DNA of 62,926 nt, counting the filler, from Aduncisulcus paluster (Eukaryota), in NCBI GenBank assembly GCA_024181965.1. It is 6 parts of 6 records of this genome, joined end to end, with 100 filler letters (N's around TTAATTAATTAA, not from the genome) between each part and the next. Parts side by side here need not be neighbours in the genome. Positions count along the whole stretch, not along the records: positions 1 to 12,396 come from BQXS01011031.1; positions 12,497 to 30,586 come from BQXS01011033.1; positions 30,687 to 38,648 come from BQXS01011034.1; positions 38,749 to 50,515 come from BQXS01011035.1; positions 50,616 to 57,170 come from BQXS01011036.1; 1 more part is not named here. One strand, written 5' to 3'. Positions 1 to 62,926 of this stretch are shown here, piece by piece; within the stretch, counting starts at the first letter, position 1; every line of letters begins with the position of its first letter. A program made the translations under genes and the position numbers. Under the pieces are notes generated by a model. It was not told where the DNA came from and did not search any database. It saw nothing but the letters and a program-made list of their open reading frames with translations.

Positions 1-17
1 ATTGGAGGATGATCCCA

Positions 18-1069
18 TTAATCCAGGAATCTCCAGCTCTCCATGACAAAGTAGTCCTGAGCTTCAGTGATACTGTTCGAATTGTATATTCGTTTCTGGA
101 ATTTGACTTTGTTCAAACGAAGCTTCGTTTTGCAGTCCATATCAAAGCAGTAACAACTTATTACTATTCTTGAATTGTGTTCCAGTTCGTGATGGTTTAT
201 GGATTCTTTTGTTCTAAATACATCAGATTTTGTTCTCTCCATCCGTCCACCAATTGTTTCTACTAGAAAGGATAGTATCCACAAATTGATGTCTGTTATA
301 TCTGTACTATCGACAAATCAAGTCCAATAATGGTGCAATTAGGTCGCTTCTTTTTATTATCATCATGCAACTGTGAAACTCGTGATAGAAACGTATTCTG
401 TGAAGACAAGTTGTTCAAAAGAAAGAAATATTGGCGATTCAAGTGAAGATTTTGAAGTTATTTTGCAGGTAGAGATTCCATTTACTCATACTCCTTCGTT
501 CTTTCTTTTTTTTGAAGCAATATCTCTGTGGATCTGTCAAATCTCTTTGGAAACTCCTTTTGGGCTTTTAAGTGACGATCGAATTTTACTTTCTACTTTT
601 AATTCTACCTTTTCCGTTCCTGTTGAAGTTTTAAGAGCAATTACTGATTGTAGAAATCTCCTCCCAAACTCACCAACATATATTCCTGGATCTCAGGTCT
701 ATCTAACGGAATGGAGGGAACTCTATTCGGTCTGTAGCATTGTAGATTATCATAACACACTCCTTGCTCCCTGCTCTGGACAAGTTAAAACAGATTTTGA
801 TGTACTCTCCAGCAAAGGATACTCTCTTTGCTCTTCCTGTTGGTAATCGTGCCATTCGCCTCAATCTCACCGATGGAAAGGATGACGTGGCAATTTCTAC
901 ACGTGGTATTTCCCTTGTTGTGTGTCCAATCGTGTTTGAAGGTGAAGAAGCACCCTTCTTCAATTATAGTGTATATTGGCTTTGCTTCGAATCTTCTCTG
1001 CTTCACTCTGCCACCAATCGATGAGCTGAGGTCTATTGCTGATCCTTCCGTCTCCATCGTGTGCGACAT
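18..1069 (-). pseudogene. Fragmented coding-like region (multiple frameshifts; pseudogene or unpolished sequence)
   Basis: ATG at 1069 follows an AT-rich stretch. Protein-like pieces alternate between minus frames (MSHTMETEGS.., LKKGASSPSNT..RVSF, VPSIPLDRPEIQEY, RFLQSVIALKT..). No continuous ORF and no recognised family. Confidence 0.25.
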
Positions 1070-1904
1070 TTAAAAATGAATTTGAGAATGTTCAGGTGTG
1101 TCCATTATTGCTCTCCCAAATTACATTATTATCAATGGAAAGATCTCCATTCTATCTTAGACTCTATTGTTGTGATGCTACCGGCATTACCGCCACCTAC
1201 CGGTGATATTTTATTTTAATAAATTTGCTAGCCGTCTTCCATAAGGAAGTCAATACTATGACATAGAGTTACTCTAAGAGTATGTGAAAAATACACGTAA
1301 TTCATGAAGAGTAGCTGGAATGAGTTTCAACGAAACTTTCGTTTATTTATTTTGTTCATAGAAAAAACAATTTAGAAAAAGATTCAAAGTTTGAATTTCA
1401 AATCATATTGAATCGTATTTGAGGAAAAAAGATAAGTTTCACCATGAAAAAGGGATAGAATAACACCCCAATGATTACAAATTGTAATATGATATAAGTT
1501 ATATCATATATTAAAAAGACTGATCCCTGCCAAGATTGATTACATTCTGCATTGAAAACAAGAAGTTCCACAAGGTAAAATAACTGGTGTTTTGAAAGAG
1601 AATATATACTTGGCAAAGTTGGAAATAATTCATTCCGAAATAAATAAAGGTGAATCATAAAGGAAATCGACTATATTTAGTCAATGAGAAAAGAAAAAAA
1701 AATAAAGAATGGAAATGAGAGTTATGGTCTCAAACGTGAAAAATGACAGGAAAATGAACGTTACGAAGAGAAAGAGAACAAAAAAACAAAAAAAAAAACA
1801 AATATTCTTATACATTTATATAAATGTATTATTATATATTTTATATATTTGCTAATCAAAATTTTAGAGCACATATAAAAATATATCCCGATCTATAAAT
1901 AGAA

Positions 1905-4900
1905 TTAATGGGAATATTCGGATTCTGATGTTGGTGGAGAAAGATCAGACCCATCCATTCTCACATCTTTCATCTCGATCATTTGTTGCCCATCTTGTAG
2001 AATCTCTGTCTTCTCAGCATCTGCATGGTTTTCTTTCTCAGGTCTTCTTGCACTTTCAATCTTATCGCTCTCTCCGTCACTCTCTTCTTCGTGGGTGATA
2101 ACTGCCATCCCCTGGTTCGGTTGGTCGTGGAATAGACGTTCCAGAGTGGTGTTGGAGTGAAGATGTGGTTGTTGAGGGTGAGAGGCAAGTGGATTGTCCT
2201 GTGTGACTTCAACAGTGGTATGGTCATCTATCAAAGACCCACTCACGTATGAGGCATCTGCCTTCACTCCTTCTATGATATCGTCGTCAGCCTCACTCTC
2301 GTTCTGGGAATGGCAAGCCGTGTGGATCACGGTGGAATAGGCTGATCTGACCCTGGCTTCTTCTTTTTCCATCATGACAAGGTTATATTCCATCTTATCC
2401 ATGGGCTTGACCCCCAGAGAATCATGGATGTCATGCTGTTCAATGTGGTGTGATCCGTCAAATGGAATGTCATCAAATGACCCACTGTTCTCCTCTTCCT
2501 CGTCGTCGTCATCGTCTTGAATCATAGGAGCTACAAAGAAGTCTTCAGGATTATAGAGGGCTTGTGGATCCAAGGGAATATCAGAGGATTCCTCACTCTC
2601 GGAGGATTCGTACTCACCACCAACAGAGGAGCCAAGAGGTAAGGTCATTGTTGCACCTTTTCCACTGATGGAAGAGGTTGAGGAGGAGGCCACAGTGGTG
2701 GTGGATGCACTTGTAGTCTTCTCGCCCTTTTTCTGAAGACGGAGCCTCTTCCTTTCTCTCTCTTTCCTCTTCTGCTCCCTTCTCTTCTTGGCTTTACGTT
2801 CCTTGGTATGGGCAAGTCTGAGAGCAGCTTCCATAGCAAAGTGAAGCCCAGCGTTCCCTTCCTTCCTGAACTCATCCACAAGATGGAACAGTCCAGCAGT
2901 GGGGTCAGTCACAAGGGCTCTAAGCTTGAGGAACCGATGCAACTGAGAGGGATCAAGCACATGGGCGATCAAACGCCTGGCTCCAAGTTTCCTCGAGTAC
3001 ATGAGTGCCTTGTAATCGGCCACATCAGAAGACAGCAATGAAACAACGATGTCTGGATGCAGGATAATGGCACTATCTGAAATGACAGTGGCATTGTCTT
3101 CCTCGGGGAACAATGGACCCATATTGGTCAGGGAGAGGGATTCAATATTCACGACAACAAGCTCATCGGGGTGACGGATCTTGAGGCATTTCAACTCACA
3201 GGGAGGACGGACATGATGATGATCACGGGTGTGCGTGTGTGATATTGTGTTGAATGCTGTAATGGTCGATGCGGCTGTTCCCGAGGCCGAGGAACTCACA
3301 GAAGAAGAGGCAGCGTTGGGAGGCAATTGGACAGGTACATAGGGGCATGTTCCCCCTGCCATGGAACGGGCTGTACTGTTGGCAGAGATATCCCGGGAGG
3401 AAAGGAAGCTTGGAAGACCTCTGGGCAATGTGTTGGAAGCATCCTCGTACACTGTGGATACGTTGGAAGTCGGTTGGAAAGTGGACTGAGATCTTTTCAA
3501 CTTGGGGGGCTCAGCAAAAGTGGTAGTGGCTGTCGCAGAACCTCCATTTCCACCCACTTTGGCCTCAGGGAATATTTTCTCAAGTTTAGAAGCATGGGGA
3601 TCATCTTTACGTTCTGAAATGGTCGTATGAACGTCAGGTTCCTTCTCGAACTTGACATGCTCGTGGTGGTCAAACGTAGATTGAGTTGCACTGGATTCAA
3701 TGTCGTGTTCAAGCACTTTGTGGGTGAGCATGGACGGGCCCTGGTGTCTGGACAAAGACGAGGCGTGGGCATGACGAGAGGAAGTAGTAGTACGCTGAGA
3801 ATCGATATTGGGTCCCTTCTCATCCGAATTGACACGACAGAGAGTGACAGTCCACTTGTGATGGAGAAGTCGCTCAATAAAGAAGAGCGTGGTTGGATGC
3901 TTGGGAGATCCGAAGACGAGAACATTCCCATGGGTCTTGGAACTGACTTCTTCGATTCTGTCAGCAAGCAAGGATGCAGAATCAACGGGGATACGACGCA
4001 GGGAGTCGACAAGGTCGGCGGTTCTCTTTTTCTTCTGTTGACGGTCAAGGGGTTTAGGTGTCATGGGTGTCATGGCCCCACTGGTGGACCTTGACACAGC
4101 CTTAGACCCAGCTCTGGTCATGTCGTGCTTCTTTTTCCTCTGCTTTTCAATGTTTTTCAGTGATTCGACAGCTTCTCCACTTAAACTCACAGCTACTTGC
4201 ATAAGCATGGGTCCACAGATCTGATTCATCACCACAACAGCCATTGTAAGGTTGAGGATATCATCTCCCCATTCCTCGAAGGCTGAGCTTGTGTTTCCAG
4301 CCATTGTCAGGGAAGCAGCAGCTTGGGCAAGGAATCCCATCCACCCTGTCATGACATGAGTGGTTGAGAATTCCCTCTTCTTCTTCTTGTCCTCCTCTGA
4401 GGCCTTCGCACGACGGTATGACAGGAATGATGTGGCCCCAATGAAGTTTCCAACCATTCTTGCGAGCAAAATGGCAATGGCGGGGACAATAACTTTGGGA
4501 ACACCGTCAAGCTGAAGCCTGACACCAGTCCATCCAAAGAAAGAAATGAAGGTGAATGTCGTTAGGTGTTTAATTGTGTTAATGTATTCTTGTGAACGGG
4601 AGGAAAAATTACGAATCAAGAAAGAACCAATCAAACAAGCAGGGAGAGCTTGTGGACATATCTTGACTTTCCAGTCTGCTGACCATTCAGTGAGGAAGTA
4701 TGATATGTTGTAAATAACGAGACCAGCAATAAGAATACCAATGCAACGTAGGAGAGCGTCAATGACCTTCAGAGCCTTCGAATGTTTGGCAGCATGGGTA
4801 GCAGAAATACCATCAAAAGCAATACACAAGTAGAGGATGAGGAAATCAAGGGCGGCAAGGGCGAGGGTGGATAGGATAATGACAGCTACTTCAGCGAGGA

Positions 4901-5528
4901 GAAGAGGAGAAATAGACTGACCGTTGAAAATAGAGACTGACAACCCCTGAAGAGCTGCAAACAGGATGATGGATGAAGTATCTCCGAGAACAGTTGAACC
5001 AAGGAGACTCTTACTGTAGGGTCCTTCTGCACCTTTGGACATGGGAACAGCAACGGCAACGGTGGGACTACGTCCAGTCATAATAAAACCAACCAATACA
5101 CCTCCCAAAATCTTGAGACCAAGGGAAGCTTCCTTAAAATAGGGAATAGCGGAACATACAAAAGTGAAAACTATGGTGACACAAATAACCACAAATAAAG
5201 CAGTAAGACCAGTGCAAGCAAGGATTCTCGAAGCAATAGACTTCACTGTCTTCATGGATAACTGCATTCCGCACACTTGTCCAACAATTCCAGTAACGAA
5301 AAAATTGGTCTGCAGACCAAGCATGCTGGAAACATAATCACTCGTAAAAGCATTAAAAATAAAGGGACCAAGGCAAATCCCTGCCAATATATATCCCAAA
5401 ACAAGGGGTATCGAAAGCTTACCCAGAACAGAACTAAAAGCTTTGGAAACTGAGATGAGCAATAAGAAAGCCAAAACAAACAGAAAATAATCTGGGGTTG
5501 ATAGTGAATCAAACGTAGGAATAGACAT
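1905..5528 (-). CDS. Cation/proton antiporter (CPA2/Kef-like) with C-terminal RCK (TrkA-N-like) domain and long low-complexity regions
   Basis: 1207-aa ORF. The N-terminal ~450 aa is multi-pass hydrophobic with IPLVLGYILAGICLGP, RSPTVAVAV, TVLGD, FFGWTGVRLQL and NQICGP motifs. Rossmann-like segments NVLVFG and DIVVSLLSSDVAD..ARRLIAHV..VTDP follow. Confidence 0.85.
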   Translation of the reverse strand: MSIPTFDSLSTPDYFLFVLAFLLLISVSKAFSSVLGKLSIPLVLGYILAGICLGPFIFNAFTSDYVSSMLGLQTNFFVTGIVGQVCGMQLSMKTVKSIASRILACTGLTALFVVICVTIVFTFVCSAIPYFKEASLGLKILGGVLVGFIMTGRSPTVAVAVPMSKGAEGPYSKSLLGSTVLGDTSSIILFAALQGLSVSIFNGQSISPLLLAEVAVIILSTLALAALDFLILYLCIAFDGISATHAAKHSKALKVIDALLRCIGILIAGLVIYNISYFLTEWSADWKVKICPQALPACLIGSFLIRNFSSRSQEYINTIKHLTTFTFISFFGWTGVRLQLDGVPKVIVPAIAILLARMVGNFIGATSFLSYRRAKASEEDKKKKREFSTTHVMTGWMGFLAQAAASLTMAGNTSSAFEEWGDDILNLTMAVVVMNQICGPMLMQVAVSLSGEAVESLKNIEKQRKKKHDMTRAGSKAVSRSTSGAMTPMTPKPLDRQQKKKRTADLVDSLRRIPVDSASLLADRIEEVSSKTHGNVLVFGSPKHPTTLFFIERLLHHKWTVTLCRVNSDEKGPNIDSQRTTTSSRHAHASSLSRHQGPSMLTHKVLEHDIESSATQSTFDHHEHVKFEKEPDVHTTISERKDDPHASKLEKIFPEAKVGGNGGSATATTTFAEPPKLKRSQSTFQPTSNVSTVYEDASNTLPRGLPSFLSSRDISANSTARSMAGGTCPYVPVQLPPNAASSSVSSSASGTAASTITAFNTISHTHTRDHHHVRPPCELKCLKIRHPDELVVVNIESLSLTNMGPLFPEEDNATVISDSAIILHPDIVVSLLSSDVADYKALMYSRKLGARRLIAHVLDPSQLHRFLKLRALVTDPTAGLFHLVDEFRKEGNAGLHFAMEAALRLAHTKERKAKKRREQKRKERERKRLRLQKKGEKTTSASTTTVASSSTSSISGKGATMTLPLGSSVGGEYESSESEESSDIPLDPQALYNPEDFFVAPMIQDDDDDEEEENSGSFDDIPFDGSHHIEQHDIHDSLGVKPMDKMEYNLVMMEKEEARVRSAYSTVIHTACHSQNESEADDDIIEGVKADASYVSGSLIDDHTTVEVTQDNPLASHPQQPHLHSNTTLERLFHDQPNQGMAVITHEEESDGESDKIESARRPEKENHADAEKTEILQDGQQMIEMKDVRMDGSDLSPPTSESEYSH

Positions 5529-5859
5529 TGAAATTATTGTTTATAATGTCTTTGCTTTGTTAACAAAACTACCATCACTGAGAATGAATCGAGAATGAAC
5601 TGAAACAATTTGAAAGCTATAAGAAGCCAATCCAGGAAAGTTTTTTGGATTTAAATTGCTGTTTAATGGGAATATCAATGCACAATAATATTTTATATGA
5701 CTAATCCCAAAGATAGAGATTCAGGAAGATCCAATAAAGTTAGATAAGAATTTATGGATTTTACTTTATTTAATTTGCTTAAATAACTTGTATTTCAGAA
5801 TGAATTGATGAAATAGTTTGTCCTTGGGGAAAATCCATAAGATGGCGATTTTTGTGACA

Positions 5860-7479
5860 ATGGAGCAATACAACTTTAAAATTCCAAAGGAATATCCAAA
5901 AATACTGAAAGAATTTTGTCGTCAAGTTATTAAATTGCAGCCTGATGATATATATTCTTTTGGTGCCAAATATTTTTCTGAACTGTCCCAAAAAATGTTC
6001 GTTAATGTCACAGAGAAGATGCCAAGGAGTGAAATGTCTCTTTTATTAACAGATAGGTGGTCAAAATTGGCCAATTTAGACACAGATCGGGTTCCCCACC
6101 ATCTCATCAAGGAAGACATTTCTAAGCTTCCAATTGAGTTAACAGAGAGTCAAAAATTGTTACTTTATTCGGTTATTGTTGAAAGAAAAGGTTCTATGAT
6201 AGATTATAAAGAATTAATCCATACATTTGTTAGTGAGCTCTACGCAAGGAAAGGAAGCTTGACATACACTCTTCCCCAAGCTGCAAATATCATTCACGGA
6301 ATGTTACCTGGGGAGGTCGTTAAGAAGCTTGCTGGAATTCTTGCCAGTCAACTCATGGCTGAGGAAACTGAAAAACGACTCGCTGAGGAGGAGTTAAAGG
6401 CGAAAGAAGCTGCTGAAGCGGAAGCTCTCGCTGAAAAGAAAGGAAAAAAATCAAGGAAATATCAAAGAAAGATGAAAAAGAAGCAGGAAGAGGAAGAGGA
6501 TGAAAAAGAAAAAATTGTTGCCATCATACATACAGAATCGTCTGTTCTTGCATCAAGATCTCCATTATATCTTTCCAGAGCTCGTTCTTACGCTGGATTG
6601 AAACACCCTTCGCTCGGAATTACTGATGCTGAGGCACAGTGTATCCTTGGATCTATTCATAGTGAAGGCGAGGTTTTGGATATCCGAGTTATATTAAAGA
6701 ATATTTCTCGTATTCTTGGACTTGCTTTTAGCTTGCAACTTGGAATGCCCAGACCCTTGACACAAGAAAATATTGTTATGCGTCTGAACTCTATATTCGA
6801 GGCATACGACCTTCAAAAGACTGGTTCATTACTTCTTCGTGATACATTCAATGCCTTGATGAGCGATGATCTCGGAATGACTCATGATCAGGCCCTTGCT
6901 TGTGTTGGTACCTCCCCTCTCACTGAGGAAGGAAACGTCTTATACCGGCAGTTTATCCCGGCCGTAGCCAGTTTTATCATTCGTCTGCGTGTTCCTGAGC
7001 GTGCTCTTGCTCTTGCAGGGTGCACCGAATGCGATTATCTTGATATCGGGACTGCAGATGGAATCGACGGAGGCATCGAGTCCATGGCCGAAGGTGAGAG
7101 TGTTCTCGCCGTTGGAGAGACCCGTGAAGGTGTAGAAGGGCTTGTTAAAGCTGCTGTTGAGGCACAAAGGGAAGAAGAAGAAGACGACGAGGAAGAGGAG
7201 GAAGAAGAAGAAGATGTGACGGGGAAGGCTGGAAAGATGACTATAGAGAGGGGTGAAGGTGGCGAAAAGCTTATAATTCTACCAATTGCTGCTGCTTTGG
7301 GACTTCTGACATCTGAATTGTGCCCAATGTCCATTGAAGAAGCTGCCGCTGTGTGTGCTTGTGTTCAACGGATGGATGGATCCGTTTGTGTTGATGACGT
7401 TGTTTCAATCACTTATGATATTGTTGTTGCTGTTAAAAAAGAACTCTTCTTGCAGAAGAAAACAGAAGAATTCCTGTAA
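5860..7479 (+). CDS. RIIa dimerisation/docking domain plus EF-hand protein (radial spoke RSP7-like)
   Basis: N-terminal IPKEYPKILKEFCRQVIKLQPDDIYSFGAKYFSEL matches RIIa. Degenerate EF-hands follow (IFEAYDLQKTGSL, GNVLYRQF, DGSVCVDD). Start at ATG 5860, alternative 5842. Confidence 0.75.
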   Translation: MEQYNFKIPKEYPKILKEFCRQVIKLQPDDIYSFGAKYFSELSQKMFVNVTEKMPRSEMSLLLTDRWSKLANLDTDRVPHHLIKEDISKLPIELTESQKLLLYSVIVERKGSMIDYKELIHTFVSELYARKGSLTYTLPQAANIIHGMLPGEVVKKLAGILASQLMAEETEKRLAEEELKAKEAAEAEALAEKKGKKSRKYQRKMKKKQEEEEDEKEKIVAIIHTESSVLASRSPLYLSRARSYAGLKHPSLGITDAEAQCILGSIHSEGEVLDIRVILKNISRILGLAFSLQLGMPRPLTQENIVMRLNSIFEAYDLQKTGSLLLRDTFNALMSDDLGMTHDQALACVGTSPLTEEGNVLYRQFIPAVASFIIRLRVPERALALAGCTECDYLDIGTADGIDGGIESMAEGESVLAVGETREGVEGLVKAAVEAQREEEEDDEEEEEEEEDVTGKAGKMTIERGEGGEKLIILPIAAALGLLTSELCPMSIEEAAAVCACVQRMDGSVCVDDVVSITYDIVVAVKKELFLQKKTEEFL

Positions 7480-7691
7480 TTCTAAATTATTTTTTTATAC
7501 TTTCTCTATTTCAGTTATTTGAAATAATCCTAGTAAAATATTAGCCTTTTTTCATATATTATTAGGAATTAAATATATTTTGATCAGATATTTCAATTTG
7601 ATTGTAAGGAATTTCGAGATATTGGAATCGAAAGTTTAATCAGTCTTTTCCTTGGATCTGGTATTTTTTTGGGAATGGAAAAACTAAGAAG

Positions 7692-10658
7692 ATGGGAGTG
7701 TGTCATATTACATCATATGTATTGAATTCAACACATCTTCTTCATAAAACATCTCTCCATAAGCTTAGAAAGAAGACTTCTCATGTCATCATTGATTTCC
7801 CTGCCATATTGTATCATTTTTCCAGTCTCCTCCCAAAAAATAGATTTTATGATTATCTTTTATTAATTAATTACATTGACATTTTCATAACGTCTTTTCT
7901 GCAGTTGAAGTTCACTGTCCATATCATTGCTGATGGTTGTGTGCCTTCTGCCAAACTTCGGAATCCAAAGGTTATTATTCCTCGAAGACAACGTAATTTA
8001 GTCGGTAATATTAGTCTTGGAGTGGATATATGTTCCAGTTCATCCGTAGATAATGGTTTTTCTGTTTGTTACTCCTTTTTCCCTGTCGTTTGGGATTATC
8101 TCAGGAGAATGGCATCGATGAAACAATTTGATCATATGATTGATCTCGTTATTGCAGTTAATGGTGAAGCTGATTCGTCTATTATTACTTATGCTTCATT
8201 TTATCGAGGAGTGGTTATCGGGAAAGACTCCGATTTCATGGTTTCTCCATTTGTTAGTTGTTATTTTCCATTACAAGGTTGTGATTTCTCACAGTTGCTC
8301 TCTCCATTGATTGCTGAGAAAAATGCCGTAACCAAGCCAGATCGGTATTCAATTATTTCTTTTGATTCAAATCCAATTGCTGCGACATCTTGCTTACCCA
8401 AAATTGAACCGTATCATGTAAATATTCAGCATGCTCCAATTTCTGTAATGTTTCCTCATGAACTGGCTTCATCTCTCTCCTTAACCCAACTACAGCTCCC
8501 ATTCCTCGCTTTTCTTCTGGGAGATGATCGGATTGACTCCGATATTGCATCTAATAATAGAAAAAAATTAATATCTTACCTTCGTTATGAATCAGGACCG
8601 TCCGGTATGAGTAAGCGAAAGAAAAAGAAGAACAAAGGAAGCAAAAAGCAAGCCAAGAAATCCAAGTCCGCGAAAAAAAACTTCTTTTCTTTCCTTCCCC
8701 ATTCAGTTTTATCTTCAAGCAAGCGTGATAATACCGTTAATCAGGCAGCCAGACTACTATTTCAGCTTGGGTATTCTTGTTCTGAAAGCCAGAAACACAA
8801 GCAAAGTGCCGTTTTGATTGGAAAAGTCCTTGGATACAGCAAGGCAGAAATGGATAGGGTTCTTGATGGACATAAGGGAGATATTTGGGGTGGATCACCA
8901 AAACCAGAGTCAATATCGATGTCTTCATCCTTGTTTCGTGATTATTCTAAAATTGAACACCTGAGAAAGAGTGAAGATGAGGATCAAAAGGAAGATATTC
9001 TTGATCCTTCTGCTCTAGCAAAAGATATTCAGGATATGAGTGTCTCTGAGTCTTTTGTTCCATCTTCCTCTTCCTCCCATAGCGATACTTCTCTTTGTGT
9101 CGATAGAATATGTAAATTGGATGAAGGAAAGACTGAAAAGAAGCACGAGAAAGAGGGAGAAGTATTGTCTGATGGTGGTGATACAATTTCTTCTTCTTCT
9201 CTTTCTTCTTCTTCTCTTTCTTCTCCACAATCAATGATCAAGGAAGATTCCAAGGATATATTACCAATGTATCATGTGAAGTCTGATCCAGATGACATTT
9301 CTTCATCTTCTTTCTCCCTCGTATCTGAAGCTCCATATATTCTTGTCAACAAGGCTCTTTCTCAGGAATTATCTGTTCCCACTTCCTTTGCTCGGTCATT
9401 CATTGACACACATGGTCAATATTATTCAAAAAGGATATTAAATTTTATTTGTATGATGTTTTGTGATATTTTCTTTAATCCTCAAGCAAAGAGTGACATT
9501 AAAGACGGAAGAGATGACGAATCTTTCGACAGAATCCCTTGTCATTGTTTATCTGATAATATTCTTGGTTCTATTTTTAGAATATGTTCTTCTCATTCTC
9601 CTGAGAAACAATCCTCATCATCAGCAACTGTCTCCCATTCTTCATCTCTCATCTCAATTATTAAACTTGGAGTGATAATTCAGCCACATTTGTGGGAGCT
9701 TGGAGTTGAATGGAACAGTTTTCTTGCGTCTGTGTCTGAAGAGAGTTGTCAAGGAAGTGTGGATAAGCGTGATCGTTCAATGGCAATGTTGTCGTTCGGT
9801 CAATGTTGGTCCCATACTTGTTTTGCGTGGCATTGTGCAGAACAATGGATTAGGATTGTATCACAGGATTGTCTCATGGGTGAAATGAGTTCGAGAATTT
9901 GCTCAAAAGGCTGGTGGAAAACCAAATTACCTCATGAAATCATGGTTTCATCGATAGAATCATCTCCAATAAGTCCATTATGCTGTCCAATTGATGAATC
10001 ATTGTATTCTTTTAATTCTGAATCCATATTCGAACTCAATTTATGCATTTGTGAATGTTTGTTCACATTCATGCAAAAGAATCGGGAATTGTCGAGCCCA
10101 ACAATCAGTTCCGATGATTCTATTTTCTCAACAATTTGGAGAGGGAAAAGCGTATCTGTAAAAGAATTTCAAAATCGCTGGACTCATTCATTTTCGTTCC
10201 CATACAGTTGGTTTGGGTGTTTATTTTATGTTCTATTGAGGCCATGTTTCAAAAATCTAGCCAAATCAAAGTCAAAAGAATTATCATATCCATCTCGATC
10301 TGGTGCCACTCCAACAAGGCAAGAACTTCACTTCATTTCAAGTTCTGTGCACTTAATTGGTGCTCTTTTCGACCTGAATGTTGCCTGTGGTGCCCCTTTC
10401 CTTCATTTTATTGAACTATTGTTGATGAACTTTCGTGGATGGGAAGTTGTTCAACATATTCATTCTAAAATGTTTGCTTGGATGGATGTGTGTTCATGGG
10501 ATGAAGAGATTCATTCAGTAGGATCAACCGAATTCATTGATAGAGGAGATAAAGATGTCCATTCCACCGAAGCTGTTTCTCTCACGGAGAGTATTCATAA
10601 GTTTATGCAAGGGGTTATTGTGTCTAATATTGAGTCACGTTCTTCGCCCATTGTTTGA
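7692..10658 (+). CDS. Asteroid/FAM120-like XPG-type PIN-domain protein
   Basis: MGV start; VIIDF, IIADG, GEAD, GKDSDF and LAFLLGDD motifs of the FEN1/XPG/asteroid fold; 988 aa. Confidence 0.75.
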   Translation: MGVCHITSYVLNSTHLLHKTSLHKLRKKTSHVIIDFPAILYHFSSLLPKNRFYDYLLLINYIDIFITSFLQLKFTVHIIADGCVPSAKLRNPKVIIPRRQRNLVGNISLGVDICSSSSVDNGFSVCYSFFPVVWDYLRRMASMKQFDHMIDLVIAVNGEADSSIITYASFYRGVVIGKDSDFMVSPFVSCYFPLQGCDFSQLLSPLIAEKNAVTKPDRYSIISFDSNPIAATSCLPKIEPYHVNIQHAPISVMFPHELASSLSLTQLQLPFLAFLLGDDRIDSDIASNNRKKLISYLRYESGPSGMSKRKKKKNKGSKKQAKKSKSAKKNFFSFLPHSVLSSSKRDNTVNQAARLLFQLGYSCSESQKHKQSAVLIGKVLGYSKAEMDRVLDGHKGDIWGGSPKPESISMSSSLFRDYSKIEHLRKSEDEDQKEDILDPSALAKDIQDMSVSESFVPSSSSSHSDTSLCVDRICKLDEGKTEKKHEKEGEVLSDGGDTISSSSLSSSSLSSPQSMIKEDSKDILPMYHVKSDPDDISSSSFSLVSEAPYILVNKALSQELSVPTSFARSFIDTHGQYYSKRILNFICMMFCDIFFNPQAKSDIKDGRDDESFDRIPCHCLSDNILGSIFRICSSHSPEKQSSSSATVSHSSSLISIIKLGVIIQPHLWELGVEWNSFLASVSEESCQGSVDKRDRSMAMLSFGQCWSHTCFAWHCAEQWIRIVSQDCLMGEMSSRICSKGWWKTKLPHEIMVSSIESSPISPLCCPIDESLYSFNSESIFELNLCICECLFTFMQKNRELSSPTISSDDSIFSTIWRGKSVSVKEFQNRWTHSFSFPYSWFGCLFYVLLRPCFKNLAKSKSKELSYPSRSGATPTRQELHFISSSVHLIGALFDLNVACGAPFLHFIELLLMNFRGWEVVQHIHSKMFAWMDVCSWDEEIHSVGSTEFIDRGDKDVHSTEAVSLTESIHKFMQGVIVSNIESRSSPIV

Positions 10659-11214
10659 AATATAGTGTTTTATTATATTCAATGTGTTTGTATTCGTTGT
10701 GTTTGGTATTTTAACAATCCCAATCATAGATCTAACAGGACGATCTTTTTTCCAAATTTACTTATATCTGAGATTATCAAGTCTAGTCTTGTATGAATCA
10801 TAAGAAATGCTGGATCAATGCCCAATTTTAAGAGAGATCCCAGCTAAAAACGACATAACAGGAATTCCAACAAACTTTATTACAAAGTTGACAAACAAAA
10901 ATATCCAAAAAAAAATATCCAAAAAAAAATATAAAAGACATTATTCTGCCATGGATCCATGATGGATCTAATACAGATTCTGTATTACAGAATGACACAC
11001 AACGGTCAAGTGCCTGAACAATTAAATACAATAAAATACAAGTAGAGTGAGAATATATATAAAAGGGAGATAATAATTCCACACATTGACTCATTAAGAA
11101 TCCACGGACGGATTTACACACTTCAAGCCAAAGTTCAAACAATCATTGTTACAATGAATATCAACACAGAATACAACACAATACCATACCAATATCAATG
11201 TGTTAATCGTTCAA

Positions 11215-12396
11215 TTAATGATAAAAAGAGTTCCCAGCATCCCCTTGGATTGGCTGATAAGCTGACGATTGAGGAATCAAAGGATCATTGGCCGCAAGAG
11301 AAGATCCAAAGGATGGAACGGTATCTGTTGGCACATATCCAGCTCTCCTCGCACGCCTCTTAGCTTTGCAAGCGAATATAATAGAGAAATTATCCAATAA
11401 CCATAGAAAACAGAAGATTCCACCAAAAACGAAGAGAGTGGTTCCATCGTTTCCAAAGCTTCCATCAAAGTCGAGGAGATAGTGGGAACAAGGATCATCC
11501 CAGGAAGTTACATGGAGTTCAAGTTGATCGGCAGGCAAGTATTGGAAAGATCCACAGTAATCACTTTCTGGATCTTGAATGAAATAACTATTTCCGCCCA
11601 CAACAGTACTCTTGCCAACAAGATTTTCAAACGAAGGAGCTTCCCTGAAAATAGGCTGGTGGTAAGATGTCGGGAAGGAAAAATCGGTAAAGGAAGGGTT
11701 GGGCTTGATAACAAGGTCGATGTATGGAGGCATTGGCCATTGATAGCATGTATAATCACCGGTGAGACCTCCATGATTACAGGAAATTTCGGAACTAGGA
11801 TCACACGTATCTTTTTTTTGGTTGGATTTCTCATATTTGGATAAACTTCGATGGCATATTTATACGAATAAATATCTTGAGAACGCGTATTCGTGAATTT
11901 GAGATCGAAATCGGCCGATAATTTCGGAGGATTGCTCACATAAGGACTGGATGTTGTGAAAACAGTTGTTAGATACTTGTGAGGAACGTCATAATAGTCA
12001 ATATGCTTTAGAGCTTCCACGTCTTTGGATCTGAGCGAAGATTTACAGGAACCAGTAGCGACAGTAAAATCATCATATTGAACTTCATAATTACCCGCAG
12101 TAGCTGAAGTATCGTCAGTTAAAACAGCGGACAAATAGGTCGCCGATTCTTTGAGATCAGAATCGCTAACTTGTTGAGAATTATCAATTATGTCTGCAAA
12201 CTGATAAACGTTGCTCCAATACTCGTCGTTATGAGAAAAGCCACTGGCTTTGTATGGCATACACAAGACAAAGAGTTGCACAAGTTGCAGTTACAAGCCA
12301 CACAATAATAATCGTGATAAAAGAGCAGCAAATACGACGCTTTGTTTTTGACGCAGATATTTGAGCTGCTGGTGCATTTTGGACGGTACTTGGACT
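11215..12396 (-). CDS. Hypothetical two-TM membrane protein, 5' partial, with two apparent frameshifts
   Basis: The frame open from the contig end encodes a TM (FITIIIVWLVTATCATLCLVYAI) and shifts near 12235 into ORF 11508..12281. It shifts again at the 8-nt homopolymer ~11812-11819 into the frame KDTCDPSSEISCNHGG..MPPYID.., which has a C-terminal TM and stops at 11215. Confidence 0.6.
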
Positions 12397-12496
12397 NNNN
12401 NNNNNNNNNNNNNNNNNNNNNNNNNNNNNNNNNNNNNNNNTTAATTAATTAANNNNNNNNNNNNNNNNNNNNNNNNNNNNNNNNNNNNNNNNNNNN
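12397..12496. other. Artificial contig-joining spacer
   Basis: N44-TTAATTAATTAA-N44; stops in all six frames. Confidence 0.98.
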
Positions 12497-13253
12497 CCTT
12501 CTTAAATGATAATAATGATGATATTATTGGCGATAAAATATCAATATATGTTTCAAATATCGACTTTAAAATTATATTTTATATTCTTTGTGGGTCTAAG
12601 TAGCGATTTGAGGAATCCAATCGTAGATCAAAAGAATACAATTAATATAATGGTCATAAAATTATTTACATTTGATATAAAAAACTTATCCTCATTCTTA
12701 TTGGGAAAAAACAATCTAATTCCATCCAATATAGACATTCTGAATTTGTGTTGAACTGAAAATAATTGAAATTGAATTGAAAAAGTTATTCAAATTTAAC
12801 AACGATTGGAAGTTGTATAAAATAATTATATTAATGTTTCCAATACCACCTGCAAAAGAGCCTTTTTGAATTTCAAAGTTTGACTCATTAATCAGCACTC
12901 CAATCCTCACATGAATGTCATCAAATTCATATATTTCTCACCAATAGACAAATCTCTTTTCTCCAGATGTGTTGTCGTTTGACACCCTATTCCAAACGTC
13001 GGGAAAAAAAAATTGTGTTATTCGAAGCCTTCAAATTAACTCGAAATCCAGATATATATGATTGTAGAAATTAGTAGTTCCAAACCTCTCTTTAATATTC
13101 ATCATCGTGTCAATTTTTTTGATCAATGATCATAATGTCAAGCCTTGACACTATTTTTTGATAATTTGAGGCCACAATCGTTCGTCTCCATCCATCATTT
13201 TCCAATCGTGTCATTTTTTATTGTCGATCCAGGACAGGTTTGTTCCAATTAAC

Positions 13254-13406
13254 ATGAAGATAGTTCACGTTCCAACTCCTTGTAAATTTGTCGAGGCCAT
13301 GGAAGAGGCAAAGAAGACATATAAACTTGTTTTCGCCCTATTTACTGGAGAAAAGGCTGCTGATGGTTCGTCATGGTGCCCCGATTGTGTAAGATGTCAT
13401 ATATAA
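13254..13406 (+). pseudogene. TXNDC17: Thioredoxin-related protein 14 (TXNDC17/DUF953) N-terminal half only
   Basis: VFALFTGEKAADGSSWCPDCV is the TRP14 signature. The frame stops a few codons after the active site and no C-terminal half is visible nearby. Confidence 0.7.
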
Positions 13407-13441
13407 GCAAGCTAATAAATTTGATCACTCATCCCTTCCAC

Positions 13442-13475
13442 ACATGAAAGACATGACAACATGAAAGACATGACA
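13442..13475. repeat. 17-nt tandem repeat x2
   Basis: ACATGAAAGACATGACA twice. Confidence 0.9.
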
Positions 13476-13878
13476 ACAAGATCAGTGACGTGACGACTTA
13501 CTTCTTTGTTTTAACATAGAAAAGAAAAGGATCTCAGGCAAAAGGGTGTTAAGAGTAAGTAATGGATATTTAATCGTATATAATTATTTACAGTTCAACT
13601 GTGTGATGACACTCAGCTTTTTTTTGTGAGGACGAGAAGGATTTTGGTTATATTCTGGAATATATAAACCAATAAATAATTTATGATATAATATAATATA
13701 CATGGATATTTTTGCTGATATAATTCAAGAAAATCAATATTAAAGCTTATAACGAGATATTATATGATCAAGTAGAAGGAAATCTCGTGGATAAATAAAT
13801 AAACTTTATATTAATAATATATAATTTGTACAGAAGATCAAATAAAGCAAATATATTGATATAATTATATGAACAATG

Positions 13879-14576
13879 TTATTTCTTTTTCTTTTTCTTT
13901 TTAGGTTTCTTTTTCTTGGCCTTTTTCTTGAGTTCAGCAACTTGAAGAAGTCGGGCATCATACGCCTTTTCCCAATCATATTTGGCCGGAGATCCGAGCA
14001 AATCTTTTAATTCTTCGCTTCTTAATAGCTGTTTTGCCCACTGAGCGGCAGTTTTACCTTGAGAATCAACGGCTTCATGAGAAACTCTGTTTCCCATACA
14101 TATAGCACGAATTATATCGATATGGCTGTATCTAACTGCAACATGGAGTGCAGTTTGTCCAAGACCATCGGGAATACCACAATCCGCCCCTTGTTCAACA
14201 AGCCAAAATACCAAATCATCATGTCCATTCCTGAGAGCTTCATGAAGAGGAGTACTTCCATCAGGACCAAGCACATCAAGAGGTGAACCAAAAGAAAATA
14301 ACAATTCGGTCATCATTAAATCTCCAAAACGCGAAGCTATCTAAAAACATACAAAATTCTGTTAAATTATTCAAAAGTGTGAAAAATAAAGAATAATTCC
14401 AATGATGAACATACTATAATGGGATGATCTGAAGGATATGTCCAAGGATGTAAGATTCCTTCACCTTCATGCAGTAACATCTGCTCGACATTGTCACAAT
14501 CTCCACTGCTAACAAAAGAAAGAAATAAGCTATATAATGTCCTTTTAACTTCTGGAGGATCCTTAAAGTATTGCAT
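13879..14576 (-). CDS. Ankyrin-repeat protein with poly-Lys tail (2 exons)
   Basis: Splicing joins DHPII|IASRFGD. GSTPLHEA, GQTALHVA and GKTAAQWA ankyrin motifs. Start MQYF at 14576, alternative 14615. Confidence 0.85.
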
Positions 14577-15051
14577 TTTGGACCCGTATTTTGTTCTTTT
14601 GGGACAAAATTTCATTTTCTGGAATANNNNNNNNNNNNNNNNNNNNTGTCCATTCCTGAGAGCTTCATGAAGAGGAGTACTTCCATCAGGACCAAGCACA
14701 TCAAGAGGTGAACCAAAAGAAAATAACAATGCGGTCATCATTAAATCTCCAAAACGCGAAGCTATCTAAAAACATACAAAATTCTGTTAAATTATTCAAA
14801 AGTGTGAAAAATAAAGAATAATTCCAATGATGAACATACTATAATGGGATGATCTGAAGGATATGTCCAAGGATGTAAGATTCCTTCACCTTCATGCAGT
14901 AACATCTGCTCGACATTGTCACAATCTCCACTGCTAACAAAAGAAAGAAATAAGCTATATAATGTCCTTTTAACTTCTGGAGGATCCTTAAAGTATTGCA
15001 TTTTGGACCCGTATTTTGTTCTTTTGGGACAAAATTTCATTTTCTGGAATA
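14222..15051. repeat. Gap-flanking duplication (14222-14626 = 14647-15051), likely unmerged overlap
   Basis: Near-identical copies either side of N20 at 14627-14646; one substitution seen (MMTELL vs MMTALL). Confidence 0.9.
14341..14414 (-). other. Spliceosomal intron, 74 nt, phase 0
   Basis: GTATGT...TTTTTAG; removal restores the first ankyrin repeat. Repeated at 14766..14839 in the duplicate copy. Confidence 0.9.
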
Positions 15052-15201
15052 TTCGCGAGCATGATCTTCTATTGAAGTTGAAATATTGTTATTAAAAAGA
15101 GTTTATCCTTTACTTGACAATTTATCATAAACCAAATATTAATGATAAGTAGGACCTTCTTCAAAATCAAAATCGCTCCTTTCTGCGCTAGCGTTTTCAA
15201 A

Positions 15202-16457
15202 ATGGTATGAACAATCAATTTTTATTTATCCAGTTTTCTTTAACGTGATATTCATCTGAATTTTTGATTTTCCCACCCATCTAGTCTTCATCTCCAAGAA
15301 AAGACACCCAAGCCACACCTTCAACATTATCAAAAACTCCAACGAGAGAAAGTCCATCAGGAACCCCAGGATCTGTTAGATTGACCCCTACCGTTGACTT
15401 AACCAAAACCTCATCACGCCAGAGATTCATTTCGAAGCATCTTCCTACAGATTTGCGTGAAAAATATGAAAAAAAGCCGGATGATGTCATTGCTTCCTTG
15501 TTACAATCAATTGAGAAACTTAAATCCGCTAATGCTGTCCTCACTCGTCGTATCCGTAAACTTGATGGTCGGAAAGACATGGAGTCGGAACTTGCCTTTA
15601 GTTTGCAGCAATTGAAGGAAGCCCGTGAAGCCGCCAAAATGTGGAAGCTTGAGTGCGACTCAGCTCGAAGCCAAGTCGTTGATCTTCAAAAGGTTGATAA
15701 GATTAGTGGCTTTACTCGTCTTGAGGCTCTTGAACGTCAGTGTGAGGGTCTTCGTCGAATGGACACCCAAACAAAGCAAGAACTGAGGAAAACTCAGCAG
15801 GAATTGAGGCGTTACACTGAAAGAGAGGCCCAGACTCGTTTGTTGCTTGGACATACCTATGGAAAGTTCAAGGCATGGGCTCTTAAATGTGAAGAGGAAG
15901 GATTGACTTCCGAGGACCCTAACCCAGGTGTCTTGAGCAGCGTTGTTGAGTATTTCCAAGGGATTGTTCGTAGTGGTAATAGATCCAAGAAAAATGAGAA
16001 ACTTTTGCGCACTAAATATGATCAGACGGTCAAGGAACTCCAAGAAACAAAAGATAAGCTTGCTACGTTTGAGAAACTCCACAAACAGCATAAACAGACA
16101 GAGAAACAGAATGCTATGAAATATCAGAAAGATATCGAAGCCATGAGCGTGAGAATGGCAGAATTAGAAGAGAGTAACAGTGATCTTCGTCTGGTTGCCT
16201 CTTGTCTTGAGCATGAAGGAAGAGCTGCACGTCGAACAAGTAAGCTGAGAGAAAGAGAACTGATTGGTCAAGTTAAAGGTGCTCGTGAGCTTGCATCAAG
16301 TGCCGTATTCAACCATGACAAGGCCGAGAGAAGTCTTCTCCGTGCTCATGCTGAACTCCACCGAATTTCTGGAGATGTTGATTCTGACGAGCGTCATCAT
16401 TCTCCTCAGCCATCCGCCGGTGTGAATGAAATTCCTTTGACTCCAATCCCAAAATAG
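15202..16457 (+). CDS. Coiled-coil protein (2 exons; first coding exon is only the ATG)
   Basis: ATG 15202-15204, then intron, then in-frame SSSPRKDTQATP.. continuing into ORF 15381..16457; heptad-rich. Confidence 0.8.
15205..15284 (+). other. Spliceosomal intron, 80 nt, immediately after the start codon
   Basis: GTATGA...CATCTAG; supplies the missing ATG in frame. Confidence 0.8.
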
Positions 16458-16839
16458 AAATGCCCAAAAATATATATTATGTTTCATTCATCCACTTTAT
16501 TTGGATGAATGACGAACTTCGTTCTTGAAGAAGTGGTATTCTTTCGAGAAATGATTCAAAGTTTTGTATCTCCTCTCTAGACAATCTAATTTAATAAAAT
16601 AATAAATTAAATTCAATAAAATAATAAATTAAATGGTCAAAATGGATGACATTCATCATGAATGATATGATCATACAAAATTTCAGAACAAACCACATTT
16701 TCCTTTTGTTTATAACAAATTGTATGTTTATTATATGTCATATCTTTTATTAGATGTATATTAAGAAATATTTTAACCGGATTCATTCATTATTCTGCTC
16801 GTATTTATTTTTTAGGTAAGAAATTCTATCTCTATTCAA

Positions 16840-18236
16840 ATGAGTTCATCCACAGATGCTGTTATTCAAACTGTGGAACCTAAGTTTGTTCTTGAAGGAA
16901 ATTACTCTTGCTGTCCAATTCCTGGAGATGCCCCCAATATTAAGAGTGCAGAGTTTCCAACTATCAAAGCAATATGGGGGGAAAGTTATAGGTACGATCA
17001 GAGTTTTGAAGCACAAGAGATGGTGAAAGGAGAGTGTAATACTGGACAATATACGCATATCTCCATTCCTTTCTCTTCATCTTCCCCAATGAAAGGGGCT
17101 TATATCTGTCTAATTGGTGCGTCTTCTTCATATGGGACGACATCTCCATCACATCTTATCTTCACTCTCACATCTTCAAAGGGTGATAAAACATCCAAGA
17201 AATACGAGTTTCCTGAATTTAAAGGTCGTCATTGGTACTTCCTTCCTGTTGATCTCCCTGATGTTGTTCTGTGTGAGATTACAGGGAAAGGAAGAGAGAA
17301 AGAGTATTTTGATATCCAATCCCTCGTTTTCATTAGTAGAGAAGAAACTCCTGAAGAAATCACATCTCGTGAAGCCAGAGAGAAACTATGGTCTGAAGCC
17401 CCAGTTGTGAAGGCAGAGTTTGTTAAGGAAGGATGGAGAGATTCTATTCCCATTCCACGAGATGATCCAAAGCTTGTAGATCCTTCATTCTCAATGGTTA
17501 AGTGCAAGGATGATTCGGTGAGTAAGGAATCTGAGTATTATGATCAGAGTTCAGATGCGCAAAAAATGTTAAAAGGGGAAGATAGTGTTGAATTATCCCA
17601 TCTTTCCATTCCTTTCCCATCACCTAGTNNNNNNNNNNNNNNNNNNNNGAAACTCCTGAAGAAATCACATCTCGTGAAGCCAGAGAGAAACTATGGTCTG
17701 GAGCCCCAGTTGTGAAGGCAGAGTTTGTTAAGGAAGGATGGAGAGATTCTATTCCCATTCCACGAGATGATCCAAAGCTTGTAGATCCTTCATTCTCAAT
17801 GGTTAAGTGCAAGGATGATTCGGTGAGTAAGGAATCTGAGTATTATGATCAGAGTTCAGATGCGCAAAAAATGTTAAAAGGGGAAGATAGTGTTGAATTA
17901 TCCCATCTTTCCATTCCTTTCCCATCACCTAGTTCTATGAAAGGTGCTTATATCTGTGTGGATGATTTTAATAGTTCACCCTCTCTTCTCTTCATTTTCA
18001 CTGATTGTGATGGTAAGAAGACATCCAAGAAGTATGAATTCACAGAACCTGAACATAAATATGAATGGCACTTCCTTCCTATTGATTTGGATAATGTTGT
18101 ATTGTGTGAGATTGAAGGGAAAGGAAGGTGGAAAGAGAAGAATAGTCGGTATATCAACATCATTTCCCTTGTTTTTACTACCTTTCCAGAAGAAACCATT
18201 GCAGCCGAACGATTATCTTTACTTCCATGGAAATAG
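16840..18236 (+). CDS. Two-repeat hypothetical protein of a lineage-specific family (~363 aa after removing the duplicated overlap)
   Basis: Two homologous domains, each with PIP..P, HxSIPF..S.MKGAYIC, KTSKKYEF, W.FLP.DL..VVLCEI.GKG and SLVF. 17344-17628 is repeated as 17649-17933 across N20. Resembles a family recalled from Aduncisulcus. Confidence 0.8.
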
Positions 18237-18419
18237 TTATTCCAAAGAGAGTGCGATTGGAAAAAGAAGGATAGTTTCAGAATGAAGTACAATCATTGTA
18301 ACAGATGATCTGTTGCCATCAGACTGATGGAGACGTTCAAACAACAACAAATCGGTCGAGTCCTCTTAATTTATATCATCTGATCCAAGGGTCTTCGAAT
18401 ACAATGGGTTTTTCAGGTT

Positions 18420-18587
18420 GAGAATCTCAACATAGGACAAATCGAGGCAGCGCATCGTGTCGTCCACACCGAAACAGTACTTCCCGCTGTCTGTGGCAAT
18501 CTCTTCAAAGAAGGACGCAATCAACTTCTTCTCTTGCGTGGACTTCACATCCTTGAGAACATCCTCACTCAGCTGGATGGCCTGGTT
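18420..18587 (-). pseudogene. eRF1: Isolated fragment of eukaryotic release factor 1 (M/C domain junction)
   Basis: [56 protein letters not shown] aligns by eye to eRF1 NQAIELS..L.NVKFIQEKKLI..YFDEISQDTGKYCFGVEDT..ALE.GAVEIL. No NIKS or GGQ region. Confidence 0.85.
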
Positions 18588-18975
18588 GACTATACATGAG
18601 CCCTTCACATTACATTGACTATCCGGACCTATGAAATGGTGGACGGCATTCTCTTGCAACTTTACGGACATAATTATGACGACCTTCCTCTCTCAAACGA
18701 GCGAATATACCATATACTATATGGCATATAGTACACCGTACTATGTTCAGTTCGGATGCATTTAAAAGAGAAAGGGAGATAGTAAAAAGACAGAAATAAA
18801 AAAAGAGAAGAAAGGCATTGACGAGCTTGTAAAATATTGGTTTTATTCTTTTAAAAAGAATCTTTTTATTAAAAAGTTTTTATAAGGTAACACCACCAGA
18901 GATTCCGGATGATTCCAGATTCATTGGAGTCTCATATCCACACCTTCATTGAATTCCAAACAGACATGACCGAGG

Positions 18976-20406
18976 TTAAAGATCATGTCTACATTTGATA
19001 TCATCTCGTCCATTTCCTTGATTCAACACTCTTTTTCTTAAGCGTTGAGTCAAGGAAACAAGCATCTGAATTGATTTGACTTTGTTTTGTTCACGTAATG
19101 CAGCTTTTCCTCGACTTTGGGCTTTCCTAAGCTCCGAGCTCTTTTCCCTTAGTGATCCTGCCCTGACATCATCAATCAGTTGAACATCATGCGATTCACC
19201 TCCCTTGTACACTTGTGATACTCTCGTTGAGTCAGGATGTTTGAATGATCGAGATATCCCACCCATGACATGAGATCGGTCATGAGTTGTTGAGACAAAC
19301 GATAAATTATGTCTTGGATCTTCTTCCATTTTAATAGAATAAATACGATCACTGGTGACATTCATCTGAGAACTTCGGGAAGGAAGGGATTCACTATCAA
19401 CTCCAATTCGACCAGAACGAATATTAAGAGCCTTCGTAGGTCTCACAGTGCCAACAACAACATCCTGCGATACATGTTTGGAGGAAGAAACGTCAAAATA
19501 TGCGGGGATCTTGGAATCGGATTCAAAGGCCAACAGTTTTTCAAAAGACAAATACGAAATTCCAGTTCGAGAAGACCAAGCTTCGAGCGATTTCTTTAAT
19601 TCTTCTGATTGAGCAGTTTCTTCCCGTTTTTTCTTATTTTCTTCCCATTGTTGAGCACCAATTCTGCCTCGAATACTTGCTTTTTTTCTAGTTTTTAATA
19701 AACCATCATGCTTTCTCTTTTCTTTAATTTTACACCTTTTAAACTTAGAGTGCTCTTTATCAAGAGCAATTGAACCAAGGAGGAGATGGTTCCGATCTCT
19801 CTTTTGTCGAAGAGCTTCATCCTCTTTTTTCCTCTTACTATTTCGTATTTTTCTTAATTTCATTTCATGTTTATGTTTTTTTTGCATCTTTTCACGCTGT
19901 AGTCTCTCTTTTTCGGCACGTTCACAATCTCGGTCCACTTCATTTCTACGTTGTATTTCTCGTTCGAGTTTGACAAGTTTTGCAAAAATATCAGCCAATT
20001 CTCTCGAAACTCTTGCATTTAGTCTTTCTANNNNNNNNNNNNNNNNNNNNTCTTTTCTTTAATTTTACACCTTTTAAACTTAGAGTGCTCTTTATCAAGA
20101 GCAATTGAACCAAGGAGGAGATGGTTCCGATCTCTCTTTTGTCGAAGAGCTTCATCCTCTTTTTTCCTCTTACTATTTCGTATTTTTCTTAATTTCATTT
20201 CATGTTTATGTTTTTTTTTGCATCTTTTCACGCTGTAGTCTCTCTTTTTCGGCACGTTCACAATCTCGGTCCACTTCATTTCTACGTTGTATTTCTCGTT
20301 CGAGTTTGACAAGTTTTGCAAAAATATCAGCCAATTCTCTCGAAACTCTTGCATTTAGTCTTTCTAACTTTGCTGCACGTTTCCATACTATAGTTTTTTG
20401 GTTCAT
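18976..20406 (-). CDS. Basic coiled-coil hypothetical protein (spans gap duplication)
   Basis: Start MNQKTIVWKR at 20406. 19716-20030 is repeated as 20051-20366; the second copy has an extra T in a homopolymer. Confidence 0.7.
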
Positions 20407-20970
20407 CCGTAACAAGCAATAATTATTTATATTAGTGTAATAAATCCTTGTTAAAACGAAATAATTTATATATTTTTCCAATTATTATTCTTTATAGTAT
20501 CTGTAGGCACAGAAAAGCGCCAATAAAAAAAAATAGATCAAAGACTCCGAGTCCATCATAACAAGATGATAGATAATCATATAACAAATGGTTGGAAATA
20601 GAAGGCGCATATATATACATATATAGGAACTCCATCTTGCGAGTGATGAGAAATGGTGTGGTTTTTAACTTCCCGGTTAACTTGGATTCTGAGGTTTCTG
20701 GATTTTATTTTTGTGTGCTTTTTTGCTTATATTATATTTTATTTCATTTTTAACCGGTCTTGTCGCTTTTGAATAAACTATAACACCTTACATTGATTGA
20801 ATTCTGTTTTTGTCACATATCTCTGCACATTATTGCATGGTATGGATTTAGATGTTTAGAAAGATGATGAAACATATTATTTTGTGCGCAAAAGTTGTGG
20901 CCCTAGACTCTCTAAACCAGTTGCACCTTCTGTCAAACTCCGAGTTTCAAACTATCTACAAGTTGTAGAT

Positions 20971-21021
20971 AGTACAGTAGTACAGTATAGTATAGTACAG
21001 TACAGTATAGTACAGTATAGT
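20971..21021. repeat. (AGTAY)n pentanucleotide tract
   Basis: Alternating AGTAC/AGTAT units. Confidence 0.85.
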
Positions 21022-21490
21022 CTCTATGGTAGAGAGTTTGTTCAAAACTTCAAAATTCCCTTTCTATTCATCGAAGCAACGTGAGCAATTAGTGAATTGG
21101 GTTATTATTATCTGTACTGTACTATATCAGTGTTCTATATACTTTACTAACTCAACAAAAATCTTTTAAAGATAAGATGATAGTAACATTACTAGTAATA
21201 CTAATAGTAACAGCCAAATCGAGAGACATTAATAATTCTAAAGATTTTTCTCAAAAGTTTCATCACAAATTCTTAAAAGGAAGTATTGTCGATTAACTCT
21301 GAACAAAACAAAACAAACCTCAAGATCACATCTTTAAGGAAATCCACAGTAAAAAAAAAAAAAAAATGATATTAATTGTGCATTCTTGTCAAGAATAGAA
21401 CATAAATCATTACTCAAAAATGAATGATATTGAAAGAAAACAAAACACAATAGTCTTTGAGTTAGTTGTCAATCCGAACTAACTTAATAA

Positions 21491-21609
21491 TAGATATAAA
21501 TAGATATAAATAGATATAAATAGATCGGATTGATAACCAATATAGATTGTTTGAATAGATATTGTGTTTGCAATGAACATCATCAATATATATATATATA
21601 TATATATAT
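21491..21609. repeat. TAGATATAAA x3 and (AT)n microsatellite
   Basis: Direct reading: 21491-21520 and ~21587-21609. Confidence 0.85.
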
Positions 21610-21882
21610 CAGCATCAAAATATCAGCATCAAAATTTCCAATGAATATAGGATTAGATTAGTTGAACGCATCTGATCTAATCTGTTCTGATCCATGAGCT
21701 CCATGATTTGTATGATAATGCAATATTCATAAATTAATATTTATATGAATATTAATGCATCACTGAAGAGAATAATAATAATTATAGAATATTATATACT
21801 TGTATATAATATCTAATAACATAATTTTTAGACTTTAGAATTTAATAATGAATAAAATATATTATATATTATATATTATATA

Positions 21883-24144
21883 TCAACGAATGATATCTTC
21901 TCCTTCACTTCTTGAGAAAGGAATAGATGGACTATTATCTCTTCGAACGGGAGGGGAAGCACTTCTATTATTCATAGTACTATCTCTTGATAGTAGTATA
22001 CGTTCATGTCCACGCCTTGAAGAAGCGGATGAACAAGTGGTGGATGGAATAGAGCTATGGGTGTTGGATGATGCTCCGAACGTAATTCCAGCAGCAACAG
22101 CAGTCAATTGCTCTGCAGTCAATTGCTCTGTAGTTGTGATTGAAGAACGATGTTTTTCCATATCTTTTTCGTCTTTTTCGTCATCTTTTTCGTCAAGAAC
22201 CATATCAAAGGGGGTCACAACACGACTTGGAGCTCGAGAAACCAAATGTCGAGGAGAAGAAGCAAATATACTTCCACTGCCTGTTGTTCCGACACTGCCG
22301 GTTCCGACACTGCCGGTTCCGACACCGGTTGTTCCGAGTTCGCTGAACATTTGGGGATATGATGAATGATATGATTTGGGGGATTTTGAAGACCCGCCAG
22401 CAGAGAAAAACAATTGTTCTGTTGCACCAGAAACCACTGATGATCCACCCATCGCACCTCGAGTTGATTGCAAACGATTGAAGAAGAAATAATCTTTCGA
22501 ATCTCTGTCAACAATTGGGACTGAACTTGATGTGGAAGCAGATGTTGAAGGTTGATGTTGAAGGAAAAGACGAGAAGATCGGGAGTCTCGTGGTAACAAT
22601 AATTCTTTCTCGAACATTTCTTCTTCACCTTTACCATCACCTTCATGCTCATGCTCTTGGTCTTCTTCTTCTTCTTTCTCACTTTCTAAAATTGGATTTT
22701 GAGTTTGGAATGATACTGTTTGGTAATCATGATTACCACGATTTTCTTCAGCCTCTTCTTCTTGCTTTGAATGTTCATGTTCATGTTCTTCATCTTCTTC
22801 TTCGTGCTCATGGGCATCTTCATCTTCTGCATTCGTGGTTTCAAATGGACGTTCAGAGCCACAACAAATATCTTCTTCTGAATCGACAGCCACAAGATCA
22901 ACACACCTATTATTATTGACGGATGGAGTATGACATGAGCTAAAAATAGATGCATTGCGGTGTGAAGTTCCTAAAGCTCCTAAAGATCTTGATCGAACAA
23001 CAGAATCATCGATATATTGGCGGGGATGAAGAGCATGAAGAATGGGTTGTTCAGTAGATGATTGAGTTGAAGATAGAAGAGTTAGACTACTACTTTTTTG
23101 TTCTACCATTTCACTTCCAGCTCCAGCTCCAGTGGATAATAAATTGTTATTATCGGATGAAGTGAAAGGTGTTATTACACTTCCTTTCTGTTTATGATTG
23201 CCTTGTTCCTGTTCTTCAGAAATTTTTTCTAATCTACCGTCTAATCTATCGGCTAATCTACCGTCTAATCTATCGGCTAATCTATCGCCTAATCTATCGT
23301 CTGGAACTCTTTTGAAAGATATAGATCGGGGTTCACAAGCAGTGGTAATTGATTGCTTCAATTGATATTTTTTTGTTTTTGAAGGATTTGAAGAAAGGTT
23401 TGAAGAAGGGTTTCTTGCCAACTTGGAGGTAACACTAGCAACAGGAGTGCATATTGTATGAGTAAATAAGTATTTTGAATCGGTTGAAGAAGAAGTTGAA
23501 GAAGAAGTTGATTTTGTTCTAATCGAACCATCTGTTGTTTCCAAGGGACTATTTGGTTTCATAAAAGAAGTAATAGTGCCCGTTCTCGAAGGATTTCCAT
23601 CAAATTGAGAAGCAGAAGTAGCAAGAATAGGGATAGTTGAGGGAACGCAGGATGAAATAATCGATGGAGTATCGGAAACCCTTGAGTCTGGGGAATATAC
23701 AGTAGATGAAGATGGTCTATATATTCCAATTTGACCAGAAGACACGATGCTTGGGTGTGAAGTCATGGAGGGAATCATTGGAAGAGGAGTTGTCGTGGCT
23801 GATTGCTTACTCGTGCTTTCATCTCTGAAATAATCTTTTTCCTCGGGGAAAAGAGAATGTTTGATCATTTTTTGCAATGATTTCTTTACATGTTTGAGTC
23901 TTTGAAGAATGCTTGAAGAAGAAGAACTCAAACCCATTCCTTTTGAAGACGATGGTTTATCAAGGGGTTTTGTTTTCTCATCTTTTCTTTTTGTTATTGT
24001 AACAGCAATTGTATCAATTAAGTTCTTTATAATCTCATGGTATTCAGGTGATAGAAATTGTTGATTACCATCAGGAGAAGAGGCTAATTGCTGAAATAAC
24101 AGGGCTATATCTTGCAAATATTCTTCGTTCTTCTCTTTTTCCAT
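21883..24144 (-). CDS. Ser/Thr/Glu-rich low-complexity hypothetical protein
   Basis: ~750-aa ORF from MEKEKNEE; internal DRL(G/A/D) 12-nt repeats at ~23228-23300 and VGTGS repeats; no recognised domain. Confidence 0.7.
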   Translation of the reverse strand: MEKEKNEEYLQDIALLFQQLASSPDGNQQFLSPEYHEIIKNLIDTIAVTITKRKDEKTKPLDKPSSSKGMGLSSSSSSILQRLKHVKKSLQKMIKHSLFPEEKDYFRDESTSKQSATTTPLPMIPSMTSHPSIVSSGQIGIYRPSSSTVYSPDSRVSDTPSIISSCVPSTIPILATSASQFDGNPSRTGTITSFMKPNSPLETTDGSIRTKSTSSSTSSSTDSKYLFTHTICTPVASVTSKLARNPSSNLSSNPSKTKKYQLKQSITTACEPRSISFKRVPDDRLGDRLADRLDGRLADRLDGRLEKISEEQEQGNHKQKGSVITPFTSSDNNNLLSTGAGAGSEMVEQKSSSLTLLSSTQSSTEQPILHALHPRQYIDDSVVRSRSLGALGTSHRNASIFSSCHTPSVNNNRCVDLVAVDSEEDICCGSERPFETTNAEDEDAHEHEEEDEEHEHEHSKQEEEAEENRGNHDYQTVSFQTQNPILESEKEEEEDQEHEHEGDGKGEEEMFEKELLLPRDSRSSRLFLQHQPSTSASTSSSVPIVDRDSKDYFFFNRLQSTRGAMGGSSVVSGATEQLFFSAGGSSKSPKSYHSSYPQMFSELGTTGVGTGSVGTGSVGTTGSGSIFASSPRHLVSRAPSRVVTPFDMVLDEKDDEKDEKDMEKHRSSITTTEQLTAEQLTAVAAGITFGASSNTHSSIPSTTCSSASSRRGHERILLSRDSTMNNRSASPPVRRDNSPSIPFSRSEGEDIIR

Positions 24145-24416
24145 TGAAATGTCTTTCAATGGTTTTGATATTGGTCAATATGGTGTGACAAACATCAATT
24201 TTTTGATATTGATTCAATCATAAAATAATTCATATTTTAGATGATCTCACCATTCCTAAATTGATAAATGTCTAAAACATTGATTATTTTCCATAGATCT
24301 TTATTTGTTCTACCCGATATACACACATTTTTTCATAAATCATGAATCCGATCGTTATTACTTTGATTGCGCCATGATAAACATTTAAAATCTGATTAAA
24401 ACATTGAATAATTTTA

Positions 24417-27400
24417 TTACTCTTCAGGTGAATCCAAAGGCATATGCTTTTTCATCATAATCCTGACTTCATGACGGAAATTATGGTATTGTTCCTTTTT
24501 AATATAAGTATATGAACAACCAATGAACCTATGAGTGTTTGGTGTCCTAGATCCACATAAATTAAACCTTACATCCTCCAATATTCTATCAAAAACATAT
24601 TTTCTTTGTTTAACACCCAAATCTCTTGAAATATCAGCATAACCGTAACCAAAGATGTGAACTGTTGATTTAAACATGAGAGAAACAACAATTGGAGTTT
24701 GTTTTCCAAGGCATAACTGGATATTTGAGGCCAAAACCTCCATCGCGATTGGAGTAACCAAAGATTCTGGCAATTCTGAATGACTAATTTCTACAAAATA
24801 TATTTTTTCATCTTCTTTGGATGTTATTTGTTGTCGTCTTTGAGATTTAATTTTTGGATAACGAATTCCAAAGTGACCATAACCATGACGGTGACCAGAC
24901 TTCATAGAAGACCTTCTCATGATTGTCTCAACCGCATTTATGACCACATCTTGCAATTCTTTTGCGTATGAGAATGGTGGTTCTAACTGAGATTTTTCCA
25001 ATGACCATGGTTGTTTTGTTTTCAAATATTGTATTGTTAACAACCTTCTTGCAGCTCCAATTCTATCACAAAGGACTTTATGCCGCACTTTTAGCATACC
25101 AGTTTCCTTTGAATGACAAGCAATTAGTCCAATATGTAATACACTCATCAAAGCATGGGCAGTGTCAATGGCACTCACCTCGTGTCTTCCAAAATATAGA
25201 TATGGATCCTTTGAGCTTATAGGTTTTAATTTAACATGCTCTGGAACAAACCCAATTCCCTCTTCATCCAAGGATCCAAGAATATTGTTGACCAATTCTC
25301 TACGTTTAATCTCACCAAAAGAATCCCAAGTAGCATCTGAGTCACAAAGAGAAATCTTACATGATCCGTAAAACTGGTTTAATTTCGCAGCTCCTTCAAC
25401 GGTCCATGTTTTCATAGTTGCGACAACGATAGGTGTTAATTTCATTGAATTTCGAAGCGTTAAGAATCGCAATAAAAATGAATTAAACCCAATTCGATCT
25501 AAACAAATTCCTAGAGATACTTGTTTATGCCCCCTGAAACTAAAATCATGAAGTTTTATCACATCTTTTACCAAAGCACTTGGATCTCTCTCTCTCTCTC
25601 TCTCTCTCTCTTCCTCCTCTTCCTTCTCTTCCTTCTCTTCCTTCTTCTTCTTCAATTCTCTCTCTTTCTCTTTGTATAACTTCTAATCGTCCATTACCAA
25701 TCTCTCTGCTGACCCTTTCGTTGGCATCATCAAGGGATTGGATAAACTTATTAAATTGATGCCTTGATAATAATCCACGGATCAGATATGTACTTAAACC
25801 GACAATACAACACCAGAGAGGCTCAAGGAGTTGATCACCTTCAAGAGGGACAGCTGAATTAAGCATATAAAACGATAAGAAAGACGAGGGAGATGCAGAG
25901 GCAGCAAACTTATAATACTCTTCCATTGAATCTTTTAGATCACCTGTAGATGAAGAAGATGAAGAAGAAGAGGAAGAAGAAGAGGAAGAAGAGGAAGAAG
26001 AGGAAGAGAAGCTATGCTGAGTGAGGGACATTGGATCATAATCAGGGATATTTGTGGATTTACGTAACCAATCTCTGTAACTTTCACTATATTGTCTTAT
26101 CTCAGTGTTTGTCAACCTTTCTTTTAACCTTACGCCATTTATCTGATCTTCAATTTTTTTCTTATTTTGTTCTTTTTCCTTTTCTCTTCTTCTCGCTTCT
26201 TCCTCCTCTTTCTTTCTCTTCATCTTCTTCATCTTGTTGTTCCTTACTTCCAAAGCATTTCCTTCTCCTCCTTCTTCTTCTCCTCCTTCTTCTCCTTCTG
26301 CTGCTCCTTCTGCAATAGCACTTTCAAGGGCAAGTGCTTGTTCTTCTTCGTCATAGAAATCACCTTCAACTTCAAGGGCTTCAGCTTCAAGGGCTTCCTC
26401 TTCTCCTCTCTCTCTTCTCTCTTCTTCGTCTTCGTCTTCTTCTTCTTCATCATCAAAATCTATATCAGCGAGCTCCTCTTCGTCATGTATTCCTGAAGCT
26501 GCGTCCATGGCAATTTGATAAGCTTTGTTAACAATTGCAAAAATGGAAGTTTTTTGTTTCTCAAAACTATTTTTAGTTTTTCTATATTTATCTTCACAAT
26601 CAGTTATTTCTTTTTTCACTTCAATTTGACTTATTTTGAGTGCTTCTATTCTTTTTTTGGTAGAAAGTGTTGCTTCGGGTAGAATTTCATCAAAGACATT
26701 TTCAATAACTTCGAATTGTTCGGACTCTTGCTCATCTTCAAGCGTTTCCTTAAGTTCTTCGATTTCTTCTTTCAATTCTTTTAATTTATCCACCAAAGCC
26801 TCTTTTTCGCTTTTATATTTATCAGTTAATTCGGCAATTTTACCTTCAGCTCCAAATGCAACACTATACAGGGCCTCTACACCACCCTTATCAAACTGTA
26901 TCAGGGAATCCCAGCCATCGAAGAGTACACGGATGGCTATATCAACTGTCCTATCATCAATTACATAAATATTTTCGTGTAAAACGTTAGAAACATGGAT
27001 AGGTCGACGAGAATCGAGGAGGAGAACACGTGGAGGGTTTGTGCGCTCCTCTTCTTCGTCTCGAAATAAGAGTTCGGGGAGATCAACCTCTCCACCACAA
27101 TTAATAAATACTATCATCTCTTTCTACGTTGAAAAACGATGGTCATAGTGAAAAAGGGATGGTCAGAGTGAAAAATGGAGATAGATTGTGAAGATATCGC
27201 GAATATTGAAGAGATAGAGGTAATTTGGGAGGGAGATAATACGTATTAAGCGAAGAAAATAAGTCAAAAGTTGGAAAAAGCAAAAAAAATTACAAGGAAA
27301 TTCACATACTCTGGCTAGAATTTGAGACCTGGTAAATTCTTCTAATTGTTGATATGTAGCAATCGTTAATACTTGTGTACGTATAGAGTGTTTTCTGTTG

Positions 27401-27543
27401 AAGTAACTTTCCAATATTTTGGAACTACACAAAGAATCAACATCATATCCCAGAAAAAAGGGAATTATTGAATCCTCTGATATTCCAGCACTTTCTATGA
27501 TTCCAGAAAGATTAATTTCAATATCACGAAAATTTATAATCAT
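24417..27543 (-). CDS. CDC45: DNA replication factor CDC45 (2 exons, one apparent frameshift)
   Basis: YDVDSLCSSKIL, IVFINCGGEVDL, LLDSRRPIHVSNV and LWCCIVGLS motifs. Intron 27124-27309. The frame changes in the (TC)13 tract 25585-25610 into ORF 24417..25655. Confidence 0.85.
27124..27309 (-). other. Spliceosomal intron, 186 nt, phase 0
   Basis: GTATGT...CAACGTAG; joins SQILAR|KEMIVFINCGG; CTGAC/ATGAC branch-like motifs upstream of the acceptor. Confidence 0.88.
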
Positions 27544-27813
27544 TAGAATCGGCCAAATCAACTGGTTTGGATCTATCTCTGGTAAACTAAATTAGAGATG
27601 TAAAAGGTGCAATAAAATGTGGATCCAAATACATCCAATTTTGATTAAAATATATTTAATCCTTGTTTATTGTGATCCAACCGACTTACAGCCAATCATG
27701 TTTATCATCTTGAATAATATTGATATCGAGATATAATTCACGTTGATAAATTGAAAACACGTGCTCATTTGAATATTCATTATAAATCAATATATTATAA
27801 TTAGTTAGCCCGA

Positions 27814-29526
27814 ATGGCTATTCAATTTCCCTTTGGAGTACAACTAAGAAACACAATGGCTTCAACTCGTGTTGAAGTTGTTCAAGAAATTGGAGATAAG
27901 TATATTAACCATTATTTAATTCATGGAGATTTGAATCCAAAAGATTTAGATAGGATTCGTTCTTCTGTTTGTCAAGAACGGAGATTTAAAAGTACTCCGA
28001 CATATTACGAAATATTAAATTCATTATCTGAGGATTTTAAAGGGATATTAAGGCCCTTTTTAAAGCGGAAGCCTGTTAGAACTGCCTCTGGTGTTGCCAT
28101 CGTTGCTGTTATGTGTAAGCCGCATAGATGTCCTCATCAAGCCACCACAGGTAGTGCATGCATATATTGTCCCGGTGGACCAGATAGTGACTTCGAATAT
28201 TCATCTCAATCTTATACTGGTTTTGAACCGACTTCAATGCGTGCAATTCGTGCACGATATGACCCATATTCGCAAGTTCGTGTTAGATTAGATCAAATAG
28301 CCGACCTTGGACATCCAGTTGATAAAGTAGAATTAATTCTTATGGGAGGCACTTTCATGGCTCTTGGACAGAAATATCGAGATAAATTCATCTCCAAAAT
28401 GCATGACGCATTGTCTGGGGCTTCTTCTTCTTCCATTTATGAAAGTATAATTCACGCAGAACATGCAAAGAGTCGTTGTGTCGGATTAACCATTGAGACT
28501 CGTCCTGATTATTGTCTCCCGAAACACATAGCCGATATGTTATTATATGGAGCCACACGCGTTGAGGTTGGTGTTCAAACCGTTTATAGGGATGTTATGC
28601 GCGCTATAAATCGAGGTCACACAATTAGATCGGTGTCGAGATGTTTCGCTGATCTCAAAGATTCTGGCTATAAAGTTACTGCTCACATGATGCCTAATCT
28701 TATAAAAACTGATTTCATGAGGGATCTTTGGGGCTTTCAAGATCTGTTCGAATCTCTATCATTTCGTCCAGATGGTTTGAAATTATATCCCACTTTGGTA
28801 ATCCGTGGAACAAACCTCTATAATCTATGGAAATTCGGGAAATACAGATCATATACACAAGATACAATGCTAGACCTTCTCACTAAGCTATTTTTAGTAT
28901 GTCCACCCTGGGTTCGTGTTTATCGTGTTCAACGAGATATTCCTGACCCACTCGTGACTTCTGGAGCAGGTCGTGGTAATCTTAGAGACTTAATTCTACG
29001 TCGTATTCTTGAGCTTGGTGGTAGAACAGGAGAGATCAGAGCTAGAGAAGTGGGGTTAGCACCTCTAAATGCTACTCGAGCCAAAGAAGTCCAGAAAAAA
29101 AAGAGAGAACGAACCATAACGACCGCTGGAGGTGTCGTTACAAGTGAAGCTGTATTTACTCGAAGAGATTATTGTGCAAACGGATCTTGGGAATCCTTTT
29201 TATCCTTTGAGGATGCTGTATCTGGTGCATTGATTGGACTTTTAAGGCTTCGATTGATCAGACGTTCTTTTAGACCTGAATTACGAGGGAGAGTGAGTAT
29301 GATAAGGGAAGTTCATGTCTATGGCAGCGCAAGTAAGGTTGGAACAGCTGGTGTCCAACAACAGCATCGGGGCTATGGAAGGTTATTGATCAAAAAGGCT
29401 GAGGAAATTGCAAAGAATGAACATAGATCGCGTAAAATAGTCGTTATTGCTGGATTGGGGACAAAATTTTATTATGGAAAGAATGGATTTAAACACGATG
29501 GAGTCTACATGAGTAAAATGCTGTGA
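27814..29526 (+). CDS. ELP3: Elongator complex protein 3 (radical SAM + GNAT)
   Basis: VRTASGVAIVAVMCKPHRCPH..CIYCPGGP, TIETRPDYC, DGLKLYPTLVIRGT, IREVHVYG, QHRGYG. Confidence 0.97.
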   Translation: MAIQFPFGVQLRNTMASTRVEVVQEIGDKYINHYLIHGDLNPKDLDRIRSSVCQERRFKSTPTYYEILNSLSEDFKGILRPFLKRKPVRTASGVAIVAVMCKPHRCPHQATTGSACIYCPGGPDSDFEYSSQSYTGFEPTSMRAIRARYDPYSQVRVRLDQIADLGHPVDKVELILMGGTFMALGQKYRDKFISKMHDALSGASSSSIYESIIHAEHAKSRCVGLTIETRPDYCLPKHIADMLLYGATRVEVGVQTVYRDVMRAINRGHTIRSVSRCFADLKDSGYKVTAHMMPNLIKTDFMRDLWGFQDLFESLSFRPDGLKLYPTLVIRGTNLYNLWKFGKYRSYTQDTMLDLLTKLFLVCPPWVRVYRVQRDIPDPLVTSGAGRGNLRDLILRRILELGGRTGEIRAREVGLAPLNATRAKEVQKKKRERTITTAGGVVTSEAVFTRRDYCANGSWESFLSFEDAVSGALIGLLRLRLIRRSFRPELRGRVSMIREVHVYGSASKVGTAGVQQQHRGYGRLLIKKAEEIAKNEHRSRKIVVIAGLGTKFYYGKNGFKHDGVYMSKML

Positions 29527-30025
29527 GATGTAACTTAATAAGTTACGTACAAGTTATCAGAGTGATTATGAATGAAATTTTCATTGAAATGTTTTGTAAA
29601 CATTTACAATGTAAATGAATCGGACTTCAGACTACTAACAAAGCATCTTGAAGATAGAGTTTGTGAAGTTGAATGTGAATTTGTTAAGTTCCCTTTCTAA
29701 GGCGTGTTGGTAACTTACCAACATCCTTGAAGGAATTAAAATGTAAGACAAAAGTAAAACAAAAGTAAAACAAAACAAAACATAACAAACCAAACCAAAC
29801 CAAATAATAAACTGAATTAGTTTTTATCAATCGAGCAAGCAGAGAAGAATGTGAGAACGACTTTGAAAACCCCAAACTGAAGAAAACCAGAAGTTAGTAG
29901 CTTTTCTGCCAATAAGTCGATGATATATTCACAATATTCATAGATTTCAACTGCAACTTATCTGCATATTTTGTCACTTTATAATCCAATATGTAAACAA
30001 AACTCGGGACTGATGAAACGATTTT

Positions 30026-30303
30026 ATGTCTAGGAGTGGATCTCTTAGCGTAGTTTAGAAAGATAGTGTGACACTGAAGATAGTGTGACATTGAAGATAG
30101 TGTGACACTCAAAGGTGTAGGTGACGTAAGAAGAGAGCTCATAGGATCATAACCTCAGGGAAGCGATGTCTAGGAGGATCTCTTAGCGTAGTTTAGAAAG
30201 ATAGTGTGACACTGAAGATAGTGTGACATTGAAGATAGTGTGACACTCAAAGGTGTAGGTGACGTAAGAAGAGAGCTCATAGGATCATAACCTCAGGGAA
30301 GCG
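30026..30303. repeat. ~138-nt tandem duplication, each unit holding three 15-nt subrepeats
   Basis: Units start at 30026 and 30166; subrepeat AAGATAGTGTGACA(C/T)T; non-coding, near contig end. Confidence 0.9.
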
Positions 30304-30586
30304 TGTGGAAAGAGCATGAGCAGAGGATATATAGAGACTATAGAAGTGCTGGTATCACCTAGAAAAACAAAGATATTCCAACTATCTACAACAAACAACG
30401 ATAACCTACAAGATACATACGAACGAGGAGTAAAAAAAAGGAAATATGTGACGAAAATGGGAAACGGTCATTGTGGATAGTTTCTGAAGTGTCATAGCCA
30501 CTGACAGCGAAACTGCACTGCAATGGAGCTCATAGGATTGACGATTCAAAGCATTGCCATAAACAAGGTAGTTGTTTTCTTCACAG

Positions 30587-30686
30587 NNNNNNNNNNNNNN
30601 NNNNNNNNNNNNNNNNNNNNNNNNNNNNNNTTAATTAATTAANNNNNNNNNNNNNNNNNNNNNNNNNNNNNNNNNNNNNNNNNNNN
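30587..30686. other. Artificial contig-joining spacer
   Basis: N44-TTAATTAATTAA-N44. Confidence 0.98.
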
Positions 30687-33600
30687 ATTTGATGAGGAGG
30701 AATCTCAGGTGTGAAATGAGATGTGTTCACAATAACGTCTGACATGGCCAATTTTAGTGGCGTTGGAGGCGTCTTTGTAGCCATTGAAAGAGAAGAGAAA
30801 GGGAAAGAAAAAGAAGCTGCTTCTCTCCCACTCTCGAATAACAACACTGATGATGGACTGTGAACGAGGGAAGAGCTTGAAATGCCATGAGATGATTGTT
30901 CAGATAAAATTGATATAGATGTTTGATGAGAGTGGAAATGAGAATACATAAGATATGGTTGAATATTGGATTTTTCGAAGAGATCAGATAAACACGAAAT
31001 ATCGATTGGATTTTCATATACAATCGAAGTCACAATATTATCTTTCTTAGTCCCTGAGTAAGAAGAGAAAGAGGAAGAGAAGGAAGAGGAAGAATGAGAA
31101 TAGTCAGGGGTGTGTTTAATGTGGTATAAAGTGGGTGTCTTGGGAGTGGTAAGAATATGATTATGAAAGAGAGAGGAGAAATATATCTCAGAAGTCCCAT
31201 GGGGAAGAGCAGTTAGGGAATCAATACAAGAAAAGAATATTCCAGTTTTATGAAACAAATGGCCATCAATTACCATTCTAAAAATAGGTTGAGAAGTTTG
31301 GTGGCTCACACTTCGATGATGTTGTTCTAAACCAATTCCACTCATTGGAATGGAACTACTCGATCCTTTCGGTGTTAGCATTGTTGTTGTATCTATTTTT
31401 GGAACAACTTGAGAAGAATGAACATCCACTGCAATACCAAGATGTTTTGAGGAAGTTGATGCTGAGCTTGAGCCTATTCCAGAAGCTGAAGAAGAGATTC
31501 GAGGAGACAAAGAACTCTTTGAACTCTCTCTCTTCTTAAAAGGATGTGTTAGAGAGAACCCATTACATTTCCTGTGAGACGTGTGTGACATTGTAGGTTT
31601 CGTTGTTCTTGTTCTTGATATATTAGTACTGGTACACTGTGCTAATGAACTGATGGCCAAAGGGGTATGTAAATTATTGTGAGAGAGGAGAGATGGGGGT
31701 TTAGAAGTCAACGACAAGGGTTGATATTCTTTGTCGAGGGAAGGATGGTATGACACTGAAGAATCGGGGAAAAGTATGGAAGGATTCAATGAACTCCCTG
31801 ATGTTCCTTTCTCTCTCTCTCTTCTCCTCTTCTCTTCCTCTCTCTCTCTCTCTTCCTCCCTCTCTCTCTCTTCCTCTCTCTCTCTCTCTTCCTCTCTCTC
31901 TCTCTCTTCCTCATCGTTCAACATGGCGAGTGGAGTAGGAGAGCATGAAGAGAATGTGTTGGACAGATACCCAGGTTGACATTCCTTTTCGTCTATAACC
32001 ACTTGTCCAGTTTCGTCGACACGAACATCTTCTTCCCCATCCACAGGCTTGTCAATAAGAGCCTGTTTGACAACACGAAGCAACCTGGCATAATGCTTTT
32101 CCGTTGCAGCATCAGAGATTAACTTTTCTCGAACAGAGAGATTATGCATTCCGCTCTTAGCCTTAGAAATATGGGTCAAAGTTGAAGTTAGATTGTTGAA
32201 TATATGCATGTATTGTCTTAACTCTTCTTTATAATGTTCTTGAGCAAGCTGAATTTGAGGAGGGACATGATGTTCGAGGTATGAACTCATATTTATGCAT
32301 TGAGAATAGAAATACTGTTTTAACTCAGACATTTCAGGATCTATCAACTCTGATGTGTTGTTAAGAGTGGAAATAACACCCAAAAGATCCGTTCTAGTCT
32401 TATCATATTGAGTGAACAGTGATTTATATTGAACATAAGCTGGGAACAGGGTATGTTGTGAACGTTTCCAAGCAATCAAAAGTTCGCTGACTTTCTCTTC
32501 TTCTTCTTCAATTATAAAATGTAATCTGGCCTTTCTTCTTTTCAAAATAACATCAATTCCTTCAGTATTTCTCTCATTCGATTGGCTGAGAGAAGCTGAA
32601 CTATCATTCAATTCAGAAAGTCTAAACTCCCTTCCCTTCACTTTCCTCTCTTTCTCTCTCTCTCTCTCTTCTTTTCTCAGATCTCGATAGTCTCTTCCAT
32701 ACAGAAGGTAACGATTCAAAAGGACCATGAAGAGCACAAACACCATCATCAACGACACACTCAACACAGACACTCCTAGAACAATGAGAGCAATAGAAAG
32801 ACGGTGTATGATCAGAGTGAAAGGTGCACATGCATTCGGTGGACAAGATCTCACGTATTGTCTTGGTGGTTGGAAGTTCTTGGAGAGATGTGGAAGAAGT
32901 TAGAGAAGAAATTGTTGCCAAGTGCATGGGGAAAAATGATGGAATGTTGTCGTTTTGAATCGTTTCATCATTGGAAGTTTGTGGCTCTGATTGACCATCC
33001 ATAACCGTTAGTTTGGAGTCATCGTGATGATGAGATGATTCAGAATCTAGTACACGACTCGTTGACGTTTGTTGATCTTCTGATTTAATCTCTTTGTGTT
33101 CTTTCTCTTGGATTATTATTGTTTCTTCTTCTTCTTTGGTGGTTTCCTCCTTGGATTCTTTCTCTTGCTTCGGTTCTTTCTCTTGCTTCGGTTCTCTGTG
33201 AGTTGTGTCGAATGAATTCGAAGAGATAAAACTCGTAGCCACAGATGGTTGTTCAGAAGCATCAATAGAGGAGCTTTTGATTACTTTTGGTGTCAATGTT
33301 TGTTCACTTTGATCTTGTTCAGAAGCATGATCTTCTTTCGTGGCATTTTTATCTATTCTTTTCACAAGAGAATCGTCTTTCAAATATTTAGGATCATGAG
33401 TTTGGAGATATTGTATTTCCCTATCGTTTTTCCAGTTACAAAATAGTTCAAACAATATTGCTGATGTGAGTCTTGGTTCATAAGACGGATTTAAACACTG
33501 TTTTAAGGCTGTTTTAATATTTTCTGGGACCCAATCGCCCAAATTTTCATCGATCATTTTATCTTTTTTCTCAGAATCAGCTAAAATGCTATTTATAGCG

Positions 33601-34775
33601 ACTATAATAGCTCTTCTCGGTCTCATTTCATTTAGTTTGGCGGAATAAAAGGGAGGTTTTGAGGTGAATAGTGAGAAAATGATTGCAGCAAGTGAATAGG
33701 AATCAGAAAGAATAAAAGGAGAACGTGGGAAATCAGGTAGTTCAAGTTCACTTCTAAAGGCTGGATTAGATGTCAGAGAAGAGGAAGAGGAAGACGAAGA
33801 GGAAGAGGAGGAGGAGGAGGAGGAGGAGGAGAGAGGAGAGGAAGAGGAAGGAGAAGATTCAGAATCAGACAAAACAGTTTTTTCTTTCTGAGATTGTGGA
33901 TTCAATTCCGTTGAATTTTTATCTGAAGATGAGATTTTCTTCATTTTCTTGCTGATTAGAGGTCCTTTCTCTCGTTCTTTTTTGTCTGCTTCCCATTTTT
34001 TCCAAAATGAAGCCTCTGCATTCTCTCTGGAAGCTATTCCATTTGAACAGGAATCATATCGAAAGAAAGCATCGTTAAAATCGACCGATTTCTTCTTAGG
34101 TGAATGAAATATCCCATTTCTAAGGTCGTGCATGGTTGTAATGATAATTGGACAACGTTGTTTAAGCGAAAACATGAATTGGTCGACTATTTTGACTCCA
34201 GACAACGTGATACCAAAGGAATCAGGGGTTAAGAAGCCATGAGGAAGATGTTTAGAATGTAATATTACAACACATCCAATGATACCGATACAAACCTTTA
34301 ATATGTCATCACGAACTCCTTCGATGAAAGAACTGACTTTTCCTGATGGATATGAGGCATTTATATCGTATTCATTGCATGATTGCTTAATTTTATCGAC
34401 ATATTCAAGCAGACTCATTTCAACAGGGTCTGTCGCGAGGAAGAGCATGCCTTCTTCGATCCACACTCCATATATCTGAGGTACAGCCTGCATAATGGCA
34501 ACATTAGCTTTACAAAATGTAAGTATATCATATGTGATGAAAGGAAACTCGATAACTCTTGTAGAATCGGGGAGAGTAGACGGATCAATAATGATGGCTT
34601 CAAATTCTTTCCAAATACGTTCATCGACTGATTTATCCACTGATTTAAACATTCTACTTATTGGTTGTGTATTTGATGTGTCTAAAATCCCAGGATCCTT
34701 TTTTCCAGAGCCAGAGGTCGATGGAATATCTTCTAGTGGGGAAGATTCTTTTTTGTCATGCTTTAAATCACTCAT
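30687..34775 (-). CDS. Pseudokinase + B-box-like Zn finger + coiled-coil protein, 3' partial, one apparent frameshift
   Basis: Kinase C-lobe remnants (LHSKHLPHGFLTPDS, IVDQF, SDSYSLAAIIFSLFTSKPPF, LKQCLNPSYEPR). CTFH..FYCSHCSRSVCVEC..H. The frame changes in (TC)8 at 32653-32668 into the helical frame of ORF 30635..32854. Confidence 0.7.
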
Positions 34776-35197
34776 TTAGAATAATAATACAATTTTCTTG
34801 AAAATTTCTTGAATAACAAACTTGAAATGGTTTATCATTCAAGAATATCGGAAAAATGTAAGTATATCATATGTGATGAAAGGAAACTCGATAACTCTTG
34901 TAGAATCGGGGAGAGTAGACGGATCAATAATGATGGCTTCAAATTCTTTCCAAATACGTTCATCGACTGATTTATCCACTGATTTAAACATTCTACTTAT
35001 TGGTTGTGTATTTGATGTGTCTAAAATCCCAGGATCCTTTTTTCCAGAGCCAGAGGTCGATGGAATATCTTCTAGTGGGGAAGATTCTTTTTTGTCATGC
35101 TTTAAATCACTCATTTAGAATAATAATACAATTTTCTTGAAAATTTCTTGAATAACAAACTTGAAATGGTTTATCATTCAAGAATATCGGAAAAATG
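34514..35197. repeat. 339-nt tandem duplication of the kinase-gene 5' end and upstream region
   Basis: Two apparently identical copies with no N gap; AAAATG at 34514, 34853 and 35192. Confidence 0.9.
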
Positions 35198-35286
35198 AAA
35201 TTATAGAAAATTGACAATTGATTTACTCAATCCAAACATCAAAAACAAGAACCAGATGGTTTTATACTAACAAATAAACATTGAAA

Positions 35287-36554
35287 TTATTTGTGTTCAA
35301 CTTCAGAAGCAGGTAAAGGAAGAACATTGATGTTGAGGGGGAAATGGGCCTTATGGGCGTTTCTTTTATGGTGATACTCAACAAGTTTGGCCTTTCTTAA
35401 GAACTCAGCGCGTGCTTCTTCACTCAATTCACCAATTCTCTCCTCAAATCCTGTGATACGGCTTCCTTTCATCATATAACCTGTATAAAGTTCGACAAAG
35501 TCATAGGACACTCCTAATTCATCCTCATCTGACTGTCCTTCCCACAAATCGGCACTGGGTTTGGCTTCAATAATGGAATCAGGAACAGTACCTTCGAGGG
35601 CACGAGCAACGGCAAATACTTCGCTCTTGTGAAGATCTGCGATGAGTTGAATGTCGGCGACACCATCTCCGGCCTTACAGAAATACCTTAAATATCCATC
35701 TTCATCGAAATTACCAGTTCCGACGCAAACACAAGGGAATCCTTGGGCAGAANNNNNNNNNNNNNNNNNNNNATACGGCTTCCTTTCATCATATAACCTG
35801 TATAAAGTTCGACAAAGTCATAGGACACTCCTAATTCATCCTCATCTGACTGTCCTTCCCACAAATCGGCACTGGGTTTGGCTTCAATAATGGAATCAGG
35901 AACAGTACCTTCGAGGGCACGAGCAACGGCAAATACTTCGCTCTTGTGAAGATCTGCGATGAGTTGAATGTCGGCGACACCATCTCCGGCCTTACAGAAA
36001 TACCTTAAATATCCATCTTCATCGAAATTACCAGTTCCGACGCAAACACAAGGGAATCCTTGGGCAGAAATCATCTGAGCAACAAAATACAAAACGGGAG
36101 TACGCATGTATGATCTGAGTTGACCACGGGCAAAACGGACTTTGTCAGGCTTAGGGAGAAGGTCACCCTTGAGCTCACCGATGACAATGGAGGATAAACG
36201 ATCTTCGAGGGAGGATTGATCAACCGTTATGATTTCAACACCAGCAGCTTTACCAGCAACGTAAGCACGATCCTGGATAGTGGCGGTAGAGTGAATAGGT
36301 TGAGCAATACCCAATACTTTTTTGAGAGGGGAGCCTGGAACCATAGAGGCCTTCTTAAGAAGAGCAAGGGTAACAGCACTATCAATACCACCTGAGACAT
36401 TGATACAAGCTCCAGACAATCCGTGAAGTGCAAAGTATTCATTGGTAGCCTCAACTTTTTTGTCGATCCATTCTTTCGCATTAAAAGAACGTTCTTTGCG
36501 GTATTCCATAAGCATATCTTTCAATTCTGGGTGTAAACCAAGCTTCATTACCAT
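35287..36554 (-). CDS. nadE: Single-domain (NH3-dependent type) NAD+ synthetase, ~316 aa after removing the duplicated overlap
   Basis: VSGGIDSAV, VGTGNFDE, IADLHKSEV, KPSADLWEGQSDEDELG; no N-terminal glutaminase domain. 35456-35752 is repeated as 35773-36069 across N20. Confidence 0.92.
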
Positions 36555-36860
36555 ATTATATTCTCGGATGTTGCAAAAAGGTGTTTCGAAAGTTTCCGAT
36601 GAGGATCCAAGGAAAGTTTCAAATCAGGGGAGTAAAATTGCAATAAAACGAAACACAATAAATAGGAAATGATTTATTTTCTTGACAGATTCTGAAGATC
36701 ATCATCGAAAATCGAGTCGATTTAATCGACCTGCGTAAAAGAATTTATCACAAACATACTATTATAAATTGGATTGGTGTTTTAAAAAATTATTATTATT
36801 ATTATTGATTAATTTGTTGAATCACTGAAAAAAAAAAAAAAAAACAGAGAAAAACAGGGA

Positions 36861-37884
36861 TTATACTCTTGGAAGGAATCCGACAACACCCATTGATTCG
36901 ATTCCACACTCATCAACTCCCCGAATTATTCGAAAAGTACCATTTTCTCCCCAATCATACCCCCATGAGTTTGACACAATCCAATAATCAGTATCGTTGG
37001 TTGTACCCCATCCAATAATCTTTACGGCATGTCCACCTTCATAAGATCCAGATACATGCTGATAAACACCACTGGAATATAGAGGAAAGTCCGTGTACAC
37101 CTGAAACACCGCTTCAACGGGACCATTGGCATTGATTTCTTTCATAATATCGGTCGTAGATCCAGACACAACTGCAGTTCCATTGGATAGAAATCTTTCC
37201 ATTTTGGACCCATCAATACATTTAGAAATACATTCGGGAGTGGAAACACCATCTCCGGAAACATAAGGGAAGCAAGATTCTTTGACAATGCCGGAAATGT
37301 TTAAGAAAGAGCCAGTTAACAAGGGATTTCCCCCCAAGCATCCATGATCAAGCTTATCACAAGAACAAAGCCACTGTGGACTTAGCAAATCATCTTCAGT
37401 TGTGAGTTGAGTCTGTTCAGACGCAATGCAATAACGATCGCCAAAGCTCTCAGAAGCAGCATGTGCCCAACATGACTGAAATTGAAATTAAGGGGAGGGA
37501 AATGGGAAAAAACAACTCAAAACATTAAATCATCCAATCTAATGTAAGGGAAAAGCAAAAAAGAATTAATAAACATACTCCACACCAACCTTGGTTCCTA
37601 ATCATTTGAATAGTCTTACACCCAGGCCATGTTTCACGCGAATCGAAGCTTGTTGGTATAATACTCTCTTCAACCACTTGCATAAGGGGAAGACTAGATC
37701 TGAATTGAGGAATTGAACCCATTAACGATGACTTAAATTGATCGATGGTAAAAATATCATCTGGCAACTTTGGAACCCATAAAGAAGTTTTTCTAAGAAT
37801 ATCATCAAGTAATTCAATATCCCAGCAAACAACCATAGAAATAATGATAAAAAGCAAATAAATATAGAATAAATATAAGTGCAT
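36861..37884 (-). CDS. Cathepsin B-like cysteine protease (2 exons)
   Basis: Signal peptide, PTSFDSRETWPGC, NQGWCG|SCWA, GCLGG, GGHAVKIIGWG, YWIVSNSWG, CGIES. Confidence 0.95.
37476..37578 (-). other. Spliceosomal intron, 103 nt, phase 0
   Basis: GTATGT...ATTTCAG; removal rebuilds the catalytic QGWCGSCWA motif. Confidence 0.93.
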
Positions 37885-38029
37885 ATGTTTGTTATATCTT
37901 GATTATGACAAAAGCAGCGACATTTTCCAAAAAAACGTTAATATAGATAAAAACAATATTATAAACTCATTTATTACTTCCGATTAAAATGATTGGGTTA
38001 AATTAAATTAATATTGATTAAAAATCCCT

Positions 38030-38647
38030 TTACATTATGGTACAGGATTTATGTGTGGATTCAGCTCTTTCGTTTATGGTTTGAACTTCGGATTTCTCTA
38101 CCATTAGGAAACTACCTTCTTTGTTCCCAATTAAGAGTCGAGAATCGCTTAAAACGGCGTGTATGATGTGTATATCTTTGGTCTGTGATCCCGAATAATA
38201 GACCGACTGTCCTTCACAAAAGAATTGACGATCTGATTGTTTTGACTTGTATTTCTTCCTTTTCCATTCCTTCCACATCCGGTCCACACTCCCACAGGCT
38301 TCAAGATCACTATCCAAGAATGATACAGAATGTGCCTGAGTGAAACACACTTGTACTCGGCCATGGTCTTGACCCACAACAATTCCAACGGGAGAAGAGA
38401 GAGAGATTGGACGGACAGAATCACCCTCCATGAACCTGGACTCTCCTGCTCTCCCTGGTTTCCTCAGCTTAACATCAGATAATGGAACACAAGCCACGAC
38501 GTTGCCAAAATCAACCATCACCACGGAATCGACAACGAAAAGAACACGGCCAAGGACACACGTTGACAGAGCATATGCAATACGTCTTGCGAGAGAATCG
38601 CTTGGTGATAGAGCTGCATCTTCACTGGCTACATGTCTTGTCGTTGG
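38030..38647 (-). CDS. Hypothetical protein C-terminus with small beta-barrel-like repeats and CaaX box, 5' partial
   Basis: Frame is open from the contig end; repeats FMEGDSV / FCEGQSV; ends CTIM-stop. Confidence 0.65.
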   Translation of the reverse strand, partial: PTTRHVASEDAALSPSDSLARRIAYALSTCVLGRVLFVVDSVVMVDFGNVVACVPLSDVKLRKPGRAGESRFMEGDSVRPISLSSPVGIVVGQDHGRVQVCFTQAHSVSFLDSDLEACGSVDRMWKEWKRKKYKSKQSDRQFFCEGQSVYYSGSQTKDIHIIHAVLSDSRLLIGNKEGSFLMVEKSEVQTINERAESTHKSCTIM

Positions 38648-38648
38648 A

Positions 38649-38748
38649 NNNNNNNNNNNNNNNNNNNNNNNNNNNNNNNNNNNNNNNNNNNNTTAATTAA
38701 TTAANNNNNNNNNNNNNNNNNNNNNNNNNNNNNNNNNNNNNNNNNNNN
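38649..38748. other. Artificial contig-joining spacer
   Basis: N44-TTAATTAATTAA-N44. Confidence 0.98.
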
Positions 38749-38779
38749 CTCAAATCTATATAATCAATCATTATCACAA

Positions 38780-40282
38780 ATGAAACCTGAACGGTCGATT
38801 CCATTTCCCCCGCCAAATTTCCCTCAACCACCCCAAGCTTCCAGCGGAGTTGACCTTCTATTTCCCCCTAGCGATCCCTCCCTTCGTTCTTCACAAATGC
38901 AGATGTTTTCAAGAACACCAGGAGATATAGAGACAGGATATCAGGTTCAATCTGATCTTCGATCACATCAACCACCTTCTATTCCTCAATCTTCATTTCA
39001 ACAACAATCAAACCCTCATATGTTTCATATTCCATCACAAAATCCCGTCAAACCAGAGAGCCGCCGTGCTTCTGCTGATAATCCATTCTCTCACGTTGGT
39101 GAAGAGTTTGCTTCATCGATGGGATCCTACTTTGGTAGTCAAGGCCCTATTCCGCCCATGAGTTCTCCTGTTGGCGTGTTTTCTCGCCCTATGGAGCAAC
39201 AACAGCCTCACTATGCTCATCCTCCCCTCCGTCAGTCTTCGTATCTCTCCTCGTCTCTGGTTGGTCCAAGTGAGCAACCTCAGAGACCTCTCTTCCCTGT
39301 TGGAACTGGTATCGATCCCTTCCTACCTCCTTCTGCCCCCACAGGAGGGTTCATGGGTCTCTCTCGCCAACAACACCAAGCATCATCGAGTGGTTCGAAT
39401 ATGTCTTATGGATATCATGGCGAGGGTTCAATTCCTGCCTCGTCCGTCCAATCCCAACACCCTCAACACTCACTTTCTATTTCCTCCGTGAAGGAAGAAG
39501 AAGAGTGGACTCCAATGGGAATGGTTCGAGGTCAACCTCCAGCAGATCATCAGAGACATCATCAATATAGCAGTGGCAGTACTGGACGACATCACAATAC
39601 TACCACTGGCAGTTCATCTTCTTCGTTGAGAGGAACACACAGACCTATGCATGAGTCAACAAAAACATCCTCACCCTCTGAGTTATATAAAGAAGAGGAA
39701 GACTCCGGTGGGGATGGAGACTATGTTTTGCAATCCACCTCTTCTTCCTCTCCATCGATTCACAATCCTTCATCCAAATCGTACAGAGCTTCCCCCCAGA
39801 TGGAATTGGCTATGCCAGCCCTTGGGAAACGTTCTTCTTCGCACCGTGCATCTCTCTCCCGCGCACCCATCGACCTTGCCACGCTTCAGGAGGCCATTGC
39901 TTCACTCAATGCAGCTGCTGGGCGTGCCTCAAAACGCATCAAGGATGGCTATTCCCCCTCAACAGAAGTGGACGGTGAGACAACCACAGATCTTGTCGAG
40001 ACGTGTTATGAGTTGAAAGTCTTGATTGACCAGGCCTTCCCCATTAAAAAGAAGAGGAGCGAAAGGTTTGTATGGAACGATAAGTCCGTATCAAAGTTAA
40101 AGGAGCTATATGTGCAAAAACATCTCTCTGGTAACACGAGGAGATTGGATCAGAGAGAAAAGGAAAGCTGGGCGAGGAAATTGGGATGCACAGTTTCCTG
40201 CGTGCAAAATTACATTTATCGCAGAAGGGATGAATTAGATAAGGAAGTTGAAGAAGAGAAGAGGAAAAGGACCAAACCTTAG
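38780..40282 (+). CDS. Probable transcription factor with divergent C-terminal homeodomain
   Basis: P/S/Q-rich N-terminus, then KKKRSERFVW..SVSKLKELY..EKESWARKLGCTVSCVQNYIYRRR with homeodomain helix spacing. Confidence 0.65.
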   Translation: MKPERSIPFPPPNFPQPPQASSGVDLLFPPSDPSLRSSQMQMFSRTPGDIETGYQVQSDLRSHQPPSIPQSSFQQQSNPHMFHIPSQNPVKPESRRASADNPFSHVGEEFASSMGSYFGSQGPIPPMSSPVGVFSRPMEQQQPHYAHPPLRQSSYLSSSLVGPSEQPQRPLFPVGTGIDPFLPPSAPTGGFMGLSRQQHQASSSGSNMSYGYHGEGSIPASSVQSQHPQHSLSISSVKEEEEWTPMGMVRGQPPADHQRHHQYSSGSTGRHHNTTTGSSSSSLRGTHRPMHESTKTSSPSELYKEEEDSGGDGDYVLQSTSSSSPSIHNPSSKSYRASPQMELAMPALGKRSSSHRASLSRAPIDLATLQEAIASLNAAAGRASKRIKDGYSPSTEVDGETTTDLVETCYELKVLIDQAFPIKKKRSERFVWNDKSVSKLKELYVQKHLSGNTRRLDQREKESWARKLGCTVSCVQNYIYRRRDELDKEVEEEKRKRTKP

Positions 40283-40456
40283 TTCTTTCCTCTCTTTTCC
40301 TTTCTCTCTTCCTTTGAACTGACATATATTGTGAATTATATATATTTATATTCATATATTTCACTTTTTATAATATAAATTGGTGTGGGATCAGCTATCA
40401 TCTTGTACTAGTTTAATTTTTGTTTATTATTATTACATTATGATTATATTATATAT

Positions 40457-40506
40457 TGATTATTGATTGATTGATTATTGATTGATTGATTATTGATTGA
40501 TTGATT
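40457..40506. repeat. ATTG/ATTGATTGATT microsatellite
   Basis: Direct reading. Confidence 0.85.
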
Positions 40507-40981
40507 CACAAGGTCTAGGTTGAAAATACTCAAATAGTCCGTTCTTTTTGACATTCTACCTTTGTTTTTACTTATTTCTGTTCTAATTGCTATTTTATTT
40601 CTAAGACTTATCCACATATCCTAATGTTTTCGTTGAATAGAGTTCTCAGAACTATAGGCTACTAGCCATATATATATATCTGAAAGCCAGGCTTGATTCG
40701 CTCGAAATGCTGTCTGAATACTTGCTTATATTATTATTATCATATTTTCATCTACATTCTTATATTAATACATAAATGAGAGAAAAAAGGCGCCGTCTTC
40801 AAGACCGAATAAATAAATACTCGATATATCATTGTTCCATTCATATCATCATAATATTAGTCCAGCAAAGTATGTTATTTTGATTTTATTTTGCTCGTAT
40901 TGCCCGTGGTTTATGTTTTACCAAAATCCGAACAAAAAACAACCAGTTTGCTTCTGAACACACAAATTATCTTGATAGAAC

Positions 40982-41782
40982 ATGTTTACATTATGTAGTA
41001 ATTTTTGTAAATGGATATATGATGAAGTACATCCTCAATACACCCTTCTCTTACTTGGAATAGATAATGCTGGCAAATCTGCCATATTTAACACGTTAAT
41101 CGGGAAACCCGATCCAAAACTACTACCAACAGTCGGTTTAGAATCTCATATTCTTGAATTAGATTCATTCAAATGTGAATTAATAGATTTAGGAGGCGGA
41201 AGGAATATCCGGAGCTATTGGACAAGTTATCTCGCTAGAGCCCATGGAATTATATATGTCGTTGATGTCACCGATAGTGAGCGGATGAAAGAATCTTCGA
41301 CTGTTTTTGATGATCTTATGAAACATTCTTTTATGCACGAAAAGCCTTTATTGATTTTAAAGCATAAAAAAGATGAGTTAGGTGAAGAATATGATGTTAT
41401 TCAAACAAAAGAATCACCAAAAACAGTGTTAATCAAAGATAAAGGTGAATGTGAAGAGTTTTCATTTTTCTCTAAAATACATCCATTATCTGATTATTCA
41501 TCAATTTATTCCCCAATTTTACTTAGAAAATCCTTAATATCACTTCTTAAAAGCATTAAAAAAGCTGGAAAACCCCTCCAACGTAAAATTGATCTCGATT
41601 TGCAATCAGAGGCTGAACGGAAAAAAATTGAAAAAGAAGAGAAGAAAAAAAGGATTGCGGAACGAAGAAAAAAAAGGGAGCTTGAAAGATTAGCCCGTGA
41701 AAAGGAAAAGGAAACGGAATCCCTTCCCAAGGATCTTCCAGTGCCCAAATCGGAATTACAAACCGTTAATACTGCCGAATAA
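40982..41782 (+). CDS. ARL13: ARF-like GTPase 13 (ciliary)
   Basis: GIDNAGKS, PTVG, DLGGG (Gly in place of the catalytic Gln, typical of ARL13), N-terminal Cys, C-terminal coiled coil. Confidence 0.85.
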   Translation: MFTLCSNFCKWIYDEVHPQYTLLLLGIDNAGKSAIFNTLIGKPDPKLLPTVGLESHILELDSFKCELIDLGGGRNIRSYWTSYLARAHGIIYVVDVTDSERMKESSTVFDDLMKHSFMHEKPLLILKHKKDELGEEYDVIQTKESPKTVLIKDKGECEEFSFFSKIHPLSDYSSIYSPILLRKSLISLLKSIKKAGKPLQRKIDLDLQSEAERKKIEKEEKKKRIAERRKKRELERLAREKEKETESLPKDLPVPKSELQTVNTAE

Positions 41783-42118
41783 TGATATATAAATTTATTT
41801 TCGGTTTTGTTATTCATCAACTCCATGATAATCACATCAATCCATTAGTTCCACTTTATCGAGTTTTTAAATTATTTTTCGCGTTAAAATAAGAAGTGTT
41901 TTCTACAATTATTATTTGTTTATTGATTCACTATATTTTTATTTGTTATCTCCCTGCGTTCTATTTTTAGATTTCATTTTTACTTCATTAGTGTTTAATA
42001 GCATTATTTGACCCATTTCTCGTTGATAACTAGAAATATCCAAATATAATATTATTTTCTGGACTTACTCGCTTTAATATAGGGATAATTTCAACTTAAC
42101 TATCAAAAAAAGAAACAT

Positions 42119-43621
42119 ATGATTTCACGGAAAGAGAAACTAATTCTGCTGGCAGCCACTGCTTTTACCTTTTTAAGTGCCTTTTTTTATTCAGCTGAAG
42201 GAGAAATTATGGACGGTGAGGTTCTTGAATCCTTTCCACGTCCATTTTTAATCAGTTACGTTACCCACGGATTATGTGCTCTATGCATCTTTATGGAGCC
42301 TATTAGGTGGTCTGTTCAAACTATTTCATACAAATCAAAGTCAAAAAAGCTTCAAAATATGTCAGATCTTGAAGATCTTTCTGCTTCGAAAACATCATCA
42401 ATTTCCTCATCTGCGATTGACGAGAAAATTGGAGAAACCCTACCCTTAATTGAACAAGATAGAGATGATTCGTCGAGTGAAACCATCACCGAATGGGATG
42501 GTGAAGCTGAGACAAGCGATAAGGATAAAAAGGATCCTCCTCATGAGACCAGACTTTTGCCCGACTCTCCGAAGGATGAAAACGCCCTTCAAAAGCCAAA
42601 ACCAATGCTTTTCACAACTAATGGCAGCTTTACCAATGGTAAAACCATTGGCAAATTTATATTTTTGACTTATTTATATATTATCGGTTGTTGGGTTTGG
42701 GTCATTGGTTTGGCTTATGTTGCCTCCTCTGTTGTCACAGCCATTGCGAATATTGGTGCTGTTCTGGTCTTGATCTGGAATAGAATAGTTCCTTCCAAAC
42801 CTAACCCTGGGAAACGTGAGATTCGTGGGTCCATAATTATGATTTTTGCTGCTGTTATTTTCATTTTCACTCTTCCTCAGCCTGACGAAGCCCACCATTC
42901 AATTGGAGATGTTGTATTAGGGGTGTTTCTGGGTATTCTTTCCCTCGTCTTAATTACTGCTTTCAGACTCTTCTACGAGCTTTGGTGGCCCGATTTGACT
43001 GTGTACGAGCAAATGCACTGGCTTGGTGAATACGGTGTGTACACTCTTGTTTTCTGTCTGCCCATCATTCCTCTGTTGAGTGTGACTGGGGTTGAAAAGT
43101 GGACAGCCCCCACATTACAGGAATGGCTCGTCTTATGCAGTACTGGAGTGTCTGAATTCCTCATGAACCTAACAATGTTCCTGGCATTCACTCTCTCATC
43201 TCCACTCTTTTTCTGTGCTGGTAATGGTGTTACTGTTACAATCTCATTGATTCTTGACTTGTCTATGCACAGATTTACTATTTCATGGTGGCGTGCCCTC
43301 ATTGCTTTCATTTGCACAGCTGGTATTCTCGTTGGAACCATCGATATCGGCTTTGGAGAAAAAGAACGTGAGACTCAGAGGAAACAAGAAGAAGAAGGAG
43401 AGAGTGATTCCATCATCGATGAAACTATCCACACAGACTTTACTGACGGAGCTAACCCTACTACAAGGGATTCATGCACCGATAAGTACCCGAGGAACTC
43501 TTCCTTGGCTCGTTTCTCCCAACTTGAAGGTATTGCTGGATCTAACATCTCTCTGAGTAATCTCAGTGGAGCCCAGTTGATTGGTAATGATGACGTGGTC
43601 GAAGAGGAAGAGGGGAAATGA
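42119..43621 (+). CDS. DMT/EamA superfamily transporter (SLC35F-like)
   Basis: About 10 hydrophobic segments, FPRPFLISYV motif, large hydrophilic loop after TM2. Confidence 0.75.
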   Translation: MISRKEKLILLAATAFTFLSAFFYSAEGEIMDGEVLESFPRPFLISYVTHGLCALCIFMEPIRWSVQTISYKSKSKKLQNMSDLEDLSASKTSSISSSAIDEKIGETLPLIEQDRDDSSSETITEWDGEAETSDKDKKDPPHETRLLPDSPKDENALQKPKPMLFTTNGSFTNGKTIGKFIFLTYLYIIGCWVWVIGLAYVASSVVTAIANIGAVLVLIWNRIVPSKPNPGKREIRGSIIMIFAAVIFIFTLPQPDEAHHSIGDVVLGVFLGILSLVLITAFRLFYELWWPDLTVYEQMHWLGEYGVYTLVFCLPIIPLLSVTGVEKWTAPTLQEWLVLCSTGVSEFLMNLTMFLAFTLSSPLFFCAGNGVTVTISLILDLSMHRFTISWWRALIAFICTAGILVGTIDIGFGEKERETQRKQEEEGESDSIIDETIHTDFTDGANPTTRDSCTDKYPRNSSLARFSQLEGIAGSNISLSNLSGAQLIGNDDVVEEEEGK

Positions 43622-43723
43622 ATCTTGAGGAATATATAAGAATATAATGTCATCTCCGCTGTATTCCTCTATTCTCACATGTTTGGATTTCGTTACAACC
43701 GTTGAATCACTTTTTATTGGATT

Positions 43724-43846
43724 GCCTCTCCATCGGTCCGCTCACGACAGTTTGGCAAGAACTCTTTTGCTCGTCCGAAGAGTCCGTCGATGAAGGCCAT
43801 CACTGGATATGTAGCCCTTTCGAGCACAAGGGGTGTGACCCAGGCT
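43724..43846. ncRNA. Candidate structured RNA (unidentified)
   Basis: GC-enriched island in an AT-rich spacer with several nested complementary stems; no family motif recognised. Confidence 0.25.
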
Positions 43847-44375
43847 TTGATATTTCTTGAATAAAATTGACATTCAGACCTTTAAAAATCTCATTTTATG
43901 ATTATCTTATTTCCCCTTTGACTTCCATTTTGGCTGCAAATTCAAAAGTTCAGTATAATTTTTCGAATGAAATTATTATTTTATTGCATATAAGATATTT
44001 TCCAACCGTTTTTTATCCAATTCACTGGTTGTAAAAAACATACCAATATGTTTGACCTAATATCTTTCCACCAAACATGTATTATATAAAATCCGCAAGT
44101 AATCAAGTTTTCCACAATTTTATTAATACTTTTGAGCTGAATAATCGTTTTTTCTTCTTCCTCAAACTATTTGAGTTTTTCACTCAATTGTGGTCTGCCC
44201 TGTTTTCTCTTAAATTTTAGTAATTTTTTTGGAAAAATATGAATTCCTAATACATCAAATTTTATTACAAGAAGTAGAAAAGTTGAAAAGAAGAGTCATT
44301 AAAAGAAAGTAGATGAACTACATTACAGTACTCTTACATTATGAAATTACAAGAATAAAATTATTTGACTATCAA

Positions 44376-47300
44376 TTATTCGCGAGGTTTTACAGTTCTT
44401 CTCCTTTGTAAGGGAGATTGAGATGAGGCAGAAGGAGCAGTGGAAGAGTATGAACTCCCAGTTGAACCAGTAGATGTCTCAGTAGGATGGTATCTTCTTG
44501 TGCTTCTAACTGAAGACTGAATACTTTGCTTCATCTTCTCTTCCCAATTCTCCACACCATAAGGAGAGAATACAATTGAAGAGGAGGAAGAGGAAGAAGA
44601 GGAACCTGAAGATCCTGTTGGAAGAAGAAGAAGAAGAAGAAGAAGAAGAAGAAGAAGAAGAAGAAGAAGAAGAAGGAGGAGGAGGGTGAGGGGTGCGAGT
44701 GGCTGACATCATGATGGGACCTCTAGAAGAGGAGGAGAAAGAGGAAGCAGGTTTAAGAGTTGGTGCAACAACAGCAGAGATAGACTCTTCAAGAGCCTCC
44801 TTAGTAAGACTGCCGGAACCACTGGTTGAAGCACGAAGAGAGAATTGACGGATCCTATCCCTTAATCCACCAATCTCGCTATCTTTTCCTCTCCTCAGAT
44901 TCTCCATCATTATGGACATCTCGCGGTTCTTTCCACGAATCCTCTCAAGCTCAGCACTCATCTCAGAGATCTTCTTCCGACCTTCTTCACCTCCTTCTTC
45001 TCTTCCCATCCGAAGAGATTGCTTAACTCTGAAATCAACCTCACGTTGTGCCCAGGCTTGCTGGGATTTGAGTTCATCCTTGAGCTCGGAGATCTTCTTG
45101 TTCGCACTAATCTCATAATCACGACGAGATTGCTGAGCATGTTCTTTCTCAGCTTCTATTTTTATAATCTTTTCCTTGAAGCTCTTTTCTTGGTCTTCAA
45201 GCTTGTCAGTGAGGCGAGCGACCCGCATCTTGAGTTCATTAATGTCTCTCAATAGCTTGGAACGCTCGTCGACACTAATGCGGAGCTGGCTCTTCTGGAA
45301 ATTATCTTGACTCTTCATCTCAGACTCCAGCTGTTTGATCTTACGTTCACAATCGGTACGAATCCGACGTTCAGTCTGCACGTCTTTCTTGATTTCAGCA
45401 ATCTCATCATTGGATTCCTTGAGATCTTCTTGGAGCTGAAGTTCACGCCGAGCACTGGTGTGTTGCAAGGCTCTATATTTATCAGTGAGAACATCAACTT
45501 CCTTGCATAGAACACGAAGTTTCTCAAGCTCCTCATGCTCATTTTGAAGGACATAAATCTGCTTGTGTAAGGCGTGAATCTCAGCTTCACGAACAGAGAG
45601 CTCCTCGTCACTCTTGGCAGTGAGTTTAGAGATTTCAGAGTTGTACACCTCGACCTGTTGGTGAGCACATTCAATAGATTCTTTGTACTCTTCCTCGTCA
45701 CTCTTGAGTTTATCAATTTGAGCAGTCATGAGTGTTTTCTGTTGACGAAGCTCTTCTTCCCTCTTTGACACCTTGAGCATCAACGAATCAACCTCAGCCT
45801 TGAGAACAGTGGCCTCTCCACGAAGATCAGATATAAAACGTTCAAGATGGGTATTGTTAACCTCGACATCCCTTAGAACATCTCCACATTGCATTGTGAC
45901 CTTATGAGCGTACTTTTTAATGTCAAGCTTTTCCTTAGGAATTGAGGAAATTCTGGCTTCTTTGGAACGGAGTTCATTGGTAACACGAACGACCTCCCTT
46001 TCCTCTTCACTCCTCCTCAGTGTCTCATCAGCCTTCATGGTTTCCCATTTGATCCTCTCAAGGTACATGGACAGCCCATCAAGCTCTTTCTCAGCCTCAT
46101 ATATGAGCTGATCACGCTCTTTTACGACAGCCTCAAGGTGGGTGGCTTGTGAGGACATCTCTGAAGTGAGGCGAGAGATACGACCGTTGGCAGCATCAAT
46201 TTCCTCCTGTTTCTTCTTAAGTTGCTCCTCGTGGGCATCGGCTCTCAGTTTCATGGCCAAAGTGTGCTTCTGGATGAGCTCTTCGTGGGTAAGTGAACCG
46301 CTGGTCTGAATCTCGACTATCTGTGACTTCAAAGATTGAATCTCACTCCTTAGACGTTTCTTCTCATTCTCTCCAGCGTGTAGCTTGACTTTATAACCCT
46401 CAACATCCTGCTCAAGACTTCTGAAAGCGATTGTTTGCTTGCTGAGTTCTGTTTGGAGGTTTTGAACAACAACTTGAGCACCATCACGATCTCCTTCTTT
46501 CTCAACAAGCAGCTTTTGGGCCTGAGAAAGTTTATCGGAGAGAGAATCACGATCTCTGCTGATGTGGGAAAGAGTTCTCTCGGTCGATGAAAGCTTATTC
46601 ATTGTTTCAGACAAGCTCCTCTCGAGTCCTTGAACATTTTGATCGAGTTGTTCAGATTTTTCTTGGAGGTCATCTTTCACTTTCTCACAAGTTCTAAGTT
46701 TAGAACGAAGATCAGACACAACAGATTGTAACCTGATACTTTCCTGTTCACTAAACTTCCCACGACTGTCTAATTCCTTCGATATCGTCAGCAGTTGCTT
46801 CTCGGCAAGTTCCCGTTCCTCCCTAATCCTCCGATTCATCTCTCCTTTCAGCTCAGCTTCGACACGTTCCTTTTCCCTCAAACGAGAAGTAGAGAGAGAC
46901 TCGCTTTCTCTGAGCGAGGTCGACAATCCGTCAAGCTCAGTTCTAAGAGAATCAATGTGCCCTTCAAGCTCACGAACTCTCTTCTTGTATGGTTGCACGG
47001 CAGACTCGGGATCATCAGCTCTGAGAGCAGTCAATTCCTTCTCATACACTTCAAGTTTCTCCTTCATATCAGTCATGACGGCAACATGTTCGGTAGCACC
47101 GGACAAAAGCCGGTTTCGATCGGTGGTAAGATGATCGACTTGATCCTGGAGAGAAATAACAGCAGTTTGCAATGAGTCTTCAGAAACACTGAGTTTACCT
47201 TCAAGCTCACCCACAGTCTCAAGTAAATTCCTATTTTTAGTTGTGAGTCGCTCGTTCTCCCGCATCAGGTGCAGATTGATCTTTTCAGTCTCATCGGCCT

Positions 47301-48237
47301 TTTCATTGATCAAACGCATCTCACTCTGAAGGGCCCGAACACGTTCATCCCCATCTGTGGCTAAACGCTCCAATAAACGAGTTTTGTCCTCACGACAGGC
47401 TTGAAGATCATTCTGAAGGGAATGGATCGTAAAATCAAACTTCTCACGCATCTCACGAGTACTAACAGTAACTACCTGTTTTAAATCTTCATTGTGTTTC
47501 TCAATGGTAATAGTTTCAGCCAATTTAAGCTCAAGAAGACTCCTTTCTTTGGCTTCCTGATCAGCACGCAAATTAACTTTTCTAATTTCATTTTCCAATT
47601 CTTTTATACGTTCCAAAGAAGCGTCTAAGTCCTTGCTGAGTTCACGAGACTTGGTAACAGCCTTGGCAGCCTTGCTCTCAGCTTTACCACAGGTAATCTC
47701 TAATTGAGCAATTATCGAACTCTCAGTTTTGGCTAATGCAGTTGAAGATGCTGGAGCATACTTCAATTGCTCCTTTTTAGCTTCGATGAGTGATTCACGA
47801 GCGATTTTCTCTTCTTTCCGAGTTTGTTTTAATTCTTCTTCTACAGCAATTAAATCCGACTTTAAACGTTGAATTTGTCGGCGATTTGCTTCATCCGAAT
47901 GTTGTAACTGTGAAATTTGATGCATTAATGACGAGTCATGTGATATATGAGCCTCAGACCTTAATGAGGTATGAGGAAAAGAATTTTGTCCAGAATACCC
48001 TTTTGATTGATCATATGTTGAAGGATGTGTTCCAATATCGGGTAAATGAGGGAGTGATGGAGTTGAAGGTCGATTTGTTGGCCCATGGTCAGTCTAATCA
48101 GAAATTAAGGTGTCAGAAATAAAATAATAAAATGTGGAGGAAATAATAAATCAGATATTGCTTCAAATACCATCATATATCATTGAAAAATTGAAGAAGG
48201 TACATACACTAGATATAGGAGCTTTGTCAGATTCCAT
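44376..48237 (-). CDS. Long coiled-coil protein (2 exons; apparent frameshift in the Ser tract near the C-terminus)
   Basis: Exon 1 MESDKAPISS (48237-48208), intron, then in frame with ORF 44506..47925. After the (GAA)n tract ~44621-44672 the shifted frame gives PTGSSGSS..NWEEKMKQ..RRRTVKPRE-stop at 44376. Confidence 0.8.
48094..48207 (-). other. Spliceosomal intron, 114 nt, phase 0
   Basis: GTATGT...CTGATTAG; in-frame join PISS|TDHG. Confidence 0.85.
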
Positions 48238-48724
48238 TGGGAAAAATTGAAACTATAAATACTAAATACAATAAATTTTATCAATAATGGCTCGAAATAT
48301 ATGATACAAGCAAGCAAAGGTGCCCCTTTTCAAATAATTTCAAAAGATTACATATTTTTAATATGAACGGGTCGATTTATTTCAACTCAGCATCCACTAC
48401 TAAATTTATAATATTATATTGTAGAGTAAATCAATCTGAAGATGTAATATTCAAATCTCAATTTACTCATTGATAAACATATATTTAGACAATTCCAAAT
48501 ATATTATCAGAAACTAATAGGAAACAGGATACATATCAATGGATATTATGATTGCTATCAATTTAATTTCACGTTTTAGCTCTAATATCATCAAAATGAA
48601 ATGAGAGTTACTAATATTATAGCGATTCATATTTATATATCTAATTTAAATTGATAATGTTTATTTGTGAACAAAATATACTCCATACTTTTTCTTGATG
48701 TCATTTTTTTCGTTTGGCGAGCAT

Positions 48725-50515
48725 ATGGAAGAAGAAATTGTAGAATTTATTATCAAAATATCAAATCTTCCATATGAAGATTCGGAAGACTTGATTGGTT
48801 CGGTTTCTCTTGATAAATTAACCTTTGAGAGCATTTGCGCTGCTGGGGTGGAAATTAAGGAAGAAGAAGTTAGTGAAGAACAGAAAACACCGATTATCGA
48901 AACAATGGAGGCTGTAGAAGAGGAAGAAGAATCTGCTGAAATCCCAGAACCTCCCCCCAAACCCAAGCGTGGCAGACCCGGTAGAAAAAGGCGAACTCAG
49001 GATGATAACGATGTCTATCAGCCCGCATTTGAAGAAGAAGGCCGAGGGTTACGTAGAAGGAGTAGTAGATTTCGTGGTCGTAGGATGATAGGTGACAATG
49101 ATGAATCTGAATCCGAAATGTTCGAGATGTCACATCCTGTTGTCCCGACTTATAAAGCCGTTTCAACGAACAAAGAGCAAGCATATTTTGAAGAACAGGC
49201 CGAATTGATAAAACGACAATTGCCATACTATTCTGTGAGTCCATTTATCCCCGTGTCGTCAATGCCTCCCGACAAGCTCAGAGTATATGACGTTTTACAA
49301 TGCCAAAAATATAACACCCTTAAGTTCTATCCTGCTGCTGCCATTTGCATTCACCGTAATCACGTCAGGAGAATGGCGGAAGAGAAAGACGAAGAACAGC
49401 TCAAAAGTACTACAATACATAGCATATCAAAGCCATTCCCAAAGCAACCAACCCAGAAAGACGGCTCCCTTGAGCAAACAGATATTAATACTTACAACAA
49501 GGATACAGATGACTGGATAACGTTATGTTCTGAGGCTGAAAAGAGAATCACTCTGTCAAAGCCTTGGTTCTCAATGCGAACAGTTGATATTGAAAAAGAA
49601 AGTGTCGGAGTGGCAGCCACGAATGGAAAACCTGATTTATATTTAGAATTGAGAAACTTCATGATTATTTGTTATTATATCCAGTCCATGCGTCATTACC
49701 AGCGATTCTTGGGTCTAGGCGATACATTCTCCTCTCTTCCCTCCTCCTTCTTTGCAGAGCTGCCCCTTCCCCCTTCTCTTTCCTTCACTGCCATCCGTCG
49801 TGCCGTGAGGGTGTGTGCTGGGGTGTGTCTGTCTGTCTGGCGAGTCTGTGTTAGTCTTGGTTACATTAATTCGTGGTCTGCACATACCTTACCTCTTTCC
49901 TCCCAAACTCCAGAGATCTCTTTGGCCTCCACACAATCTTCTCTTCCATTAACAGTACAGTACAGTAGAACAGATGTGAAGATAGAGCCAACTTCTGTGA
50001 CCAATAAGACGGAAAAAGACGAAGAGGAAGAAGAGAAAGCTGAAGGAAAAGATAAAGTTGAAGATAATATCGATATTGTTGTGAAAAACAAGCCAGCTGA
50101 AGTAATAATTACAGAACAATCAAATCAACCTGGGAATGAAGACAAAGAAGAAGATTACGATGCGATTGATGAGAGTGATTCTTCTTTTCCGGCATTCTTA
50201 TGCCACGGCTGTCATGAGGAAATACATGGCAAGTCGAGATGGTGTTGTTATGTATTGCGTTCTTGTGACCTCTGTCCGACTTGTTTCTCATCTCTCCTTT
50301 CTTTTGAGAAACAACAAAAGGATCAACCCAATGCAACCTCACCTAACCACCATGATGTGAAACTTGAACAAGGAGCTCCAGATACCGGTTTTACATCTAT
50401 CGCTGGAATGGCTGTACAATCCCCAGGTGTCGTTAATCATCACCCTCTTCCTGCCCCCCCAACAGTTGGCTCAGGGTCTCTTATGCCCCTCCAACAACAA
50501 GGGTCAGGTGGTTCT
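48725..50515 (+). CDS. SWI3/Rsc8/SMARCC-like chromatin-remodelling subunit (AT-hook-like motif, SWIRM, ZZ finger), 3' partial
   Basis: KRGRPGR; SWIRM-like PWFS..IEK..PDLYLELRNFMI..LSFTAIRR..LGYIN; ZZ-like CHGC..WCC..CDLCPTCF. Confidence 0.8.
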
Positions 50516-50615
50516 NNNNNNNNNNNNNNNNNNNNNNNNNNNNNNNNNNNNNNNNNNNNTTAATTAATTAANNNNNNNNNNNNNNNNNNNNNNNNNNNNN
50601 NNNNNNNNNNNNNNN
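50516..50615. other. Artificial contig-joining spacer
   Basis: N44-TTAATTAATTAA-N44. Confidence 0.98.
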
Positions 50616-53600
50616 GTCTGGTTTGATTTTGATACATGGCAGCAACAGTCGTCAGAAGAACAACGTAAGCAAAGGTGTGTTGATATTTTCAATGAAATAT
50701 CTCACAAACCTCTTAGATTGTCTTTCTCCGGATCTTTATTGCCTCTTCCATCGATCAAATCCATCTGCACAAATGTATCACATAATCAAGGAGGTCAGTA
50801 TGATGGATTCTTACTCCCTCCAATCGTGTCTTCGCTGCTTTCAATGCTCTCTCTCTATTCTTCTCTTCATTCTCATCTTTCTGCTCTATCCCACTCCCAT
50901 TCTGCTCCATCGGTGTCGTTTGTTCTATTATTAGCTCAATTATTGAATGTTCAACGAGTCGTTGGGTCTCTGATAGTTAGCGATATTTGTGAGATTCCGT
51001 CCTCTTCTGCATCTGCTGCTGACACGATGAGAAAGGAGTTTCCAATCAAATACGATGTTTATCATACAACACAATTTTCTGATCCTCCCCATAATAGGCA
51101 AGCTAACCAATGGGATAAACGTTCTCCAGAGCCTGAAATTGAAGGAAGGGAAAGAGAGAGGGGAGTTGGAGCCAAAATGGATTACTCGAAGGGTTCCCCA
51201 TCTATTGGAGCTTCTGAAGGATCATCACAACCCATGAGTCTTCTTGATCGAGTCGCAGCTGGCCATTGTCCTGTTGTGGATGGCAAGGTGAAAGTTGTCA
51301 GAAGGAATTCAATATCCAGGAACCGAAGGAAAGGTCGTTCATCTTCTCGTGTCGAATCCCAAAGGAATGTGCATTCAGCGTATCCTTCCTCCCGTGCCTC
51401 CTCTGAATCAAAATTACCATCTTCCCCAAGTGTTAGGCCAGAGACATGTCCATCCAGTGGTTCATTTGGTTATGATTCCATTCGTTCCTCACAATCTGGA
51501 TCCTCTTCCACAAGAAGTTCTGGTCTTCTTAGCCCATCTTCCTATTCTGTAAAATCAAGTGTATCTCCATTCCCCTCGTCTCCTTCTCAATCCCCTCCGC
51601 TATGTTTCCTCCTTCTCCTCTCTCTTTCGTTGTGTCTCCGTGAGTCTTCAAGATGTTTAAATTGGAGTGAAACAATACGCAACCAATATATTTCAAGCCC
51701 TCCCAGTCATCCAGGATCAGATAATAGTCAGACAAGTATAGATCTTTCCCCGTCAAAATCTGACTCACCTATCTTTCCATCTCAGTCGGGATCATCTCCT
51801 TCCTCTTCCATGACCCCGGATCTTATCTGTAACCTTTGTTCTTTGTTATCAGCATTATTGTTTTCATCGACTTGTGACATCCTTCTCTTCTCTCTGTCAT
51901 CATTTCCTGTATTTTCTCTTATATCTCAGATATCTGAAAGGTCCAGTAAGGATATTAAAGTGAAAAAAGAGCTTCCAAGTTCATTTGCTGACCTTTCATC
52001 CCATTACTCTTCTTTATTCCAGAAATATAAGAAATCACTATCTCCTTCATTCGACGAGTCACCAATTTCTCCATTTCCCGAGTTACTCCTGTGTGATTAT
52101 TCAGCTTTAATTGATCATTTTCTGGAGTCTCTCTCCCTTGCTGGAGTCAGTGTTTGTGCACTTGAACGAGAAGTTATAGCCGTTTCCGGAGAAACTCACA
52201 AAGACAGGACGGAAGAGGGTGAACCATCATCACTCTCGTCCTCCCTTTCATCTTCTGCGGCCCTCATGTGCAATCCTTCGTCTTTTGAGAAGCCTCCCTC
52301 CCTCTTCTCCCTCTTCTCTCATTCGTACCTCTCTTCTCTCTCCTATCTCACACGCATATGTGGATGGATGGAGCTCCAGTATGTGTGCTTAAAGGTGAAA
52401 GAAGAGGATAAATCGGCTGGGTATCGAGCTGTGGCCAAAGGAGATCGTATCTCTGTTGCCTCTCAGCTATTTCCATCCCCATCTCATCGAGCCTCAATAA
52501 TTTCTCCAATCCTTTCCCACACGCTCTGCTGTGGGTGTCTGAATGATAGTGTGTCTGTGTGCATGAGTATTGTGTGTATCGCTGTGAGTGGTGTGATGCA
52601 AGAAGGACGAAGAGAACGAGAGTTGAGAGAGCAACAAAGCGGATCAAATAAGATAAGCAGTATTCGAAGGAACAGATTTTCCAACCTTTCCGGAAAGAAT
52701 ATATCGGCAGCATCTCCTTCCGTGGGCATGAAATCACCAAAGAAGGCAAGTATCTCCCCTAACTTTGACCCTTCTAATCATTCTGCATTGTATGTTTACA
52801 GTGACACTGTTGATGGCATTGACGATGAAGAGGAAGATGTGTTAATGTCAACAGTCAATCCTCTCGAAGAAACGTCGGGAAGACATCACGGTGAAGGATC
52901 CTTATCCTTATCAGCCACCCACTCTTTTACTAATTCCTTTGGATCTCCTTCATCACCGTCTTCTAGACCTTCATCCGGACTTTCAAGGAAATTATTTGCA
53001 TCACCATCACAATCGCCTCATTCAACTCTGTATTCTAGGAACACACCTGGTCTCAATCCATTGTATCCCAATTCACCACAGTTTCCAAGTTCTTTGTTGA
53101 CTCCTACGAACGGTGCTCTGAGACCGATCTCTCCTTCTGTGCATCCACAAGAGTCTCATCAACCCTCAGGGACTCTCGTATCATCCACCTCTCTCATTCC
53201 TTTGTTCAAATGCTGTATGTTCAGTGTACGAATGGGACTTCATAAAAGTACTAACAAGCAGAAACCTTCATATTACCCTTCGTCATCTTCATACTTCGGC
53301 GACAGAAGCCATCGATATCCCAAAAGGTTATCCAGTAGTCATTCTCCAGTGAGCCAGGACTCTGCAATATTTTGTGGAATCAAATATAACAGACCTCAAG
53401 GGTATCGATATTTACATCTTCGAATGGGTGAAAATATGTCTAAGCACGACGATAGACTTCCACCGACTCCTGCTTCAAAATCTACAATTCAGAAGCCGCG
53501 TACACACATTTATATTCCAGTTCATGATGCACTCAGGGGAGAAAAACAACCCTTGATTCATGCCAAGCTCGCTGGGAGTTTTCATGGAATGGAAAGATTG

Positions 53601-56096
53601 AAGAAGTCTAAACGAAGTCACAGATCTGAAGAAATACAAAGACGTGGAATTTCATACTCCGATGATAATGAATATTCTTCTGATCAATCACAAGAAGGAG
53701 AAGAGTGGTTATTTATGAAACATACTCCAGAGGAACCAAAAGAAATTAATCATGGCTCAGATCATTATTCGCCTGATTTGTCAGATGCTTTTGTTGTAGA
53801 TCCATTAACAATTACTGTCAATGAATGTGGATTGAAAATGACAGATATAAGTTGGTTATTAGCTCTTTCATTCAAACAGATCCTCGGAGGTCACAAGAAA
53901 GCTTTTTATGGTGATTCGCTCCAAGATCTTTCAGCTCAGACTCTTTCCTCTTCTATATCGAAACCTATGACTATTTCACACGCATATTTCTCACAGACCT
54001 CTCCAGACTTTGCTTTAACGGATGTAATATGTCTTGGAATGTCTGCTGAAAAGAAGAAAGTTGTGATCTTGTCATTCCTGCCTTTTTTCCTTGAACATTT
54101 GCCATCATTGGGTCTGTTTTATCATTTATGGTCGAACATTGACGATACATCGAGGTGGATCCTGACTTTTTATCTCCTGAGATATCACACCGCAATGAAA
54201 AACCATGTTCGAAGTGAAGATCGTAATTCTCCAGCGTTTGGTGGATCTTGGATGGATATTATCGGGGGCATATTACATCAAAACCCAAAGAAGAAAGATC
54301 TTGAAGAACACAAACATGATGTAATGCATCCTCACCTCACTCCACTCGTATCCTTGTGCAAATCAATGGGAAAACATGTTGCAATGTGTGATTTACTCTT
54401 GGATACCATTTTTTCATTCATTTCCTCCACTCTTCTCCCTTCCTTACAATCCCAACAAATCGATCTTCCCAAGCAACATCCCCTCTCGTTCTCTGGATTC
54501 TTCCCTTCTTCCTCTTTTCTTTCTGACCCATCGAACCGAGATTCTTCAGTGTCTCCGCCTGCGCCTGTTCCTGAAGCTTCATCGACCCTCTCTTCTCTCT
54601 CTCTTGTGCAGTCAATGTGTCTGTCCACTGAATGTATTCATATTCTTCCCATGTGTGGACCTCTATCAAGCATCAGTGTCTGCACGCTCCTGCATAAACT
54701 GTGTCAGCTCGGAGGAGTGATGGTGTTGTCAAATGCTCTTCAACCAACGCAGGGAAATGAGGAATCGGGCGGACAAAGTGAGAAAGTTGATTCTATTCCT
54801 TCTTATCCCCCTTCTCTTCTTCAGCAGAAACTTCCCATCCCATCATCTATTGCCTCTGTGTCCAGTTCAAGTGCAAGTTCAAGTTCAAGTGCAAGTGCAA
54901 GTACCATCGAAGCCATCATGTCAACCTCGGCATCTCTCTCTTCCTGCTCCGTTGCTGAGGCCACTGTTCATTCTCTTTACAAGCATCATGTGATCTCCCA
55001 TGAAATGGCATCGTCTCTGGCCTTGTTTGGGGAGAGATGTCTGACTGAATATATATCCTTGATAACTCAGACACTCAGGGTTTGTCCTGATTATGCAGAT
55101 TACATAACTCACGGGCTTGTATCATTCAGATCAATTCCTTTCATCCCATATAGTTCGATTATCGCTGGATCACACACAAGATCCAAACATTACGGGACTT
55201 TTCTGATTGATAGGAATCGATTATTTGAATTTCCACTCCCGATTTTGGGCATACTGAAATATTATTCAGAAAACGGAGATATTTCAGCATCATTTGTGGA
55301 GGCTTTGTTAGGTTTATGTGGAAATCTTGTGAAAAAGTCAACAATATTCTTCAAAAAACTTCTTGCATTCGATACTGTGCGACTTATTGTCAAAGTTATG
55401 AAGTTTTCCGGGAAAAATGGACATTGGCAGGTCTTTGACAAGGCCATTTTTGTCACTGGAAATATCATCTTTCTATACGAACCCTCTTCTTCTTCTTCTC
55501 AGAGTCGTTCTGTATCTATTCCTGGCGTTGTTATTCCTGGATTCAGTGTCAAATCTGATGATTCTGGGTTTGACGAGAGTGGAATTGTCCACAAGTCAAC
55601 TGTAATCCCACCCTCTCATAATTTGTTACTCCCGTTCCTTTCATTAATCCCCTTATTTTGTAGTACGCTTTTGAATGATGAAATATCTATCAAAACAAGG
55701 ACCAACGTGGCGGGCACAATTTCAAATATTATTCGAAGTAAGGCTTTGAGTGGAATAGATTCCATTGGTTCCCATGGGATTTTGTCTGTGTTTGGGGATA
55801 TCCCGGACCTTCTCGACACACTTTTCAGACAGGTCCAGAAGATCGACGGAGTGAAATATTTCAAAAACTTTGACCAATACAGGTTTATTAAAGGATTGGT
55901 ATTTCTTGCGCTCAGGTTAAAGAAAAAGATTGAAACAGAGGATAAACTTGAAGAATTGTGTGAAAATATTCAAAATGTTGTCGGTATCTTTGGCGAATGG
56001 TTGGCCAAAGAACGTCAGAGAGCAATAATTGCTGGTTGTGAAGACATCTGGAATTCTTTGCAAAATATTGTCGGCGATATTGTTGAAAAGAAGTAA
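50616..56096 (+). CDS. Large Ser-rich protein with Fused/STK36(TIO)-like C-terminal ARM repeats, 5' partial
   Basis: Frame is open from the contig start. LCGNLVKKSTIFF, KAIFVTGNIIF and KTRTNVAGTISNIIR resemble the Fused C-terminal GN..RHS..FY / FAIGNAAY / KT.ANAAGAL.NLVR motifs. No kinase domain inside the window. Confidence 0.55.
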   Translation, partial: VWFDFDTWQQQSSEEQRKQRCVDIFNEISHKPLRLSFSGSLLPLPSIKSICTNVSHNQGGQYDGFLLPPIVSSLLSMLSLYSSLHSHLSALSHSHSAPSVSFVLLLAQLLNVQRVVGSLIVSDICEIPSSSASAADTMRKEFPIKYDVYHTTQFSDPPHNRQANQWDKRSPEPEIEGRERERGVGAKMDYSKGSPSIGASEGSSQPMSLLDRVAAGHCPVVDGKVKVVRRNSISRNRRKGRSSSRVESQRNVHSAYPSSRASSESKLPSSPSVRPETCPSSGSFGYDSIRSSQSGSSSTRSSGLLSPSSYSVKSSVSPFPSSPSQSPPLCFLLLLSLSLCLRESSRCLNWSETIRNQYISSPPSHPGSDNSQTSIDLSPSKSDSPIFPSQSGSSPSSSMTPDLICNLCSLLSALLFSSTCDILLFSLSSFPVFSLISQISERSSKDIKVKKELPSSFADLSSHYSSLFQKYKKSLSPSFDESPISPFPELLLCDYSALIDHFLESLSLAGVSVCALEREVIAVSGETHKDRTEEGEPSSLSSSLSSSAALMCNPSSFEKPPSLFSLFSHSYLSSLSYLTRICGWMELQYVCLKVKEEDKSAGYRAVAKGDRISVASQLFPSPSHRASIISPILSHTLCCGCLNDSVSVCMSIVCIAVSGVMQEGRRERELREQQSGSNKISSIRRNRFSNLSGKNISAASPSVGMKSPKKASISPNFDPSNHSALYVYSDTVDGIDDEEEDVLMSTVNPLEETSGRHHGEGSLSLSATHSFTNSFGSPSSPSSRPSSGLSRKLFASPSQSPHSTLYSRNTPGLNPLYPNSPQFPSSLLTPTNGALRPISPSVHPQESHQPSGTLVSSTSLIPLFKCCMFSVRMGLHKSTNKQKPSYYPSSSSYFGDRSHRYPKRLSSSHSPVSQDSAIFCGIKYNRPQGYRYLHLRMGENMSKHDDRLPPTPASKSTIQKPRTHIYIPVHDALRGEKQPLIHAKLAGSFHGMERLKKSKRSHRSEEIQRRGISYSDDNEYSSDQSQEGEEWLFMKHTPEEPKEINHGSDHYSPDLSDAFVVDPLTITVNECGLKMTDISWLLALSFKQILGGHKKAFYGDSLQDLSAQTLSSSISKPMTISHAYFSQTSPDFALTDVICLGMSAEKKKVVILSFLPFFLEHLPSLGLFYHLWSNIDDTSRWILTFYLLRYHTAMKNHVRSEDRNSPAFGGSWMDIIGGILHQNPKKKDLEEHKHDVMHPHLTPLVSLCKSMGKHVAMCDLLLDTIFSFISSTLLPSLQSQQIDLPKQHPLSFSGFFPSSSFLSDPSNRDSSVSPPAPVPEASSTLSSLSLVQSMCLSTECIHILPMCGPLSSISVCTLLHKLCQLGGVMVLSNALQPTQGNEESGGQSEKVDSIPSYPPSLLQQKLPIPSSIASVSSSSASSSSSASASTIEAIMSTSASLSSCSVAEATVHSLYKHHVISHEMASSLALFGERCLTEYISLITQTLRVCPDYADYITHGLVSFRSIPFIPYSSIIAGSHTRSKHYGTFLIDRNRLFEFPLPILGILKYYSENGDISASFVEALLGLCGNLVKKSTIFFKKLLAFDTVRLIVKVMKFSGKNGHWQVFDKAIFVTGNIIFLYEPSSSSSQSRSVSIPGVVIPGFSVKSDDSGFDESGIVHKSTVIPPSHNLLLPFLSLIPLFCSTLLNDEISIKTRTNVAGTISNIIRSKALSGIDSIGSHGILSVFGDIPDLLDTLFRQVQKIDGVKYFKNFDQYRFIKGLVFLALRLKKKIETEDKLEELCENIQNVVGIFGEWLAKERQRAIIAGCEDIWNSLQNIVGDIVEKK

Positions 56097-56327
56097 TGTC
56101 GATTTGTTAAATGAAAGAAACATTGGTAAAATATGTATTCAGATTTGTATATTTTAATTTTATTAAATTTTGCCTATCGTAGGTTTTTATTCATATTTGG
56201 TTCATATTGACTGTATTACTGTCATCACAATTATTCTGACCCAGAATCGTTCACAAATTTCCCGAACTCGACTCTGAGTCCATCAGTGTTCCTTCAGAAA
56301 TTCATTTATTTGTTTAATTCTTCTCAA

Positions 56328-56615
56328 ATGGAGAATGATGTGTTCATAAAGAGGCCTCCTTAAAAGAGGTATTTCTTTCCAATCTTCTTTTTCAATTTCA
56401 ACTCCGTGAAGAAAGTTCAATCCATCAAACCTTTTCTTCCAAAGATTGGAGAAGGATGGGAATGTCCATCCATTGAGGATATTGTGAAGGCTCAGCTTGC
56501 CAGGCATAAAGGTGATTCTGGATGCATTGTTGACGATGTTGAACTTGCAGAAAAAGCTAGTCTTGAATTAGCGTATGAATTTTATGGAAGTGATTTTGAT
56601 CCTTTGGATATTTAA
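56328..56615 (+). CDS. Small hypothetical protein (~95 aa) interrupted by an in-frame TAA or two compensating indels
   Basis: ATG 56328 is in frame with ORF 56406..56615, but TAA lies at 56361. The alternative frame reads KRGISFQSSFSISTP in between. Confidence 0.4.
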
Positions 56616-56670
56616 ATTAGTTAGCTCGAACAATTGTATATCAATTTGAATAAAATTGTGTAAGGCCTAA

Positions 56671-56845
56671 CCAAGCCTTATTCACAGGAACATTAAGCCT
56701 GCCACCAAATTGGCAATTTCCTTGTCATCTTCATCCCAATTCTATGAAATGCACCATTGTTCTCTCTGATCTCGGTCTTGCTGAAATCCAAGGCCACATG
56801 TATACTGATAACAAAAGATAAACTGCTGTCACTCCGTATGAACAA
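56671..56845 (+). pseudogene. Protein-kinase gene relic (subdomains VIb-VII)
   Basis: PSLIHRNIKP / NFLV / PNSMKCTIVLSDLGLAEIQ across two frameshifts, then a stop. Confidence 0.75.
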
Positions 56846-57170
56846 TTAGAAGTAAAATAAATGTTTTCAAATGGATAAAACTTAATTGGAGATTATCATT
56901 ATTGTTTTAAATTGAACATATACCGTTTCTAGTCGAGTAGAGATCCGGGATCTTGCCAAGATAGGCTTAATCAATACTTGGTTTCATTGCTTCCTATTCA
57001 CTCTTGACTCCTTTCTAAAATGACTTAGCTTATTTTGATGGCTCTAGAGAGTAGCATCTTGATGCCTTGTCTTGCTAAATCTTCTCAATATATGTTTGCT
57101 GTTGCCTTTTTCAGAAATTTCTATTGATTACCGTACACCTATTCCTCCCTACTCCTCGGTTCTTTAGTTA

Positions 57171-57270
57171 NNNNNNNNNNNNNNNNNNNNNNNNNNNNNN
57201 NNNNNNNNNNNNNNTTAATTAATTAANNNNNNNNNNNNNNNNNNNNNNNNNNNNNNNNNNNNNNNNNNNN
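57171..57270. other. Artificial contig-joining spacer
   Basis: N44-TTAATTAATTAA-N44. Confidence 0.98.
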
Positions 57271-59636
57271 GACATCATGACATCACGACGGGCAGTTTCC
57301 ATTTCAACAACACTTGCCACATGCTCGATAACATTTTCCATCGTTTCTACGGTCTCTTCAAACAAAACACGCTGTCCTTGGAGTGTTACATCACCACCTG
57401 ATGCGACAGTTAATGAACAAAAGGGAGATGTGCCCCAATAGTGGAGAGAGTGTTGAGACACTGTGCCATTGATGATATCTTCATCAGGAACCAGATCCAC
57501 AGCCCTATCTTTCTCAGTAACAAGCACAGTCTGGCTTCCTACAGTTATAGAAACCCCTCCAGCATCATCAGTGTGCTCACTCTTATTCTCAGTTTCTAAA
57601 TTTAGCCTTCCATCTTTACGAGCAACTCCGAGTGGATGTCTTTTGTTCTTACTGTTTGTTGATGATGCGACAGATCCACTGAGGAACGTAGAGGTGTGTG
57701 AGTGAATATCAAATGGACCACCCTTAACTCTCTGAAGCACATCAATGGCATTCTTTACGCCACCCCCAACACTCTTTCCCTCCTGAACAATCTCTAGTAC
57801 TCTAGAAACGCCCGTAGATGCGCTTAGATTATCACAAATCTCCTCTCTTCGAGCTCTGGAATGAGGATGTAAGTAAGTTACTGTCTCAGCAAGGCTAGAA
57901 TGCAGGTGGAGTGGAGGAGATGACGAAAACACCGAGTTCTTTCTCATGGCTATCATCTTCCTCCACGCTATTGTTTGATTGACGATACCACATAGCCGAT
58001 ATATCTTCATAATGATGTGTACCAAGATAATCATGTTGTGGACATACTCAGACTCATTGAAGTGCTCAACAAGAGAACGAAGGGAATGGGTGTGAATAAT
58101 AGGTTGCAAAGTTGACGTGTTAAGAGGGAAAACTATTTTTAGAACATATTTGAGAAGGTTTAGAGTGAAAGCATTTGGAGAAGGAGGAGTAAATGAAATA
58201 GGCGAATATGATTGGAATCTATTACAATTCTTGCCCACAGGCTGTTGATCATCACTATTTGTGCTATTTTTAGACCCTTGACCTTGAGTGGAAGGAGAAG
58301 ATGAAGACAAACTATGAGGATCAGAAGGATTCATGCCCACACGTATTTTTTTCTCTGTCTGAGCCAATGTGAGACCTTCACAAGCTCCTTTCGGGAGAAC
58401 TTCAACACATCCTTTCAAATTACGCATGATTTTCCCAGAAACCCCTAAAATAGATTGGACATTTCTACAGGCTTGGATTGGACCAAATAATGAGGAAATA
58501 CTATTAATTTCGGCCTCTAATGCAGAGCAAAGATGGATACAAGTCGGTAATGAAGGATTAACGGGTAAAGAAAGTGGGATAACTAATTCCTCCATACTTG
58601 GACAGTACGGATATGACGATAATGTTGAAAATAGAAATAATTGTTGTTTGGAGGGTAAAGGTGATGGAACAATGGCACCACGAGGGGGGAATTTAGAGCT
58701 AGAAGAGATAGATGTAATTGGGAAGAGATTATTGTATCTATCAGTATCAATAATCGAGGAATGGTGGGAATCATGCTTAATTGTACGCTGAGAGGGAACA
58801 ATAATTCTATTATCTTCAATAATTAAACGTTTTTCGCCCAAAACAGCCTTTTCTACTTCAACACGACTATTTTGACTCCATAGCTCTAAATATCGAACAA
58901 AATATTGAAAAGGAAGGCTATTGCGCTTCTCTCGTTCAATTTCTTTGGTTAATATATACATGTCATCGCTTTTAATATAGCTATGGGCATCTTCAACATG
59001 GTCATATTCACCATAAGGGAAATCCCAGGTCATATTAGCATCAGAAAAAGTTCTTTCCATTTCCTTAATAATACTGTCCATTTTTAATTGTTTAGATACC
59101 CCAGATACCCTTTTAAATACATCAGAAAATACTTCGGCTTTGTTACGCAATAATTGAGAATAAATGGACACATATTTCAGGTTAATTTCATTTATATCCA
59201 TTTCTCTAATTCGACTACTAATCATTTTAGACATAATATTGTATTCAGCAGCATATTGTTTTGATTTTAAATAAAGAAGCCTAATTAACTCAAAAGTAGA
59301 AGTAATAATTTCATTATCGGCTATTTTTGCAGAAATAAAGTCGTTTGACGCAACTTGTGGTACAATTTTGGGCTTTTCCGAGATGGAACTGATTCTCTTG
59401 CGCACTTCACTTGAAAAAGCAGTGGGTTCAATTGGAATAAATCGCATATTTGAGGGAATTATTGAACTATTAACAAATGTGGGTGAATCAATACGCGATT
59501 TAACTTGCTCCTTAACCTCTTTTGAATGAGATAAAACAGATTGAACATATTCTTCAAGAGAATGGATATCTTTCCGTAGTTGTTCTTCGGATTTAGTTTT
59601 TATATCACCAGTTATTTTATAATTTAAGGATTTCAT
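57271..59636 (-). CDS. Hypothetical protein, 3' partial
   Basis: ~790-codon ORF running into the spacer; no recognised domain. Confidence 0.7.
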
Positions 59637-59827
59637 CTTAATTACTTCTCATGAACTCGAGATGTGACACAAAAAAAAGAAAAAATCTTAGAGTCGGCGA
59701 ATAACTGATTATTTCAAACTTATTTATTTTTTTACTCCCTAAAGGTTCTTTTGTCGTCATTCATCAAATTATATGTACATCTGCCCCTTTTTCAGCTCTC
59801 CAGTTATTCAGATGCCATTTTGTCATA

Positions 59828-61623
59828 ATGGAAATCCTCAGAAAGGAGTTAAGGGTTGTTGAGCTGAAAAAGCTCGATATCCGGAAAATTTTAAGTATGT
59901 TTTACTTCCTATTTGAGCTTTGAATAATTTTTGATTTTCAAAATTCACTGAAATCTCGTATTATCTTTATATTAAAGAAAATATTATGAAACAAAATATA
60001 ATAACTCAAGGAATTATGCTTCTAAATTTATCAATTGCCCAATATAAGCGAGTAGATCAACTGTTAGGAGACTGTTTGTCATTCGTCAATTCTGCCAAGA
60101 AAACCAAAAGTAGAATCAAGAAATTAAAGAAAACTCAAATAATGGCGGAATCTCATGAATCGACGGCAAGTTCAGAAGTTGCCATTCCATTTGCTTATGA
60201 GAGTCAATCATTAGACCCCTTTGTACAGGCTGAATTACATGGAACTGTTCTTGATATGTCCGATGGATTTACCATGGTTACACAGAGTCTGCAAGTTATG
60301 GATGATTTTGGTTTTGGCGACGTGAATATGGATTCCGAAGAGATTGACTTGGCAGGATTGGATTTTTCTGCTGGAAGTTCCCAAGAAAAACTCAAAGATA
60401 CATTTTTGGACCTCCATGAAGAACAATTTGAAGGTGGTCTTGAAGGAGATTTTGGCTTTGGTGGGGATGATTTTGATGTTGGTGCCATTGATGCAACTGT
60501 CGAATCCGCTCCCCACGTTGATTCCAATGGAAACGATATGGTAGAGGAAAATAGTGAGAAGATAGCCACCCCAATGAGAAGAATGATACAATCTCCTGGT
60601 ATAGAGACATCGCTTGAAGAGATGCCTTCCATCCAATCTGTATTTTCTGTTGGTTCCACTGAGGTTCAAGAACATGAGAAAGCACCAAGTACTGGCAGCA
60701 CAAAGAAACGATTCCAAGGGATTATTGATGAGAATCCATTCCTTGATAGATCACAATTCCCTAGTTGTCCACATTATACTGTCAAAATTGGGAGGGAAAA
60801 GTCGATAGATATTTCATCCTGGGCACATTTTATGATCAAAATTCCCGAATTGATCGACCTTACAGGTCTAGATTTTACTTCTGTGAGTTCACAAGAAGAC
60901 ATTGACAGAGAAAACAATTCTATGAATCGCCACGAAGAGCAATTTGAAGGGGATCTTGAAGGAGATTTTGGGTTTGGTGGAGATGATTTTGATGTTGGGC
61001 CCATTGATGCCATTGGCTCTGCTCCCCAGACAATTCCTGTTGGAAGTGATATGGGATTGCCAAATGTCGGAGATGAAGATAGTGAGAAGATAGCAACACC
61101 AATGGGATCTGATTTAATTGATCCTTCACACTCTCCAATACAAAAGACTCCAAGCATCCTTCAATCTCCAGAATTAGAAGGATCTCAAGGAGATATGCCA
61201 TCGATACATTCAATGCCTTCTATTGGAATGAGTATGGGTGACTCAAACATGTCAGGATCGTCTAATGTGAGTAACTTTGACTCAATGAATGGCGCTCCCT
61301 CTGATGGGTCTGAAAGTGCGATATCTATGAGTACAATATCAACATCTAACTTGTTCCAACAAGAGGAAGAGCAAGAATTGATAGCATATGCCAAAGAACG
61401 GAAAACTTTCAAATTTGATGACTTGATTCAAGAAATGAGTGTGATTCGTGAAAAGTCCAAGGCCAAACGTGAAAAAATTATGAAATTGCGAAAGAGCCAA
61501 ATGTTTTTCTCTTTATTGGCAGCTTACTCTGAAGGTTTAGTGGACGCTGAGATTAAAGATGGCGAAATAATTGTGATGCATACTGGTGAAGAAGGGAAGT
61601 CGCAAGAATCACTCATTAAATAA
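59828..61623 (+). CDS. Divergent Rad21/Rec8-type kleisin (2 exons)
   Basis: N-terminal LDIRKIL..GIMLLNLSIAQYKRVDQLLGDC resembles G.LLLGVVRIY.RK..YLL.DC. Central KKRFQGIIDE. C-terminal FKFDDLI..SQMFFSLL..GLVD..GEIIV winged-helix pattern. Acidic linker. Confidence 0.6.
59895..59977 (+). other. Spliceosomal intron, 83 nt, phase 1
   Basis: GTATGT...ATTAAAG; in-frame join IRKIL-K-NIMKQ. Confidence 0.75.
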
Positions 61624-62026
61624 ACGATGATATATAAGCCTGAGAAATATTCATGTCGAAGCATATAAATAACTATTGAGAGCAGCTGTACAATTATTTT
61701 TTTCAGTAATTGGTGTTCCAGCAAGAATTTGATGACTTCAATGATTCTCTCAGTTTCCTCATATTTAAATCAATTTTTGAACAATCTGCATACCATATGG
61801 TTATAAAATTAGAAGAATTCAGTTGTAAAATGGAACAGTTCAGCGAAGATAAGCAAATTATCTTCCGCATCATATTGGAAAGGTGTTAAATAATATTCTT
61901 AGTAAAATAATGGATTTCAATTCTTTTTATACCAATTATTTATCTATGCTGATAGAATACTTGATGTTTCATTGAAAGAATATAAAATCTCATTTTTCTT
62001 GCACTTGGATTTGAAAAAGTTGAAAA

Positions 62027-62926
62027 ATGGACAAATATATCTTGGCTGAGAATTCAGGGTCCCATATTGGAAGACTTGTGCAAATAATCAACCAATATGA
62101 TCCTTCTTCACTGACTTGTCCCATGAAACATGTCTTTTATAATTTTTACAACCCCAAGAAGCCACATCACATATTGAAAATAGATTCTTCTTCTGTTTCA
62201 AAGTCTTCATCTTCTTCTAGTGGGTCAAGTTCATTGTTTGGAGGATCATCATCTTTGTTTGGTTCATCCTCTTCTAGTTCATCCTCTTCGTCGTCTTCTT
62301 CAAGTTTATTTGGAGGTAGTAGCTCTAGTTCTTTATTTGGGGGCTCAAGTAGCTTCTTCTTCTTCTTCTTCCTCCTCCAAAGGTGCCACTGAGCCTGGGC
62401 TGGTATCTGTGTCTGCAGAGAAACCAGCTGCATTTGATGATAAAACATGGCATCTCGCCCAAAAATATAATCCAAATCCTAAAAAATATGTTCCTGTACT
62501 TGCTGTTGGTTTTGATGATCTTGAAACTAGAATTGTCCAACAAAAGCTTGTTTTAAAACAACAATACAAGGCCAAGCAAGTGATGGAGGAGCGTTCTCAG
62601 AAGCTTCAACAACAAATAGCCGATTTGTCCGATGTGAAGTTTGTAAGCCTTCAGATTCTACAATCTCAACTTCGCCAAGTAATTTTTAGATTGCTAGCCC
62701 GTCTGCATCAAATTTGTGATGTATCGCAACATGCTCCAGAGTTTGAAAGAGAATTAAAAATGATGCGTGGAAAGCTCGATAGTTCGATTGACAAGGGATT
62801 GAGACAACTTACTCTTAAATCAAAGGCCATGAAACAGAAACCAGATCATAAAATCGATGAAGCTCAACTCAGTGATGTTACAAGAACTCTTGGAGACATG
62901 AGTCAGGCGATGGAACAACTTGTTGG
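62027..62926 (+). CDS. NUP54: Nucleoporin Nup54/Nup57, 3' partial, one apparent frameshift
   Basis: YDPSSLTCPMKHVFYN, four SLFG repeats, then (+1 frame after ~62354) WHLAQKYNPNPKKYVPVLAVGFDDLETRIVQQ and a coiled coil open to the window end. Confidence 0.8.

Follow-up and report, generated by a model that had tools for sequence, protein, structure and literature searches.

Palindromes with one central base in the non-coding DNA of Aduncisulcus paluster as probable excision footprints of cut-and-paste transposons

Introduction

Excision of the Ac/Ds elements leaves palindromic footprints whose centre is the complement of the base adjoining the element, mostly in association with microhomology (PMC5873905). 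Families of hAT elements with 7-bp duplications exist (PMC12730594), RAG and Transib form hairpins on the flanking DNA (PMC6900584, PMC5499845), and for Arabidopsis Pack-CACTA1a 14 empty sites with the duplication AAG are on record (PMC6379663 Suppl. Data 4). Work on excision footprints has mostly used single engineered sites, and in genomes such footprints are too mixed to be spotted.

Here, we analyse a window of 62,926 nucleotides, filler included, comprising six contigs of the A. paluster assembly GCA_024181965.1 joined end to end. A preliminary description of this DNA had noted chains of perfect palindromes with a single central base, cited hAT footprints and the opening of DNA hairpins as background, and proposed either a break-repair or mutational signature or a structure-based signal; all twelve palindromes that it quoted are present at the stated coordinates, across five of the six contigs. 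Judged by their sequence geometry, the palindromes are three stereotyped insertions, each made from its local target under one of three rules (I-8, I-7 and II). Taken together they very probably record many past excisions by cut-and-paste DNA transposons of a type that closes the flanking DNA into hairpins.

Abundance and location of the palindromes

Compared with 100 local dinucleotide shuffles, the window holds 31 perfect palindromes with a one-base spacer and arms of at least 7 nt (shuffles 7.4 +/- 2.7, maximum 15), confirming the first impression of far more long arms than composition predicts, and 63 with arms of at least 6 nt (shuffles 26, maximum 41). Ten of the 31 are without a firm class, about seven being expected by chance; matches in the AT microsatellite at 21586-21885 were excluded from the class counts. 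Since spacers of 0, 2 and 4 at arms of at least 8 nt, with microsatellites unmasked, also exceed the shuffles in the window (13, 10 and 11 against about 2), spacer specificity is not demonstrable from the window alone.

The statistics rest on the window together with a wider sample of 80 other stretches, all from longer contigs. These stretches comprise 528,497 of the 29.55 million bases of the genome and were compared, after masking of simple repeats, with 12 shuffles. In these stretches the excess at arms of at least 7 nt is 81 for spacer 1 and between -9 and +16 for spacers 0 and 2-12, and it peaks at arm 7 (101 against 43.2), such that specificity for a one-base spacer is evident in the 80 stretches. 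The palindromes lie in non-coding DNA: their density per 100 kb is 124 outside long ORFs and 6 inside, other spacers reaching 24-55 outside. Long spacer-1 palindromes are thus in excess by some 0.9 for each kb that is non-coding (124 per 100 kb, against about 33). They are not, as had been thought, all unrelated in sequence, overlapping chain members being three copies of one 5- or 6-mer. Plain tandem duplications are also in excess, and are left uninterpreted because minisatellites and codon repeats are among them. The features of the window are listed in Table 1.

Table 1. Scars, footprints and unclassed palindromes in the window (all features unstranded)
Position	Feature	Remark
257..280	class II scar, C 263, G 275, TA duplicated	sister L011 lacks exactly 15 nt, including C and G
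1264..1282	class I-7 footprint, target TAGAGTA	perfect fit
1324..1342	class I-7 footprint, one change, contains 1329 palindrome	cost 1
1382..1403	class I-8 footprint, one change	cost 1
1474..1509	two abutting spacer-1 palindromes, without class	cost-2 fits only
10713..10719	empty 7-bp target AACAATC	sister contig has perfect +12 footprint; 12-nt insertion behind 10713 in one contig in each run
10869..10887	class I-7 footprint, one change, target AACAAAG	cost 1; sister contig 12 nt shorter at 10870
10954..10968	lone spacer-1 palindrome, without class	
10971..10992	class I-8 footprint, target ATACAGAA	perfect fit
11138..11156	class I-7 footprint, target AACAATG	perfect fit
12237..12263	class II scar, C 12244, G 12257, CA duplicated	
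13136..13150	lone spacer-1 palindrome, centre C, without class	
16512..16532	class II scar, C 16517, G 16527, AA duplicated	
16645..16663	class I-7 footprint, one change, contains 16650 palindrome	cost 1
18288..18314	class II scar, C 18294, G 18307, AT duplicated, overlies 18309 footprint	sister L102 reads through with single AT; alignment less clean
18309..18330	class I-8 footprint, one change	cost 1
18410..18431	class I-8 footprint, two changes, in decayed gene piece, target TTCTCAAC	sister L101 exactly 14 nt shorter, carries predicted target TTCTCAAC
18710..18731	class I-8 footprint, target CCATATAG	perfect fit
18846..18883	two overlapping class I-8 footprints, low complexity	18846-18867 perfect; 18862-18883 one change
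20943..20973	class II scar, C 20948, G 20962, TT duplicated	additional C-centred palindrome alongside, 20935-20947
29530..29617	cluster	29572-29590 class I-7, one change; palindromes 29530, 29601 without class
29705..29734	class II scar, C 29714, G 29729, AA duplicated	
36709..36730	class I-8 footprint, target AAATCGAC	perfect fit
40641..40653	lone spacer-1 palindrome, arm 6, without class	
42630..42648	class I-7 fit, one change, within ORF 42089-43621	cost 1; possibly an in-frame +12 scar, possibly chance
56941..56962	two overlapping palindromes, centres G and C nine apart, without class	

Geometry of the class I footprints

Rule I-8 turns an 8-bp target, abcdefgh, into abcdefg h' g'..b' a' bcdefgh, a gain of 14 nt, and rule I-7 is the same construction from a 7-bp target, with a gain of 12. 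The pattern X-c-rc(X)-c-X occurs 24 times with a 6-nt X (0.3 expected) and 15 times with a 5-nt X (1.9 expected), once with a 7-nt X and never with an 8- or 9-nt X. The centre is the complement of the base adjoining the element end, as in hAT footprints, in the 39 of 48 arms that reach across the other centre, 9 of these 39 continuing one further base. Fitted in full, the 8-bp model accounts for 16 perfect cases against 0.0 in shuffles and 15 with one change against 0.3, the 7-bp model for 3 perfect against 0.2 and 20 with one change against 5.7; among all targets of 4-11 bp scanned, those of 4-6 and 9-11 bp gave no excess at cost 0-2. Duplications in known hAT families span 5-8 bp. Likewise, over product lengths from +8 to +20, +14 alone is in excess (16 against 0.0), the count for +8 being 17 against 17.5. 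Perfect I-8 scars thus number about 30 copies per Mb (16 in the 528 kb sample). The 8-bp targets so reconstructed have a weak preference for A/T at positions 2 and 7 (79%), with no clear nTnnnnAn; an asymmetry apparent in a smaller set of targets faded in the larger one.

Geometry of the class II scars

In class II a 2-bp duplication, not specific for TA, has flank-C-mirror before it and mirror-G-flank after it (13 against 0.1). At arms of at least 5 nt, the duplications as deduced from the scars are of two bases in 13 cases and of three bases in one. The order C..G was found in 20 of 91 pairs, where 0.7 are expected; the G..C counterpart with a 2-bp duplication occurs twice (0.2 expected), against the 13 for C..G, and C..C pairs too exceed expectation (8 against 1.0), an excess explained only in part. 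Pairs with spacer 0 stay at shuffle level and carry no C..G signal.

Other readings of these scars were discarded. A TA-only target conflicts with the duplicated dinucleotide, which is TA in 2 of 22, and a 4-bp target CxyG with misfitting flanks and with an empty site that contains neither C nor G; a hAT footprint would have the complement of the last target base at its centre, whereas here the left centre is C and the right centre G whatever the target. Because the empty site has neither base, the central C and G probably derive from the ends of the element.

Empty sister sites

Scar-free sister copies bear out each of the three rules. An informative copy was available for only a handful of the 561 palindromes, and two gap matches at 69-72% identity were set aside as not interpretable. 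For classes I the copies differ by +14 twice and by +12 twice, the double form fitting in all four comparisons; for class II they differ by +15 once, cleanly, and by +17/+18 once, at lower identity. The alignment of paralogous loci proposed at the outset to reveal an inserted arm has thus uncovered copies shorter by 14, 12 or 15 nt. Scars also sit in pseudogenes and in a decayed transposase copy. Among the loci compared there was none with an element in one copy and a scar in the other, and a presence/absence scan of the sampled loci returned no clean element insertion.

Transposases and elements in the genome

The hAT dimerisation domain PF05699 gave eight matches above cut-off, of which three, in open frames of 596-885 aa, were confirmed; by eye, motifs D, D, CxxH, RW and E can be made out in the hAT transposases. 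Exact 8-bp duplications flank both complete copies of one element, whose terminal repeat is 21 bp long, and the genome DNA examined yielded no intact element flanked by 7-bp duplications. There is one MULE transposase, in an 809-aa frame, and a Plavaka-like frame whose match falls below cut-off; for none of the long hAT, MULE and Plavaka-like elements did a search locate the ends. A profile search for Transposase_21 (PF02992), in which no positive control responded, gave no match. Scanning by structure for C..G elements with duplications of 2-5 bp returned mostly chance matches and one candidate family, the sole candidate with CA..TG ends; only one of its two loci shows a 2-bp duplication, and the family is ambiguous between such a duplication and none. 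The scars are far more numerous than the elements found. Profile searches for Ku (PF02735) and DRMBL/Artemis (PF07522), exon-split and with no eukaryotic positive control, gave no match, a result to which we attach no weight. Metamonads have been reported to lack Ku-dependent end joining (PMC8516963).

Proposed mechanism

An inserting element would create a duplication of 8, of 7 or of 2 (rarely 3) bp, and the nick that begins excision would be offset by one base from the cut that completes it, such that the tip of each flank hairpin would carry one unpaired base, the future centre of the palindrome. In classes I the tip would be the complement of the last duplicated base, in keeping with the hAT rule; in class II it would be a C at the left end and a G at the right, foreign to the target and most simply the element's own terminal base, in which case the first nick would fall one base within the element. 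The host would then open each hairpin several bases from the tip. After a 7- or 8-bp duplication both opened ends would expose the same reversed duplication and could anneal along all of it, giving one fixed product (+12 or +14); a 2-bp duplication offers no such overlap, so that the arms would be joined flush or over 1-3 bases. Scars would persist where tolerated, mostly between convergent genes and in pseudogenes, and chains of scars would come from repeated visits.

We have little doubt that classes I are hAT-type excision footprints, probably joined through the duplication as microhomology. It is also quite likely that class II reflects transposon excision; the more specific proposal, a hairpin made by the transposase after a nick inside the element, we would favour by a small margin. 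The break-repair or mutational branch of the preliminary description survives in this form, as the fixed geometry and the empty sister sites specify it as transposon footprints.

Alternative explanations

For class II alone, a mariner-like cut in the same register might make no hairpin and leave one terminal base as a 3' overhang on each flank, which host ligase would close into a hairpin, later opened and joined. This is unlikely, although a serious contender: the sequence cannot tell who closed the hairpin, and the C and G are foreign to the empty site. Tc1/mariner elements duplicate TA, whereas the duplicated dinucleotide here is TA in just 2 of 22, and spacer-0 pairs, which ligase-closed blunt breaks might also yield, are not in excess. 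The reported absence in metamonads of Ku, which would guard such ends, speaks for a host-made hairpin (PMC8516963). Transposon-independent break repair or replication template switching, by snap-back SD-MMEJ or fold-back, could also write short inverted copies, and the scars are indeed insertions templated on local sequence; SD-MMEJ yields inverted repeats, and very tight snap-backs were proposed by its authors (PMC2943611). Under it, however, one would expect neither a fixed period nor an arm stop at 7, and neither the complement rule nor a fixed C..G order, and it requires primer repeats that the clean empty sites do not show by eye. The observed period is also the length of the duplications that flank elements in this genome. 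We regard this origin as improbable overall, and for classes I as largely refuted.

Still less probable is a selected structural signal acting in 3'-end formation, termination or cruciform extrusion. In its favour, the density per 100 kb is 250 between convergent ORFs, 94 between tandem and 53 between divergent ones, where control spacers reach only 13-36 (Fisher p 2e-6). G-T mismatches outnumber A-C mismatches 24 to 12 on the sense strand, but not significantly so against control spacers (105 to 96; p 0.15). An RNA hairpin, moreover, cannot close over a one-base loop, and bacterial terminator hotspots have spacers of 4-5 nt (PMC13155455). The density is flat from 0 to more than 400 nt behind the stop, and the palindromes are missing from sister copies and present in decayed genes; with no fixed distance to stop codons, the structural-signal branch of the preliminary description lacks support, although some scars could have been co-opted as signals. 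An assembly or library artefact deserves hardly any weight: the assembly is fragmented, with duplicated blocks at 20-N gaps, but contigs assembled separately from a DNA run, probably of the source sample, match 1227-9181 and 10959-11231 with zero differences, and the scars avoid ORFs and bear later point changes.

Implications and comparison with known systems

Since the scars are this regular, past transposon traffic should be measurable after the elements have gone: they can be counted, dated by decay and assigned a duplication length from sequence. In a genome as compact as this one they bring notable amounts of new sequence into the intergenic DNA, and they would document the repair of hairpin-capped breaks in a lineage reported to be without Ku. 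In the literature searched, neither scars of this kind across a whole genome nor a nick placed one base within an element had been described; both negatives are weak, the classic En/Spm, Tam and yeast Ac/Ds papers and most subscription papers lying outside its scope.

Among known systems, Ac/Ds (hAT), as described for plants, Saccharomyces and Candida, resembles classes I in its complement centre, joint microhomology and 8-bp duplication. The arms can be long both here and in Ac/Ds, where they reach 20 nt in S. cerevisiae; in Candida they are at most 3 nt, and the Ac/Ds footprints are mixed products of one engineered site (PMC5873905), whereas here +14 dominates and the short +8 form is not in excess. 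The duplication length of the hAT7 families (PMC12730594) fits class I-7, for which 7 bp is deduced from scars, and Kyakuja duplications are likewise 7 bp. Muta1, a MULE, forms a flank hairpin such as is proposed for class I and has a duplication of 8-9 bp, but its excision in yeast is more than 90% precise, its hairpin is reported as 43+43 nt, and the scars here include no 9-bp class (PMC5499845); a MULE share in class I-8 is possible.

Class II agrees with the CMCT clade (EnSpm/CACTA, Mirage, Chapaev, Transib, Plavaka, ESTA) in that CA..TG ends and 2-5 bp duplications fit it (PMC12730594), C..G ends and such duplications being read from the scars. It departs from the flush hairpin of the EnSpm/CACTA-RAG-Transib group by its spacer of 1: RAG cuts at the boundary, whereas class II keeps a central C and G. 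In Pack-CACTA1a, 4 of the 14 empty sites have 2-nt inverted additions and are informative here, by eye all flush and with no central base; one clone contains an unexplained CG (PMC6379663). Class II makes a precise biochemical prediction for its putative transposase. The odds seem to us evenly balanced that class II represents a third cutting register of flank-hairpin transposases, used by a C..G element whose 2-bp duplication is not specific for TA. Together with the fixed +14 and +12 products, the non-coding DNA of a eukaryote reported to be without Ku would then log three transposon chemistries, as well as hairpin opening several nucleotides from the tip and joining without classical end joining. 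The registers would in that case form a series, the first nick falling one base outside the element in hAT, as reportedly in Hermes, flush in RAG/Transib and one base inside in class II.

Distribution and reality of the spacer-1 palindromes

The perfect inverted repeats with exactly one central base (spacer-1 palindromes) are real, and their cause is very probably of a known kind, namely flank-hairpin transposon excision. All 12 palindromes quoted in the preliminary description were recovered, and the excess it claimed was borne out by 100 local dinucleotide shuffles of the window (31 with arms of at least 7 against 7.4 +/- 2.7). Specificity for a single spacer base does not emerge from the window alone, where spacers 0, 2 and 4 are also enriched at arms of at least 8, but holds in an independent sample of 80 further stretches, 528,497 bases in total with simple repeats masked, from this genome of 29.55 Mb in 23,235 contigs. 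There, at arms of at least 7, the spacer-1 excess is 81, compared with -9 to +16 for twelve other spacers, and peaks at arm 7.

The six contigs making up the window are eukaryotic, and separately assembled contigs of the DNA sequencing run X1, which probably shares its source sample with the window, are identical to window 1227-9181 and 10959-11231 in a contig-level comparison. Blocks of 200-300 bases duplicated across 20-N gaps (window 14627, 17629, 20031 and 35753; also loci L090, L093 and L111) look like a scaffolding artefact resembling tandem duplication.

Two classes of probable excision scar

Of the 31 long window palindromes, 21 belong to class II or to class I, the latter counted where the fit needs no more than one change or a sister copy is empty; three have two-change fits only, and seven are single, close to the chance expectation of 7.4. 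Each of the three scar rules (I-8, I-7 and II) is backed by shuffle controls and by empty-site evidence, the class I entries of the table comprising all readable cases from 561 palindromes queried, one targeted search and one contig comparison.

Scars compared with related (sister) copies
Feature	Location	Difference	Remark
Class I scar	window 18410-18431	14 nt longer than sister L101	L101 carries predicted target TTCTCAAC
Class I scar	hAT gene copy L001	+14 nt vs sister L092	perfect footprint of CTTCTATA
Single palindrome	hAT gene copy L001	+7 nt vs sister L092	centre also obeys complement rule
Class I-7 scar in sister contig	behind window 10713	12-nt insertion	perfect footprint of AACAATC
Class I-7 footprint	window 10869-10887	another sister contig without 12 nt of footprint	
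Class II scar	window 257-280	15 nt longer than sister L011	L011 site: one TA, neither C nor G

Class I comprises overlapping chains of the form X c rc(X) c X, of which the independent sample contains 24 with a 6-nt X (0.3 expected), 15 with a 5-nt X (1.9 expected), one with a 7-nt X and none with a longer X. Arms extend over the other centre in 39 of 48 cases and one base beyond in only 9 of those 39, so that the base following the last X is complementary to the first centre, and the base preceding the first X to the second. These rules are what flank hairpins annealed along the duplication would give: an element would insert, duplicating target abcdefgh; each flank would then be sealed as a hairpin, its tip the complement of the flank's last base; and the two opened hairpins would anneal over the whole reversed duplication, yielding abcdefg h' g'..b' a' bcdefgh, the empty site plus 14 bases. 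Scored against this full model, an 8-bp target gives 16 perfect and 15 one-change fits (0.0 and 0.3 in six shuffles) and a 7-bp target 3 and 20 (0.2 and 5.7), while targets of 4-6 or 9-11 bp are not enriched even when two changes are allowed; +14 is the sole product standing out among +8 to +20. A hot spot of repeat visits lies behind a kinase gene at L049:4612-4948, where six class I fits overlap or sit next to one another in a span of 340 bases.

Class II emerges from 91 pairs of spacer-1 palindromes lying 8-24 bases apart, 20 of which have C as left and G as right centre (0.7 expected). In 13 of these 20 the two bases preceding C recur straight after G (0.1 expected); one repeats three bases rather than two, and a 3-bp case is backed by sisters at 65-75% identity. 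The reverse order, G..C, occurs in five pairs, two with the repeat. C..C pairs are also raised (eight, four with the repeat), probably through nested events, which explain this excess only in part. Inner arms are flush or overlap by 1-3 bases in 15/17 sample cases and in all six window scars, and the duplication, TA in 2 of 22 cases, is not tied to TA. Since the empty site lacks both C and G, both bases probably arrived with the element. The reinserted strand would have to retain the element's 3' base; most simply, the element would have C..G ends, with the nick in its other strand falling one base inside. At window 18288-18330 the right arm of a class II scar copies a base change of the neighbouring class I footprint, which places the class I event before the change and class II after it.

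Position relative to genes

The preliminary description had offered either a break-repair signature, which the excision footprints and empty sites uphold, or a structural signal (3'-end, termination or cruciform). The palindromes are scarce within long ORFs (6 per 100 kb, vs 124 outside) and, with genes approximated by ORFs >200 aa, reach 250 per 100 kb in spacers between convergent ORFs, compared with 94 where the ORFs are tandem and 53 where they are divergent. An excess of G-T over A-C mismatches (24 to 12) gives weak encouragement to RNA structure but does not reach significance when set against controls (p 0.15). Density stays flat with distance behind the stop, and a positioned signal is very improbable. 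A better account is that insertions are tolerated at a distance from promoters, or that there is an insertion preference.

Scar clusters adjoin, after or before, window 27805-29526 and 35287-36623, which from their motifs we take to be an Elp3 gene (radical SAM plus acetyltransferase) and an NAD synthetase gene. Window 16816-18236 belongs to a very large species-specific domain family with many paralogues, and its 3' flank is scar-rich. A one-change 7-bp-class fit lies inside a 510-aa membrane protein ORF (window 42630-42648), where TNG is repeated in the protein and a +12 scar would leave the reading frame intact; the fit may represent a scar that became fixed in a gene, or it may be due to chance. 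L016, L049 and L032 carry long inverted duplications near contig ends, several hundred bases in length, whose copies are separated by 1.5-6 kb containing ordinary host genes.

Elements and repair background

PF05699 matches occur at eight places, three with open frames (596, 632 and 885 aa), and the genome has one MULE frame (809 aa). A young non-autonomous hAT family with G-rich subterminal repeats (L093:1988-3299, L008:1281-1804) has two complete copies, their shared parts 99% alike, with hAT fragments inside, a perfect 21-bp terminal repeat and exact flanking 8-bp duplications (GTATTCTC and AACAGGAG); a third end lacks a partner. The genome DNA examined yielded no element flanked by a 7-bp duplication; hAT families with such duplications are described in the part of PMC12730594 consulted. 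At L004:1220-1781 and L115:1501-2275 lies a small element that contains a hAT dimerisation fragment and has CATACTTTGAAATC as its terminal repeats; it lacks an 8-bp duplication, one locus having GG on either side and the other unlike flanks. For class II, profile and structural searches of genome DNA established no candidate as source. A Plavaka/EnSpm-like transposase frame below the Pfam cut-off (L111:2064-3452) has AGTACTAA-type repeats upstream and sits between non-LTR retroelement pieces; its element's ends were looked for and not found.

Ku70/80 and DNA-PKcs are reported absent in metamonads, and alternative end joining present in Carpediemonas, in the portion of PMC8516963 available to us. 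Such absence would favour long arms and joining across the full duplication. Ku and Artemis-domain searches of the genome were blank, a result compatible with presence.

Comparison with known systems

The centre rule published for Ac/Ds footprints, in the part of PMC5873905 seen, equals that of class I. The variant features here are one dominant long product per duplication length, dense fixed scars and a probably element-derived centre in class II. Among 14 Arabidopsis Pack-CACTA1a empty sites (PMC6379663, part of Suppl. Data 4, table ST6), four by eye have 2-nt inverted additions, all flush, and one an unexplained CG; two carnation footprints in the section of PMC3859356 consulted divide into one flush and one ambiguous reading. 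RAG, according to the part of PMC6900584 available, cuts at the boundary, unlike the class II nick that we tentatively place one base inside, whereas the CMCT clade, as far as the excerpt of PMC12730594 goes, agrees in its C..G ends and 2-5 bp duplications with the element proposed for class II.
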